IMG/VR virus record: IMGVR_UViG_3300044699_000100
Span: 779-64,778 of that record
DNA length: 64,000 nucleotides
Source: a virus
Direction: 5' to 3' (one strand)
In this document: positions 1 to 64,000 of the stretch, piece by piece
Position numbering within the stretch: the stretch's first letter is position 1
Layout of the letters: every line of letters begins with the position of its first letter
Program-made: the position numbers and the translations under genes
The notes under the pieces: generated by a model
Databases searched by the model: none
Told to the model about the DNA's origin: nothing
Seen by the model: only the letters and a program-made list of their open reading frames with translations

Positions 1-21
1 CTCCAAAGGTAAAGGGCTCTC
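1..21. repeat. 21-nt terminal overlap, identical to 63980-64000
   Basis: CTCCAAAGGTAAAGGGCTCTC opens and closes the window. Typical overlap of a circularised contig. Confidence 0.9.
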
Positions 22-913
22 CGACCTGCTATCGCAGGCGGGAGAGCCACTAAACCTTTTGGTTACATACCTTTTAAGATATGTGTCTTTAGCCCTTAAG
101 CCTTCCTGCCCTTCTAGTATGGTTACCTCTTGCCAAGAGGCACTACATCTAGCCGCGCGGCTAGAGCTTTCTCCTGCGTCCTTAGCTTTTGTTTTACTTA
201 CGAAACCGTTTGTTACTTGCATCGGATAAGACATAGGCATCCTTCAGCCACTAAGTCTTAACGTTCCTGCAAGTCACGGACTAGCCAAGAATTTCTATAG
301 GCGGGGAGCAATCTCCAAATTTAGCCGTTACCTTTGCACTTTAACGAGGCCGGTAAGAGCCCGGAGGATGCCACCGGCATCCTTCACTCGATGGCAACTT
401 GCCACCGGCCTTGAGCAGATCAAGGTTCGCCCGCCACTCCCGTCCTAGGGGTTGCTTGCCGCTTTCGTGGGTGTCCAGAGCCTTCTCCTTAAAGGTTGTC
501 CGCCCAATCGCGTGGAAAGGTCATGCGGTATACGTGCCATGACCTACCGGGCCGGATCAGCTTTCACGCTGTCGATACACCCCGCGAGCTTGCGGCCATG
601 CCGCGCTGCTCCGTCACGTGAGGGCTTAGGCTCCGGCTTCCTTCCGGCTCTCATCCTAGCATGTGGGGAGATGGGCAAACATCAGGGGACATTACCCCCA
701 CGGGTAATGGCCAAGGCCCCCCCACCCCCCGCGCCCCTTCTTAGGTGTTTGGCATATAGAAAATACTAAAAAACTAAAAGTAACATGATTGTTACTCTAA
801 AGTAATTATCACGTAACAATCCACTATTCCCTTGACTTTTCGCCCTAAACACGAGATCACTGGACCACGAAACCACACGACCACTAAATCCCGTTATCAG
901 AAGGCCCACCCAC

Positions 914-3151
914 ATGCCAAAACCCAAGCCCAAATCAAAATATGAAAATATGACGCAAGCGGAGCTTGACGCGCTCCTCAAGAAAATGAAAGCCAAGGAT
1001 GCCGAGACAAGAGAGTCCGCCCGCAAGGAGCTTATTTCGGTCTTTGCTTCTAGGCCCGCCAACTTAGGCTCTGCCGTTGGTGCAGGACTCTCTGCCGGAT
1101 ATAACGTCGCCAGCGCTAAAGACAGCGCGTATCAAAGGTATGTAAAAGAACACTACGGTCCTAATGCTACCTCACATAACTCTGAGCCTATGGCCATGTA
1201 CACCGGCTCTGGTGCAGGGCCTAATTACGCAGGAACATCAAGAGACAGAGCAGGCCCCGGTGCAGGACTAAGCTCTCCTGCCGTGTCCTATGGCGATGCT
1301 TCCGAGCCGACCACCTCTGCCGCACACGAAGCGCTTTATCGAGCAATAAGCGAAGCTGAAGGCACAACGCAACATGGATACAATACAATATACGGGGGAG
1401 GCCAGCGGGACTTGGGTAACATGACCATCAGAGAAGTCATGGACATGCAAAGTAACATGATCAATCAAACCGGGCACTCTCCCGTGGGGAGGTTCCAGAT
1501 TACCAGAGATACACTGGGGAGGCATGCCGGATTACTGGGGATACCCGATACTGCCAAGTTTACGCCCGATATTCAAAACAAGGTAATGCTCTCCATTGCC
1601 GACAAGCAGGGGCTTAAACCCAGTGTATGGGCAGGGTTTAATAATAACCCCGGTGCGTTCGCGCGTGCAAAGCAAGCTTACAGTACAATACAACAAGCCA
1701 CGCCTGCCCAAGCAAGCTATGCGACTTCAGGCTACACTGGTGCTGGTGCCAGCGGTATTACTTATAATATTCGTGACAAGACCAGCGCACAGGGGCTGAC
1801 TTCCGGTTTGATGGGTGCTTTGGAGTCGGCGCAGCAGGCGGCACGTGCCGCAGGGCTGGATCATATTGAAGTTCGTGCCGGTAAGGGGCAAGGGCATCTG
1901 AGCCATCAGCAGGGTACCGAAGCCGATATCGTAGGCTACAACGCCGACGGCTCGCAATGGAGCAAAGCCCAGCGTGTTGCAGTGGCGCAGGGCGCTGCCG
2001 GTGCAGGGGCTAACCGCTTCGGGTTTTACTCAGGGCCGACGCTGCATGTGGGCATGGGTGCCAAGGGGCTGCCGGGCAATGTCGTGTGGAACGACAAGCT
2101 CAGGGGGGTGCCGGGAGTTAACACTTTTGCTCCGGAAGAGCGTGACTTCGTGGGTGCGTTGCGCACCGGCAAGCTAAAGTCCCTCGCTCCTGTTACAGCT
2201 TATGCTCCAACTGTAGCTCTCTCACCTGCACAGCAGGCTGCCGCTCTTCAAGCATCTGGACAAGCTTCTGGCACGACAACTAATACAACACCCGATCCAA
2301 AAGTTGCCCAGATGCAGCGCGACCTAAACTCCAGAGGGGCCAGTCTCGAAGTAGACGGTCTGCGTGGGCCTCTTACCAGAGCCGCAGAACAACAATTCTA
2401 TGGTTCTCCCTCTTCTGTACGCACGCCAAGTATTACTGCGCCTGCTCCTACTACTGGAAATAATTGGTCTTCAGTGCAGGGGCCATATACTAATTCTACT
2501 GGTGGGGCGAACGCTGTTGTTTCCAGTGTAAGAACGCCTAGCTTTACTGCCGCGCCACGATCATATACGTCGGGTCGTGGGGACGAGGGTGCCGGTGTTG
2601 CTTCGCCTCCGTCCATGGGCATCCCACGGCGGGTGGAGACAACCGCTGTAGACGCTTCCGGCTACCCTCCCATATCAAGCGGGTTTACACGTCCAGCTAC
2701 TCCACAAACCCCCTATTACTCCAACCCCTATACCATGGGTACCGGGGGCGCTAATGCGCTTGTTTCGGGACAAGTGGCGCGTACTCCGCAGGCACGTCCT
2801 GCACTACCAAGTGACACACCTACGCCATATCTAAACCAACCATATGCAGCCCCCTCTTGGGGTGCCGTACCGCAAGCCCCCATAATCCCGACAATACCTA
2901 CAACAGTAGCACGCCTGCCGGTAGCTCGTCCTCCGGGGCTACAGTGGTCACAGTTACAACAGTCTGCACCGCCACCTCCTGTGCAAGAAGCCGTGCCGTC
3001 GTTTATCGATAGGCTGAAGAACCTTATAGACATAGACCCGAACAGGGCAAAGACTGCACTGACAAGCCTTGGAAGCGTCCTTAGTGGAGGTAATCAAGGT
3101 GGTTCCTGGCACGCGCGGTGCGGGTGCCAGCTACTCCGGAAGCGGAGGTAA
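914..3151 (+). CDS. Multidomain peptidoglycan hydrolase: lysozyme-like muramidase, M15-type Zn peptidase, PG-binding domain, Pro/Ser/Thr-rich tail
   Basis: AISEAEGTTQHGYNTIYGG...GRFQITRDTL resembles lambda/GH24-like lysozymes. SHQQGTEAD (H-x6-D) plus LHVG resembles M15 peptidases. VAQMQRDLNSRGASLEVDGLRGPLTRAA resembles PG_binding_1. The C-terminus may be frameshifted. Confidence 0.75.
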   Translation: MPKPKPKSKYENMTQAELDALLKKMKAKDAETRESARKELISVFASRPANLGSAVGAGLSAGYNVASAKDSAYQRYVKEHYGPNATSHNSEPMAMYTGSGAGPNYAGTSRDRAGPGAGLSSPAVSYGDASEPTTSAAHEALYRAISEAEGTTQHGYNTIYGGGQRDLGNMTIREVMDMQSNMINQTGHSPVGRFQITRDTLGRHAGLLGIPDTAKFTPDIQNKVMLSIADKQGLKPSVWAGFNNNPGAFARAKQAYSTIQQATPAQASYATSGYTGAGASGITYNIRDKTSAQGLTSGLMGALESAQQAARAAGLDHIEVRAGKGQGHLSHQQGTEADIVGYNADGSQWSKAQRVAVAQGAAGAGANRFGFYSGPTLHVGMGAKGLPGNVVWNDKLRGVPGVNTFAPEERDFVGALRTGKLKSLAPVTAYAPTVALSPAQQAAALQASGQASGTTTNTTPDPKVAQMQRDLNSRGASLEVDGLRGPLTRAAEQQFYGSPSSVRTPSITAPAPTTGNNWSSVQGPYTNSTGGANAVVSSVRTPSFTAAPRSYTSGRGDEGAGVASPPSMGIPRRVETTAVDASGYPPISSGFTRPATPQTPYYSNPYTMGTGGANALVSGQVARTPQARPALPSDTPTPYLNQPYAAPSWGAVPQAPIIPTIPTTVARLPVARPPGLQWSQLQQSAPPPPVQEAVPSFIDRLKNLIDIDPNRAKTALTSLGSVLSGGNQGGSWHARCGCQLLRKRR

Positions 3152-3343
3152 TTACTCCGGTGGCAATTACGGGGGGCAGGGTGGCAGAAGTATAAGCCAA
3201 GGCGTCGGCGGGGCGTATCGTAACCGTTAAAACACCCCTGCAAGCCCCACAAATGCCCGTAGAGGCGTTCCAAACCAAGGGAGGGTCCCCAACAGCCCCC
3301 ACAGCCAGAACCGCTGTACGGGCATTTATGGAGGTCCACTAAG

Positions 3344-3560
3344 ATGGCACTTACCGTAGGTTCGCTTTTTACCGCTCATAGTCCGTGCTGCTGGTCATCG
3401 GTATTCTACTATGGCTGGCGTTCTATGTCTTGCGGCAATTTCCTCCTCCGGAGCCGCTGGGACGGATAATACAAGTATAATCGTGGTGATCGCGGTGTTG
3501 ATACTTGTGGTGTTTTTGCTTAATTTGGTGGGTATTGGTGGCGGTGTTCGTATAAGTTAG
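3344..3560 (+). CDS. Small two-TM membrane protein, holin candidate (frameshifted)
   Basis: Manual translation joins VLLVIGILLWLAFYVLRQFPPPEPLGRIIQV and IVVIAVLILVVFLLNLVGIG. It directly follows the hydrolase gene. Confidence 0.5.
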
Positions 3561-3576
3561 ATAACCTTCAGAGGTA

Positions 3577-3902
3577 ATGTTAGGGGCAAAAATGGACAAG
3601 CCTGATCATCTAAAGCTGGTCGGCATGATCCTGCCTGCCGATGCACAGGAGATACGCTCTTGCATCGATGTGCTGGAGCGTGCACTTGCCGAAGCCAGAG
3701 AAGGCAGAGTGCTTGCCGTAGCCATATCTATGGTCCGGTGCAGGGTAATAAAATCGGGTTTTATTCTTCTGAGACCCGACGAAATTCCGCAAAGCTGCTG
3801 GCGTCGTCACAGCTTACGGTATGGCGGCTATCCGAGAGTATGTGGCATGACATGAGCGTGGAGACGGAGGAGTATCCCGATCTTCCTCCTGATAGTGGAT
3901 AA
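3577..3902 (+). CDS. Hypothetical protein (two fragments)
   Basis: ORFs 3577..3855 and 3660..3902 join across one shift. It follows a palindrome carrying an SD. Confidence 0.45.
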
Positions 3903-3917
3903 TTATGGGAGAATACG

Positions 3918-5928
3918 ATGCAGAACAAGCTTGCCGTAGCATTAGCGCTTTTTGCTGCTCCCGCACTAGCACAAGAAAGCACCACCACGGAGTGTCTTAC
4001 CAACACCGATGGGGTAGAGGTGTGCGTCGATACGTATATCTACTTTAAAGCTACGCCACCCGTTGAGCCACCTATCGAACCACCTATCGAGCCACCCGTC
4101 CGGATACCTGCGGGGGCCGTGCTGCCACAGGACTTCGATCTGGAGGCGTTCGATGCCAGCGTCGGCACGCTGCGGTTCATTGCGCCGAACGGTGACGACG
4201 GCGCTGCCTGTACGGAAGCTGCTCCTTGTCGTTCTCTGGGCAGGGCTTACAGTGTCGCCACCAACGGTGACGCCATCGTAGCCCGAGGCGGCATTTACCG
4301 GGATAACGATATTTACAATGCAAAGAAGCCTGACCATCAGCAATTATCCCGGCGAAATTCCCGAGTTCCGGGGCTCACAGGACGTGACTGCCGCGTTTAA
4401 CGCGGGCAAGGCCGATGGTAATTATCGCTACATTACTTACACGGAACAACCAATCACTAATGGCTTCGGGGTTAATCTCTCAGGGCGGACAGAATATCGC
4501 AGGCGGTGTCAACGGCGTCGGGATGCTGGTCGATCAGATGTGGATCGGCAATACTGAGCTTAAACAAGTCAAGAACAAGAACGAGATTGCCGAGGGTAAG
4601 TTCTGGATCGATGCCGCCTAATAACCGCGCCTACTTAACAACCGCCGATGCAGCCAAAAGCGCTATCGAGATATCCAAGACCGATAATTTCATGGACGTT
4701 GTAGCAAAGGACATAACCCTGCGTGGGTTTAAGATCACGCGCTACTCGCCGTCGGGCGGGCGACTATGGGATGATCGATGTGAATTTAGTGGACGACTTT
4801 ACGTGTAACAACGTCGAAATGTCGGACATCAGCACGGTCGCGTTGTTCCTCAATGGCACCTGGCTCCGACCAAGTAAACAACAGCGTCATTGACCATTGT
4901 TCTGTCCTGCGCACCGGCTGGATGCCGTTTACTGGGAAGTTATAACTTTCACACCAAGATCGACGGCTTGAAGTCTGCCAACAACGATCCGTTTGACGAG
5001 TTTACCGGCAGTCCCGGAAGTGGCAATAAATTTACGCATTGCCACTACATGGACGTGACCAACAGCGAGATCACAGACAATAAATCCCATGGCCTGTGGT
5101 TCGATCAGTCCTGCTACGATGCAGTGGTTGCCGGAAATATCATTACCGGTAACAGCGGCACCGGCATTTTCTGGGAGCTTTCCGACGAGTTGTTGATGAT
5201 CAATAACCTGCTCAAGTCGGGCGGCTCCAATGCTGCAAAAGTTAGGTGGTGGCAGCACTGGCATCAGGATGATCAACAACACCATTGTCGGCGGGCCGGG
5301 TGTGGTGGGAGTTTACACCGACAAGCGCTCGTCGCCCAACTGTGCCGACGAGACTGCTTCGCCCAACCCGTCCGCCGAGTGGACACGTTGCGCCGGGCTT
5401 GGCACGCTGTCCAGCGACCGTATTCCGCCTAGTCTATGGAAGGACACTATCGACTGGCTGCCGAGGATCGATGAGGCTTATAACAATATCATCGCGTGGC
5501 CTGACCGGGTGGACGACCTGTGTGGCGGTCTCGAAGTGGCGTTGTGCATCACCGATAATAATTCCGGCACGTCGGTGACGCCGCAGTCGATCATTCACAA
5601 GGCCTGAGCCGGGGCGCGATATTCCTAGAGACTTATATGGACTACAACGTCTACCAGTCCGATGGGCCCAATCGTAGGGCTACCCGATCCTGCCAATAAC
5701 AACACCATCCGCCACAACGATACAGCGTCTGTCGCGGCAGCGCTCGCTGCCGCTCCATACAATCTCAACGGACTGGAGACCCATAGCCAATCCGACGATG
5801 GTCTCGTAGACGCCGAAGGGACACCGACTAACGCACTGCAGCATAACACCGCCAAGCCGATCCCCAGCGATCCGTTGATCAATAAGTTTTTACCGGAGGG
5901 TTTGAAGCACTACGGTGTGACTTTTTAG
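3918..5928 (+). CDS. Signal-peptide-bearing right-handed parallel beta-helix protein (DUF1565/pectate-lyase-like), frameshifted
   Basis: N-terminus MQNKLAVALALFAAPALA, EPPI linker, GDDGAACTEAAPCRSLGRAYSVATNGDAIVARGGIY (DUF1565-like) and PbH1-like NSEITDNKSHGLWFDQ...GNIITGNSGTGIFWELS. Spread over at least 5 ORF fragments. Confidence 0.65.
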
Positions 5929-5961
5929 TGGAATAATTAATAAAACAAAGGAGCATATGAG

Positions 5962-6108
5962 ATGCCGTTGTCCAAGGGTAAGTCCAACAAGGACGTAAGT
6001 GCGAATATCCGCACGCTTAAGAAAGAAGGTTATCCACAAAAACAAAGTGTTGCCATCGCTTTGCAGAAAGCGGGGAAGTCCAATAAAAATAAAAAATCTA
6101 AGAAATAA
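5962..6108 (+). CDS. Small basic conserved phage protein (48 aa)
   Basis: MPLSKGKSNKDVSANIRTLKKEGYPQKQSVAIALQKAGKS with an AAGGAG SD. Resembles a common small phage protein type. Confidence 0.65.
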   Translation: MPLSKGKSNKDVSANIRTLKKEGYPQKQSVAIALQKAGKSNKNKKSKK

Positions 6109-7568
6109 TTAAGTCCACCCCGCAGCCGTTACGGGCTCCTTGGAGGAGCTATTAAAGTTATTTTGTCCGAGATGCCGCATGACCATGCCGGTGACCATCC
6201 CTCCGTGTGCTCCAAGGCACACATATTGCAGTGCGTCAGCCACATGAGAAAACTCATTCTTGTCGGGGCTGGGCTTGCGCTGGCCTGCTTTAGTCTTGCC
6301 GAAACGATAGCCACCGCCCATGGCTCTAACCAGAGTGGGGCAACGGCTTCTGTCGAAGACAATAGCTGGACCGCCATCTCGTTGACTAAGCAGCATCGAC
6401 TCTACTGCTCTTACGCGCGGATCGATATCGTTGGTAGGGGCTGGGAAGCACATGAAACCTTCCCGTTTCAGTACATCAAAGCTGGTCTCTTCGTAGATAC
6501 TATCTTTGCTCCTCCCGGCTGGGTCCCCGATTATAGCGACCTTCTTGCCGAGGTAACGTGTATCTAGCATCTTTGGCCGTAAAGACCGTTGCACGTGCTG
6601 TTCCAGCCCGATATCTTCCGCGCTTACTTCCTCAAGCACCAGAAGCCTGCCTTTGTGGTCGATCTGGCAGATTACCGACCACGGGTCGCGCCCGAAGTCC
6701 TGACCAATCAAGATCGGATGCCCTTGCACCGGCTCCAAGCTGTCCTACCGACATGAAACGTGGACTTGAAGCTCTCGCCAAAGACGGCTGATCCAGAAGG
6801 GTCGTCGCCGTATTTTGCGTGCACATAGCGCTGGCACCAGCCGGGGGAGTTCGATCTGATAAATCTTTCGTAGTAAGTGCGTCCCTGCGCTAACCTTCGA
6901 GGGTCATTTTCCTTAAGCTTAAGCGTTTCGGGGGTTTGATGCAGCCATTGCAGATTTTCAGCATTGTCCGACATGCCGCCCGGTTGGATGAAAACTTGAA
7001 AAGTCCGGTGGGGTGTCTGTCTCCATGAGCTTTGTACCAAGGAGAGTTCTCGCTTGGCAGGTTGGTATCGATAATAATCCCCATCCACGTGCAGCCGCCC
7101 ATCGTTGCAGAGGGATATCTTCCGCATCTACCAGCTAATGGCGATACCAAGTCCACCGATAGCTCGATGGCCTCCGAGAGCCACGCACCGGTCAACTGTA
7201 AAGACAGTAGTCTTCTTTGGTCTTCCGGGTCGTCCAGTGGTATAAACAGCCACTCTGATCTTACATCGCCTATATTTATGTATAGTGTACTATTACTTAC
7301 TTTCCATTCAGCTATTTCTCTGAACCAACTCATGCAGTCTTTAAGTATAGTGTCTTTTAACTGTTGAAGCGTGCCTCTTACTACCTGCAAACCTAGTATA
7401 GCGCAACCCGTCTTCTGCAGGTATTTGTTCACACGCTCTTCTGAATAATTCAAGTATACATGCAGTAGTCTTTCCTGAGCCGACCGGTCCAGCGGCGATC
7501 CTGCCAAAGCTCTGTGACCGCATGAACTTTGCGAGCGTGGGCGGCGGGGTGTAATTTATGCTCGTCAT
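6109..7568 (-). CDS. terL: Terminase large subunit (frameshifted into 4 fragments)
   Basis: Walker A GPVGSGKT, Walker B region LTGAWLSEAIE, nuclease motifs IGQDFG, IIGDPAG and SHVADALQY. Confidence 0.9.
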
Positions 7569-7569
7569 G

Positions 7570-8044
7570 TTATCCCCCCTCGTGGTCTATTACCTTTGAA
7601 GGTAAGTTTTTATCGAAGCTCATCTTGTCGCCGCCGCCTAGATTTATGGTAACACTGAAGCCCGCGCCGGTAGACAGACTAGGGCTATCGCTTTTATCCA
7701 ACCCCGCAATCCTGCTGATCATCTTGGCGAGTTCGACCTTCGCGGGGAGTGCCTCGTTCTGGTCGTGCAGGCGCGCGTGTCCTTCTGTAAGCCATTGCTC
7801 GATGATGGCTCCAGCCTTGAGCTTGGTGCGCTCTGCCGTATTGGTTGCCGACTGCCAAGCAAGTATTTCTTGCTCCAATAGTGTCATAAACCTTGGGTTT
7901 TGAAGTATAGCGTCCCATTCTTCTTGGTTTATACTATATAGCTTGCGCACCTTCTTCTGCAGAGAGATGGTCTATCGCTATTTCTCTTGCGAGTTGGACT
8001 AGCATTATATCGCGAAGTGGCTCCTTTACTGCTATAGCGTCCAT
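7570..8044 (-). CDS. terS: Terminase small subunit (probable)
   Basis: Directly upstream of terL. ORF 7570..7950 extends across one shift to an ATG at 8044 with a GAGGAGG SD. Confidence 0.6.
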
Positions 8045-8118
8045 TGTTACCTCCTCGTCACTTTAGCGTAACTAAATAGTAACTTGTAACCTCTTGTCCT
8101 ATATAGTATTAGGCGGGA

Positions 8119-10241
8119 ATGGTCCAGACCCTCCCCCAGCGAGGGGTATTACGTGTTGTGCCCGGTGCGCAACTAGAGGCCCAGCTTCAGGCTGAAGCCG
8201 TCGCAAAGGTCCAGCTCGAAAAACCTCCTCAACCGGATATGTCTTCGCTGGCTGCGTATGTGCGTGGCCAGTTTGAGATGTTCCAACGCCACCGCAACGA
8301 CTCACAGTCGGGCTGGACCGAGCGCATGCTGTCTGCGCTCAGGACATTTAATGGCGTTTACGATAACACCAAGCTCGCTGAAATAAGAAAATTCGGCGGC
8401 TCGCAGGTATATGCCAGAATAATTGCAATGAAGTGCCGGGGGGCGAATAGCTTACTAAGAGACGTTTATTTAGCGCCCGATAGACCTTGGGCCATCGAAG
8501 CACCAGCCGATCCGGATATACCTGCAGAGGTAATCCAGACCATAATGCAGTTGGTAGAGACCGAGATGCAGAGCTACATGCAGCTAGCTCAGCAGCAGGC
8601 TTTACAGGGCGGTGAGACTCCCTGAACCTCCCAACCCGGCGATGATCCGCGACCGCGTTAACCAGCTTATGGAGGCGGCGCGCAACGCAGAAAAGAAGAA
8701 CGCGCGCAAGCGCGCGGCACTCGCGCAAGACAAGATCGAAGAAATATTAGAGACAGGCGGCTTCTACAAAGCCATGGCCGAAGTGCTTATGGACTTACCG
8801 TTGTTTCCGTTTGCTTGCTTGAAAGGGTCCCGTCGTTCGTATTGTACCGGACGTTAACTGGGAACCCGATGCACAAGGCAACGTCCAGCCGACAGTCACT
8901 GAAAAACCAAAGATGTTCTGGGAGCGTGTCTCCCCTTTTGATATTTGGTTTACTCCCGGTGTCTCGGATATCGAGAGCGCCGCCGTAATAGAGCGGACTT
9001 CTCTTACACGCGCGGACCTGAACGACCTGTTGGACTTGCCGGGGTATGACACTGAGGCAATCAGAAACGTACTCATAGAACACGGGCAGGGCGGTTTGCC
9101 GGGTGACTGGGACACGGCAGACTCAGAGCGCGCAACCTACGAAAAACGCGAGAACCCGCAGACCAACGCGTCTGGAATGATACACTGCCTTGCGTTTCAC
9201 GGTAACATCCAAGGGCAAATGCTTCTGGATCAGGGGTTTCCCGCAGAGCAGATACCTGACCCGGTTAGAGACTACATGGTGCAGCTATGGCTGATCGGAC
9301 GGCATATCATAAAACTACAACTGACGCCTTCGCCAAGGAAGCGCCATCCGTACTTTATTACGAGTTTCGAAAAAGTCCCCGGCACTCCCGTTGGCAATGG
9401 CTTGCCCGATTTATTGGCAGATATACAAGAAGTCTGCAACGCGGTCCTCAGGTCCTTGGTGAACAACCTCAGTATCGCGTCCGGTCCCCAAGTAGACGTG
9501 AACATAGAACGACTGGCTCCGGGTGAAGACCCCGATGACATGTTTCCGTGGAAGAGATGGAAGACCCTTACCGATCCGATGGCTAATAGTTCTCAGCCAG
9601 CCGTAAGATTTTTCCAGCCCAACTCCAACGCACAAGAGCTTCTTACCGTCTACAAAGAGTTAAATATCATTGCCGACGACATTAGCGCTATCCCAAAGTA
9701 CATGTCCGGAAGTGGAACGTCCGGAGGTGCCGGAAGAACAGCATCCGGCCTAGCCATGCTTATGGGTAACGCGTCCAAGATATTGCAGACTGTTGCAGCG
9801 AATGTTGACAGAGACATTATGTTTGGTGCGCTGCAACAGTTATTCGACATGATCATGCTCACAGACGAGTCGGGGGTGTTCCGTGGCGATGAGAACATTC
9901 GTGTCATGGGTGTCAACGTTGCCATGCAACGTGAGACACAACGTGCTCGTCAGTTGGAGTTCCTTTCTATTACTGCTAACCCGCTGGACGCTCAGATTAT
10001 TGGCACGCAGGGACGCGCAAAGGTGCTCAGGACGGTGAGTAACACCATCGGCATGGACGGGGACAGTATTGTCCCGCCTGAGGACGAGTTGGCAAAGATC
10101 GAACAACAGCAGAAATTGCTTATGCAGCAACAGGCCGCCGAAGCGCAGGGGAGTAAGCCCGGTGAGACTTCTACCGGTGACATGGGTCCGCGTACTAATA
10201 TTTCTCGCGGGGCTGGTCCTGTTGGTGGTGGGGCTGGCTAA
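8119..10241 (+). CDS. Portal protein (frameshifted into 3 fragments)
   Basis: About 700 codons before scaffold and capsid. Portal-like segments FWERVSPFDIWF, PGTPVGNGLPDLLADIQEVCNAVLRSLVNNLSIASGPQ and RTASGLAMLMGNA. Confidence 0.85.
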
Positions 10242-10269
10242 CTATTTGGGTTCTGTCTAGGTTCTATGT

Positions 10270-10422
10270 ATGTCCCAGTGGATAACTATGGGGATAATTT
10301 TAGTTTTCTTTCTGGCTGGCCCTCTGGCTGCCTGTACGAGTCGCTATGAATTTGAGTTTAACGTGCTGCAGCCTAAACCCGTTGTTGTTCCGGCTTATCC
10401 GTCACCAGTTGTGATAAAATAA
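10270..10422 (+). CDS. Small predicted lipoprotein (50 aa)
   Basis: Manual translation MSQWITMGIILVFFLAGPLAAC-TSRYEFEFNVLQPKPVVVPAYPSPVVIK: hydrophobic leader, LAAC lipobox, Pro-rich mature part. Confidence 0.55.
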   Translation: MSQWITMGIILVFFLAGPLAACTSRYEFEFNVLQPKPVVVPAYPSPVVIK

Positions 10423-10437
10423 CCCTTGGAGGTAATG

Positions 10438-10668
10438 ATGCCAGAAGTAAAAAGATACACGAGTAAAGTCAAGTCCAGCGGGCCGCTCCCTTCGAACGCG
10501 CGGGCGCATGGCGGGTCTGGGCATATGGCCAGTAAGTCAGGTGCTGGCCCTCAGAGTCCGGGTGGCACTACCGGGTCTGCGCATAACGCGCCCAGCAGGG
10601 CATATGTTCATGGTGGCTCCGGTCATATGTCGGGTAAGAATACCGCCAAGCCCAAGAAACCCATTTAA
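10438..10668 (+). CDS. Small Gly/Ser/His-rich basic protein
   Basis: GGAGGT SD inside the 10420 palindrome. The motif HGGSGHM occurs twice. Confidence 0.6.
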   Translation: MPEVKRYTSKVKSSGPLPSNARAHGGSGHMASKSGAGPQSPGGTTGSAHNAPSRAYVHGGSGHMSGKNTAKPKKPI

Positions 10669-10895
10669 TGGGTGTTGCCGACGATGCGTTGATACGGGCT
10701 GCTGCCGATCTTGCAAGGGCTTCTCCGGAAAATTGGAGAAAGTTCCTTTCTGCGATGGCTCTCAGGTCTGATCAGATGCGCGAACTTTTAGTTAGTTCCC
10801 CCATCGAGACCCTTCAGGGGCACCAAGGACATGCGCGCGAAATCGCTCATCTCCTGAAGACGCTCAGAACTGTGTGTCGTTGGCGGATAAACTGA
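10668..10895 (+). CDS. Hypothetical protein
   Basis: Start overlaps the upstream stop, within the head operon. Confidence 0.55.
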   Translation: MGVADDALIRAAADLARASPENWRKFLSAMALRSDQMRELLVSSPIETLQGHQGHAREIAHLLKTLRTVCRWRIN

Positions 10896-10907
10896 AAGGG
10901 AAGTGAT

Positions 10908-12059
10908 ATGGTAGCCAAGGCGTTTAGTAGTAACATCGTTCCTCCTAGTGACCCCAATGTCGTAGTGCCAGCCGGTGTGAAAGCTGCTGCCGCAAGAGCA
11001 GATGCGGCCTTTAAGGCTGCTTATCCAGATCAAGTCCCTGCAGAAGCTAATCCTCCCGAGCCTTCTGCAGGAGGACCTGCAGGAGGTTCTAGTTCTGATC
11101 CTACGCCACAAGCTCCCAGCCCGCCACAGGCTGGAGAGCCACAGGTCAGAGAACATGAGCCTCCTGCTCCTTCGGCTCCACAAGAAGCACAGGGAGAAAT
11201 AAATTGGGAGCACCGCTTCAACTCTATGAAGGGGCGGCACGAAAAAGATCAAGAATACATCAAGCAGATGTCGGAGCAGATCAGCAATCTGCAAAACGTG
11301 CTTGCTACCATGAATGCTGCACCTCAGGCTCCTGTCAGGAACCGTGAGCTGCAGTTTGAGAGTTTGCTATCTGCCGAGGAGGTAAGCGAGTACGGCGAAG
11401 AGTTCCTTGGAGTTGTCGGTAAGAAAGCCCAAGAAGCGGCAACGCCATTAGTGCAAGAGCTTAGGCAAGAAATAGATGCGCTTAAGCAGCAAGTGGGTCA
11501 GGTTGGTGGGTCTATTGCCCAAAACGCTAGAGAGAAAATGCTTGCACAACTCGATGGTACCGGTATGCCATGGAGAGAGGTAAACAAGGACCCAAGATTT
11601 TTTCAGTGGCTGGCCTTGCCAGACACTTATTCTGGTGCTATACGTCACAATCTGCTGAAAGCTGCGTGGGAGCGGAACGATACCCCTCGTGCGGCAGCTT
11701 TCTTTCAAGGCTTCCTCGCTGAAGAGGCTGCCGTTGATCCCGCTAGGGGGAGCGATCCCCTAGGAAATGGGCCGAACGGTTCCCAAGCCCCCCTTACCTT
11801 TGAAGGTAATGGGCGCAACTCTGGAGCAAGTTCTGGAGTACAGAATGGGAAAGTTCCGCTAGAGTCCTTTGCGGCACCCGGCAGAGCCAAGTCAGCGGCA
11901 GGTAACCTCCCCGCTGAGAAGCCCCTTATCACACGATCCCAGATCACTAATTTCTATGCTCGATGCGCTGCGGGCCTGTACCGTGGCAACGAGCAGGAGA
12001 AAAACCGTCTCGAACGTATGATATTCGAGGCGCAGGCTGATGGAAGGATCACGGCTTAA
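10908..12059 (+). CDS. Capsid scaffolding protein (probable)
   Basis: Directly before the capsid gene. Pro-rich N-terminus and coiled-coil (WEHRFNSMKGR...). Confidence 0.7.
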   Translation: MVAKAFSSNIVPPSDPNVVVPAGVKAAAARADAAFKAAYPDQVPAEANPPEPSAGGPAGGSSSDPTPQAPSPPQAGEPQVREHEPPAPSAPQEAQGEINWEHRFNSMKGRHEKDQEYIKQMSEQISNLQNVLATMNAAPQAPVRNRELQFESLLSAEEVSEYGEEFLGVVGKKAQEAATPLVQELRQEIDALKQQVGQVGGSIAQNAREKMLAQLDGTGMPWREVNKDPRFFQWLALPDTYSGAIRHNLLKAAWERNDTPRAAAFFQGFLAEEAAVDPARGSDPLGNGPNGSQAPLTFEGNGRNSGASSGVQNGKVPLESFAAPGRAKSAAGNLPAEKPLITRSQITNFYARCAAGLYRGNEQEKNRLERMIFEAQADGRITA

Positions 12060-12115
12060 CTTCTTCGGGTAGAGTTTAATTACTCCCCGGAGATATTTTC
12101 TCAAAGGGGACAACT

Positions 12116-13177
12116 ATGCCAGTTGGTAATTATTTTCCAGTTGCACCGGTAGCGACTTCGGATCGTGTTCCGCCTTTTACGAATGCTACCCTTACCTATC
12201 CTGCCAGTAGCCCTAGTAATACGTTTGCAGCTACTGGCTTTATTCCGGAAATTTGGTCTGGGAAGCTGATCGAGAAGTTTTACGATAGTACTGTTCTCGC
12301 CGCTATCTCTAACACTGATTACGAGGGCGAAATTAAATCGTTTGGCGATAAGGTTAAAATTCGTTCCAAGCCGACGATTACCATTAGGGATTATACGGCG
12401 GATCAGGAGCTTCTGACGGAGCGTCCGACGGGTACCGTTATCGATCTGGTTATCGATAAGGGTAAGTACTGGAATACTATGCTTGACGACGTGATGCGGG
12501 TTCAGTCGGACCTTAACATTCTTTCTATGTGGGCCGACGACGCCGCCGAGCAGATGAAAATCACGATTGATAAATCTGTTCTTCTTGGAATGCTTGGAAC
12601 AGCGCATGCTGCTAATAGGGGCCTTACTGCTGGTGTAGCCACTGCCTCTATTAATCTTGGTGTTACGGGGACACCGCTTTCGGTGGTTGCAAATGTAGCA
12701 ACTCCTCCTATAGCAGCCGAAACCGATATCCTTGACGTTATCTTGCGTCTGGGTCAGGCGCTTGACGAGCAGAATATCCCTGAAACAGGGCGTTGGCTTA
12801 TTATCCCGCCTTGGGCAGCGACCCTGATCAAGCGTTCTGAGCTTCGTCAGGCTTATCTGTCGGGCGATGCGGTATCAATGCTGCGTAATGGCCGCATTGG
12901 CATGGTGGATCGCTTTACGATCTATACCAGTAACCTTTTGCCGAAGGGCGTGATTGTCGGTCCCCCGGCACTGGCAGCGAGTGAGACGGTGTTTTATGCT
13001 GGCCATCCGCATGCATTGACGTTTGCATCGCAAATGACCAACATGGAAATTATTCGTTCTGAGCGTGCGTTTGGTGACTTCCAGCGTGGTCTTCAGGTGT
13101 ATGGCTGGAAGGTCATTGCACCGGAAGCGCTGGCGCAGGCGGTTGTTATTCGCGATGTGGCTCCGGGCGTTGCCTAG
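12116..13177 (+). CDS. Major capsid protein
   Basis: 353 aa with FIPEIWSGKLIEKFY, NTDYEGEIKSFGDKVKI and RGLQVYGWKVIAPEAL, typical of HK97-fold (P22-coat-like) capsids. Confidence 0.9.
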   Translation: MPVGNYFPVAPVATSDRVPPFTNATLTYPASSPSNTFAATGFIPEIWSGKLIEKFYDSTVLAAISNTDYEGEIKSFGDKVKIRSKPTITIRDYTADQELLTERPTGTVIDLVIDKGKYWNTMLDDVMRVQSDLNILSMWADDAAEQMKITIDKSVLLGMLGTAHAANRGLTAGVATASINLGVTGTPLSVVANVATPPIAAETDILDVILRLGQALDEQNIPETGRWLIIPPWAATLIKRSELRQAYLSGDAVSMLRNGRIGMVDRFTIYTSNLLPKGVIVGPPALAASETVFYAGHPHALTFASQMTNMEIIRSERAFGDFQRGLQVYGWKVIAPEALAQAVVIRDVAPGVA

Positions 13178-13196
13178 TTAGGCATTAATCTTCTCC

Positions 13197-13221
13197 CCCC
13201 AGCCCGATACTAGGGCTGGGG
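13197..13221 (+). terminator. GC-rich hairpin after the capsid gene
   Basis: CCCCAGCCC-gatacta-GGGCTGGGG. The U-tract is weak and a palindrome copy abuts it at 13222. Confidence 0.5.
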
Positions 13222-13241
13222 TTACCTTTGGAGGTTAGATT

Positions 13242-13610
13242 ATGCCCGCGCTGGATACTGTCGGGAAGATAATCGACTACGCAAGGGTCCTCTTGCAGGA
13301 TACGCTTGCGCCGTATCGTTATCCTACCGCTGATCTTATCGCAAATCTTAATATTAGCCTTTTGGATGCACGCAGGCTGCGTCCGGACTTGTTTTTGTAT
13401 AATTCTACTGAAGTACCTTTTTATAGCGTTACCTCTGAAGTTGTCGATATTGATCAGCAATATCGTATGGCATTGGTTTATTTTGTTGCTGGACATGCAC
13501 AATTGCGCGACGAAGAAGATGTGACAGACGCTCGCGCTGCAGCTTTTATCAGTAAATTCACTTCGATGCTGACTGAGCCTATTATGCCTCAGAGCGTAGC
13601 AAGGCGATAA
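13242..13610 (+). CDS. Virion protein, head-tail adaptor-like
   Basis: Position after the capsid gene. ARVLLQD...RY...LNISLLDARRLRPDL. Confidence 0.6.
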   Translation: MPALDTVGKIIDYARVLLQDTLAPYRYPTADLIANLNISLLDARRLRPDLFLYNSTEVPFYSVTSEVVDIDQQYRMALVYFVAGHAQLRDEEDVTDARAAAFISKFTSMLTEPIMPQSVARR

Positions 13611-13614
13611 TTAG

Positions 13615-14241
13615 ATGAGCGCGTCTCTTGAGCGGTTTATGAATGATGTGCGGATGCGTCTTCCGGGCGCGTTGGACGACGCCATTAAGTGGGAGTTGTT
13701 TTATACACTGGATGAATTTTGCAAGGAGACTAACGCGTGGCAGGAGAAGATAATTCTTCCTGTTGCTCATGATGTATTTGAGTACGAGATTGAGCCGGAA
13801 GAGAACCGCGCGAAAATTGTAAGGTTGTTAGCTGTCACTGCAGGGTCTGGAGTGGATGAGCGGATAATTTATGACGCTACGTTGCCTGAGCCAGAGCTAT
13901 TAGTTTTGCATCGTGATCCCGGTGTTCCTCCTGAAGGGGAAATCAATACATATAACGTGCTGGTGGCATTGACGGTTGTGGACCCGGTGGACGCTTATGA
14001 TAGTTTACCGGACTTTCCGGATTGGTTTTTCATACACTATAAGCAGGAAATTAGTGATGGTGTTTTGTCCCGGATGATGAGTCAGCCTGCTAAGCCTTAT
14101 TTTTCAAGAGAAGGCTTTGCGTATCACGGGCGAAGATTTCGAAACGGTATGTCACGCGCTCGTGTGGCGGTGAACCACCAGAATGTCTACGGGGCGCAGC
14201 GTTGGAGGTTTCCACGGTTTGCTCAATGTGATGTTAGGTGA
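13615..14241 (+). CDS. Virion or tail adaptor protein
   Basis: Intact 208-aa ORF in the structural operon. Confidence 0.55.
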   Translation: MSASLERFMNDVRMRLPGALDDAIKWELFYTLDEFCKETNAWQEKIILPVAHDVFEYEIEPEENRAKIVRLLAVTAGSGVDERIIYDATLPEPELLVLHRDPGVPPEGEINTYNVLVALTVVDPVDAYDSLPDFPDWFFIHYKQEISDGVLSRMMSQPAKPYFSREGFAYHGRRFRNGMSRARVAVNHQNVYGAQRWRFPRFAQCDVR

Positions 14242-14247
14242 CACCAG

Positions 14248-14589
14248 ATGACCATTTGGCGCGGCTCACATTATAACGTGGTATTTAATCTTCGGCATTC
14301 CGATGACATGCTGCCTTTGGATATTACTGGATGGACTTTTAGAAGTCAGATACGGGATAAAAATTCTGACGAAGTGCCTATGATTGAACTAACAACCGAG
14401 AACGGTGGAATTAATATTATTGATGCTGTTAATGGGCAATTTGAGATCGATATAACTGCAGAGCAGAACGTGAATTTTTCACTTGGTAATGTAGTTGGTG
14501 ACTTATTTCATATGAACTCTGGGCCGGGACCTGAGAGATTATTTGGTTTTAGGGACCGTGTGAGGAGGCCAGTTACCCGCAATGAATAA
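14248..14589 (+). CDS. Tail or fibre attachment protein ([12 protein letters not shown]...[11 protein letters not shown] type)
   Basis: Motif is typical of small proteins that precede fibre genes. Confidence 0.5.
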
Positions 14590-15931
14590 GATGGTCACCT
14601 ACAGCGTAGACTCTGATTTTGAGATCGAACTCGATCAGAACACAGAGGTAACTGTTGTCCTGTCTGCGCGAGGGGCTTCGGGGCCTTCTGGACCTATTGG
14701 AGAGCAAGGCCCTCCGGGTCCTACTGGTCCACAAGGCCCTCCGGGTCCTACCGGTGCAACGCTTTTAATTATTGGCACGGTCGCTACAGAAGCAGAGCTT
14801 CCTCTTACGAATAATACTATAGGTGATGCTTATACTGTTACTTCGTTCAGTCCGGCGCATTTGTTTACATGTACTGCGTTACCTGCTACATGGGTAGATA
14901 CAGGCGTATTTCAGGGCGAACCCGGTCCTGTAGGGGCGACTGGGCCTACAGGAGCGCCGGGAGCAACGGGTGCTACTGGTCCTGCTGGTGCTACCGGTTC
15001 AACAGGAGCGACGGGAGCGGCGGGGGCTACCGGTCCAGCAGGATCGCCGGGAGCGACGGGTGCTACCGGCCCCGCTGGCCCGACTGGCCCTACTGGTCCT
15101 GCTGGTGCTACTGGTCCAGCCGGTGTGGCCGGTCCTGCTGGCCCTACTGGTCCGCAAGGGATCAAGGGTGATACGGGTGCAGGTGTTCGTGTTTTAGGCT
15201 CAGTTGCTGATTTGGTTAACTGTCCCACGACCGGTAATGCGGTGGGTGACGGTTATATTCTTACATCTTATACGCCTGATCACTTGGCTGTTTGCACGGC
15301 TCTTCCCAATACATGGACTGACGTTGGTGTATTTCAGGGACCGACTGGAGCTACTGGCACGACAGGCCCTACGGGGGCAACTGGCGCGACCGGTCCCGCT
15401 GGTCCCACAGGTCCTACAGGGCCTATTGGCCCCGCCGGTCCCGGCGTTATTCCCGGTGTTATGCCGACAGATGCTGGTAAGTTTCTTCGTAAAGGACCGA
15501 CCAGCACTACGGATACGGCTTGGATAACTATAAACAAAACAACGATTGGTCTTGAAAACGTCGATAATACGTCTGACGCCAACAAGCCAATTTCTACAGC
15601 TACAGCTACAGCGCTAGGTAACAAAGCCGATAAAGCCAATACAGTTACCGGTCTTGGGTTAGTTACCATTACTGGTGGGACGCTGGGTGGTAATAATATT
15701 ATTAACGTAGCGAAGGCTACGGTCCCTGAGCAGCAGGCTGGTACGCGCGATGACGTGGCGATGACGCCACTCGGGGCAGAGAACCATGCTGACGCTTGGG
15801 CTAAGCGTGGCATAGCTGGTGTGGTTGTTGGGGCTCCTGCTGTAGCTTATCCTCTTACGGTTGGCGGGTACGTTGGCGGGCTTGGCAACTACGTTGCAGC
15901 GCATACGTTTGAGGCGAAAGTACTGCTGTAG
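14582..15931 (+). CDS. Collagen-like tail fibre protein
   Basis: Long Gly-X-Y runs (GPT/GAT/GPA) interrupted by two copies of a roughly 50-aa module (G(T/S)VA...GD(A/G)Y...H..TCTALP.TW.D.GVFQG). Confidence 0.8.
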
Positions 15932-15936
15932 TCGCA

Positions 15937-17242
15937 ATGAACGATTACACTGTTGATCTTACATATGATACTAAAGCAGGACCGGCTTTTGTCGTTGGAG
16001 AAAGAGTTAACGGAGCTACTGGCTGGACAGCCAAGATCAAGTCTTTTACTTCTACGGTCTTAACTCTTAGGGAGAAAACCGGTCCCGCTAATCCCACCAA
16101 TAATGAGACTATAACTGGAACTACAAGCGGTGGGACTGCACTCGTCAACGACACCATTTTTCGCAATCAGAATTTTGACTCCACTGGCTCTACTGAGTTT
16201 CTCTACGATAATCATTACACCATGGCCGTCATAAACGAGGCCAAGGGATATACTTATACTAATCCATCTTCAGTTGGTAAAACCGATTACGCGCTTCTCG
16301 TGCAAGGCAGCCGTTCGGATTATCTAACTAGTACTGTCAAAGGCCAAAACCGGGGCGCTCGCGGTTCAGCTTTACGCTCATGCTTATGCTGACTCTTGTG
16401 CTATTAGTTGGTCAAACCGGTCTGTTTATAAGGCTGGAGCGGGTGGTACTACAGGGGCACGCACTGGCGTAGAGGGAAATTTAGTTTTAGTACACTCAAA
16501 TAATGCAACCTTAATGAATTTTGGTGGCATGGTTGGGAGTATTACTCCGTACGATGCTACTGCTAGTAAGACGGGACCACGTGGCGCTATGGCGTTTCGC
16601 GCCCAGCTTTCTACTCTGGACGCACAAGTGGACTTGGGAAGCGGCTTGGTAACTAACCCAGTTTTTGCCTATGGAGCCTATGTTGTAGAAGAAAACTATT
16701 CAGCTACTCCGGGTGCTGGCACCATAGGAGTAAAATATGCTTTTGCGGCACATAAGGACTTAAATAATTATCCTTATTTAAAGATCACGGGTTATGCTCA
16801 CCCAGATGGCCGAGGAAGAATACGCGCTACTGGTAGCGAGGCTAACCCAGCTTACGGAGCTATTGATAACGAAGCTACTGGCGCTGATTATCGTGGAACC
16901 GGAATGTGGTGTGACAATACTGATGTTGTCTTCTCGATAAGCCCAGCGGTTGAGCAAGATGGCGTTGAACGGCTTCGTATTAAAAATGATGGTATTTACT
17001 GGAAAGATACTGCCTTTTATGCTTCTTCGGTAAAATTGCTTGGTCCGAGGAAATCCGGTTGGGCAAGTGCTCCTACAGGTACTTTAAACCGTACTACCTA
17101 TGCTACTTATAATGCGCCGACAGCTAGTGCATCTTACAGCACTGTACAGCAGCAAGCGTTGATGAATGCTGTGGAGGCTGTTAGCGAGCGGCTGGCGGCT
17201 CTTATCACTGACTGTAGGTCTCACGGATTTATTGGAGCTTGA
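15937..17242 (+). CDS. Tail fibre or spike protein (frameshifted)
   Basis: ORFs 15937..16392 and 16514..17242 share one orientation and follow the fibre gene. Confidence 0.55.
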
Positions 17243-17243
17243 T

Positions 17244-17435
17244 ATGGACATACAGGCAGAAGTTAACGCTCGCGTAGCGCAGGCATTGGGTGATGCGATG
17301 ATCCGCAATATCGCACTTCAGGTGAATAACGAGGCTCTGCAAGCGGAAAAAGCTAGGATGCAGCAGCCGTTGGATAAATCCAACGTAGTGTATTCACAGA
17401 AGATGGATCAGCCGCCTAGAGAAGACAGAAAGTAG
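17244..17435 (+). CDS. Small coiled-coil hypothetical protein
   Basis: ATG directly after the upstream stop. Confidence 0.5.
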   Translation: MDIQAEVNARVAQALGDAMIRNIALQVNNEALQAEKARMQQPLDKSNVVYSQKMDQPPREDRK

Positions 17436-17453
17436 ATATTACCTTCAAAGGTA

Positions 17454-18414
17454 ATGGGAGGGTAGTTTTGACACTTTCTTTAAAACATTCAAAAGCTATC
17501 GACAAAGCAGACGGGCAGGACCCCGCCCTGCTGCAGCCGTCTGACTGGAATGCGCAGCATGTACTTAAAGTCGCGGCTAAAAAACTCGTCGGTAATACTA
17601 CCGACTCTGAAGCCTCTGCAGAGGAGGTTGCTCTTAGCGACGACTTTGAAATGGCAGGCGGTGTAGTAAGTCTTGCTACCAAGCTTAGTAACTTTGAAGT
17701 TGTCGTTGCTGACATTGACCCGGATAACCCCGAAAACGCGCGTGTCCTTATCACTACTCCGACAATTGCTTGGGACAAGTCAACTCCTGAGCAGATTGAA
17801 AGCGGATGTTGTCAATGACAGCATTACGCTTGCCAAGATGGAGCATGGGGAAGGCGGCGAGATACTTTTTTACAATAAAACTAGCTCTCCTATCGGTTCA
17901 CCGGGGCGGTTGCCAGTGGGTGATCCCGGCACTGTTTTAACTGAGACTGGTACTAATCCTGCGTGGAAATATTCTGGCGCTCCACATTGTGTGTTAATAG
18001 ATCAAAAAGACAACGGCGTGGAGGGTGGTACTTTTACTCAGGATGGTTGGCGTGATCGCGTAATTAATGTGCAGTTGTTTTGATCCTTATCATTGGGTAA
18101 CCTTCGCAGGTAATATCTTTACATTACCGATTGGGGAGTGGATTATTGAGTGGAGTTGCCCGGCACGATCATGTGAGATGCACCAAACGCGTTTGTTAAA
18201 TAATACAGATGCCGCCAAGCCCTTTGTGATGGGGTCTTCTGAATATGCGCCTGACAGTAATAATTCACAAACTAGGTCTGTTGGGATAACACAAGTTACT
18301 CACACAGTGGCTACCGGTTATAAACTCCAACATTATTGTACTAAAACCGGTACTTTTGGCAAAGCCGTAGGAGCTACCGGGGCGCTACTGCCAAAGAGAT
18401 TTATACCATTGTAA
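17454..18414 (+). CDS. Tail-associated protein (frameshifted into 3 fragments)
   Basis: LSLKHSKAIDKADGQDPALLQPSDWNAQH N-terminus and a C-terminal beta-rich domain, both seen in phage tail proteins. Confidence 0.5.
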
Positions 18415-18443
18415 AAATCTGGCGAACCGGTGAGACGTAAATT

Positions 18444-18653
18444 GTGGTGCAACGTGCACATGTCACAAAATCAATAGTTAGTGGGTTTCAGGGTGCGCCT
18501 TCTCTACTTCTTATTGTTGTGCTTAACGTGGCGATGATACTAACTGGCGGATATTATATGCTGCAGCAAGATCGCCTTCGGAATGAAGTTAACTCTCAGT
18601 TATTGGTTTACTGGAGAAATGCGTTCTTAAAGATAAATGAGGTAACCTTATGA
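18444..18653 (+). CDS. Small single-TM membrane protein
   Basis: Hydrophobic stretch PSLLLIVVLNVAMILTGGYYML. Confidence 0.45.
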   Translation: MVQRAHVTKSIVSGFQGAPSLLLIVVLNVAMILTGGYYMLQQDRLRNEVNSQLLVYWRNAFLKINEVTL

Positions 18654-18928
18654 CGAATAGAATTATGCAGTTTTTTGCCTACGCGCATCTAAGGCCAGAA
18701 CTGCAGGAGATAAGCCGTCCGTTCGGGGAGTTGGCTGAGTGGATTGTTGAGACGCTTCCAGACAACGCAGAACGTACTACCGCTTTGCGTAAATTGTTGG
18801 AAGCTAAGGACTGTGCGGTGCGTGCTTTGCTCTATAGGGAAGACAAAGCGGAACTTACTCCCCAGCGGCGTGACTATAAGAAACAAGGAGACGACGATGG
18901 GTACAGAGACCTATCCGCAGAAGACTGA
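18650..18928 (+). CDS. Small helical protein resembling the Acb2/Tad1-hairpin sponge-like families
   Basis: FFAYAHL...SRPFGELAEWIVETLPDNAERTTALRKLLEAKDCAVRA. The family link is recalled from memory. Confidence 0.5.
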   Translation: MTNRIMQFFAYAHLRPELQEISRPFGELAEWIVETLPDNAERTTALRKLLEAKDCAVRALLYREDKAELTPQRRDYKKQGDDDGYRDLSAED

Positions 18929-19076
18929 ACCCGAGCAGGAGGATGTGTTTATCAAGCTTTCATCGGAGCGCCGGATACCGAGGTATATCGTACAGGTAAG
19001 CGATAACCCTGACGATCTTCCGCCGCCTCCACTTAAACCCGTTAACTACGACACAAAGGAGAGTGAAAATGGCTAG
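18897..19076 (+). CDS. Hypothetical protein
   Basis: Short ORF overlapping both neighbours in the operon. Confidence 0.4.
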   Translation: MGTETYPQKTEPEQEDVFIKLSSERRIPRYIVQVSDNPDDLPPPPLKPVNYDTKESENG

Positions 19077-19533
19077 AGAATTGGCTAGGGTTAAGCAGAC
19101 CGAAGTAGACGCACCTGCTTCTGCAGAAGGGCTTGTTGAGCCTGTATATGATGTAGCAGTTGATGAACTGACCCATGAGGAGGTTCAGATATTAGCTACT
19201 GAAGTTCAGAAAGAAAAGCAGGCAGCGCGTAATGAAGAGGTAGTGGATCAGAAGATACAGGCAATAAATTCCAAGATAGCAGCCGAAGAAGCGTGGGATA
19301 AGAAAGTGGCTAAAGTCGAGGCTAAGGTCGATAGGATTGTAGCTCCGTTTAAGGGGTACGAAACTATAAAAGCCGAGACTAGGAAATTGGACGAGGCTCA
19401 GCTTAAGGTATATGAAGCTAAAGAGACGAAGCTCAGAGGATTGATGCTGAGAGGGAAAGCACTGCAGCATCTGAGGCTAAAAGGGTTGAGGCCAAGCCCG
19501 TCGAGCCAAAGAAACCTGCTTGAAACTAAGTAG
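19063..19533 (+). CDS. Coiled-coil hypothetical protein
   Basis: Intact 156-aa ORF with an AAGGAG SD. Confidence 0.6.
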   Translation: MKMARELARVKQTEVDAPASAEGLVEPVYDVAVDELTHEEVQILATEVQKEKQAARNEEVVDQKIQAINSKIAAEEAWDKKVAKVEAKVDRIVAPFKGYETIKAETRKLDEAQLKVYEAKETKLRGLMLRGKALQHLRLKGLRPSPSSQRNLLETK

Positions 19534-21745
19534 ATGGTTGCCTTCAAGATAGATATCTTTGGGGGTATGTTTCCGGCAATGAGCGATGAGCTTTTGCCGG
19601 AACGTGCTGCTGCGCACTCAGAAAATACATGGTTATATTCTGGGAGTCTGGTAGGTTTACCGGCTCCCAAATCACTTAGAACTTTGTTGATCCCGGACTC
19701 CTCCAAGGTTTATCGTATTCCTGCGACATATGACCGGTCTGCTTATTTATATAATTCGCTTTGGATAGAGTTTACCAACGGGGATACGGATGTAATCCGT
19801 GCGCCTGTGTTTAACGATACGCACGACAGATATTATTATGCTTCAACGTCGCTTCCTCCAAGGTATAATACTCGTGCACGTATAGAGGCTGGCGCAAATA
19901 ATTCACTTGACAGTCGTTCTTGGCTGTTGGGAGTTCCTCCACCGACCGTGGCTCCTAGCCTTGAAGTTGCTGGAGGCTCAGTTAAGCTGAATAACGTACG
20001 CGTAGCGACTACTGTAGCTGGAGTACTAAACAAAGACTTTATTGCAGGTAAGAAAGTTGATGGCGTAGAGCTAAAAGTAGACGACAGGATTTTTATTAAG
20101 AACCAAGTTGCTGCCAGCGATAACGGTATTCGTATTGTTGTAGCTGGAACGGGGACGCCTCCTGTTGGGACACCTCCCCGTGCAGAAGACATGGATACTG
20201 CGGATGAATTTGTTAATAGATATTTTAAAGTTACAGAAGGCACAGTCAACGGTGGTTCTACGTGGAAAATTACCAACGAAACTAATCCGGTTTTAGGTAC
20301 GACCGCCATTACGTCCAAGGAGATTTCAGAATTACCTTTGCAGGTAACGAGGTCGTATGTTTATACATGGGTGACAGAATACAAAGAGGAAAGCGCCCCC
20401 AGTCCTCCTGTTGTAGTGACAGGCATTCAGGATGGCTCGTGGAACTTAGATGGTTTTGAAATTCCGCCTGCTTCGAACCGGGGTTTGCCGCTGATCATAA
20501 TGCTGAAAGGTGGATAACTAAAACTAGAATATATCGTACTATTACTTCGGCCTCGGGAGTGGCTTCATTTTTCTTGGTAGCCGAGCAAGACTGCACGATA
20601 AATTTTTATAAAGACACTATTGAGGACGACGAAGTATCCTCCAATGCTTTGCTGGAAAGTTTTGCTTGGACGCCACCGCCTGAGGACCTCAAGGGCTTGG
20701 TGGTGATGTGGAACGGCATTATAGCTGGCTGGCGTGAAAACGAACTATGGATGAGCGAGCCATATAGACCGCATGCGTGGCCAGCTTCATATACATTAAC
20801 GATGGAATATCCTATTGTTGGCCTAGGCGTATCGGGACAAACTTTAGTTGTTTGCACTGTTGGCTATCCAGCCGTAGTTAGTGGCGCTCTTCCAGAGCAT
20901 ATGGGCACTGCCAAGGTCGCTGTTTTTGAGCCGTGCGTCTCGCGTGGGAGTATCTTAAGTTCAGATGCTGGTGTGTTGTTCGTAAGCCATAATGGGTTAA
21001 TAGCAGTTACTCAAAAAGGTGCGACTAATATAACCAAGGATTTGGTTACACGGATAGATGGCAGCAGCATACCAAGGAGGCAAAGCTAAGGGCTGCTTGG
21101 CTGGGACAAGCTTATTATGCGTTTGGTGGAGTCGTTCCGGGTGTGTTTGAACCTACCGCATGGGCTGGCTCACACAATGATTTTAAGCCTGATCTTATTA
21201 CCCCCATGGAAGACTGGGTATCCAAGGTGGACTATACGGGGGCGCATAATGGTGTTTTGATTGATCCTGCAGACACGCGCGTTGCTTTTAATCTACTCAC
21301 AAGCGACTCCCCTGTTTTTGGCGTGCAGAACGATCCATGGTCGGGAGAAGTGTTTTTAATTCGTGATGGAGAGGTTCAGTGGATTGACATTAGCGATCTA
21401 GAAAACCCTGTTGAGCCGTTTATCTGGAAGTCTAAAGTATATCAAACCCTCGATAAGAAAAATCTCGCGGCGATGCGGATTTTCTTTAAGGAGACGTTTG
21501 GGCTTCCTGCGCTGAACGATATCAGGAACACTAACCCTCAAGAAGAACTTAGTGACGATCTGTGGGGGCTTTGCCGGTTTTATGCCGATGGGGAATAAGA
21601 TACACCCAAGAGCTTAGAGAGTCAGGCGAGTTATGGAGATTGCCTCTGGGTTTTTGTATGATTTCTTTCAATACGAAGTGGAGACGAGACTTAAGATACT
21701 TAGCATTCAACTTGCTTCAGCGTTAAGGAGCTTGGAAGCGTATGA
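19534..21745 (+). CDS. Tail nozzle or stabilisation protein (tail tubular B / P22 gp10-like), frameshifted
   Basis: FKIDIFGGMFPAMSDELLP N-terminus, GWRENELWMSEPYRPHAWP, CVSRGSI and FIWKSKVY. Fragments 19534..20517, 20559..21089, 21143..21598 and onward. Confidence 0.7.
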
Positions 21746-21765
21746 CCCACACCGCAGCCCATATT

Positions 21766-23332
21766 ATGCACAAGCGCTTTGAGCGGCATAATGTATTTCC
21801 GGCTATACCGGAACCTAAGCCTACGACTGAAAGCCTTGTTATTGTATCTACGTGCCCTTAAGAAGCTGTTGAGCTTTTAACCGGGCAGCGTAATCGTGCT
21901 GCTGAAGGTAGCGCTGCGGTTACTTGGGATGCGCTTCATCGTCGTGGGATTGATTTTACGAGCCTTGAGTCTGCACAGTTAGCTGGTGCGGACTGGTAGC
22001 ATTATGGGTGGGGAGGGGAAGGATGTTTGTTAGCGGTGGAGGTTATAGGCGCTAAAAGAAGGTGTAGTTGGTGGTGAAGGTTTAGGAGTACCGGGTCCAG
22101 AATGGTTGCGGCTGGACCAATAGGGCCAACAGGCCCCGCAGGTGCAGATTGGAGCTACCGGTCCACAGGGACCTATAGGCCCAACAGGCCCAGCAGGCGC
22201 GAGTGGGTCTCCTGATACCGCAGCAGATATTCTTACCAAGCTAGTTCACAGTTGATGGTGCTGGTTCGGGACTTGACGCCGACTTACTTGATGGTCAGTC
22301 CAGCGCTTTTTATCTGGCGCGTGCCAACCACACCGGTTACGCAAGCGGCCAGCACTGTCACTGGGCTGGCTGCTATCGCACGTCGGGCAGTGCCAGTGAC
22401 CTGAGTTGTGGAACCGTAGCCGACGCAAGGATTACTGGACCTTACACCGGCATTACCGCCCTGACGCTCAACGGTAATCTCGTCAACAATGGCGGTTATC
22501 TGCATCTTAACCGCGCCGGGGATGGGACCACCGTCAACATCTTCATGATTGCGATACGGGTTTGGCAGGCAACGTCTTTTTCCGCACTGGTAGTGTCAAC
22601 CGCTGGAGCATTACTAAAGACGCTGTTGCCGAAAGTGGCGCGGTCTGTCGGTTCTGATTTTAATATTACCGCTTACAACGACGCGGGATCGTCACTTGGC
22701 GTAGCGTTGAGCATAGCTCGCGCTTCGCGCGTAGTAAACTTTCCGGTCACGCCCACGTTGCCGGGTGTAGCTCTTGGTACTGCTGCCTTGCAGAACACTG
22801 GCACTTCTGGAGCTAATGTCCCGCGCTCAATGTAGCAATACTTGGTCAGCACGCCAGACCGGTAGCATTGTATCGGCTGCAGTCCGAAACCTTTCCATAG
22901 CGCTTTCTAACGCCGATAATACTGCTGCCACTGGCGTCGGCATTGACTTTTGTGACGAACCTAAACGGCTTCGGCGTGCGCTCGGCGCCAGAATCGTGGC
23001 GAAGAACGTTAGCGCCTCCGAAACCCAACTGGTGTTCCGCCACGCTTTCGGCTCTGTGGCGGCTAGACGCTTGACGATTGCCGGGGCGGGGCAGGTGAAC
23101 ATGCAACCGTCAACAGTGACGCCAGCCGGTGGCGGCGCGGGTAACACCATTCTCGCTCAAAATGGGGTTAGCGCGGGGGTAGGGTTCTGTTGTCGGCGGC
23201 GGGTGCGCCAACGCTCAGCGCTGGCATGGGTAGCATTTACGTGAACGTTACTGCGGCGACGGCGGCAACGCGGGTTTATGTTAACACCGACGGGGCGACG
23301 ACCTTGGACTAATCTTACGGCGGCGGCAATGA
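21766..23332 (+). CDS. Second collagen-containing tail fibre-like gene, heavily frameshifted
   Basis: The + strand reads FPAIPEPKPTTES...AVELLTGQR, then GPT/GPA collagen codons (about 22120-22210), then DADLLDGQ and fibre-like beta repeats. Boundaries are approximate. Confidence 0.45.
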
Positions 23333-23798
23333 TTGAATTGGCAGGATCGATCATGGCATTAAAATTGCGAAAGCTGCTGGATTTATATCTGGTCCAAGCG
23401 ATGTCGTGATAAGCCGCACTGATGAGTACGGGGAGTTACTTGGCGGGGTAGTGATTTATGACTTTACGGGTAGGGCTGTGTCGATGCACGTAGCGGGTTT
23501 TGCACCCAATTGGATCAATAAAGACCTTCTGTGGATATCGTTTCATTATCCATTTGTGCAGTTAGGTTGTGATAGTATTTTTTGTCAGATAAAATCAAGT
23601 AACGAGCGGGCTATTAAATTCGTAAAGAAAGTCGGATTTGAGCCAGAGGTAGTCATTAGAGACGTGTTTCCCGGTGGTGTTGACTTAGTGGTTCTTAGAA
23701 TGTACGCTAGAACCTGCCGATGGTTGGGTATCCGCCCTTCCGGAATTACCTCGGGAGGTAAAGAAGATGACGCTAGAAGAAGTGCCTGCGTTCATTGA
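23329..23798 (+). CDS. GNAT-fold acetyltransferase-like protein preceding the ejection genes
   Basis: GGVVIYDF...MHVAG...WISFHYPFVQLG...SNERAIKFVKKVGFEPE. Confidence 0.7.
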
Positions 23799-24314
23799 AA
23801 AATTGAAGGAGGAGAAGAGGGAGAGGGAGAGGGAGAGGAAAAGAAAAAATTATCGGCAATGGCGGGTTGCTAACCTAGAAAAAGCTAAAGAGTATAACCG
23901 TGAACGGTATGCTGCTAATATAGATAAGGTTAAAGAGTATAATCGTAAATGGTATGCCGCCAACCCAGAAAAGGCTAAAGAGTTAAAGCGTAAATGGTAT
24001 GCCGCTAACCCAGAAAAGGTTAAAGAGCTAAGCATAAATGGTATGCCGCCAATTCAGAGAATGAACGTAGTAAATTTTTTAAAAGAAAATATGGCATAAC
24101 TTTAGAAGAACGCGATGCAATGTTCTTAGCACAAGGTTAGCGTATGTGCGGCGTGTGGTACCGATAAACCCGGTAGTAGGGGTTGGCATATCGACCACTG
24201 CCATATAACAAAAAGGTTCGAGGCATAGTCTGTCACAATTGTAATATTGCCTTAGGGATGGTGAAAGACAGCGTAGAAACTCTTTATAAGCTAATCGCTT
24301 ACCTTCAAAGGTAA
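23767..24314 (+). CDS. Endonuclease VII-family (HNH) free-standing endonuclease, frameshifted
   Basis: N-terminal roughly 14-aa KEY.RKWYAANPEK repeats. C-terminal CAACG...WHIDHCH...VRGIVCHNCNIALG...IAYLQR*. Confidence 0.75.
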
Positions 24315-24343
24315 TGCGACCTTAAGATGTAAAGGAGACAACC

Positions 24344-25390
24344 GTGGGTGGAAAAAGTAGCGCTCCTAGCCCTCCGGACTACGGTCCCCTCTTGGCCGCG
24401 AACGAAAAGACGGCCGCGTTCGCACGCAAGCTCGCCCAAGAACAATGGAGCTGGGCAAAATCCGTCTACAACGAAAATAAGGGCCTCATGCGGGACACAA
24501 ACACATCATTTTTAAAAACCATGGAGAACGCCCGTAATTGCTTCCGAAGAAGACCGCACGCGCTATAAGACTTTGTTCCAGCCCCAAGAGGACCGTCTCA
24601 TCCACGATCTTCAAACTTATGACACTCCCGAACGAAGGGACCGGGAAGTGGGCGCTGCGCAAGCTAATGTCGCCCAGCAGTTTGACGCCGCTCGCGAACA
24701 AGCTACTTCCCAGTTAGAGAGCTTCGGGATCAACCCTAGCGCCACACGGTTCGCTGCGTTGGATCGTAGTGCACGCACCCAAGAAGCGCTTGGCAAGGCA
24801 GCCGCAGGGACTGGTGCTGCGCTAAGTGTAGAAGATAAGGCCCGCGCGCTTAGGACCGCAGCCTTGGACATTGGTAAAGGGTATCCGGGGTCAATCACTG
24901 CTGCAGGACAGCTAGGTGTAAATGCTGCGGGTGGGGCGCAGACGGGTACCACCCAAGCTTATGCAACGGGCGCTGAAGCCATGGGCACAGGGCCGCAATG
25001 GCTGGGTGGTAGCAACACGGCGTTGGGGAATTGGGGACAGGCGTTAAACAATCAGTATGATGCTCAGCTTGGTCAGTTCAATGCCAACCAAAGCGCGTCC
25101 AGTGGGTGGGGGACTGCCGCTGGGATACTTGGCGGTATGGCGATGAAGCGCTTTGGCTTTGATTTGGGCGGGGCTGTGTCTCCGGAAATGAGCCCGTCGG
25201 AGGAGCCGTGGAGGATGATGTCCCAGCCGCCGTAAACGTTGGTGAGTTTGTGGTACCGGCTGATACCGTTAGCTGGCTGGGCGAGAAGCATTTTCACAGT
25301 TTAACTGAAAAAGCCCGAAAGGAACGTGCTGAAGCAGAAGCCGTCCCGACAAACTACGACGAAGAATTAAGCTTCGGTATGGGAGCCTGA
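24344..25390 (+). CDS. Internal virion (ejection or pilot) protein, frameshifted
   Basis: MGGKSSAPSPPDYGP N-terminus, Ala/Gly/Gln-rich body and C-terminal DDVPAAVNVGEFVVPAD motif. Confidence 0.7.
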
Positions 25391-25391
25391 T

Positions 25392-27867
25392 ATGCCGTTC
25401 AATCGCGAACTCGAAGACTTTGCGCAAGCTTTCTCTTCGGGCTATGGCATGACTAAATCCAAAGAAGAGCGTGAGGCAGAGCGGCTTCAGTTAGAGGCTG
25501 CGAGATTTGCCAACGAACGTGCTCCGGTGGTAGCGGGGCAGGAGGATATAAAATTTGGCCTTGATGTAGAAGCTAAGAAGTGGGCGCTTACTGACGCACA
25601 GGCTGCCAGAGAGCGGGCTAAGATAGATCAGGCGCACGACGATGCGGCGTGGGAGCTTGACCAGCAAATAAGAAAAAATCAAATTTCTCAGCAGGAGTAC
25701 GATGCAAAGCGGAAAGTACTAGACGACACACATAAAGATCAACTGCATGAACTTACCGTGAGAGAAGGAACTGCGAAAGCTTCTGCGGCTGAGATTGCAA
25801 TTTCTCCCGAAGTACAGGAGCGGCAAAGAAGAATTGACGAAGCAAACATACAACAAAGTGAAGCTGCTACAGAATCTTCACGAGCGACCACAGCAGGACA
25901 ACTAGTTGATGTCGATATAAAGAAACTAGGACTTAAAAAGGCTCAGCACGAAGCCAGTATATGGGACTCAGCAACTGATGTAATAAATAGCAGAAAAGCT
26001 GCTTTACCCAAAGAAAACCAACCACATGTTATATTTGATCCTAATGCTCCCCCTGCAGAAGCTGTCCCTGAGGGGCCTGCTCCTTTTGTTTTGCGCAAGC
26101 CGGTGCCTACAGTCGGGCCAGTGATCGGAGGAGCACCCGCAGCGGGCGGGGGCTTGTCCGTTGGCGCAACGCCGCAAGGTCCCGGTCTAGGCCCGCGTGC
26201 CGAAGAGGGCGCAGTAGAGGCTCCTCCTGTTCCTGCTAATAGCCCTCTCGGTAGTGGGACATCTCTGGGTTCGTTTAACCCTCCGCTTTCGGATGGGGAG
26301 CTTGCACCTGAACCAGTGCCACCTCCTACGGCACCTACTCCTACTCCCCCTGCACCTCCTGCCATTCCTCCCACAGAAGCAGTAGCTACTGGTGCGGCGG
26401 GGGCTCCAGCTTTACCGGTCACTGAGGACGCTAGAATATCGTATGAAGACCCCAAGCAGCGGGTTATTGATAACATTGTTAACGGTAGACCTAACCAAGT
26501 ACCCGGTGGCAAGAGTAATATGAAGGCAGGCGCTAGAGAAGCCGTGAAGGACGGTCTTAGCCTATTAATGCAAGAACATGGGCTGAACGACGACTACGCG
26601 GTAGGAACTCCCGAGGTAGACAACCAGCAGCTTGGGTTTCTCACTGGCGCTCGCGCTGCAGACCCTCCTGTAGTAAAGATGGTCGAGGATACTATAGAGG
26701 AGCAAGTTGGCGAAGAGTTGTCTCAGAATGAGAAGACTTATTATACATTGGCTACTGGGTGGATATATTACAACGGAATTGGCGATGCCGACGCGGCCCA
26801 GAGATTTGCCGCAAACACGCTGGCGCATTATCAGAAAGCGTTTAGTCAGTACACTGCTGTCATGCAAGCTGCTGCCTCGTCAGGGAGACATAGACGGTAC
26901 AATGGATGCGGCTGTGCGCGCTTACGCTAACGTGCCGACTGGCGATGAATTGCATTTATCGTGGACAGAAGATAAGAAGCATATCAAAGCGACCATTACA
27001 GATATGGACGGCAAGGTGATTGAAAAGCAGCTTATGACGCCAGAAGAGATGGGTGCGTTTGCTATGGGGGTTAACCCTTCTTCTTATGTTTCGTTTATTT
27101 CGCAGGCTGCAGGGAGGGAGGATAAGACTATATCTCAAGCGGCAGCAGATAAGATGGGCATGCCCAATGTTGCGGGTCTTACCGAAGAGCAAGTGCGTAT
27201 TAAGCAAGCACAGGAAGAAGCCGGTAAGAAAGACAAACTTTCACCAACTGAACTTGGAGAGGCTCGTACAGATGTAGCTACCGAACTCGACAACTTTATT
27301 ACTAAAAATCCTACACTTGAGAAGTTTTTCAATGACGAGGCTAAAGGTAGGCGAGATGACCTACAGACGGCATCGGAGCAGCTTTTGATAAATAACGTAG
27401 AAATTGGCCCCCGAAATGCAGTTGCAGCGACTATGGATATATTGGCTAAAGGACTTAGCGAACCTCCAGTAATGTCCGACGATGATCCCATGGCTAAAAT
27501 AAATGTCGAGGGTTTGGGGCAGCTTACCTTGCCTAAGGAAACTTATAAAACGCTTGTAACACTACGAAAGATGGGTGAGTTCCGTGAAGGAGCTTTTGGC
27601 CCTCCCGCTCCCGGCAAGAGTTTTTCGGACTATCTACCTACTTCTACTCCCGATGCAGTACCAGCACCAAACTTTTATGCGATAAAACCACCTGCTGTTT
27701 ACGATCCAAATAGGGTTGATCCGATAATAGAAACAGTCAAGAAAGCTTGGGAAGGACTAACCGCAGTCCCCACAGGTCCCATTCCTCCATATAATCCGAG
27801 CGGTAGGCCGGGATATGGACAACCTATGAATAGACCAAAAGGAAACAAAAATTACCTTCAAAGGTAA
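25392..27867 (+). CDS. Internal virion (ejection) protein, frameshifted
   Basis: ORFs 25392..26930 and 26707..27867 join, between the pilot gene and the giant gene. Confidence 0.6.
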
Positions 27868-27885
27868 AGGCAATGCCAAGCATTT

Positions 27886-30800
27886 ATGAGTCCCCCACTT
27901 ATAACAAAGGCCCGTCAAGGGACTGGTGCTGTATTATGGAGCGATTATCTCAAGCAGGCGGGGGCCGGTCTTGTTGGCGATGTGGCTGCCTCTGTGCCTG
28001 CTGCTACGCGTTATGCCGCAGAAGCTTTGCCGCAGAGCGAGTTTAGCGATCTTGTTGCAGGGTCAAGTCATTATCTGGAAGATAAATTAAACGAATGGGG
28101 CGAGGACATAGCGAGCGGTCTTAGCCCAACCGCTCAGAGCCGGATCGCGGCTGAGTTTGCTTCTCCTGAATATTGGGCGCATCCGTTCAGTAGCACAGCT
28201 TTAACAGCTACTCGTTCTGCGCCGTCCATGGCTGCTGCAGCGGCAGCGACGTTGCTCACTGGCGGCGGCACTGCTGGCGTAGCTGCGCTTATGGGGGCCG
28301 GTGGCTTCCTGAGTGCTGGCGAGACAGTCGATGAGATGTACGAAGCAACGGACAGAATGTCCAGCGCTGAACTGGCAGAAAATAACCCACTTTATGCTGG
28401 ACTGCTTGAAGATGGCCTTAGTGAGGCACAGGCCCGTAGAGAATTTAACAGTACTATGCTTGGCCTTAAGCCGGTCCTCTTGGGTGCGTTTGGCGGGCTG
28501 ACCACGCTTATAGGTCCGGAAGCGCAAGTACTTCGTAATTTCACCAAAGCAGGCATCAGGGAGGCTGCTACAGGCGGTATAGCTAAGCGTGTTGGTAAGT
28601 CAGCAGGCGAAGCATTCGTTGGCGAGACAGCGGAGACTGGGGCTGAAGATATTACGGCCCAGCAGGGGGCCGTTGATGTAGGACTACAGCCAGAGATAAA
28701 TTTAGGTCAAACCGCTCGAAGCTCTCTGTATGGCGGTGTCATAGGTGCTGTGCTGGGTGCTCCCGGAGGCATTCGCTCGCACACCAACGCCAACCCTCGT
28801 CCGCAGCCTGTTAACCCGCCAGCAGCCGTTGTCTCGAACGCTGTAAAGCCCAATCAAGCTGCCGTGCCAGCGAGGGCGTCTAATACCAATGCTTCTCCAC
28901 CCGTTGTACCTACGCCAACCAAGCGGACTGGGCCTACGTCCAGAGCCGCCACTATTCCCGGAGCGACAGGCGATGCATACAAGAAGCCCAAGCAAGCCCC
29001 CGGCGCACCACGCCGCCCAAGTTCAGGTGCAGTGGGAACAGTTGGAACTCCCGTTACCGCTGCCACCGCAACGACCGCCGAGGCCACTCCTAGTACCTTG
29101 GCCGGGATAGCTCCCCCTGCCCCACAGAGCCCCGTAGGCGCGGTTTCGGGGGTAGGGGCTACTCCTACCCCCTCTCCGGCCCAAGTCGCGCCTACGGGGC
29201 TCGTAGGGGGTCAAGGAGTGACTTCTGCTCCCGATCCCACTGGTATCGTCGTTGGGACGACAGAGGCCGCCGCATTACCCAAGCCACGTACACCGTCTCA
29301 GGTTCAGCAAGCCACTGGCGTGCCTTATGCACAGGCGCGTGCCGTAGCTGAACGGGAGGGTGATACTTCAGGTGTTCCTGCCCCTGCTGCCCCTGCCCCT
29401 GCTGCCCCCTGCCCCTGCTGCCCCTGCACCTGCTGCTGTGCTGCCAGCCCCGACTCCAACACCAACCCCCGCCCAAACACCCGGTGAAGGTTTTGGGGCT
29501 GGCACCATAGCAGCACGTGTAGCTCCTCCCCAAGAGACTGTGCCTATAGGAGAGCCACGTCCTTCGGCTCTAGCTCCGGGTACTGTAGAGCAACCGGTCG
29601 GTATACCTGCTGCTCCCGCTCCTGCTGCTCCCGCTCCTGCTGCTCCCGCTCCTGCTGCTCCCGCTCCTGCTGCTCCCGCTCCTGCTGCTCCCGCTCCTGC
29701 TGCTCCCGCTCCTGTACCGGCACCGGCACCGAAAGCTCGCGCCGCTCCTGTCCCCAAGGCACCTAAAGAAAATCCAAATGTTGCGCGTGCAGTAAAACAT
29801 GGCGTGCCACCGCTTGAGGGTAAGCACACAGGTCGTAATACAAAACTTTACGACGATGCTGATGCTGCACAAGCATTACTCGATCAACGCCCGGCTAGTC
29901 CTGCAATCCCAGCTACAGAAGAAGGGATCGACGCACTCGCAACCGAGATAGGCGGTATTGTAAAGACTGCCGCAGGGCAGGGCGTGGAGCTTCGTGGCAA
30001 GGTTGGTTTTCCGACTACGCCCCATTCGCTTGTGTGGCTACGGGAAGCGCAGGAGTTTGTCAGCAGGCTTAGTGGCAAAAAGAAAATCGAGCTTGCCGAC
30101 AAGCAAGCGGCTGCTATTCGGTTTCTTGATCGTGAACTTAGAATAAGAAAGGGTGAAGGAAATAGCGTTAAAGCCGAGCGCAATGCCGAAGGCGAAGCTG
30201 CTATGGCGGCGCGCGGCAAGGGCAAAGGCAAGGTAACAGAACAAACTCAAGCAGGAGATATTGTTGCTGGCCCCGCAAAGCTGAATGTTCCTACTGAGAA
30301 ACGCGAAGTTGTTCAGGCGGGGGGCTTAATAAAGAGGAAAGACGTAGCGAAAGCTTTTACACGTGAAGTTTCTCCTGAGGCGCGTGCAGAGATAGAAGCT
30401 CGCACTGCAGCCGAAAGCATAGAAGCTGTTAAGAAAAAAGCGGCTGAAGCTGCTAAGCCCAAGCCCTTACCTCCAACGGTAGCTGAGAAGGTAGAAGCTA
30501 CGAAAGCTAAGACCGCAGCGAAGAAACAAGCTCAGAAGGAGGCATTACCTTCGAAGGTAAGGGAGAAAAAACCTCTTACGGTAAAAGTTACTCCTGAAGC
30601 CGTAGCAAAAGCTAAAGCCGTAGCTGAAGCCAAGAAGGCACCGCCTAAGCCTTCCGGCAAAGCCGCGCTTGGGAGCGAACTGGCAAAGGTTGAGCCTAAC
30701 CCCAGCAACGCGCAGATTGAAGCCGATAATGCTTCCAAGGGGCATATCCCCCTTGAAGGCATGCAGGTTGCTGTCTCTACTGCAGCGAAGACCGAACGGC

Positions 30801-33800
30801 ATCTCGTGTTACCGAGTGGCTCTCGTGTCAGCCGTCTTTATAATTACTCTTATGGACATATCCTTGGAACAAAAGCTCCCGACGGCAAGCCCATTGATAT
30901 TTTCCTAGGTCCGGAGGCTTATCCCGGTAATCCTAAACTGGAAGGGCTTCCAGTTGTTGTGATCGACCAAGTGGACCCGGACACTAAGGCTCCCGACGAA
31001 CCCAAGGTGATGTATGGGTTCAGCAAAGTAACCGATGCGGTAGAAGCTTATAAGGATAGTTATCCGCGCGGTGACGAGCGTGTTGGCGATGTTGTGCCGA
31101 TGACGCCAAATGAATTTAAGCAATGGAGAAGGTCCAAGGAGGAGATAAAGAACGCCGACGAGACTGCAGGTGAGCCTGTTAGCGAGCTAGAGGCTCTGAT
31201 TGAAGAGCAGGCTACGGATGCTGCGTCGCAAGATGAACTGGATACTATTGACGACGGTTCGGTACCGCCCGTTCCGTTTTCAGACGAAGATATGGAAGAT
31301 GCCAGTCAAGCTAAAGAAAATGCGGCTAAGCGAGAACTCATTGCTGCTGCGAGTGCCGTACGGAGCGGTAGATTTAGTGATTTTGTTGGTGAAGCAACTG
31401 ATGCGTATCAGAATTTTTCTTGGTATAAACCTATTACCAGATCAATTTTCAGGAGATTTTTGCAGCAGATTAACTCGCTAGCCAGCGATGTTCCTGTCTA
31501 TGTTGTTCCAGATACTGTGTATGAGAATGACTTGGGGAAAGGTTTTGGTACTGCAGCTTTCTATAGTCCCCACGGGAACTTTATAGCTATAAAAGAAAGC
31601 CATGCTAATTTTAGCGCTTTTAATACTGGAGCATCGCAACTCCTACTGCACGAAGGTGTGCATGCAGCATTTACTAAGGCCATATATGCAAACCAAAAAA
31701 TGCTGGACCTTGTTAACGATGTATACCATGAAGCGGTAGCAAACTCTACTAGATGGACTTTCCCTAGTAGACGTGCCCAGTATGGCTTGACGAACGTCGA
31801 TGAGTTTATAGCGGAGGCTATAAGCAATAGGGACTTTCAGAAATTCCTCGCTAACATCAAAGCAACTCCATATCTCATAGAAAAACTTGGACTGACCAAG
31901 AGCCGCCCACGTTCCATGTGGGATGTGTTTACGCGAATGGTTGGCAAGGCACTGCGCCTATCGCCAGTACACGATACGTTGCTTGGCGCTGCTATGAAAG
32001 TGTCATCGCAGCTAGAGCTTGCTTCGATAGGTATAGGACAAGGCGTTCCCAGCGATTTACGGTCGGCAAGCATAAGGTCTGGAAAACGTACTGGAGTGGT
32101 TGCTGACCTAGGTGAACTGGAGAGCCGGTTACCAGAAGCCCTCACCGACAGATTACCTTCAAAGGTAAATGCTCTTCTTGGCACCACAGCGAACATACAA
32201 CCTCAACAAGGCACTCCGTGGGCGTTGGGCATTCGCACAATGGACCAAGTTGTGCAGTTGGCAAAAGGTTTTAACACTAAATTTTACGAGCATCTTAGAA
32301 AAGCTGCAGATATCGTTGAGATGATCCGCACTACTGCGGATAGATACCTTAACGAGATGAAGCCTATTATCTACGAAAGCCATGCACTGGAGAACAAGTA
32401 CAAGGGTACCGGGCTATGGGAGAGATTTGTTGATCTCGTAATGACGGAGACCAGAGTACAAGTTTACGCTGACCGTCTTCTTGCAAGTCAAAAACATCTT
32501 GGGAAAAATACGCTTAGGGGCGCACAACCCAAAGCCGAGTGGGCCGCGCTTAACGCCGAGTGGCAGGAACTTAGTAATCTAGCCCCTGACCTGATGGCGT
32601 TTCGTGCCAAGTCCATAGAGTTCTTTAAGGAGGCCCAGAATAAAGGAACGTATGGGCATCATAAAGAACTCGCTTAAGATTGGCGGGTTTGACGATCCCG
32701 ATCTGGCGCAAAGATTACTCGATGGCGACGAGACGGACGCAGATATTGCAACGCTTGGAAGATTATACGATCATATCAAGGACGCATCCGAGCTTGCCAA
32801 GCTGAAGGGACCCTATATCCCGCAAATGCGGAGGGGTAAGTATGTCGTTCGTGCGTTGGCTAAAATTACGGCTCCTGCTAACGCACTGAGAGCCATACCC
32901 GACGAGAACGGCGAAGTAAGGACTTGGGAGTTTGCCGGGAAGGGCGCTCGCAAGCGCGCGATGGACTATGCTGCATCCCTGAAGGGCAGCGGCATGATAG
33001 CAACCCCAACCTCAGTATGGGTGGACACCAACACTGGCGAGAGATATTTTAATCTTAACCAGCCTAACGAAACACGTGTCAGACCGCAAGACGCTGACGC
33101 AGAACAACGCTTCAGGGTTACAGTTCAGAACCGCTACGTGGACTTCTTTGAGACCAAGTACGAAGCGCGCAAAGCTGCTTTTGAGCTGGAGAATGACCCT
33201 GACATAGAAACAGGGAGCGTAAAGTCTGTCGTCGAGCAAAGGTTTAATCCCGGCGACCGTCAGGCCGACTTGATGTCGCATCAGTTACAAGTGCTTGCTT
33301 CTAGCCTGCAGAGAAGGCCGGGATATCAGAACCTAAGTCCCAACGAACAGAACCAAGTTATACAGGCGTTCAACACTGCCAGCTTGAGATTATTAAGTTC
33401 AACAAGAATACAAACAAAACGCATGCAACGCACCAACGTGCTTGGCGCTTCCACAGATTTCACACGTAATACATTGGAATACGCTCAAAGCGTATCGGGT
33501 TACCTCGCAAGGTTAGATCACCAAGACAATCTGAACACTGCCATGCGGGAAGCCCGCAAGGAAGCCGATAGCTCCCGCGATGCAGGTAAAGGGCTGGGCC
33601 AAAGCCAGATCATGAATGACATGGAGAAGCGTATCGCTCGCTCCACTGCATTTGAGCAGCCCGGAAGGATAACCGAATGGGTCAATAGGATTTTAGCAGC
33701 AAGCTTTGCGGATAAGTTGATCTCTCCCGCTTATAACCTGCTTAACTCCTTGCAGGTTATCATGGTGACCTATCCAGCGCTCGCATCCAGATACGGTGCC

Positions 33801-35281
33801 GGGCGTGCAGCACAGATGTTGTTCAGAGTTTATCGTGACATTGGCACGGGGCAGGCTCTCAAGAGTGGCCTTATCGCTTCCAAGCGCACGCTTATGCAAG
33901 GGCCGTTGGCTGAAACTCCAAGTGTTCTTGATGATATTATAGCTAGGCTTAAGCCGCAAGAACGCGCGATGATTAATTATCTCGTGGAGCGCGGCAGCAT
34001 TGATCCGAATGCTGGCATTGAAATTGCCGATATGATCGAGACCCGCACGGGTGCGGTAGGGACTTTGGACCAAATAATAAATTCTGTATCTACTTTTGGC
34101 AGGCAGATGCCGAAGAGCATCGAAGCCATCAACCGTTCAGTGACGGCGCTTGCTTCTTATAGACTGGAGATGCAGCGCAACGGTGGTAACCACGACGCCG
34201 CCATGGCGTTCGCGCAAGAAACCACCAACATGACGCAGGGGCTCTACTCTCATTCTAATGCTGCACCCATATTCAATCATCCGCTTGGTAGGCTAAGCCT
34301 GCAGTTCAAGAAATATGGACAGCTTATCTATGGGATGCTAGGGCATAACATCGGTAAGGCAATACGCAACGCCGAGCCGGGGGACCGTGCAGAGGCAGTT
34401 AAGACACTCGCTTATATGGCTGCTACGCATGTTGTGCTTGCTGGCGCACTGGGGCTTCCCACGGAGCCACTTAAGTGGCTTATAATTGGAGCCAATCAGG
34501 CAGGCATCACAGAGGCGACTTGGGCAGACGTTGAAAATAATGTACGGGAGATACTTGCCAGCACGTTTGGGCAGCAACTTGGCGAGATAGCCGCAAGAGG
34601 TATTTCGCGCGCACTCCCAGAAGGCTTTGCGTTTGATATGAGTTCTCGTGTCGGCATGCAGGACTTGCTGACATATGGTGAGCCACGCGGTGCAGACGAC
34701 CAATCTTTAAGCGCTTATATGTGGGATGTTGGCAGTAGGGTGCTCCGGGATCGTTGGTTAAGGACTGGCTTGCAGGCTCGCAGGCATTGATGAATGGTGA
34801 GTGGGTAGAGGCTACTCAGAAATTTACACCCATTAAAGTCGTCGCTGACGCCATCAAGTCATACCAAGTTACCTCTGGAGGTAAGAAAACCAAAGCCGGT
34901 TACGAAAGCCTGTCGCCTTATGGTGCAGGCGAGGCAGCGCTTCGTGTTTTAGGGTTAGCTCCAGCACGTGACGTAGAAACAGCAGAAGCTAGAAATTATT
35001 TTTATTCGGCACAGAGCCGTGCCGCTGCATCGCGTAATGAACTCATGCACCAGTGGGTTACTGCATCTCCTAGTGAGCGTGGCAAACTCTGGGGACAGGT
35101 GGAAAAATTCAACTACGGTAAGACTCGCGACGAGAAGCTTACCAGATCGGACTTGGATAAATATGCAAAGCGCCGCCGCACTGAAGAACGCGAAGGGCTT
35201 GTAAAGAGCGGGTTCCGCGTAACACGGAGAGATACAAACCTTTACAAAAAAGTTCAAGGAACCTATAGTGTTAGTCCATAG
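27886..35281 (+). CDS. Giant ejection or polyvalent protein (about 2,460 codons across 4 fragments)
   Basis: Contains a PAPAA linker, an inorganic-pyrophosphatase-like domain (YGHILGT..PDG.PIDIFLGP...VIDQ..P....DEPKVMYGF), a zincin HEGVH...NVDEFIAEA and a PLxRFG-like YIPQMRRGKY segment. Confidence 0.7.
29606..29710 (+). repeat. Seven perfect 15-nt tandem repeats CCTGCTGCTCCCGCT, encoding (PAAPA)7
   Basis: Read directly. Coding linker in the giant gene. Confidence 0.9.
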
Positions 35282-35377
35282 GAGCTTCTGCCGAAGCTGA
35301 CTTAGCCCTACAGCTTACGGCGCTAGCGGGCTGGCATCCCGACACCACTGCCACCATAACCTTCAGAGGTAACATCC

Positions 35378-35650
35378 ATGCCTAAAGGTATTCGTGATCC
35401 GTCCTCGCACAGGACCCCTGCGCAAATCAGGAAACAAGTTAAGGGCTATAACCATCGGCCTGAACAGATCAAGGAGCGCTCAGACAATAATAAAGCTAGA
35501 GCTATGCTAGCTAAAGAGGGGCTTGTCCACAAAGGTGATAATCTTGATGTAGATCACAAAAAACCACAGCGCAGCGGAGGCTCAAATAAACGGTCTAATC
35601 TCCGTGCCATTGATCGTAGTAGAAATCGTGGCTGGCGGGATGGAATATGA
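35378..35650 (+). CDS. Small HNH-type protein
   Basis: DVDHKKPQRSGGSNKRSNLRAIDRSRNRG. GAGGT SD inside the 35357 palindrome. Confidence 0.7.
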   Translation: MPKGIRDPSSHRTPAQIRKQVKGYNHRPEQIKERSDNNKARAMLAKEGLVHKGDNLDVDHKKPQRSGGSNKRSNLRAIDRSRNRGWRDGI

Positions 35651-35721
35651 CTTGCGTGCAGTCAGTAATTAGCGTAATAGATTAAAGTCTAACTAAAGTC
35701 TAACAAAGAGGAGGTAGAGAC

Positions 35722-36237
35722 ATGCAGCCATTTCTTGCTTTGATTACGCCGGTAGGGGATACGGGTGGTGGACAACCACAACCACCCTTGGGCATCTGGG
35801 GCGGCGCTGGTCAACCTTTCCCGACGCCGCCCATTGCTCCCGGTGGTCCGCCGCTTGGAACTTGGGGTGGTGCTGGCCAGCCGTTCCCGACGCCGCCCAT
35901 TGCCCCCGGAGGGCAGCCTCCCTACCCAAGCCAAGGGCCGGGGTTCCCGACGCATCCTATCGTCATCCCGCCGATGCAGCCGCCTCTGGGTATCTGGGGT
36001 GGTTCAAATCAGCCCTTCCCGAACCCGCCGATTTATATTCCAATCATGCCGCCAGAGGGCGAGAATGGCGAGACGCCCGAGCACCCGATCTATATTCCGG
36101 TGTATCCGAGCCACCCGATCTACTTCCCACCCGGTAGCTCGCCGGAAGAAATCGCAAAGAAGCTGAAAGAACTGATGGACTTCGCTACTGGCAATCTGCC
36201 GGAAAACCCCAATGAGCGTCCCGAACCTGTAAAGTAA
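35722..36237 (+). CDS. Pro/Gly-rich repeat protein
   Basis: Repeats PLG(I/T)WGG..QPFP.PPI and (T/E/S)HPI(V/Y). GAGGAGG SD. Confidence 0.7.
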   Translation: MQPFLALITPVGDTGGGQPQPPLGIWGGAGQPFPTPPIAPGGPPLGTWGGAGQPFPTPPIAPGGQPPYPSQGPGFPTHPIVIPPMQPPLGIWGGSNQPFPNPPIYIPIMPPEGENGETPEHPIYIPVYPSHPIYFPPGSSPEEIAKKLKELMDFATGNLPENPNERPEPVK

Positions 36238-36269
36238 TCAGGTAAAGAAGTAAGGTTTGACCAACTACT

Positions 36270-36306
36270 AAGCCCGTATATCGTTAGATATGCGGGCTTT
36301 TTATTT
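36270..36306 (+). terminator. Intrinsic terminator at the convergence of the late and replication operons
   Basis: AAGCCCGTATATC-gtta-GATATGCGGGCTT followed by TTTATTT. Confidence 0.8.
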
Positions 36307-36367
36307 ATTAACAAGCGTAGTCGCATGCTCTAAAAAGTCATTCGCTTCTGGTATGCCAAGCTCTTCA

Positions 36368-39300
36368 TTAATGAGTATGGCTTCCCGGAGGGTGTTCAAT
36401 ACTTGGGTTTCGTTCAGTCCTAGGCTCCTCAACTCTGTTAATATTCTCGTAGCTGAACGCTCCATTTGATTTGTTGGGGAGACTGGGGAGAGCGGTATCG
36501 AAAACGGGTTCATTGACTAGCTCCTCTATATTGATATTACCTTCAAGGTCTGCCAAACTTATTTCCAGCATGTAGACTATACCGGCTACGGAGTACATTG
36601 TGCCGCCACCTATTTTGCCATGCACTACTTTTGTATCATATTCCTTCTCAAGCGCTTTGGTTAGTGCGTGGCGAGAAATACCTTTTTCTTTGCACCATTC
36701 AGATAAAGCAGTAGACTCGATGTGAAGAAGCTTATCGTCAACTCCGATGTGTACTCTGATATCTTCCAGCCGCGATGCGTCGTTTCTGATCAAGATACTA
36801 TCTTTTGCTGGTTTGCCGCGCCCCTTATGAATGACATTAGTAACAAGTGTGTGGCGAGCACGCTGCGCATTAAGAAAGTTGCTAAGCACTGCACTGACGT
36901 TGGTTTCTTTAGTCAAGTCCACTACCTGCGTATTAAGCTCTCTACGCATATTACCCAATGAGGTAATAAGAAACGCTCGTAATTCGTCCTCGTCTATCTC
37001 GGTAAACCCAAGTTTGTTAGCTAGTTTTGCACCCATGCAGACACATGCCATAAGAGAAGTCCAGAACCTCTCTTCCTGTAGAGCGTTAACCTCGTCGTCT
37101 AAAGTCTTCTGATAGTTTAGTACTTCGTCTTCCAGCGACGAGAAGTTTTTACCCAGATATTCAGCATAGGCTTCGCCTACTCGCCCAAAGTTATCGCCCA
37201 GCCTGCCGATCATTCTGGCAGCATCGGTCTTGGCGATCTGCCCCGGAGAGCCGTTGGGACCTTCTACCTGTATCTCAAACAGTCTATACAAGCTGGCTGC
37301 ATCTGTCTGGGCGTTTTTGGCGGTAAGCTCCATCAGAGACGCATTAGATGTACTGACCATGATAGTTGACCATGTGCCGAACTCTCTCTGCTTTGCGTTC
37401 TGCATAAGTCTTTTTCGTTCGGACCCATAGGTATGCTGGAACAGCATGCGCCAATACTTGCCTATGTCGTCAAATCTCAAATCATCCCAATAAACAGGTA
37501 GCGACTTAAGCTCACCGGCTTTGCCCATGACAGAATTATCAGTGTCGTTTACAGTGTTCTTAGCACGTACCCGGTGTCCCCATACCGTCAGTCCAACGTC
37601 TAGCGCCGTGCTCTTGCCGATGCCGGTGGCTCCTACGCAGGAAAGCATCAAACCGTCCATATGCGTAAATCTTACCAGCGGTGCCGCAAACGACGCAGCA
37701 ACAATTGCATTTAGCGCAGGACGATGTTGGTTGGTTATCAGCTTTGCAGCATCTACCCAAGGATCAATGGAGCCTGTAGGGGTATAACCTTTGGAGGTAA
37801 CGGCATCGGGACTTGGCGCGATCCTTATTTCAGTAGGGGTAAACAGCCTACCTCCATACACAAAGCCTTCTAGTTTTCCGTCGCGCGAGTTCCAACCGAA
37901 AGGTGAAGTGTTGACCACTGCATCTTTGGTTTTCTTGAGTTCATCTATCCATGACAAGAGAAACTCTCCTATCAGTTTGACCTGATACGCATGCAGTGTT
38001 ACCCCCTGACGGGACAACTCTTTGCGCATCTCCTGTGTGTCAACCAGTTCAAATGGTAGCGCTACCTGTCGGGTATCGCCGGGCTTTACTTCTGCCGCGA
38101 AGTGCATGCTCCAAGGGTCTTGCTGCAGCCACGCGTCTCCAATGGGTATCTCACTTATGACTACGTAGCTGGTGCTTCCGTCGTCTGCCGTGACGGCTTT
38201 CTGGATAAACCCCTTTGGACTGCGGGTATACCCCGCAGGTAATACACTAACAGTCTTCACCCCTACTCGCTGAGTCCCTAAGTTGGGGTGGAGTCTAATA
38301 GGATTAGACGAAAAATTCAGGGGGGACTTACCCTGATTAAAGTGTTTACACGTCGCACATAGCTTTGATCCCGATCCGGATATGGCTTTACACGAAGGCC
38401 AGCCTAACCCCTTCTCGGCTTTTTCCCTAAGTTTACGTTCATACAACGCATCGGTTGTTTCCCTAGTATAACCGGGATGGTTACGCCCCATAAGGTGTGC
38501 AACTTTATCGCCGTCTTCTACGAACGTCGAAAGCAGCGTGGTCAAGTTCCACAATGGGTTAGCGTAGTCTTTACCACCTGTCTTTAGAGCCTCCAAGATA
38601 AACGGACACTCACCCATTACGTCCTTGATATGGATAACTGGATACGATGGAGGCTCTATGCCTGCAGAAAGCTCGTCTATACCTTCTACTTTTTTAGGCG
38701 GAAAAAGACTAGCGTCTGCAACGAACGGTGACTTGATGCTTTTAGCGCTGGAAGAACCAGACATTACCTCGAAAGGTAATAATATTTTCCTAAGGTCTTC
38801 AACGTCATAGTCTACAGGGGCAGCACCGATTAGTTTTACACTGGCATTACGTTTGAAGTTTGTCGTGTCTGGAACTCTCAGCACACGTGCAGCGTCAACC
38901 GTGCATGCCGTATCGGACTTTAAGCCTAGGCGCTTGGTGGCTTCCGCCAAGCTATGCGCCAGCGGTGACCATTCTGCAGGAGTAATCGCCGTAGTAAATG
39001 TCCAGTAGACGTGAAACCCACCTGTTGTGGACACAATCACACTGGGTCTAGGTAACGACGAACTGGCGATAAAGCCTATAAGCGCTTGGTTTAGCTCCAT
39101 GCCAGAAGCGTAGTCCTTAAGGTCGATGTCGAGGAACAACGACTTTAGTAATACGCTATTGGCATGGTTTCTCAGTGGCTTAAGAAGCTTTCCACCCTTG
39201 CGAAAAGCCGCACCAGAACGTAGTTGTCGGCTCTGGCATGCGTAGATGTCACGCGTGCCAGAGGATTTTTGTGCCCGCTCAATGGCGTTAAGCGCTTCGG

Positions 39301-39457
39301 CCACAGACCGGCAAGCCTGTCCCGACCACGGGTAGGGCCTACCGGCCTTATGGTCCTTTGGCGTAAACGTCCAATGAATGTTGCAGAAGCCCAGATCGTC
39401 TTCCCCCGTGGGCCACGGAAGGACTTTCTCCAAATAGGTTTGTTGGGCGAGGGTCAT
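36368..39457 (-). CDS. Primase (AEP/RepB-like) fused to DUF927 and a helicase-type ATPase
   Basis: N-terminal LFLDID...GGFHVYW...DAARVLRVP, central Cys cluster and GATGIGKST Walker A. 1029 aa, intact. Confidence 0.85.
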   Translation of the reverse strand: MTLAQQTYLEKVLPWPTGEDDLGFCNIHWTFTPKDHKAGRPYPWSGQACRSVAEALNAIERAQKSSGTRDIYACQSRQLRSGAAFRKGGKLLKPLRNHANSVLLKSLFLDIDLKDYASGMELNQALIGFIASSSLPRPSVIVSTTGGFHVYWTFTTAITPAEWSPLAHSLAEATKRLGLKSDTACTVDAARVLRVPDTTNFKRNASVKLIGAAPVDYDVEDLRKILLPFEVMSGSSSAKSIKSPFVADASLFPPKKVEGIDELSAGIEPPSYPVIHIKDVMGECPFILEALKTGGKDYANPLWNLTTLLSTFVEDGDKVAHLMGRNHPGYTRETTDALYERKLREKAEKGLGWPSCKAISGSGSKLCATCKHFNQGKSPLNFSSNPIRLHPNLGTQRVGVKTVSVLPAGYTRSPKGFIQKAVTADDGSTSYVVISEIPIGDAWLQQDPWSMHFAAEVKPGDTRQVALPFELVDTQEMRKELSRQGVTLHAYQVKLIGEFLLSWIDELKKTKDAVVNTSPFGWNSRDGKLEGFVYGGRLFTPTEIRIAPSPDAVTSKGYTPTGSIDPWVDAAKLITNQHRPALNAIVAASFAAPLVRFTHMDGLMLSCVGATGIGKSTALDVGLTVWGHRVRAKNTVNDTDNSVMGKAGELKSLPVYWDDLRFDDIGKYWRMLFQHTYGSERKRLMQNAKQREFGTWSTIMVSTSNASLMELTAKNAQTDAASLYRLFEIQVEGPNGSPGQIAKTDAARMIGRLGDNFGRVGEAYAEYLGKNFSSLEDEVLNYQKTLDDEVNALQEERFWTSLMACVCMGAKLANKLGFTEIDEDELRAFLITSLGNMRRELNTQVVDLTKETNVSAVLSNFLNAQRARHTLVTNVIHKGRGKPAKDSILIRNDASRLEDIRVHIGVDDKLLHIESTALSEWCKEKGISRHALTKALEKEYDTKVVHGKIGGGTMYSVAGIVYMLEISLADLEGNINIEELVNEPVFDTALPSLPNKSNGAFSYENINRVEEPRTERNPSIEHPPGSHTH

Positions 39458-39601
39458 CTGTGACCCTCCATGTATATAGCCATGGCTAGACTAGCCGGTG
39501 ATTAGCCAGCCCCTCATACACACGTTTATGTAGTTTAAGTTATACCGCCCCTCCTCTCTTCTCATAGATAGAGAAGAGAGAGCGGGGCTGTGTATGAGGA
39601 G

Positions 39602-40793
39602 TTACTGAGAGCCAGCCGGGAGCAGCTTAGCCATCATAACATCCAAGCCCGCCTCAAAGGAGTTATCCTCAGGCGTCGTAGAGCTTGCTTCTACCGGGGT
39701 AGGGTCTGTCGGGGTAGGGGCCACCGGCATCGCTGGTGCGGTATATCCAAAACCTTGGCTCTGCTCCGTACTGGCAGTTGTGGCACCACCAGCGGGGGGA
39801 TTGCTCAATGCTTGTGGCGGCTGGGGGGATGCCGTAGCGGGGGCCGATACCTCCAATGGCACCGAGGAGACCGTAGGGACCGGCACCGCAGGTTGGGCAG
39901 TGGTCGTGGATACCTGCCCAGTCAAAGCCGGGTTGGTCTTCTGGGTTTGGCTTGGGGTTGGCCATGTGTTATCCTCTACCTTTGGGGCGTCCTTTACCTT
40001 CGGAGGTTGTTCGAACGCCCGCTCCAACTCAGAAGCGTTAACAACAGGCGCAGAAGCCAACTCACTCGCTTCCGCCAGTATCCTCGCAACGGCGGAAGAG
40101 TTCTTAAGTTCCAGCACCTTAACCGCTTCGTCGTCAGTCAGCGGGCGGATGGCTTGGAAAGAAAACCGGGGATAGCTTACTTCGGTATCAAAGCTGATCC
40201 TCGTGCCGATGGCATAGGAGGGATATCCCAACTGCTGCATCTTCTGGCCATACTGAGCCATCTCTTGCAGGCTTGCAGCGGGAACTCTTATGAGCATTGG
40301 CCCGCCGTAGATTTCGTTGGAGATATCTGCTAGCGGCACAACCGCCATGCGCTTGTTATCGGCACAGCGCTTAGTCGGCTTACCACTAACAGCGCTAATG
40401 CTGCTGCCCCACACGTTATGTGGGCACGAGCCGCAGGTAGGGCTTTGTTTCGAAGCCGCGCTCGGGCTTGGGACGATACCGTCAGTGCTAAAGCAATCTG
40501 GGGCTGCATTTGCACCTTCGGTATACCCTGACGCGTAGAAGATTTTAGCGAGGTTCTTGGCGGCTGCGAGGATTACAACCTCGATGGAATTTCTAGCGCC
40601 ATCACCGTCTTGGCGAAGCAGTTGAACCTCCTCGCCACGGTGCTTGATGCTCCAGACCTTGCCCTTGTAGCCGATAACACCGAAGCTGGCTTGCACACCG
40701 GCAGACAGGTCGTCCTTGCACGGGGCCGTTGCCGAACACACGCGATATCTGTCCGGGCAACGTAAATGGATGAACGTTGACGTTGGATGCCAT
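39602..40793 (-). CDS. Conserved ssDNA-binding or recombination-like protein with Pro/Thr-rich C-terminus (one shift near the start)
   Basis: PDCFSTDG...CGSCPHNVWGS...KRCADNKRMAV, LIRVPAASL. The function is inferred from position. Confidence 0.5.
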
Positions 40794-40951
40794 GATATTT
40801 GATCTCCTTTTGGGGTGGGATTTTACTTCAGGCTAATCTTCGAGCTTAGCCTTTTATCGTATCATATAGGTAACCTCTTTGTCAAGATGTTTGTTAAGTT
40901 ACCCACAGATATTAGTCACTGTCGGAAGGGGCGTCCTCCAGTTCAGAAATA

Positions 40952-41304
40952 TCAAATTCTACGTTCGATGGGATCGGGAAAGTTAATCTCGATTTCGTCC
41001 AGAGTTACACCCGCCCATGCGTCTTTCCACTCTAACGCAGCCTGACCCTTCTCGCTCTCCTGCCACTTGTCCGACCGATCAGCATATCGCTGTCAGCCTG
41101 ACTAGCGATGTCGGAAGCAAACTCACGAGCTTCGTCTAGAGCCGCATTGTAGTTATCGAGCGCCTCCTGCACGGTGACCTGCTCCTGCTCCATGTTAGCG
41201 TTGTAGTTCTCCAACGCCTCTTCCAACCTTGTCTGCCGAAGGTTAAGCTCGGCAATGAGCTTGTCACGTTCTGCGTCTTCTTTTTTGGTCAAACGAAAGT
41301 CCAT
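40952..41304 (-). CDS. Coiled-coil hypothetical protein (one shift)
   Basis: ORF 41032..41304 continues in another frame as SDKWQESEKGQAALEWKDAW. Confidence 0.5.
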
Positions 41305-41330
41305 ATCACGCTCTCCTTTTAAGCTTTATT

Positions 41331-41747
41331 TTAGGCTCTACGAACGCCGACGACATGCGAAACGCTGTAGTTGACGCCGGGAGGTGCAGTGCCGTGTGTA
41401 GCTACATAGTCCGTCACCGCAGTCTTGTTAGCACGCTTGTCAATCAGTGACCAGTCCTGCGTGGCCATTACATGCCCCCAGAACGCGCTTACGTCTTGGA
41501 TGGAGGCAGACACCTTCTCGGACCTGTAAACCGTCCCAGAGGCCGTCCTAGCGCTTTCCAGACCGGTTTTAACGAGGTGCCCCAACAAGACGGAGCCGAG
41601 TTGCTCCAACGCCTCCTTGTAGGGCCTGATCATTTCGTCGTGGGCTTTTTCAAGGTCGCGGATTTTGTCCCTGATCTGGACATATTGATCCACTCGAACA
41701 TCAATTGATGCTGGAGGTGGCGTCATTTGGTGCTGTGGCTTGTTCAT
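41331..41747 (-). CDS. Conserved phage protein
   Basis: Intact 138 aa (YVQIRDK...SARTASGTVY). A palindrome with SD lies 7 nt upstream. Confidence 0.65.
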   Translation of the reverse strand: MNKPQHQMTPPPASIDVRVDQYVQIRDKIRDLEKAHDEMIRPYKEALEQLGSVLLGHLVKTGLESARTASGTVYRSEKVSASIQDVSAFWGHVMATQDWSLIDKRANKTAVTDYVATHGTAPPGVNYSVSHVVGVRRA

Positions 41748-41766
41748 GGGTGGTTACCTCTGAAGG

Positions 41767-42000
41767 TTATTTGGGTTCTTTGGTTTCTATTTTTTCTGCA
41801 CGAGTTGCAGAAGCGTTGAGCATCTTTGCCAGTAGCCGAGCTTGTTCTGGCGTTAGTCCTGCGGGGCTGGTGGAAGTCTTATCGAGTATGATGTTTCCAT
41901 CCATGCCGTCGATGATGGTTACTCCCTGTATATCTTCTCCTTTCATCGTTGCTGTCTCCACACGTCGAGCGTCTGCTATGCCGTGGGACTCTCTTATCAT
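41767..42000 (-). CDS. Hypothetical protein
   Basis: Tightly packed ORF. Its stop is part of the 41754 palindrome. Confidence 0.5.
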   Translation of the reverse strand: MIRESHGIADARRVETATMKGEDIQGVTIIDGMDGNIILDKTSTSPAGLTPEQARLLAKMLNASATRAEKIETKEPK

Positions 42001-42233
42001 TTTATTTCTACCTCCCCTGTTACAGTTCTGGGCTTCTCCTTTGAGACGAGTAGGTTGCGGTACTTATCTGCCACGTTTTCAGCCGCGTTCCCTATCACAG
42101 TGCAGGCTTCCGAGATGCGTCCGGGGTTGACACTGAAGGCTATGGATAGCTCATGCTGTTCAGTGCCCATGATGAAGTAGAGATACGCTGCCTTGATTAC
42201 TTCCTCCTTTGTCAGGCTCCCCTTTAGCGCCAT
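41997..42233 (-). CDS. Small HTH-like protein
   Basis: EQHELSIAFSVNPGRISEA resembles a helix-turn-helix. Confidence 0.45.
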   Translation of the reverse strand: MALKGSLTKEEVIKAAYLYFIMGTEQHELSIAFSVNPGRISEACTVIGNAAENVADKYRNLLVSKEKPRTVTGEVEIK

Positions 42234-42234
42234 G

Positions 42235-42393
42235 TTATCCTCCGATCCATGTTTCCCTATATCTTAGTAAGAGTACTCGTAGCTCGTCGGATGCGCGGAT
42301 AGTTTCTCGCGATAGTAGCCCTCCATGGATGCCGTTGTCGGTGTTAATAGCCTGAATAAGCTTCTCGGCCGCTTTGACAATCGCTTCTGTCAT
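42235..42393 (-). CDS. Hypothetical protein (52 aa)
   Basis: Manual translation [17 protein letters not shown]..., with a GGAGG SD. Confidence 0.45.
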
Positions 42394-42407
42394 TGTTATC
42401 CTCCCTG

Positions 42408-42862
42408 TTACCTACGAGGTAAGCTATAGCTGCTTGCAAAACTTGCGGATCGTCTCGGCTCATTCCGAGCATTAGGTTGCAGTGATGACACAAAATGCCG
42501 CGTACCTTCCCGGTTACGTGGCAGTGGTCTACGTACCATTTTATTGTTTCCGACGTTCTGCAGATAGCACATTTGCCACCTTGGGCTGCCAGCATGGCAT
42601 CGCGTTCTTCTAGGGTTATCCCATATGAACATTTAAAATGGCTCTTAAGTGTATGGGCTTTTTTCTTTTTTCTAAATTCTAGATCGGTTTATACTTATTG
42701 CGCGCCCAATTCCGCATGCGTTCGTTATATTTTTTCACGGTGATTGTTCGCGTAATTCCGTGCGTATTCGCGCCATTTTTCTCTCTTCTTATTTTTCTTC
42801 TCTTCCTTGTCTTGCTTAATCCGCTCAAGAACGCGAGCTAGTTTTTCTTCGTGAGCCAGCAC
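42408..42862 (-). CDS. Endonuclease VII-family (HNH) free-standing endonuclease, frameshifted
   Basis: QGGKCAIC...[25 protein letters not shown]...AAIAYL. GTG start after a GGAGGT SD. Confidence 0.75.
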
Positions 42863-42879
42863 GATATTACCTCCGAAGG

Positions 42880-44447
42880 TTATATAAGAAGCGACTGCGT
42901 TGCTTCCTCAAAAAGGTTTAGCAACTCGTTCTGTATATTCTGCTTGTTCTGCAGTAGCTGATAAATTCTTCGCTCTACAGGCGTTCCCTGAAACATGATG
43001 TACAACTGTCTGCGGCCTTGGCCTACTCGCCTTATTCTCATATTAGCCTGTTCAAAAGTCTCCAAACTGGTAATAGGCGAGAACCAGACAATTGTAGAAG
43101 CATTAGTCAGGGTCAAACCGTGAGCGAGACACTGGGGGTGTGCGGCTAAGACCTTGTATTTACTGGTATTTTGGAACAGGTTGAACGCTTCTCCTCTATC
43201 GTTCGCAGAAATATCTCCAGAAACAGTAGTATGATCTATTCCCTCATTCTTGAGCGCGTGAGAGATACCAGCAAGAGCATGCTTAAATGGAGCAAACACT
43301 AACAATTTGTGATCGCTTGAAAGTACCACGTCTATCAACGCTTCGATGCGTTTGTCATTGTCTAGCGTTACCGTTGTTTTATCCGCTGCATACACATACC
43401 CCGTAGAAATCTGTAATAATTTAGAAAGCGCAGCACCTGCGTTTGCTGCAGTGATTTCTTTGTTCTGCAGTGCAGTGTAACAATGTCGCGCCATTTCCTT
43501 ATAAATTTTAGCCTGCGTTGGACCTAGCTCGATGTCCATCGTGCGGTAGATCGCCTCCGGTAGCTCCACCACGTCGTCCAACGTGAACCTCACGGCAGGC
43601 TGCAGAACCTTAAACGCTCGTTCTGCAGCATCCGGCTTGGGTATCCACTTAAAGGTGTTGACGCGTAGCATCAACTCGTCGCGAAACCCCTTGAAGTATT
43701 TTGGGACCGTATTGGGGGTTATAATACTTGCAATTGCCCACGCATCGGTGGGGAGGGTAGGGGATGGGTGCACCAGTCATTCCTACTACCCATTCAAACC
43801 TATTAGCTAGTGATCTCATAGTCTTAGTACGTTGTGACTGTCCATTTCGATACACAGCCGCTTCATCAAGGGCCAGCATGTTAATGTCTTTACGCGAGCT
43901 AAGCGCGTCTAGTACTGTTTTTACGCCATCATGGTTAATAATGTATATATCAGCGTCTTCCTTAAGAGCTTGCAAACGCTTCTCTCTTGTGCCGTGTAGT
44001 ACTACGGCTTTCCTATGTGGCAGCGTAGCGAAAACTTCCCGATGCCAAGTAAAACGAAGGGTTGATAACGGGGCAACGACTAGTAACTTGTCTACGATCT
44101 TATTGAGTTTTAAGTAGTCAAAACTCCAGAGCAACGATCTCGTTTTCCAACGCCCATACCTGACAAATTATACGCTCGGTTATTCATTGTAATCATAGCC
44201 GCCATTTTCTTTTGGCTTCGAATGGCGGCTGATTAACTGGGTGTGGCCAGCTATAATTAGTTAGTATTGGAGACGGCACGTCGTAGTTAAGTTTCCGCAG
44301 CATAAAGCTCTCGGCTGGTTTGTGGGGCACCAGCGTATAGCCATTCATCTTCTGAGCAGTGGGGAAAAGGTTCTCCACCGCAGGCGTAGTAGGAACACCC
44401 AACATGCGGTGCTTGGCACTTACCTTTACAGGTAATAGGTGGGTCAT
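42880..44447 (-). CDS. SNF2/SF2 DNA helicase (frameshifted into 3 fragments)
   Basis: LVVAPLSTL, LALDEAA, VGMTGAP, LAHGLTLT and EQANMRIRRVGQ helicase motifs. Confidence 0.9.
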
Positions 44448-44460
44448 CGAGCATTCTCCT

Positions 44461-44778
44461 TTATTCGAGCACTTCAGTTGCTGAGTGTAACTCCATCCAT
44501 TCTTTCAAGTGTGCTACTATTTCAGGGTTGTCGATAACCAGATACTCTCCACCGGCTTCTTGTATTTTCTTCATGCATATTTTCTGCAGCGCAGTGGGTT
44601 TCTCTCCGGGGGCTTTGGCTTCGAAGCCAAAGAACTTCCCCTTGTAACACACTAGAAAATCTAGTGTTCTGGCCCCCAGTCCCATTTGGACCGGCATGAA
44701 ATAGTAGCACCCCGAAAGGGCATCGAGGACTTTTTTAATGGCCCTCTTGATCTTACCTTCCGGGGTAACGTGGGTCAC
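44461..44778 (-). CDS. VRR-NUC domain nuclease
   Basis: TPEGKIK...DFLVCYKGKFFGFEAKAPGEKPTALQ. Confidence 0.85.
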   Translation of the reverse strand: MTHVTPEGKIKRAIKKVLDALSGCYYFMPVQMGLGARTLDFLVCYKGKFFGFEAKAPGEKPTALQKICMKKIQEAGGEYLVIDNPEIVAHLKEWMELHSATEVLE

Positions 44779-44817
44779 TTATTGATCTCCGCTGTTTTGT
44801 TCTCTTGGATCATCGCC

Positions 44818-45123
44818 TCAAGATCGGCTTCCTACCCTGTCCACGATGCTGGACACTGACATTGGTATTGGCACTGCAGCAAGAGCAGCAAGAGCAGCAG
44901 GTTTCTTCTCGGCACGTTTGATTAGCGCCTCTACATGCTGCGCTTCCATATGCACTAGGCTTGACCCCCGGTCGAGCCGACTAATTGCCGCTTCGAGCGT
45001 AGCTTGAAGCTTCTGCAGCGCAGAAAGCTCTTCGCCAAACTGCTCAACAAGATCGCGCATTTTACGGATATGCGAGTTAACCGGCTCGACTGTTGCAGTG
45101 GGGTGAGTGGGAGTAGTAGCCAT
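44818..45123 (-). CDS. Hypothetical coiled-coil protein
   Basis: Start follows the GGAGGT SD inside the 45128 palindrome. Confidence 0.55.
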   Translation of the reverse strand: MATTPTHPTATVEPVNSHIRKMRDLVEQFGEELSALQKLQATLEAAISRLDRGSSLVHMEAQHVEALIKRAEKKPAALAALAAVPIPMSVSSIVDRVGSRS

Positions 45124-45149
45124 TTTATTACCTCCAAAGGTTAGTCAGG

Positions 45150-45362
45150 TTAGTCGGGGACAAAACTATAGTAGTACCTTGGTTCTTTCTGAAACTCCAG
45201 TGAGCCTTTTTTACCGTCGATCCTGCGAGTAACTATCGCAAACGGCCCGAGAAGCTCGTGTAACTCGAAGAATGCCAGCATCTCAGCGTGGTTGTACACC
45301 TCGGTAAGATGCCTAGCAGTAAGCGCTTCTCTATCAAGCGCCTCGTTTTTGTCTTTTTTCAT
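45150..45362 (-). CDS. Hypothetical protein
   Basis: RRIDGKKGSLEFQKEPRYYYSF. Start overlaps the upstream stop. Confidence 0.55.
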   Translation of the reverse strand: MKKDKNEALDREALTARHLTEVYNHAEMLAFFELHELLGPFAIVTRRIDGKKGSLEFQKEPRYYYSFVPD

Positions 45363-46060
45363 ATCCCGTTGAACTCACAGGTTTTGACGGCGCACCACTT
45401 ACGGCACAAATATCCCGGCTTTGCCGGGTAGTCGTTTGTGTTGTAAGCCCGCTCCAGTTGTTCGATCCGTGGCCACAGATTTTTCCACATGGGCACCATG
45501 TCGGCTCTGGAAAAATCCTGTCGTGTGGACACGTTTGGTCCTTCTTTTAGCCATACAAATTCAGTGCGTATTTTTTGTAATTTGGGAAAGTTGGCGAACG
45601 CTGCGGCAGCCATAAGCGCAAGCTGCTGGCTGTCGTCGATCAGTTTTCCTGTCTTCCAGTCAACTGCAAGCGCTACCGGACCAGCAATACCAAGCACGTC
45701 GGCTTTAGTTCTAAACCAAACGTTATTGTCCCAGTATCCCGCAGGGGCAAAGTCCCTTGTGATGGCGAGCTTTTGCTCAGCAAGAAGCTTGTCATACGGC
45801 ACAAGTTTTATTCTATCCAGCCAGTCCTGCAGCGCAGGCATCCCAATAGGGAGGGGCGTGCCTTTGGTCAGATATAATTCCGCAGCCTTGTGGACTTGCT
45901 CGCCCCACATGAGGACTTCGGACTCGTCCTCCTTGAAGTTCTTTGCTATATCGATCTCGTAATGCCGCTTGGGACACACTTCGTAGTTCTTGAGCCGACT
46001 ATAGCTAAACGTGAAGGGTTTTTTGGGTTTAGCTACCTGCACCTCTGCTATGTCGTTCAT
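45359..46060 (-). CDS. PD-(D/E)XK exonuclease (Cas4/RecB-like)
   Basis: FSYSRLKNYEVCP...H, KADVL...VDWKTGK...QLALMA and C-terminal CRKWCAVKTC. Confidence 0.85.
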   Translation of the reverse strand: MNDIAEVQVAKPKKPFTFSYSRLKNYEVCPKRHYEIDIAKNFKEDESEVLMWGEQVHKAAELYLTKGTPLPIGMPALQDWLDRIKLVPYDKLLAEQKLAITRDFAPAGYWDNNVWFRTKADVLGIAGPVALAVDWKTGKLIDDSQQLALMAAAAFANFPKLQKIRTEFVWLKEGPNVSTRQDFSRADMVPMWKNLWPRIEQLERAYNTNDYPAKPGYLCRKWCAVKTCEFNGI

Positions 46061-46178
46061 GGCTTCTCCTTCGTTGTCGGAGTGGAGACACAGCGAGCCA
46101 ACTCATAAATCAAATATGCCAACACTGCGCTAAATGCTATCACCACTTCCACTAGGAGTATAGTAATAGCTATCTCTA

Positions 46179-46505
46179 TTACCGGGTTGTGCATGTCTTC
46201 TCCCCATCTCGCATCTCAAGGGCTTCCAACAGCTTCGCTATGGCCCCCGGCTCGATCTCGATGCTGCCGCAGTTGACCACGACGCCACGCTCGAAGTCAC
46301 CGAAGGGGACCTTGAGCCATTTGGCGAGGAGATGACCAGCGCGTTCGCACTGCGCCCGCGCTTCGGCCTTGCGGCGCTGCAGATCGACATCCTCCAGCTC
46401 GTCGCTCGCCTCTAGGCACAGGGCAGCTACAGCGTCTTGCCCCTGACCGGGGAGCAGATTGCTGACAGCCCGAAGCCGCTTCACTAGGTCGGTCAGGTCG
46501 GTCAT
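46179..46505 (-). CDS. Hypothetical protein
   Basis: MTDLTDLVKRLR... with a GGAGGAG SD. Confidence 0.5.
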   Translation of the reverse strand: MTDLTDLVKRLRAVSNLLPGQGQDAVAALCLEASDELEDVDLQRRKAEARAQCERAGHLLAKWLKVPFGDFERGVVVNCGSIEIEPGAIAKLLEALEMRDGEKTCTTR

Positions 46506-54495: not shown

Positions 54496-55911
54496 CTAGT
54501 CCCTCGCCTGCTTGGGTATCATCACCACGTCTCCCCACGGATACTCCTTCTTGTCGATGCTCGCCCAGATCATGGGGCACTCGGGCTTATAGCTAGGAAA
54601 GTCCCCATGCCCGTCCGTGAGATACACAATACAATCCGGCCTTAAGTCGTTATCAGCCACATAGTCGAACACCGGCTTAAAGCTTGTGCCTCCCCCACCC
54701 GGAGCGCCCTTGGCACGTATGACATAGAGATCGCTCGGGCTATCGCAGATGTCCGTGCGATGCAGCGCAGCGTCACACCAGCAGAGATGTAGTTCTCTCG
54801 GCTTCACGTCCTCCAGTATCCCACCTACTTCTGCGAGGAACATGTCCACTTCTTTTGAGGAGATCGATCCTGACGTGTCTACGCCCACGACAACCGTGCC
54901 AGCACCGTAGCCCGATCTTGCGGGAGTGTAGATGTCCCTGACGATCAGCCTGCGATCCGGCTTCTTCCAGTCATACGATCCGGTGCCGAGCTTCCGGGCA
55001 AAGAGCGCCCTGATTTTGTCCTTCCAGTCAACGGCAGGGACAAGGACTTCTTGGAACACACGCTCCAACCCCGCAGGCATCTTACCTTGTAACCTTTGAA
55101 GGTTAGCTGCTGCAGCGATATGCATGTCCCATTCGGCTTGGTTACGCTCCTTTGCTGCCGTCTGTGGCTCCTTACCCTTGGAAGCACCCGGTTTCATATG
55201 CTCGTCGAAGCTCTTGCCCCTTGGACCCCTTGGCTGGGTAGGCGGCTCGTTAGAAGGCACATTGCCGGGGCTGGGAGGCCCCTTGGGAGGGTTAGTTCCC
55301 GGAGGAGGTGGTTGGCTACCCGGCCCTGAAGGCCCCTGTCCTTGCCCGGCTCCTTGCCCGTCCTTGGGGGGACGCTTAGGCGGTGGCGGCGGTGGAAACA
55401 TCTTATACAGCTTACGATACGTGTCCACGCCAGTATCAGCATCGGTGGCGATGCTTATGTCATACAGCCAGTCCTTGTTGAACTTACCCACTTGCGCTTT
55501 GACTAGAATTGCGTTGATCACCAAGTCCAGCGCAATGTTCATAAGCTCAGGGTTCCACGGCAGTGACTTGCCGTCGGGATAAGTTATCTTCCCGGCTCGC
55601 TCATACTTATGTCCTGCAACTATGTGGTTGAGGATATTATGTAATATCTCGTGAGCGAGAATGAATACGCGTTCCAGCAGTTCATACTTGAAGAACACGT
55701 CGGGATTGATAAGTATGCTGCACCCGTCCGTAGCTGCAGCGTTGGGAAACTCTTTCGTAAACACTGCACCGTGCTTGCCGTTACTCAGCAGTGTAATAAA
55801 AATATGCGTGAACGCTGGGCAGTGCCATGAGAGTGCAACGCGCGTGTCGCCCCAAAGACGCTCCTGCTCCTTGGTCAGCTCGACTTGCTTGATGTCCGTT
55901 GAGATGTGCAT
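54496..55911 (-). CDS. VWA-like / DUF2201 putative metallopeptidase
   Basis: AATDG...FILAHEILHNILNH (HEXXH), NIALDLVINA, Pro-rich linker, MIDAS-like VGVDTSGSI and GGGGTSFKPVF. Confidence 0.9.
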   Translation of the reverse strand: MHISTDIKQVELTKEQERLWGDTRVALSWHCPAFTHIFITLLSNGKHGAVFTKEFPNAAATDGCSILINPDVFFKYELLERVFILAHEILHNILNHIVAGHKYERAGKITYPDGKSLPWNPELMNIALDLVINAILVKAQVGKFNKDWLYDISIATDADTGVDTYRKLYKMFPPPPPPKRPPKDGQGAGQGQGPSGPGSQPPPPGTNPPKGPPSPGNVPSNEPPTQPRGPRGKSFDEHMKPGASKGKEPQTAAKERNQAEWDMHIAAAANLQRLQGKMPAGLERVFQEVLVPAVDWKDKIRALFARKLGTGSYDWKKPDRRLIVRDIYTPARSGYGAGTVVVGVDTSGSISSKEVDMFLAEVGGILEDVKPRELHLCWCDAALHRTDICDSPSDLYVIRAKGAPGGGGTSFKPVFDYVADNDLRPDCIVYLTDGHGDFPSYKPECPMIWASIDKKEYPWGDVVMIPKQARD

Positions 55912-55988
55912 GGGTGGGTTACCTTTCTAGGTTGTTACCTCTGAAGGTTATTTAACTTCAGAGCACAGCTTAGCTGTGCTCTGTGTGG

Positions 55989-56231
55989 TTAGATTTCGTT
56001 GTAGATGTCCTCATCGGGGTTAGCGTGCCTGTGGTCGTATAATTGGGCGCGTGCACACAGGCCGAGTAACGCAACGCTGAACTCAAAGCCCCAGTGGTCC
56101 CTGTCACTTGGTATCCAGTTAAGCTCCAAATCAAAGAGCGCACCTTTACGCCAGTAAAGCTGGACTTCTACGGACTTGTTCTTCGCAACCGTCCAGTCAC
56201 GGTCGAAGATGTCATGAGATGTTATAAGCAT
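55989..56231 (-). CDS. Hypothetical protein
   Basis: Start follows the 56238 palindrome. Confidence 0.5.
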   Translation of the reverse strand: MLITSHDIFDRDWTVAKNKSVEVQLYWRKGALFDLELNWIPSDRDHWGFEFSVALLGLCARAQLYDHRHANPDEDIYNEI

Positions 56232-56245
56232 TGTAGGTTACCTTT

Positions 56246-56659
56246 CTAGGTTATGGGTTGTTCGATGCCGTGTTCCTGCAGCAGATGATGGATCAACGCC
56301 AGCGCATGCAGCAGACCGTCGCAGTTTACTCTTACTGTTCCTAATTTGTGTAACATTCTTCCTGATTTATGTGGCCATAAGTCAGTAAGCTGCGACCCCT
56401 CACCTGCTCTAGGATGGCGTAGTCTAGAAGGTTCTAAACTACGCCATATAAAGAAGGTATAGTCTGGCGAAATACCGATCTCCAGCTTGCCATCCCAACA
56501 AGCACGATAAGCACCACTCGCCATCGTATGCTCGTTAGGGAAGCCGAACTTAAGCTCGGCATGTTTATTTTGCACGTATTCACTCCATCCTTTTATCCAT
56601 GTCTCCATATCTTCTGGAGACCAAGGCCCAAAAAATTCATTAGAGGTACTCGTCATCAT
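56246..56659 (-). CDS. Hypothetical protein
   Basis: Packed between neighbours and ends in a palindrome. Confidence 0.5.
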   Translation of the reverse strand: MMTSTSNEFFGPWSPEDMETWIKGWSEYVQNKHAELKFGFPNEHTMASGAYRACWDGKLEIGISPDYTFFIWRSLEPSRLRHPRAGEGSQLTDLWPHKSGRMLHKLGTVRVNCDGLLHALALIHHLLQEHGIEQPIT

Positions 56660-56990
56660 GTCCGCATGTAGGGCAAGGTCCATCCGTGTGAATTTCCGCA
56701 AGATCAACCTCCCTGTCACCGTTGATGTTGTCAGATATAGTCATGCTAAGCTTCGGACGTGAACGGTCCTGAAGTAGCATTGCAGTCGATAGCAGTCCCT
56801 TGGACATGCGCGCTGCAGCAACCTTCAGAAGCTCCTCCTTGTCTGCTCTCAGAGCATCGTCAAAGTTGACTTGCAGTTCGATGAAGTATCTTGTCGCGGC
56901 CATGCTTTCTTCCTTCCATAGTTGGAGTTGACGATAGAGGTCCCGTGGTAGGTTAGGCGGCACAGGTATATGTGTAGCTTTACTACCCAT
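56640..56990 (-). CDS. Hypothetical protein with C-terminal CPTC
   Basis: ATG directly after the GGAGGT-bearing palindrome at 56992. Confidence 0.5.
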   Translation of the reverse strand: MGSKATHIPVPPNLPRDLYRQLQLWKEESMAATRYFIELQVNFDDALRADKEELLKVAAARMSKGLLSTAMLLQDRSRPKLSMTISDNINGDREVDLAEIHTDGPCPTCGHDDEYL

Positions 56991-56991
56991 A

Positions 56992-57558
56992 TTACCTCCG
57001 AAGGTTACCTGCCGGAAGCAACCCCAAGCATATCCTGAACACAGGGTCGTTCTCACATTTGTGCAGCCAGTCGTCCTTAAGCTCGATGCCCTCGGGACCG
57101 ACGAAGTAGAACTCCCACTTACGTTCATGCGCGATGTGCTTGATAATGGGATCGGCAGTGTTATCGCTTACCATGAGCAAGCCAGCGACAACGTTCTTGA
57201 GCTTGGGAGCTTTCGGCACATTCAGTATCCAATATTGGCACCAGCCTAACTTGCTACCGTCTCCTAGATAACCTTCATTTTGGACCAGATGAATGAAAGG
57301 CCGGTCCAGCGAAGTGTTAATGCTTTTAAGATACTTGAGCTTGCTCTCTCCAAGCCGGTTGACCCAATTCTCATCTTCGTAACGCTTGACAACGGCAATG
57401 CCAGTGTCGAGAAACTTTCTGGTCTCGTTGGTAAGTGTTACAAGAAAGTTCTCGGCATCGCTACGATAGTTGCGCGCACGTTCCTCATATTGATGGATGG
57501 CGCTCCAAACTTTACTGCGTGCTTTTTCCAAGGCTTTTATCCCGTTTATGTCTGTCAT
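56992..57558 (-). CDS. Hypothetical protein
   Basis: Intact 188 aa. Its stop is the end of a palindrome. Confidence 0.6.
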   Translation of the reverse strand: MTDINGIKALEKARSKVWSAIHQYEERARNYRSDAENFLVTLTNETRKFLDTGIAVVKRYEDENWVNRLGESKLKYLKSINTSLDRPFIHLVQNEGYLGDGSKLGWCQYWILNVPKAPKLKNVVAGLLMVSDNTADPIIKHIAHERKWEFYFVGPEGIELKDDWLHKCENDPVFRICLGLLPAGNLRR

Positions 57559-57641
57559 GGTGGGTGGCTCTCTTGCTTTCTGGTTGGCTGGTTAGGGGTT
57601 ACCCCCCGGATCAAGTCCGAGGGGGTTATTACCTTCGAAGG

Positions 57642-58757
57642 TTAGTTCCGGTTGATCTCGTTCATGAGGTGAGCGTTCGTCATCGCCCACTTATGGAACG
57701 CGGGAGCCATAGCCAGCTTATAGTCACGCTTGACTGCAGCCCTAGCGAACGTCGCCGCAAACTCCTTCGGCAGACGGTTGATGTATTTGATCACGGCTTC
57801 CGCGTCCTTGGCGTTCACCTCATGTGCGAGATTATAGCACACGAGCATCACGGCATCCGGTTTGTCGGACACTTTCACTCCCATCGGGTCCTTGATGATG
57901 TCCGCATAGTCCGGTATCTCATTCTCCAGACGAATGAAATTCATCATCTGCCCACAGGCTTCCGGCCCGATACGCCCGGAAATCTCAGTAAGCGCCGCAT
58001 TGTCGTCAACCGGCATACCCATCTGTATGAGAAGCTGGATATACTTGTCAGCTTTCACCAGCGAGCGTGGCGTGCAATACGGCCCTTGCTTCTTGGGCAG
58101 TTCGTCAGGCCAGACAATCTGCGGGTTCTTGCTCGCGAAGATGATGGTCGTGCCTCTGACATGGTTGTCTTCAGCCCAGTCAACCCAGCTACGCAAGTCC
58201 CCAGTGATCTCGATCTGGCAACGGCGGTTGATCAGATGATCAAGCTCCTTCGTTGATCCCGAACGATGCTCTGCAGTGTTGCCCGCCATCCACACCACCC
58301 AATTCGGCGGCAAGCGATGCGGCCCAAAGCGCCCTGAGTGCGCACCTTCTCCCAGAACTTTCTTGATATCGACATCGGCCTTGTCGGCCTCATCGATAAA
58401 GATAATACCACCGTCCGGGTATTCATCCAGAAACTTCCCGCCCTCGTCAATGGACGTGGCATCGGTCTTCCAGAAGAAGGGGTTAGTGAACACCATGATG
58501 GAACGCTCGGCAGTTGTGCCATCCGGGGCGGATGAATGCGTGTGCTTCGGTATGCCAAAGCCCACGGTATCGCCCGGCGTGAGATTGCCACCGTTGATCA
58601 CGACCAGCCCGATATGCTTGCCGAGTTTCTTCTTGATAACTTCGGGAGCTTGCTCGACTGTCGTCGTCTTGCCGAGACCGGGAGGTGACGTGAAATAGTA
58701 ACAGTCCCCACTCAAGAAATAAATGGGGAGGCGTGCAAGGATATCTCGTAGGATCAT
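57642..58757 (-). CDS. MoxR-like AAA+ ATPase
   Basis: Walker A SPPGLGKTT, Walker B IIFIDEAD, VWMAGN and arginine finger LINRRC, TPRS. Confidence 0.9.
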   Translation of the reverse strand: MILRDILARLPIYFLSGDCYYFTSPPGLGKTTTVEQAPEVIKKKLGKHIGLVVINGGNLTPGDTVGFGIPKHTHSSAPDGTTAERSIMVFTNPFFWKTDATSIDEGGKFLDEYPDGGIIFIDEADKADVDIKKVLGEGAHSGRFGPHRLPPNWVVWMAGNTAEHRSGSTKELDHLINRRCQIEITGDLRSWVDWAEDNHVRGTTIIFASKNPQIVWPDELPKKQGPYCTPRSLVKADKYIQLLIQMGMPVDDNAALTEISGRIGPEACGQMMNFIRLENEIPDYADIIKDPMGVKVSDKPDAVMLVCYNLAHEVNAKDAEAVIKYINRLPKEFAATFARAAVKRDYKLAMAPAFHKWAMTNAHLMNEINRN

Positions 58758-58931
58758 GTGTAGCTCTCTCTTGTGTTACGTGAAGACGTTACCTTCACGG
58801 GTAATGGGTGGGACGGCTTAGTTCGAGCAAAAGCCGTTGTGGGTCAAGCGGTTAGTGTTCTTATTGTTAACGGGTATTGTAACATAGTGGTAACCGTTTG
58901 TCAAGCCACTATATGTAGTAGGTCGTGTTCG

Positions 58932-59156
58932 TTATTCTGCAGGAGGTGCAAAGAACACGGAGAACTCGTATTTTTCGTCAGTCATACTACTAAGCGCAAA
59001 CGACGCGCCGTCAGTAAACTCAAAGACCAGCGTGCCTTTAGCTTCGTATTTACTGAACGATGTCACGTCCGTTATCGTGATGTTGGCGATGGTTTTATTC
59101 CGCAAAAAGCCAGTAAGCTCCTGACTGCAGCGCTCGTCCTTTGATTTGTAGATCAT
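58932..59156 (-). CDS. Hypothetical protein
   Basis: ATG 4 nt after the GGAGGGT-bearing palindrome at 59161. Confidence 0.5.
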   Translation of the reverse strand: MIYKSKDERCSQELTGFLRNKTIANITITDVTSFSKYEAKGTLVFEFTDGASFALSSMTDEKYEFSVFFAPPAE

Positions 59157-59160
59157 GATG

Positions 59161-59481
59161 TTACCCTCCAAGGTAATCTGTGATTTCGGCAGCCAACTTG
59201 TAGCTGTCGTCTCGCGTGCCACGATCATTAAAACTAAACCGTGGCTTGCTACCGAGTGCGACCACTACACGCCTGAGAAGCTGCTCAGCCTCCATTACAC
59301 GTCGAAACATAAAGGTATAGTAGGTTCTTTCATGCTGCGTGAGAAACACCATCTGATCGACAAGCTCAGATATGTCATTACGCAGCTTATTCTCAAGTCC
59401 TACATGCGTAGTAGGCGTGCCGTGTTGGTCTTTGATTTTCTGTAACTCTTTCATGTGATGGCTGATGAACGACTTGATCAT
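59161..59481 (-). CDS. Hypothetical protein
   Basis: Bounded by palindromes at both ends. Confidence 0.55.
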   Translation of the reverse strand: MIKSFISHHMKELQKIKDQHGTPTTHVGLENKLRNDISELVDQMVFLTQHERTYYTFMFRRVMEAEQLLRRVVVALGSKPRFSFNDRGTRDDSYKLAAEITDYLGG

Positions 59482-59735
59482 GATGTCATACCTTTAGAGG
59501 TAATGAGACTGTCAATCAGCTTCCAGCTTTTCGGCATGGGGTAGCTGGTTGTGTCGATTACTGGCGCGATGCTCATGCGCGTGCGTCGCACTTCGTCGTC
59601 AATCAGCGCAAGAAATTCACGCACGACGTGATCGGTGTTCTTGGTTGACGTGTCCTTGGCGTAGTCCTGCAGCAGAGCACGAATGTCCTTGCGCAAGCGT
59701 CTTTCTGCTGGTGACTTGGTGGTTGGTTTGGTCAT
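59478..59735 (-). CDS. Hypothetical protein
   Basis: AGAGGT SD, packed ORF. Confidence 0.5.
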   Translation of the reverse strand: MTKPTTKSPAERRLRKDIRALLQDYAKDTSTKNTDHVVREFLALIDDEVRRTRMSIAPVIDTTSYPMPKSWKLIDSLITSKGMTS

Positions 59736-59974
59736 CTTTCTACCTCTACTAGCTTATCGTTATACTCGGCAAGCACAGGCTCTTTCGTTGCCCGCAGCAT
59801 GGACTTGAGCGTTTTACGTAGCTCTTTGGGAGTTTCGGCAAAGACCGGCTCTGGCGTCTTTGTCCACGTATATGGTATGCTATCGGTAGGCTTAGTATAA
59901 AAGCACTCGTGTATGGCGTAGCTCGCGCCCCATACAGGATGCATGGTGCGCAATACTCTGTGGTTCCAGTGCAT
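59732..59974 (-). CDS. Small conserved phage protein (WNHRV...YAIHECFY type)
   Basis: Motif is common in phage early genes. ATG lies 4 nt after the 59979 palindrome. Confidence 0.6.
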   Translation of the reverse strand: MHWNHRVLRTMHPVWGASYAIHECFYTKPTDSIPYTWTKTPEPVFAETPKELRKTLKSMLRATKEPVLAEYNDKLVEVER

Positions 59975-60404
59975 GATGTTACCTTCGAAGGTTACTTAGC
60001 TTCATAGCACAGCTAGTTGTGCTATGAGCGGTTAGAGCTTGCATGCTTCCATGAACTTAGTGCGGTTAAAATTAGCACTATTTCTGGCACACAGATCAGC
60101 CATGTCATGGCATATGACTATGTATGCGTTATGTGTAAGAAACTTACGTGTCCTACACATAAGCTTTGCCAGTTCTACGAAGTGTTTCTTGGTCATGTGG
60201 GTGGTTACCTTTGAAGGTTAGAGTTAGTGCCAGCGTTCGTAGGCAGCGATCAGGAGCACTATAATTATCGCAAATACCAAGGGTCCTCCAAAATCATTGG
60301 CGTGGGACTCGTATCTTTGGTTTTGCTCCACAGCAAGCTGCCACTCGCTAAAATAATCATCGTCCATGGGTAAGTCCTCTTTCTGGTTTGGTTACTTTCG
60401 AAGG

Positions 60405-60773
60405 TTAGAGTGGGATGGCGTCGGCAGGGGTTGCTGGCACGCTAGCGTTAGGCATTACGAGACCGGCACCAACGATCAACTTGTCCATCCACTCCCACTG
60501 CTTAGGGGACAAGCGCACCGTGTCGTATTGATTGGCACGAGCGAACGTTTGCGCTAAGAACGTTTGCGCCGCTGGCGTAAGCTTGCGCGTCCTAAGCACC
60601 GCCTCAATCAGCGGCTTAAGCGTGTCGCTGTCAAACTCTGCAGCGTTGAAGGTTTTGGTTGTGGTTGCTGCAGGAGCCACGGGCGCAAGGTGAGTGCGCA
60701 ATTCGTCCCAGCTTGTATTCGTCTGCTGGAGCAGCGAATTGATAGCGTTGAGTAGTTCGGCAGTGACTGGCAT
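60405..60773 (-). CDS. Hypothetical protein
   Basis: Bounded by palindrome variants. C-terminal RLSPKQWEWMDKL. Confidence 0.55.
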   Translation of the reverse strand: MPVTAELLNAINSLLQQTNTSWDELRTHLAPVAPAATTTKTFNAAEFDSDTLKPLIEAVLRTRKLTPAAQTFLAQTFARANQYDTVRLSPKQWEWMDKLIVGAGLVMPNASVPATPADAIPL

Positions 60774-61386
60774 TGTGTTACCTCGAAGGTAATGTGGTGG
60801 ATATGACGTTTCTGACAGACATTACCTCGCAGGTAACGTTCTGTGGTCGAGCTGAGCAAAAAAGTTTGATGCATAGTGCGGAGCGCTTTACGCAGGAAGC
60901 GTGAATTTTAACGCAAATGAGGGCTGCAGCAGAGTTGTCCCCTACTGCAGCCCCCACTCTCGCTCACTTTACGCTTACGCTACGCTACGCTACGCTAGTG
61001 TGAAGGACGGCAGCAAGCTGCCGTCAATCACTTCGTTGAGTGACCTTTCAACTGCCCCTGCCAAGGCTCAGGCTCTGATCTGATGGCAGGTTTGCGACGG
61101 CTAGTAATCACTCGTGAGTTCGTGGCGCGGTATTAATTACCGCGCAAACACTGGCACTGGATAAACACAGTAACTAAACCATGCTGCACTTGGGCGCGTC
61201 CATACAGTTGGTTCATAAAGAGAACTAGACCAAGTTTTTGTCCAGTAATTATAGTTGTAAATGAAGCCATCTTTCAACATATCGTCCTCCGCAGTTGGGA
61301 TTACCTTTGAAGGTTACATGTCTACGGCATGGCTACCGGTTATCGGTAGGGCATTGGTTGGGTAGAATGTAACCTTCAAAGGTAAT

Positions 61387-61419
61387 AGGGGTGCAGTCCT
61401 TGAACTGCACCCCTGTTTT
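61387..61419. terminator. GC-rich hairpin with a T-run
   Basis: AGGGGTGCAGT-cctt-gAACTGCACCCCT-GTTTTT, just past the stop of the 61435 gene. Confidence 0.6.
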
Positions 61420-61434
61420 TAGTGGGTAGGTGGA

Positions 61435-62198
61435 TTAGATAAGACCGGCTTCCCGCAGCTTCGCCTCCTGAGCGCGATAGGCGTCAAGCTCGGCAGCCAG
61501 CGTCATCTTGGCAGACCATTGCTGCAGTTGCTCCACTGCGTTGGTGATCTCCACGTCCTGACAAGACAGGCCGTCCTTACGCTCGCCACTTATCAGGTCC
61601 GTGAGAAGCTCGGTGATGTGATCAACCACGTTCTGGACAGTCTTCTCCGGCTTGTCCTTCGGCTTCATTGCCTCGATGATCTCGGCATCCGTGGGAGAAG
61701 TAACGTCCGGCGTGTTCGGATCAGCCTTCCAATCAACCGCCATGCGCGCGGCATTGACGTATGCAGCATAGACGCTCTGCATCTTGGTCTCGGCAGCGAT
61801 CTGCTCATGATAGAGCGCAACTACCCTATCCATGAACTCTCCGGGTCGAAGTCCTTGATCTGACCAAGGTCATATCCACGCTTGAGCTTCGACACTTGCG
61901 CGGCACGCCCCTCCTTGCCCTGCGAGTGCACGCCCTTCTTGACGCGCTGGTCCCAATACGCGCCGTAAATGGCGTGCATCGCCTTCTTGTCGGCTTCCAG
62001 GTCGATTGCGCCGTCCTTCGATGCGCGCACGACTTCGAGCAACAGCTTCGGCAGAGCATCGGCACCGATGGCAGTGTCGCGACCAAGCGCACGCGCCGTC
62101 TTCACAATCTTGTCGAAGCGCGTATCGTTGACGTTGTTACCTGCTTCATTACCTTCAGGGGTAACGTCGTTGGTGTCGGCAGTGTTAAGGTCAGTCAT
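61435..62198 (-). CDS. Helical hypothetical protein (one shift)
   Basis: ORFs 61821..62204 and 61435..61833 join at DFDP/MDRVV. Confidence 0.6.
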
Positions 62199-62326
62199 TC
62201 TCATTCTCCCGTTTTGGGCTAAGGCCCGGTTTGCGCGTGAGTGCGCTGGTCACTCTGCATCATATGCAGAACTAATCACAGCCACAAGCGGCTGTGAATT
62301 TGTTTGGTTACCTTTGGAGGTAACGT

Positions 62327-62621
62327 TTAGTCGGCAACCTCCCATTTCATGTCATCGCGGTAGTCTATGCTCTCCCAACCATCGTATTCGTGAATACGGT
62401 AGTGAGCGCCCGATCTTAACGTGATCACGCTCAGGTCGCCCTTGTCGGGCATTGCCTCGACAATCCGCACGAGCAACGGGTCAGTGCGGTCGATATCGTA
62501 GTGGGTATACGGTATCGTTGTCGTTCTCGATTGGGAGCCCACGCGCGGCAGCGAGCACGTTGTAACAGTCGCGCGGCAGACTGAAGCCGCCGTAGTTGGT
62601 GTTGAGAACGATCTTTGTCAT
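62327..62621 (-). CDS. Small conserved phage protein (frameshifted)
   Basis: MTKIVLNTNYGGFSL...DIDRTDPLLVRIVE...YRIHEYDGWESI, a widespread phage family pattern. Confidence 0.7.
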
Positions 62622-62648
62622 GCATTACCTTCTGAGGTTAGCGTTAAG

Positions 62649-62945
62649 TTATTTGCCCCAGCGCAGCTTACTGCGCTTGTCTTGAAATTCACGTTCTACC
62701 TCTTCCTGATACGCGAGCGCGTCGTAGTCTGGCATGGGCTCAGGTATCGTAGAGTTACCTTTCAAGGTAACTAATTCCTGCTCGGCAGCGAGCAACTGTG
62801 CAAACCTAGCGTGGCGTAGTTCGATGGTAACGCTGAGTTTGCCACAATTAGAACACTTTTTACGCCGCAGCGTCGTGGTCTCGGCGTGTCGTGTTCCAGT
62901 GACCTTAAGCTGTTGTCCGCACTCGTGACAGTGGTTAGCCTTCAT
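62649..62945 (-). CDS. Zn-ribbon protein (NrdR N-terminal-like)
   Basis: CHECG...LKVTGTR...RRKKCSNCG...TIE. Confidence 0.65.
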   Translation of the reverse strand: MKANHCHECGQQLKVTGTRHAETTTLRRKKCSNCGKLSVTIELRHARFAQLLAAEQELVTLKGNSTIPEPMPDYDALAYQEEVEREFQDKRSKLRWGK

Positions 62946-63002
62946 AATTACAACTCCCGCTTGAGTAACCTTAAAGTAACATAGGGAGTTAGCGCGGTCA
63001 AC

Positions 63003-63208
63003 GGCCACATATGGCCTTTTAATGATTTAGGGATTAATTCCTAGCAATTATAACCCCTTGATATCATTGAGGAAAATGGAATTCTATAATCTCTAGTTTA
63101 TTTTCATACTTCTCAACAAAAAAGTAGGCCACATATGGCCTATCGAGTGTTGCAACTTTACAAGGGCAGTTGCATAGTTGTAACAGGGGACTAAGGCCAC
63201 ATATGGCC
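63003..63208. promoter_or_regulatory. Three copies of GGCCACATATGGCC in an AT-rich intergenic region
   Basis: Exact 14-mers at 63003, 63127 and 63195. Confidence 0.7.
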
Positions 63209-63465
63209 GTGTTTTATATTTTTCGTATTAATTATAGATTATAGAATATAGATATATCTAAAAAAGAAAGGGGCATTTTAAGACCTTCAACGCCCTTTTC
63301 TGCTGCAGTATCAAAGGCTTGCGAGCGTCGGCTCACCGTCTTGCTGGAACAAACACTCGCAAGCCCTTGTGTTATATGACGATTACCCCCAATTCCCCTG
63401 CAGGATCAACCACTTAGGTCGCTTCACCTAACCTAAGTGGTTGAAGAAACGCTCGCAAGTGCGCG

Positions 63466-63786
63466 TTAGATGCGCGGCGGCTTGCCAATCCAAAGCCGAC
63501 GCTCGCACGTCCCGGCACCCTTGGCTTTCCGCGCGCCGCGAGCATATTGCGCCGACGATACCTCGCGCTCGGACGTTATGACCTCCCTGCCGTAAATCAG
63601 CTTCTTGGTGACCGTGCGGGACTTGGTAAGCCGCGTGACCTTCACGCCAGCGCACAACACCGCAAGCTCGGACGACGTGATCTTGGGCGCGGAGATATAG
63701 ACCGGCTTGAGATATTCGGCGTTTCCAAGCTCACGACGCTGAGTTGTGGCTCGCGCAACCTTAGCGAGTAGGGCTCTGTTAGCCAT
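63466..63786 (-). CDS. Basic hypothetical early protein
   Basis: GAAAGG SD. A palindrome lies 21 nt upstream. Confidence 0.5.
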   Translation of the reverse strand: MANRALLAKVARATTQRRELGNAEYLKPVYISAPKITSSELAVLCAGVKVTRLTKSRTVTKKLIYGREVITSEREVSSAQYARGARKAKGAGTCERRLWIGKPPRI

Positions 63787-63979
63787 CTAAGTAACCTTTC
63801 TGTTACATTACCTTTGGAGGTAACAGGCCAGCTAGCTGGCCTGTTGATAACTATTCGCGTTCTGCGCAGTGTGGATACACTACGTAATAGGCGATTAGAT
63901 ACTTCCACTCCGAGCCGTGGCCATACACGATAGGCTCGCTCAGCATTGCGTAGAAGGTCATGTTGCTTTCTCCTGTTAC

Positions 63980-64000
63980 CTCCAAAGGTAAAGGGCTCTC
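63980..64000. repeat. 21-nt terminal overlap, identical to 1-21
   Basis: Exact match to the window start. Confidence 0.9.

Follow-up and report, generated by a model that had tools for sequence, protein, structure and literature searches.

Dispersed palindromes as candidate docking sites for a sequence-specific protein in a family of Rhizobiales-type soil phages

Background

What could be the role of a short palindrome that is repeated dozens of times in a phage genome, both between genes and within them? This question is posed by a 64,000-nt stretch of DNA from an uncultured soil phage (hereinafter, the window; C1:779-64778 of a 65,490-bp virus record, nearly the whole genome), in which a sequence-only reading had noted 52 exact matches to TWACC-N6-GGTWA and interpreted these as a candidate uncharacterised network of operators for a dimeric protein.

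The palindrome array

Pattern matching recovered the same 52 exact sites at the same coordinates, compared with a mean of 0.16 and a maximum of 2 in 100 dinucleotide-preserving shuffles. The two ends of the record share an overlap of ~1.5 kb and the repeat unit is ~63,979 bp, so that the 52 sites in the window are all distinct. Exact matches and open-frame context place 17 of the 16-bp copies in the plus-strand structural arm (692..35372; starts at 692, 3562, 7590, 10420, 11794, 13222, 17439, 18098, 20332, 23746, 24299, 27852, 30545, 32153, 33500, 34869 and 35357), with a mean gap of ~2 kb. Three more (36951..38779; starts at 36951, 37785 and 38764) lie inside the minus-strand gene for a DUF927 primase-helicase (36368-39457). 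The remaining 32 are found in the minus-strand early/replication arm (41754..63991; starts at 41754, 42867, 44420, 44753, 45128, 47993, 48670, 49420, 50147, 50531, 51062, 51537, 52827, 53656, 54285, 55090, 55935, 56238, 56992, 57629, 58789, 59161, 59979, 60205, 61301, 61370, 62149, 62308, 62625, 62755, 63808 and 63976), where the mean gap is ~0.7 kb. The split in density reported earlier, 32 sites from 41754 on vs 20 before 38779, is thus reproduced.

We also recovered all the previously listed near-matches, namely, at a threshold of up to 2 mismatches, six degenerate copies with one or two arm mismatches (8518, 30467, 39994, 55919, 59488 and 60392, within 8518..60407), and four 15-nt forms (42408, 47207, 60778 and 60822, within 42408..60836) with both 6-nt arms intact and a 3-nt centre. 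The window contains 1-base assembly insertions, so the context of sites derived from open reading frames is only approximate there, and some of its 15-nt forms could be sequencing errors; in the clean genome of the cultured Rhizobium phage RHph_TM27A, 15-nt forms are genuine and account for 14 of the 46 TTAC..GTAA sites.

The spacing of the sites is more even than random, both in the window (CV 0.58, P 0.009; positions 1-39500) and in RHph_TM27A (CV 0.62, P 1e-4), where the largest gap is 2.9 kb (P 7.5e-4).

Conservation across the phage family

The general form of the palindrome, TTAC-N6..9-GTAA, is present in 13-69 copies in 14 of the 17 complete relatives, RHph_TM27A included, and the array marks a whole phage family. 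The arms vary between relatives (TTACCC-N3, TTACCG-N3, TTACGG-N3, TTACT-N5/6, GTTACA), such that copies are identical within one genome and different between genomes. Site length ranges from 14 to 17 bp between genomes and is mixed within them, with ratios of 15-bp to 16-bp forms of 14:32 in RHph_TM27A and 19:49 in the relative G008.

Of the sites that map between G006 and G022c21, the closest pair of relatives (72.6% nucleotide identity), 6 of 10 and 6 of 7 persist; their arms are 100% conserved, whereas the centre varies freely and flank identity is 66-69%. The expectation that related phages keep the motif at orthologous positions is therefore borne out, the arms being kept while the centre drifts. 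A case in point is the junction copy at 13222..13237 (plus strand), which follows the capsid gene and a terminator-like GC hairpin and lies 4 nt ahead of the next start codon. This post-capsid position is occupied family-wide, each phage having its own variant of the motif (L005, L012, L016, L018, L020, L022, L023, L025, L037, L039, L051, L052 and L067); at three further loci (L014, L035 and L084) the motif is found at the apex of a longer, 12-15 bp hairpin; the phages thus at least tolerate a folded form.

The depletion in candidate hosts that had been anticipated is also observed. Four host-type genomes (24 Mb) contain 24 matches, 16 of these on contigs bearing a phage capsid gene, 7 on one other contig and 1 elsewhere; the motif is nearly absent from the candidate host chromosomes and is phage-specific.

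Gene context of the sites

In the window, a start codon follows within 1-23 nt, mostly within 9 nt, at about 23 of the 52 sites, and their 3' arm reads GGAGGT, GAGGT or AAGGT, that is, a Shine-Dalgarno (SD) sequence. Many early-arm copies (41754..63991) are 1-9 nt 5' of a start codon, almost all the small early genes are bracketed by copies, and the stop codon of the upstream gene overlaps the motif at 10420, 27852, 41754, 42867 and 57629. In RHph_TM27A, the cleanly annotated genome used for gene-context counts, 12 sites are within 12 nt of annotated starts, compared with ~1 expected by simple arithmetic.

In the same genome, 27 of the 52 sites are intragenic and occur in all three frames; the strict intragenic copies number 26, vs a mean of 1.67 and a maximum of 6 under synonymous codon shuffling, and mostly encode V-T-x-x-G-N. 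The copies are selected at the nucleotide level, on the DNA itself. The copy at 11794..11809 (plus strand), within the scaffold-like gene that precedes the major capsid gene, is kept at orthologous codons in the same frame (residue 295 in the window, 269 in RHph_TM27A); the surrounding peptide differs between the two phages and the palindrome is found in both. The RHph_TM27A orthologue of the primase-helicase gene also contains three copies, at similar but not identical residues, which indicates a turnover of sites with density maintained. Taken together, these results support the view of the motif as a real, selected, phage-specific signal.

The sequence-only reading further held that the two W positions vary independently. 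This does not hold, as the choice of W follows gene context: on the coding strand, TAACC is the 5' arm at 16 of 23 start-adjacent sites vs 1 of 19 intragenic ones, in RHph_TM27A TAACC is paired with GGTAA at start-adjacent sites only, and GGTTA is used at both clear cases (33500 and 55090) where TAA would be an in-frame stop.

Sequence anatomy of the site

The alignment of the sites reveals a 5-N6-5 layout with degenerate positions symmetric on both sides, flank preferences (A or G at position 0, T or C at position 17) and a YYRR centre with a central pyrimidine-purine step; no other conserved flanking signal or partner element at a fixed distance was detected around the sites. Among the 52 window sites, the pair 2/15 is TA in 25, AA in 19, TT in 7 and AT in 1, and the pair 6/11 is TA in 44, CA in 5, TG in 2 and CG in 1. 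No compensatory changes between the arms were found, the arm variants being uncompensated, and the isolated hairpin is weak, at -2.7 to -4 kcal/mol. Intragenic sites have no excess of wobble pairs on the coding strand (T.G 2 vs C.A 4), and TTAC-type arms pooled over the relatives yield ~24 vs 17 in a hand tally of per-locus counts, which was used instead of the scripted total, swamped by unrelated GC-rich arms; at start-adjacent sites, the pair 7/10 is T.G in 13 cases vs C.A in 2. The lack of compensation, the lack of an intragenic G.U excess and the low energies support the earlier claim that the motif is not a conserved RNA hairpin. The argument for a dimeric binder stands in part: the 5-N6-5 architecture and the symmetric flanks fit such a protein, but the apparent independence of the W positions, on which it also relied, is an effect of coding and start-codon context.

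A model of the array and its alternatives

The sites exist, are evenly spread and phage-specific, are conserved in their arms only, and change in sequence between relatives. We consider it about an even bet (probability around 0.5) that the array consists of double-stranded DNA docking sites for one putative phage-encoded sequence-specific protein, probably a dimer. Each subunit of the dimer would recognise one TTACC(T) half-site, with about one helical turn between the two and a loosely constrained YYRR centre. Selection would maintain approximately one site per 1-3 kb genome-wide, with sites placed in short intergenic gaps where possible; at junctions, the motif would be re-used as the TAA stop codon and the SD of the next gene, the upstream arm being relaxed to TAACC, and in long genes the sites would be written into the coding sequence instead. 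Recognition of the duplex by such a protein could enable the array to organise or regulate the entire genome, and our guesses as to this role include silencing or roadblock, compaction, and marking of phage DNA; the roadblocking, segregation and self-marking proposed in the sequence-only reading are likewise guesses. The variation in length from 14 to 17 bp speaks against a rigid dimer and is easier to accommodate in a hairpin with a variable loop; the C repressor of Rhizobium phage 16-3 reportedly binds operators whose spacers are 4 and 6 bp long, and such variation is therefore compatible with a dimer.

A distinctly less probable but still serious alternative is that the palindrome functions as a single-stranded DNA hairpin, with a stem of 5-7 bp and a loop of 3-6 nt, which could form on either strand and be recognised in a sequence-specific way by a phage protein. 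An example would be a lagging-strand signal at which the DUF927 primase-helicase primes or is loaded, with the 1-3 kb spacing reflecting Okazaki-scale initiation. The outer TTAC/GTAA is conserved in the family, whereas changes in the inner stem bases are matched between the two arms, a pattern that suits a stem but is equally expected for a dimeric reader of the duplex. The loop of 3 to 6 nt, the same fold on both strands, which fits the symmetric loop pattern, and the even spacing are all consistent with such a hairpin, as is the primase-helicase of the 16 relatives that have this replication module; the RepB' primase of RSF1010 starts at the ssiA and ssiB hairpins. However, the stems are short, AT-rich and energetically weak, constraint covers just 5 bp of each arm, with frequent mismatches at positions 6/11 (RHph_TM27A; G006/G022c21), and the motif-free relatives G013 and G009 also have the primase-helicase. 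It seems rather unlikely that the motif acts in mRNA, be it as an SD with an upstream anti-SD-like arm in coupling or repression, a repressor site of the RegA or coat-protein type, or a site for a processing nuclease that switches off early genes. This possibility draws on the SD-like 3' arms and the excess of sites at starts, on the T.G bias there, on the stop codons that overlap the motif and on the start-adjacent TAACC, a hairpin-weakening variant. The gaps between genes are, however, merely 20-30 nt, so that any 16-bp intergenic site must overlap the SD and adjoin the start; moreover, more than half of the RHph_TM27A sites are inside genes in all three frames, the intragenic sites lack wobble asymmetry, and the motif stays associated with ATG in relatives (L029 and L035) whose arms do not resemble an SD.

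Slightly less likely still, the sites could be recombination junctions or mobile boundary elements that shuffle cassettes between co-infecting relatives and are homogenised by gene conversion, similar to the PeSL elements of T4-type phages and the boundary sequences of lambdoid phages. The bracketing of small early genes, the within-genome identity of the copies and the almost complete difference in early-gene content between relatives that keep the flanking core are in line with this scenario, which leaves the copies in conserved essential genes and the even spacing in long genes unexplained. Orthologous sites also persist, conserved in the arms only, at 72% identity, and the best pair of relatives, at 72.6%, is too distant for mapping breakpoints. 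Least plausible of all, and in our view improbable, are transcription signals, that is, hairpin promoters of the type used by the N4 virion RNA polymerase (vRNAP), promoters for another phage polymerase or sigma factor, or terminators. The sites belong to a size class (14-17 nt, stem of 5-7, loop of 3-5) comparable to that of the N4 early promoters, a giant virion protein faintly matches the N-terminal part of a vRNAP PHROG (E 1e-5), and the phage shares an ATPase/DUF2201 module with N4-like phages. Yet the families matched by the giant protein are DarB-like and polyvalent rather than vRNAP, and no RNA polymerase domain was found: PF00940 had no match in six frames, though it also had none in any of the control genomes, and LUZ7 RNAPII and the vRNAP part yielded no tblastn match. 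There are 52 sites, many inside late genes, with no conserved partner element at a fixed distance and no U-tract after them.

Search for a reader protein

No binding protein emerged from the search: no conserved helix-turn-helix (HTH) protein was found, and the one ORF with HTH-like features (49610-50140) lacks conservation in RHph_TM27A. The phage encodes no ParB_N domain, homologues of the readers of other dispersed sites (KorB, Noc, SlmA, MatP) were not seen in ~50 ORFs scanned, and Pfam gave no informative match for about 30 early ORFs. Neither a repressor nor an integrase was recognised, and the "putative integrase" of RHph_TM27A aligns with the DUF927 primase-helicase of the window. No fixed geometry of the sites relative to sigma70-like promoters was seen, and thus no sign of a classical operator role. 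The phyletic pattern singles out, as leads only, the gene for a divergent AAA+ ATPase (57642..58757, minus strand) and that for its partner, a DUF2201 protein with a putative metallopeptidase and a VWA-like domain (54496..55911, minus strand; PF13203, PF09967): these are the only genes that all 14 motif-rich relatives have and all 3 motif-poor ones lack. The pair is also found in the N4-like phage LUZ7, which has no dispersed palindrome, and this counts against it as a reader.

Comparison with known systems

Tens of dispersed 12-16 bp palindromes per replicon are characteristic of parS/ParB, KorB-OB, Noc-NBS, SlmA-SBS and MatP-matS, in each of which a dimeric protein reads the sites and organises or regulates the whole molecule. 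The present array is similar in its tens of short palindromes over one replicon but, unlike in parS/ParB, comes without a ParB_N protein. The hairpin promoters of coliphage N4, which act as folded DNA and are read sequence-specifically by a phage-encoded virion RNA polymerase, are short palindromes of similar size, but there are only three, all before early genes, compared with 52 genome-wide sites and no detectable polymerase here.

Among mycobacteriophages, the SAS/ESAS elements of Cluster K are asymmetric, have one orientation and occur almost only at starts, in the right arm (PMC3203893). A subset of our copies resembles these in lying 1-9 nt upstream of starts, containing the SD core, sometimes including the upstream stop codon and being concentrated in the non-structural arm, whereas the motif as a whole is palindromic and frequent inside genes and in the structural arm. 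The stoperators of Cluster A are 13-mers that lack symmetry and follow the direction of transcription; they are the targets of a monomeric immunity repressor, of the L5 gp71 type, in temperate phages (PMC9283540, PMC6550527). These, too, are many copies of a short site, largely at gene junctions, that diverges between related phages (there, together with its reader); in contrast, the sites described here are palindromic and half of them are inside genes, in phages with no recognised repressor or integrase.

The closest parallel is the 17-bp palindrome TGTTCGG-N3-CCGAACA of Corndog and the other Cluster O mycobacteriophages, which these phages carry more than 30 times each (the Corndog copies divide into 14 that separate ORFs, 10 close to gene starts and 10 within ORFs) and whose function and reader are not known (PMC4351075). 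In both arrays, a single short inverted repeat with invariant arms and a variable centre recurs more than 30 times per genome, over intergenic and intragenic positions and without clear orientation to transcription. As a kind, the array therefore has a precedent (PMC4351075). The two differ in that sequence and lineage are unrelated, the present phages being Rhizobiales-type soil phages; the arms here are shorter (5-6 bp), with a 3-6 nt spacer and length variants within one genome; at junctions, the motif merges with the stop codon and the SD; and it can be followed here across a large family, in which the arm variants change in step. The array is of the same kind as the Cluster O palindromes, a known but unexplained type of phage genome architecture.

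Abundance of the palindrome and quality of the assembly

The sequence-only reading had counted, by eye, 52 matches to the 16-bp palindrome TWACC-N6-GGTWA, and a pattern search of the window returned exactly 52, compared with 0.16 matches on average, and never more than 2, in dinucleotide-preserving shuffles of the same sequence. All six near-matches that it listed were recovered in a scan allowing up to two arm mismatches, as were the four 15-nt forms, in which both 6-nt arms are intact around a 3-nt centre. The parent virus record is 65,490 bp long, with the window spanning C1:779-64778; the ends of the record overlap by approximately 1.5 kb, giving a genome unit of ~63,979 bp. Because the ends overlap and the window corresponds to about one genome unit, the 52 sites are all distinct. 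The palindrome array is a real and robust observation.

The genes for the terminase, the portal, the DNA polymerase (PolA), the SNF2 helicase and the giant virion protein are each split into 2-6 ORF pieces in the window when compared with RHph_TM27A, a cleanly annotated, cultured Rhizobium phage relative. Alignment of the record's two overlapping ends shows 12 gap positions and 0 substitutions, and single bases are missing from the short-read contigs of four independent soil metagenomes at 6745/6748, 7003, 7034, 7386, 7950/7952, 8619 and 8822, which coincide with frame breaks in the terminase and portal ORFs (window 6000-10300). Judging from these alignments, we read the fragmentation as the result of 1-base assembly insertions and not as biology; owing to these insertions, the gene-context statistics are based on the cleanly annotated RHph_TM27A.

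Genome organization, relatives and host

The structural genes, including those for the portal and a collagen-like fibre, occupy 0.9-36.3 kb on the plus strand; this arm includes the capsid gene (12116-13177, plus strand) and, on the same strand, a gene for a giant DarB-like/polyvalent virion protein with a pyrophosphatase-like domain. Small early genes and the replication module run on the minus strand from 64 to 36.4 kb, the module consisting of an AAA+ ATPase, a DUF2201 VWA/metallopeptidase protein, a family A polymerase, a RecB-like nuclease, a VRR-NUC homologue, an SNF2 helicase and a DUF927 primase-helicase. The capsid protein is common to ~600 IMG/VR contigs. The nearest cultured relatives are the Rhizobium phages RHph_TM27A, TM27B, TM29 and TM3_14A, with 67% capsid identity, and assemblies of Bradyrhizobium isolates, as well as MAGs of Xanthobacteraceae and Pseudolabrys, contain other relatives as contigs of ~60 kb; the RHph_TM27A PolA, used as a single-protein query for further relatives, yielded one locus. 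The runs that contain the phage sequence are soil metagenomes, all of them DNA runs, and it was found in none of the RNA runs. The host is probably a member of Hyphomicrobiales.

Two features of the relatives deserve mention in their own right. A 465-kb contig of a Pseudolabrys MAG (G003:C4, ~22-106 kb; loci L089, L090 and L222-L225) carries two tandem copies of a related phage with a period of ~61.9 kb, which may represent an integrated form, a concatemer or an assembly artefact. The record of RHph_TM27A includes attL/attR misc_features and a gene labelled "putative integrase" (EVB29_077, L085 42248-45331), the product of which aligns along its length with the DUF927 primase-helicase of the window; the temperate annotation of RHph_TM27A looks doubtful.

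Distribution of the motif among related phages and in host genomes

The broader pattern TTAC-N6..9-GTAA is represented by 13-69 copies in 14 of the 17 complete relatives. Eleven IMG/VR relatives with complete or near-complete genomes have 18-69 copies each and RHph_TM27A has 47, against 0-6 for the reversed control; four further phage contigs from bacterial assemblies contain 13-44 copies. Two complete relatives (G013 and G009) show no excess of the pattern over the control, and 7 copies occur in a Bradyrhizobium phage of mosaic make-up, whose replication module differs. As for the host, in which the sequence-only reading had proposed a check for depletion, its chromosomes are nearly free of the motif, judging from host-type genomes. 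Exact matches to TTACC-N6-GGTAA number 24 across four such genomes (24 Mb); 16 of them reside on contigs that also carry the phage capsid gene, 7 on one other contig and 1 elsewhere. Because the matches are mostly on phage-capsid contigs and the motif is nearly absent from the chromosomes, a site for a host transcription factor or regulon is ruled out.

Pairs of relatives can be used to follow individual sites. Of the sites mapped between G006 and G022c21, two relatives that are 72.6% identical over 35 kb, 6 of 10 and 6 of 7 are retained; these show full conservation of both 5-bp arms, free and non-complementary change of the six bases between them, and 66-69% identity in the flanks. Orthologous sites are thus kept with their arms among relatives, a point that the sequence-only reading had proposed to check. 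In a scaffold-like gene, the intragenic copy falls on identical codons in the window and in RHph_TM27A within a different surrounding peptide. The primase gene holds three copies in each of these two phages, at nearby but non-identical residues, which is indicative of turnover with the density maintained. No pair of relatives exceeds 73% nucleotide identity, which is too low for recombination breakpoints to be mapped.

Site anatomy and placement at gene junctions and inside genes

On the local coding strand, the consensus of the sites is T-W-A-C-C-T-Y-Y-R-R-A-G-G-T-A-A, where positions 1, 3-5, 12-14 and 16 of the arms are fixed by the search pattern itself. Beyond these, T predominates at position 6 (45 of 51 sites) and A at position 11 (48 of 51), the central bases vary, and the flanks are symmetric, with A/G at position 0 and T/C at position 17; no further conservation was detected within 20 nt on either side of the sites. 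W, at position 2 or 15, is the sole source of asymmetry and tracks the start/stop context. In the window, TAACC is the 5' arm, on the coding strand, of 16 of the 23 start-adjacent sites versus 1 of the 19 intragenic ones, and in RHph_TM27A TAACC paired with GGTAA is confined to start-adjacent sites (4 of 12). The leading TAA of the site serves as the stop codon of the upstream ORF at 10420, 41754, 42867 and 57629, and the trailing TAA does so at 27852; GGTTA is found at 33500 and 55090, where a trailing TAA would be an in-frame stop.

About 23 sites of the window are located 1-23 nt upstream of a start codon, most of them at 9 nt or less, such that their 3' arm provides GGAGGT, GAGGT or AAGGT at Shine-Dalgarno distance. 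The intergenic gaps are only 20-30 nt long, so that any 16-bp intergenic site must overlap the ribosome-binding region; furthermore, in two relatives (L029 and L035) the arms are not Shine-Dalgarno-like, yet copies lie directly against ATG. Among the 52 sites of the form T[AT]AC-N7/8-GT[AT]A in RHph_TM27A, 12 lie no farther than 12 nt from an annotated start, another 12 fall elsewhere between genes or are unassigned, 27 are intragenic and 1 is doubtful. The sites of the window are similarly distributed between and inside ORFs, including genes of the capsid module and those for the primase and the polymerase. The strict intragenic copies in RHph_TM27A number 26, compared with a mean of 1.67 and a maximum of 6 in 300 within-gene synonymous codon shuffles; the frame GTT-ACC-NNN-NNN-GGT-AAC, encoding V-T-x-x-G-N, is used by 16 of them, and the other two frames by the remainder. 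The junction role of the motif is secondary, and the motif appears to be shaped for cheap placement at gene junctions.

The sites are spaced more regularly than random. For the gaps within 1-39.5 kb of the window, the coefficient of variation (CV) is 0.58 (P 0.009), and for the early arm, with the 15-mers included, it is 0.64 (P 0.004); for the whole genome of RHph_TM27A, the CV is 0.62 (P 1e-4) and the largest gap is 2.9 kb (P 7.5e-4). Gene lengths account for part of this evenness; the long genes, those for the giant protein and the primase, hold internal copies every 0.8-2.7 kb. With respect to the three good sigma70-like early promoters (~63.25, 61.26 and 58.89 kb), no constant position of the sites was found.

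Two stretches of local context can be noted separately. A compact regulatory stretch on the minus strand (61241-61414) comprises, in this order, a terminator-like hairpin (61414-61387), a palindrome (61385-61370), another palindrome (61316-61301) and a near-consensus sigma70-like promoter, TTGAAA-18-TATAAT (61277-61248). Tandem Repeats Finder detected arrays with 36-nt and 18-nt periods at 51552-51905 and 52540-52680, within a stretch that has been proposed to contain TIGR-Tas-like guide arrays; they are bracketed by palindromes at 51537, 52827 and 53656. RHph_TM27A has the palindromes and no annotated TIGR-Tas-like system.

Duplex DNA site or single-strand hairpin

The sequence-only reading proposed that the palindrome is a DNA signal read by a phage protein, and this remains the best-supported reading, to which we assign a probability of about one half. 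The argument originally offered for it, that the two W positions vary independently, proved wrong because W follows the start, stop or coding context. The case is carried by the conservation data, which fit two half-sites that would be read across a free spacer, as expected of a dimer bound to duplex DNA. The principal rival is a functional form consisting of a folded single strand. Neither the window nor the relatives show the compensatory or wobble changes preserving pairing on the transcribed strand that mark a conserved RNA hairpin. In the window, pair 2/15 is TA in 25 sites, AA in 19, TT in 7 and AT in 1, so arm variants are uncompensated, and pair 6/11 is TA in 44, CA in 5, TG in 2 and CG in 1. 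At pair 7/10, T.G outnumbers C.A by 13 to 2 in start-adjacent sites, an excess that is due to the Shine-Dalgarno purines, versus 2 to 4 in intragenic sites. Single-mismatch variants pooled over the relatives on the capsid-coding strand include 24 that are wobble-compatible and 17 of the C.A type, a non-significant difference in what is a hand tally of per-locus counts limited to TTAC-type arms, because GC-rich arms unrelated to the motif dominated the script total. Folded in isolation, the RNA hairpins reach only -2.7 to -4.0 kcal/mol.

Some features of the family nevertheless speak for the hairpin. The length of the site varies, with ratios of TTAC-N7-GTAA to TTAC-N8-GTAA of 14:32 in RHph_TM27A and 19:49, 5:10 and 8:3 in the relatives G008, L012 and L084, respectively, and another relative, L060, uses N7 to N9. 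Between phages, the outer TTAC/GTAA is constant, and a change in the inner bases of one arm is mirrored in the other, the variants including TTACCC-N3, TTACCG-N3, TTACGG-N3, TTACT-N5/6, GTTACA-N5 and TTACAACGTTGTAA. Three relatives (L014, L035 and L084) have, just downstream of the capsid gene, a perfect 12-15 bp hairpin capped by a copy of the palindrome; in other relatives, this position is taken by an ordinary GC-rich terminator hairpin. However, symmetrical change of both arms is also expected of a dimer with altered specificity, and spacer tolerance is known for at least one repressor of a Rhizobium phage, the C protein of phage 16-3. Given that a dimer explains the symmetrical change and that spacer tolerance has a precedent, we rank the single-strand hairpin second and not first.

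Search for a protein that recognizes the palindrome

If the palindrome is indeed a duplex docking site, a phage-encoded protein would be its probable reader. A six-frame search of the whole record with ParB_N (PF02195) gave no match at E-values up to 1; the control was positive in 11 of 14 genomes. The search for the T7-like polymerase domain (PF00940) was negative in a test in which the control genomes also failed to score. The RNAPII subunits and part of the vRNAP of LUZ7, an N4-like phage, had no tblastn match (E 0.1) in the window, RHph_TM27A, G007 or G008. The giant virion protein was rejected as an N4-type polymerase: its PHROG matches are to DarB-like, polyvalent and lysozyme-type families, and a phmmer search of PDB recovered only a portal-associated domain and pyrophosphatase-like segments. 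Pfam, PHROG and NCBIfam searches for DNA-binding candidates in ~50 ORFs revealed only a zinc-ribbon ORF (62649-63008), below the cut-off, and no repressor or integrase domain was detected in the ORFs scanned. Three other candidates were discarded: the sole HTH-like ORF (HTH_7-like, 49610-50140), which is not conserved in RHph_TM27A or any phage record; a fast-evolving family of 230-300 aa proteins encoded just upstream of PolA, which is represented in 13 of the 14 motif-rich genomes and is missing from the window in a permissive six-frame HMM search; and a Pam3 gp34-like protein (39602-40741), which matched neither a known fold nor a family and is also present in motif-free relatives.

In a phyletic profile of every RHph_TM27A gene over 16 relatives, only two genes, those for the AAA+ ATPase (57642-58757) and the DUF2201 protein (54496-55911), follow the motif perfectly: each of the 14 motif-rich genomes has them, and the three motif-poor ones, two of which may belong to one clade, lack them. 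The pair, identically ordered and separated by a small gene, is common among N4-like phages, and LUZ7, which has the pair (L227 13950-16706), contains no dispersed palindrome; accordingly, a possible link of the pair to the array, suggested by gene co-occurrence, is a lead and not a finding. The ATPase/small ORF/DUF2201 module (window 54496-58757) is also found in N4-like phages of Pseudomonas, Vibrio, Erwinia, Acinetobacter, Klebsiella and Salmonella. The DUF2201 protein, a metallopeptidase combined with VWA, is named "HNH endonuclease" in PHROGs and several records, a name for which Pfam gives no support.

A bolder scenario, which we consider rather unlikely, is that the reader is a new kind of protein lacking ParB, HTH or polymerase signatures, perhaps linked to the AAA+ ATPase/DUF2201 module, and that the array is an evenly spaced lattice that would organize, mark or prime the whole phage chromosome. 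If true, this would amount to a genome-scale cis-code re-written in step by related phages, and it could be tested in the cultured RHph_TM27A.

Comparison with known systems

Several known classes of dispersed or structured sites share some features with the array. Intrinsic terminators have a GC-rich stem and a U-tract, whereas the stem in the window has 2 G-C pairs of 6 and no T-run after it, and a terminator scan did not pick out the sites themselves. N4-type hairpin promoters occur in few copies and only at early genes, in contrast to the 52 copies here, some inside late-module genes; the virion or single-subunit RNA polymerase that accompanies such promoters was not found, PF00940 being the part of that test with failed controls. 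The ParB-parS, KorB-OB and Noc-NBS systems share with the array a dispersed 14-16 bp palindrome but also involve a ParB_N protein on the same replicon, which was not detected here. The best functional analogy is with the chromosomal site families parS, NBS, SBS and matS. The stoperators of Cluster A phages are asymmetric, oriented with transcription and bound by the immunity repressor, whereas the window site is palindromic. The start-associated sequences of Cluster K nearly all lie 3-7 bp upstream of starts in one orientation (PMC3203893) and resemble only the junction subset, given that 12 of 52 sites in RHph_TM27A and ~23 of 52 in the window are next to starts.

The closest described likeness is the 17-bp palindrome of Cluster O mycobacteriophages, present in Corndog in 34 copies (14 in the gaps between ORFs, 10 close to gene starts and 10 within ORFs) and of unknown function (PMC4351075). 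The array shares with this type, a descriptive class and not a homology family, the tens of copies (52 here) with near-invariant arms and a variable centre, the genome-wide placement between and inside ORFs, and the conservation among related phages. At the practical level, the sites predict gene starts and account for odd V-T-x-x-G-N peptides, and recoding such a phage would destroy the array, which may matter for engineering. Dispersed palindromes at about one per kb occur in many unrelated phage lineages, Cluster O being one example, and the present array is a well-populated, experimentally accessible addition to this known, unexplained class. It adds a large soil-phage family (~600 IMG/VR contigs) in which the motif can be traced as the arms change, quantitative evidence of selection on DNA within essential genes and of regular site spacing, searches that came up empty for the readers one would first suspect (ParB, a phage RNA polymerase, a conserved HTH), and a cultured member, RHph_TM27A on Rhizobium phaseoli N831, that is amenable to reader capture and site mutation.

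Follow-up and report, generated by a model that had tools for sequence, protein, structure and literature searches.

A repeated palindrome embedded in phage coding sequence is selected as DNA

Palindromic word and its excess over chance

The 64,000-nucleotide stretch of viral DNA analysed here (the window) raises the question of why one palindrome recurs inside protein-coding genes, and whether selection retains it as a DNA word or as the peptides it encodes. The palindrome is 16 letters long, TTACCTTnnAAGGTAA, with the core TTACC-N6-GGTAA; its consensus is TTACCTTCGAAGGTAA, and written as a duplex it is GTTACCTnnnnAGGTAAC. Its excess over chance is confirmed: TACCTTNNAAGGTA at no more than one mismatch occurs 26 times in the window, with 0.08 expected from shuffles, and the exact core occurs 28 times genome-wide, with 0.06 expected. 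At up to three mismatches, the 16-mer yields 60 matches, and the in-gene copies belong to a single set spanning the genome, in which the TTACC-N6-GGTAA inverted repeat occurs about 60 times, accompanied by a few N5-spaced copies.

The initial annotation had placed about 20 palindromes within coding sequence, in all three frames. A copy is indeed present at each of the 20 coordinates; thirteen copies are firm and lie deep in genes, five (7590, 44420, 44753, 52827, and 62755) are at gene boundaries, the copy at 18098 is ambiguous, and that at 55090 is weak. The three-frame claim holds as well, the word being read as LPxK/EV in frame 0, xTxxGK/N in frame 1, and YLxRL in frame 2. A perfect frame-2 copy would finish with an in-frame TAA, and all N6 frame-2 copies have GGTTA instead. 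Within genes, the word occupies those parts of the proteins that are more tolerant, usually being read in frame 0 (LPxKV) or in frame 1 (xTxxGK).

Selection on the nucleotide sequence

Codon-preserving shuffling was applied to the interiors of 30 long coding sequences (33.1 kb, 500 shuffles). At no more than 0, 1, 2, and 3 mismatches, these interiors contain 3, 6, 10, and 15 copies, respectively, vs 0.02, 0.19, 0.9, and 3.2 expected, the maxima in 500 shuffles being 1, 3, 5, and 8. The shuffled sequences thus contain roughly a tenth as many in-gene copies as the real ones. In relatives, the in-gene excess is larger than in the window: protein-preserving shuffles give 0.48 exact copies vs 15 observed in the cultured Rhizobium phage RHph_TM27A, 0.18 vs nine in L209, and 0.08 vs three in L207. 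Together with conservation in orthologues, these results bear out the proposal that selection acts on nucleotides rather than on the peptide.

The primase-helicase gene (DUF927, 36368–39457) provides the clearest example. Its frame-0 copy at 38764–38779 (minus strand, LPFEV), the best-conserved in-gene copy, is kept in four out of four close relatives. Across five close genomes with 65–75% amino acid identity, the site reads TTA CCT TTC A/GAG G/ATA, with TTA CCT TTC fixed, whereas the adjoining leucine codon drifts (tta/cta/ctg/ctg/ctc); TTA is the rarest leucine codon, accounting for 20 out of 240 codons at conserved leucine columns. All five genomes share one codon at six out of 12 motif columns vs 73 out of 474 other columns, and motif windows are conserved in nine out of 12 pairs, compared to 16.8% of control windows. 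Hence, the sites are not drifting freely at synonymous positions. In more distant relatives, a primase copy is found within approximately 20 residues, in another frame and with another peptide: LPFxV (N6, frame 0) in G000 and its close relatives is replaced by VTMLGN (frame 1) in RHph_TM27A, and by the N5 copies LTPKV in L129 and VTQQV in L135.

It is scarcely credible that the copies lack a DNA-level function and are simply accounted for by peptide conservation, codon usage, or chance. Similar peptides do occur at some copies in relatives (TFxGK in the polymerase, TPEGK in VRR-NUC), and the weakest of the listed copies (55090 and 30467) do not exceed what chance would give; five interior copies have exactly three mismatches vs 2.3 expected. 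However, protein-preserving shuffles give at most one tenth of the observed counts, the word occupies one region in differing frames and peptides among relatives, and the sites show no variation in their rare codons; for the whole set, this explanation is rejected by the shuffles, frame changes, and fixed rare codons. The in-gene copies are words under selection as DNA rather than side effects of the proteins encoded across them.

Copies within individual genes

In relatives, in-gene copies hold the same positions with fixed codons, and farther relatives have a nearby copy in another frame; overall, the core survives with no more than one mismatch in 23 out of 38 site-by-relative pairs. Three further primase copies lie on the minus strand. 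The copy at 36951–36966 (ITSLGN), with the exact core TTACC-N6-GGTAA, is retained by L207, L209, and L210, and lost in L208. The copy at 37785–37800 (VTSKGY) has GGTTA; L207 and L208 have only degraded copies there, and the copies of L209, L210, and RHph_TM27A are 15–30 alignment columns off, which points to turnover. An N5-spaced copy absent from the initial annotation (38228–38242, LPAGY, one core mismatch) is retained in L209 and L210, while L207 and L208 preserve its peptide with drifted codons.

DNA polymerase A carries three minus-strand copies. The copy at 47993–48008 (FTFGGK) lies 280 nt ahead of the stop codon, and L207, L208, and L209 have an exact core precisely at −280. At the place homologous to the copy at 48670–48685 (LTSAGY, with GGTTA), RHph_TM27A and L209 have the exact core. 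The copy at 49420–49435, near the 5' end (+171), adjoins an assembly frame break; in relatives it is read in frame 2 as YLQRL, with the L208 and L209 copies at +170. Also on the minus strand, an additional exact copy with N5 spacing (47207–47221) lies inside the ORF 47016–47534 and is conserved in L209. Two minus-strand copies lie at gene starts: 44420–44435 covers codons 5–9 of the SNF2 helicase gene, and L207, L208, and L209 have a copy at this very position (+3 to +18); 44753–44768 covers codons 4–8 of the VRR-NUC gene (VTPEGK) and is retained in L207, the L208 copy being shifted 20 nt upstream, to the ribosome-binding site.

The giant virion protein gene (phrog_37402) contains four plus-strand copies. 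Two are perfect and read LPSKV in frame 0: 30545–30560, in a Lys/Glu-rich stretch, with TTACCTCCAAAGGTAA at the homologous position of L207 despite a local protein identity of just 46%, and 32153–32168, where L207 carries TTACCTCCACAGGTAA. The frame-2 copy TTACCTCGCAAGGTTA (33500–33515, YLARL), in which GGTTA avoids an in-frame TAA, is degraded in L207 (two mismatches). The frame-1 copy in the C-terminal piece (34869–34884) is kept in L207 and missing in L208.

Among the other virion genes, the 383-aa gene in the scaffold position (10908–12059) has a deep frame-1 copy at 11794–11809 (plus strand, LTFEGN); the homologous RHph_TM27A sequence is TTACCTCTGAAGGTAA, and G001 has no copy there. The 327-aa virion or tail protein gene (19534–20517) has a deep frame-0 copy at 20332–20347 (plus strand, LPLQV), in a stretch that no relative covers in the conservation comparison. 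The copy TAACCTTCGCAGGTAA (18098–18113, plus strand) is placed by one choice of start codon at +31 within the ORF 18067–18414 and by another between genes; this gene model is ambiguous, and homology support for it was not found.

The gene-end copies are on the minus strand. The copy at 7590–7605 (LPSKV) covers the last codons of the ORF in the terS position (7570–7950, minus strand), ending 20 nt ahead of its stop and 22 nt ahead of the terL start, and the G001 orthologue has GTACCTTCGAAGGTAA over the same codons. The copy at 52827–52842 covers the last codons of the tas ORF and ends 8 nt ahead of the stop; thus it is a gene-end copy rather than a deep one. Three more minus-strand copies are found in the remaining genes: a firm, deep copy (62149–62164, VTPEGN) 34 nt into the early ORF 61821–62204; a perfect copy (62755–62770) in the 119-aa zinc-ribbon ORF 62649–63008, at +25 from the start on the shorter gene model; and the weak copy TAACCTTCAAAGGTTA (55090–55105, two core mismatches) in the 471-aa VWA/metallopeptidase-like gene. 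The last is absent from RHph_TM27A, G001, and L214, being conserved in no relative examined, and may be a chance occurrence, judging by these alignments.

There is a small chance that the word is a recombination or nuclease target, that is, short shared homology for cassette exchange between phages, or a cut or nick site, e.g., for HNH, endonuclease VII, or VRR-NUC. The word is identical among very divergent relatives and brackets many small early genes, the shared frame and peptide (LPSKV) of two giant-protein copies would permit in-frame exchange, and the genome encodes endonuclease VII, VRR-NUC, PD-(D/E)XK exonuclease, and HNH-like proteins. Against exchange, in-gene copies stay at orthologous positions within continuously homologous genes, with no module swap across the copies in the primase, polymerase, or giant protein; no indels are seen at sites compared with orthologues, hence the copies arise through point change, not insertion. 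Moreover, 16 bp is short for homologous exchange.

Distribution among relatives

The word is common to a clade of approximately 60-kb phages with GC content of 50–65%, RHph_TM27A among them. It is the top palindrome in G000 (51% GC, 28 exact copies), G001 (65% GC, 13), and RHph_TM27A (56% GC, 26), with 0.02–0.06 exact copies expected in each. Most primase relatives at 35–75% identity have the word; it was not found in the primase clade at 25% identity. RHph_TM27A combines eight exact N5 copies with 26 exact N6 copies, and the L135 lineage has N5 spacing only. L136 has the core replication genes and no copy in 13.5 kb, and, on this genome comparison, the palindrome system looks dispensable.

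The word is restricted to the phage: out of six exact copies in the 8.7 Mb of Bradyrhizobium genosp. SA-3, five are on a 60.5-kb phage contig. It is improbable that the word is the site of a conserved bacterial protein, such as a CRP/FNR-like dimer with a 5-N6-5 site, recruited or titrated by the phage. Such a factor would account for the constancy of the word over phages of 50% to 65% GC and for the six-frame search finding no phage binder; CRP-type sites have 5-bp half-sites and a 6-bp spacer, matching the architecture of the word. But host chromosomes are at chance level, with one copy outside the phage contig in Bradyrhizobium and 23 copies vs a control of 15 in an 8.8-Mb Cellvibrionaceae bin, and the wholesale N5 switch of L135 and the loss in L136 fit a phage-borne reader more easily.

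The same distribution bears on a reading that we consider very improbable, a single-strand replication hairpin at which the DUF927 primase-helicase would prime or load, such a signal being needed roughly every kb on each strand. The mean distance between copies is indeed about 1 kb, the presence of the word tracks the primase clade, and a hairpin would tolerate both N5 and N6. On the other hand, lone half-sites are not enriched, the L136 primase is 40–46% identical yet its genome has no copy, and spacing in this genome is irregular, with a coefficient of variation of 0.95 vs 0.97 for random placement and thus no evenness beyond random.

Unit architecture and gene junctions

The outer 5 bp of the word are near-invariant, and the centre is variable. 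Positions 6–11, 7–10, and 0–17 pair no more than independence predicts. Isolated half-sites are not enriched, the 32 TTACCT outside palindromes being at the chance level; the palindrome is the functional unit. Beyond the 16–18 bp word, the flanks are without conservation, and, across five annotated genomes, deep coding positions account for 82 out of 184 copies; both results support the earlier suggestion that neither a promoter nor a ribosome-binding site is required.

About a quarter of these copies (47 out of 184) end 1–14 nt ahead of a start codon, and there the 3' arm supplies the Shine–Dalgarno sequence (GGAGGT) and the TAA of either arm acts as the upstream stop, so that between genes the word doubles as both signals. 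The inner bases follow the sense strand: junction copies favour T7/G10, giving GGAGGT, and in-gene copies favour C7/A10 (17 vs 3) and avoid GGAGG on the mRNA strand.

This arrangement is directly explained by an RNA-level element, which we nevertheless regard as rather unlikely: a small mRNA hairpin, in which the anti-Shine–Dalgarno arm (ACCUY) pairs with the Shine–Dalgarno arm (RAGGU), or the target of an RNA-binding protein or nuclease, serving translation coupling or repression at junctions and marking processing, decay, or pausing within genes. A loop of 3 or 4 nt would fit N5 or N6 within a single genome, and the sense-strand dependence of the inner bases agrees with it. However, the variable positions adjoining the conserved core lack covariation, the hairpins are weak (mostly −4.5 to −7 kcal/mol; −4.5 to −4.8 kcal/mol for junction copies, no better than shuffles, with z about −0.4 to −0.7), in-gene sense-strand copies have C·A mismatches rather than G·U pairs, no usable start codon follows the in-gene copies, RHph_TM27A has copies exactly between convergent and between divergent genes, and an Rfam search gave no match. 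Known hairpin–protein recognition (MS2, PP7, boxB) is the opposite of a conserved stem with a free loop.

Discussion

The reading we favour, with about an even chance of being correct given the sequence comparisons, is that the copies are sites in double-stranded DNA at which a putative phage protein docks as a dimer. Binding of the word by a protein dimer is the step that we infer. Such a protein would be sequence-specific and probably phage-encoded, its dimer reading two half-sites of 5–6 bp about one helical turn apart and leaving the centre free; its binding could serve to control transcription globally, or to mark or compact phage DNA. The near-invariant outer 5 bp with a variable centre and no covariation, the weak hairpins, the unconserved flanks, and the chance-level number of lone half-sites fit a reader of half-sites in double-stranded DNA better than a hairpin.

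Several observations count against docking, namely, the copies at ribosome-binding sites, L136 without copies, the uneven spacing, and the failure to find the binder. A six-frame genome search revealed no ParB_N, Xre-type HTH_3, or tyrosine integrase, and the binder was not found when about 85 ORFs, including a few taken from relatives, were scanned against Pfam and PHROGs. These scans gave two leads only, a weak zinc ribbon and a small HTH_7-like protein, the latter detectable in G000, L207, and L208 only, with a marginal match in RHph_TM27A. The coexistence of N5 and N6 in one genome also counts against a rigid dimer, whereas a hairpin loop would tolerate both. Because of the N5 copies and of the copies fused with ribosome-binding sites, RNA-level explanations stay in contention.

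Unexplained repeat arrays in a few other phages resemble the array described here, and its closest published parallel is a repeat of no known function in Cluster O mycobacteriophages.

Abundance and Structure of the Palindrome

The 16-bp palindrome TTACCTTnnAAGGTAA is present at every coordinate listed for it in the initial annotation. At one mismatch or fewer, TACCTTNNAAGGTA has 26 matches in the window compared to 0.08 expected from dinucleotide-preserving shuffles, and the initial observation of palindrome copies inside genes is confirmed for the set. When all 5-bp inverted repeats were counted without bias, TTACC-N6-GGTAA came first by far, with 28 exact occurrences against 0.06 expected. 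The window holds about 60 copies at three mismatches or fewer, and the core with a spacer of five or six bases (N5 or N6) and at most one mismatch occurs 61 times in the unique 63,979 bp. With at least 30 copies of one inverted repeat of 16–17 bp distributed genome-wide, the word forms a dispersed array. The spacing between copies in the window is as irregular as random placement, and hence an even lattice maintained by copies filling the long genes was dropped as an explanation. Rfam contains no family matching the word, and nothing relevant was found in the literature on the word itself or on the cultured Rhizobium phage RHph_TM27A, which also carries it.

The centre of perfect and near-perfect copies is TTGA, TCAA, or TCGA in the window, and almost always TCGA in the IMG/VR genome G001 (GC 65%); what separates TTGA and TCAA from TCGA is a C-to-T change on one or the other strand of the central CpG.

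Assembly and Gene Context

The window covers nearly all of a 65,490-bp IMG/VR phage record, whose ends overlap by about 1.4 kb (positions 1–1,500 vs. 63,975–65,490) and differ by three indels; hence, the unique genome is approximately 63,979 bp long and the assembly contains indel errors, so that frame breaks, including that in tas, should not be taken as biology. The gene map is rough, with key genes verified by homology. The genes for terL (6109–7568), portal (8119–10241), the giant virion protein phrog_37402 (27886–35281), the SNF2 helicase (42880–44447), and polymerase A (47713–49606) are each split into three to four ORFs and are intact in relatives; these splits are assembly artefacts. 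Coincidence of the palindromes with assembly frame breaks was dismissed, as by inspection the copy at 49420 alone shows it. The ORF initially called terS (7570–7950, minus strand) is located immediately upstream of terL, in the terS position.

Among the small early genes, that at 42344–42595 (minus strand) clearly encodes a recombination endonuclease VII (Pfam E = 3e-21); other nucleases of the genome are VRR-NUC, a PD-(D/E)XK exonuclease, and HNH-like proteins. Tas, an IS110-like protein, is part of a TIGR locus and is missing from the RHph_TM27A annotation. In two metagenomic relatives, L207 (374–1207) and L208 (1–668), a protein of 275–277 amino acids with an IS110-type transposase domain, encoded upstream of the polymerase, occupies the place of the tas/TIGR region, and a TIGR-Tas locus may be common to this subclade.

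Relatives Carrying the Palindrome

A scan of IMG/VR with the exact pattern returned mainly chance singletons, plus G001 (64,160 bp, GC 65%), which has 28 copies at two mismatches or fewer. A 4-kb stretch had no megablast match among cultured phages. The DUF927 primase of the window phage (36368–39457) is 41% identical to that of RHph_TM27A, where (G)TTACC-N6-GGTAA(C) occurs exactly 26 times, and the N5 form exactly eight times, each against 0.04 expected. The search for IMG/VR loci was empty with a single-protein query and successful with an alignment query; the word was found in the closer metagenomic loci L207–L210 (65–75% primase identity) and in most loci with 35–45% primase identity. The repeat is thus shared by G001, RHph_TM27A, L207–L210, and most of the loci L127–L138.

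Locus L135 (IMGVR_UViG_3300015608_000124) contains TTACC-N5-GGTAA 16 times in 20.7 kb and no N6 copy, indicating a spacing shifted by one base across a whole lineage. Locus L136 (IMGVR_UViG_3300018476_000041), with a 40–46% identical primase, has neither a copy nor any other enriched palindrome in its 13.5 kb, and still has the polymerase, exonuclease, VRR-NUC, helicase, and gp33-like and gp34-like proteins; it appears to have lost the system naturally. The clade with about 25% primase identity has no copies.

Where a bacterial assembly includes a clade member, the word is restricted to the phage contig; e.g., Bradyrhizobium genosp. SA-3 has six exact copies in 8.7 Mb, five of which are on its phage contig of 60.5 kb. 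Loci L211–L214 and protein P0070 represent clade members in Bradyrhizobium, Xanthobacteraceae, and Cellvibrionaceae assemblies, where they form separate contigs of about 60 kb or are embedded in contigs of 170 kb to 7.8 Mb. Since some are found within larger bacterial contigs, some clade members may be prophages or episomes; the window phage itself shows no integrase.

Copies Inside Genes

The initial annotation placed about 20 palindrome copies within essential coding sequence. All 20 carry the word, and 13 of them are firmly deep in coding sequence: 11794, 20332, 30545, 32153, 33500, 34869, 36951, 37785, 38764, 47993, 48670, 49420, and 62149. Five others (7590, 44420, 44753, 52827, 62755) are located at gene boundaries, one (18098) is ambiguous, and one (55090) is weak. 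The three reading frames agree with the initial description. In frame 2 a perfect copy would close with an in-frame TAA, and all N6 copies in this frame have GGTTA.

In order to obtain a codon-preserving null, synonymous codons were permuted within each gene, leaving proteins unchanged, in the interiors of 30 long genes (33.1 kb, 500 runs). Three exact copies were observed, compared to a mean of 0.02 and a maximum of one in the shuffles; the respective numbers were six against 0.19 and three at one mismatch or fewer, ten against 0.9 and five at two or fewer, and 15 against 3.2 and eight at three or fewer. Copies with exactly three mismatches are partly due to chance. The excess is larger in the relatives, with 15 exact in-gene copies vs. 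0.48 in RHph_TM27A, nine vs. 0.18 in L209, and three vs. 0.08 in L207.

The protein segments that contain copies are slightly less conserved (0.515 vs. 0.573, p = 0.008). Internal translation starts were dropped as an explanation, no start codon being found at a usable distance and frame, as were insertions of mobile elements (REP/RAYT, MITE-like), since there are no indels relative to orthologues without the copy. ORF scans gave no match to a RAYT-like transposase.

Conservation at Orthologous Positions

All four close relatives retain the primase copy at 38764, which has the codons TTA CCT TTC A/GAG G/ATA in five out of five genomes. TTA is the rarest leucine codon at conserved leucine columns (20 out of 240), and the leucine codon directly preceding the copy drifts (tta/cta/ctg/ctg/ctc). 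The polymerase copy at 47993 lies exactly 280 nt before the stop codon also in L207, L208, and L209. Counterparts in relatives exist for the copies at 49420, 48670, 44420, and 36951, and for three out of four copies in the giant virion protein gene; the scaffold copy has one in RHph_TM27A, and the copy at the end of terS, in G001. Overall, the core is kept with at most one mismatch in 23 out of 38 site-by-relative pairs.

In a like-for-like comparison within the primase, motif windows are conserved in nine out of 12 pairs vs. 16.8% of control windows. If only columns with a conserved amino acid are considered, codons are identical in all five genomes at six out of 12 motif columns, compared to 73 out of 474 elsewhere. 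In distant genomes, a copy occurs within the same 30-column region of the primase in another frame or with another spacing, and hence with another peptide: LPFxV in the window phage and its close relatives, VTMLGN in RHph_TM27A, LTPKV in locus L129, and VTQQV in L135. There is also turnover, with some copies lost by synonymous changes, e.g., at columns 409–413 in L207 and L208. The re-creation of the word in other frames and its constancy across a GC range of 50–65% form part of the evidence for selection. The initial claim that selection acts on the nucleotide sequence is supported by both checks proposed with it, the codon-preserving shuffle and the comparison of orthologues.

Placement Relative to Genes

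A census of five annotated genomes or regions yielded 184 copies, of which 47 are at ribosome-binding sites (ending 1–14 nt before a start codon), nine just inside starts, 11 near gene ends, 82 deep in coding sequence, and 35 at other intergenic positions. The window contributes 17 copies deep in called genes, several others lying in genes missed by gene calling. At gene junctions, the 3′ arm of the palindrome serves as the Shine-Dalgarno sequence, and the stop codon of the upstream gene is the TAA of either arm. Junction copies prefer T7/G10, yielding GGAGGT; in-gene copies prefer C7/A10 on the sense strand (17 vs. 3), which suggests that strong Shine-Dalgarno sequences are avoided within genes. 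The pattern indicates that the outer half-sites are the selected constant and the inner bases are tuned to translation.

DNA-Level or RNA-Level Role

The chances are about even that the word is a site for a predicted DNA-bound protein dimer. The outer 5–6 bp are conserved and the centre is variable, as would suit a reader of half-sites on double-stranded DNA. Single half-sites occur at chance level and were dropped as the functional unit; therefore, the unit is the inverted pair. No flank is conserved outside the word, and hence a role of the copies as a piece of a composite promoter was dropped as well.

A role of the word at the RNA level appears improbable. Watson–Crick pairing at position pairs 6–11, 7–10, and 0–17 does not exceed the expectation under independence, i.e., there is no covariation, and the compensatory base-pair changes of a structured RNA hairpin operator were not observed. 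On the sense strand within genes, C·A exceeds G·U; the hairpins are weak, those of junction copies being no better than shuffles; and RHph_TM27A has copies both between convergent and between divergent genes. The RNA-level role draws support from the strong association with ribosome-binding sites and from the presence of both N5 and N6 spacings within one genome, both of which count against the dimer on double-stranded DNA. The remaining probability is shared by a recombination or nuclease target, a host factor site, and a role in replication.

The mechanism of the word's action is one that we infer. It is conceivable, if rather unlikely, that the palindromes are the cis half of a clade-wide genome-marking system, comprising some 60 words between and inside genes and a phage-encoded reader. 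Such a reader would distinguish phage from host DNA, or organise phage DNA, with selective transcription, protection, or packaging as examples of its use. Coevolution with the genetic code of the junctions, where the word acts as both a stop codon and a Shine-Dalgarno sequence, would have fitted it to a genome with almost no non-coding DNA.

Search for the Binding Protein

Six-frame searches of the genome gave no match to ParB_N (PF02195) at E-values up to 0.1, control genomes responding, and none to an Xre-type HTH domain or a tyrosine integrase. Comparison of about 85 ORFs with Pfam and PHROGs gave no solid candidate binder and no repressor-like match, and sequence searches of PDB for a binder gave no result. 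Only two leads emerged from these ORFs, namely, a weak NrdR-like zinc ribbon (ORF 62649–63008) and a small HTH_7-like protein that makes up the C-terminal portion of ORF 49610–50140 (minus strand), probably starting from the ATG at 49873. In the window, an N-terminal segment resembling a signal peptide precedes the latter as an in-frame fusion. Its homologue in L207 (7628–7885) passes the Pfam threshold and has a weak match to Mor-type activators; L208 encodes another (7111–7401), and RHph_TM27A has a marginal HTH_7-like match at the same position, upstream of the polymerase (EVB29_057). The HTH_7-like protein may be considered a lead as a candidate binder. An Atlas search linked the 379-aa protein adjoining the primase only to "Pam3_Gp34"; neither this protein nor the rest of the core replication proteins is likely to be the binder, as L136 retains them without copies.

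Significance

Knowledge of dispersed palindrome arrays in phages dates back to the Cluster O mycobacteriophages. The array described here offers an unusually clean case of DNA-level selection, with codons fixed at orthologous positions over deep divergence, and of layered coding, the same 16 bases serving as peptide-coding sequence, stop codon, and ribosome-binding site, plus a further signal. As the clade includes cultured Rhizobium phages, e.g., RHph_TM27A, the array is experimentally tractable. On the practical side, such phage genes would lose selected signals if they were synonymously recoded or codon-optimised.

Comparison with Known Systems

Stoperators of the Cluster A mycobacteriophages, the sites of the L5 gp71 repressor, are asymmetric 13-bp sequences that follow the direction of transcription, and a temperate phage's immunity repressor binds to them; they work without a promoter, the bound repressor blocking transcription. 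A summary of stoperators is given in PMC4351075. The array resembles them in having at least 20 dispersed copies of one short site between and inside genes. In contrast, the site here is palindromic, only its inner positions 7 and 10 depending on the sense strand, and there is no match to an integrase or an Xre-type HTH domain in six frames, nor to a repressor among about 85 ORFs. Given the symmetry of the sites and the lack of a repressor match in these ORFs, a stoperator set was rejected.

The ParB–parS and KorB–OB systems use palindromes of 16 or 13 bp, several of them within coding sequence; the protein that binds them is a dimer of the ParB family that spreads or slides. The palindromes of our array are of the same size, dispersed over the replicon, and tolerated in genes, and would similarly act away from promoters. 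However, they are far more numerous, with about 60 copies in 64 kb, and the six frames of the genome contain no ParB_N match; since no ParB was found there, a ParB system was also rejected.

Start-associated sequences of Cluster K mycobacteriophages are asymmetric and tied to gene starts. Our array shares with them a conserved repeated word that precedes many start codons by a few bases and contains the ribosome-binding site, but the word is palindromic and 82 out of 184 copies are deep inside genes; only about a quarter are a few bases upstream of starts, most being in coding sequence or elsewhere. These sequences are known from Cluster K (PMC3203893; see also PMC4351075).

The closest published case is the palindromic repeat of the Cluster O mycobacteriophages, Corndog and its relatives, a 17-bp sequence 5′-TGTTCGGNNNCCGAACA with 34 copies (PMC4351075). 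A third of these copies are in coding regions, many are intergenic, and some are just inside gene starts; according to the authors, they are not closely linked to translation starts (PMC4351075). Both arrays comprise more than 30 genome-wide copies of a short inverted repeat conserved among related phages, are denser in the non-structural arm, and have similar placement (many copies intergenic, some inside starts, others in coding regions). In both cases the phages are not obviously temperate, and neither array has an assigned function or binder. The sizeable share in coding regions is seen here as well, with 82 out of 184 copies deep in coding sequence. The arrays differ in the word and the host phylum, and in the link to translation starts, as 47 out of 184 copies here end 1–14 nt before a start codon and supply the Shine-Dalgarno sequence. 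Compared to Cluster O, the distinguishing features of our array are the fusion of about a quarter of copies with stop codons and ribosome-binding sites, the co-occurrence of N5 and N6 spacings, and conservation over much deeper divergence, at orthologous codons of proteins with 40–75% identity, whereas the five Cluster O genomes are near-identical.
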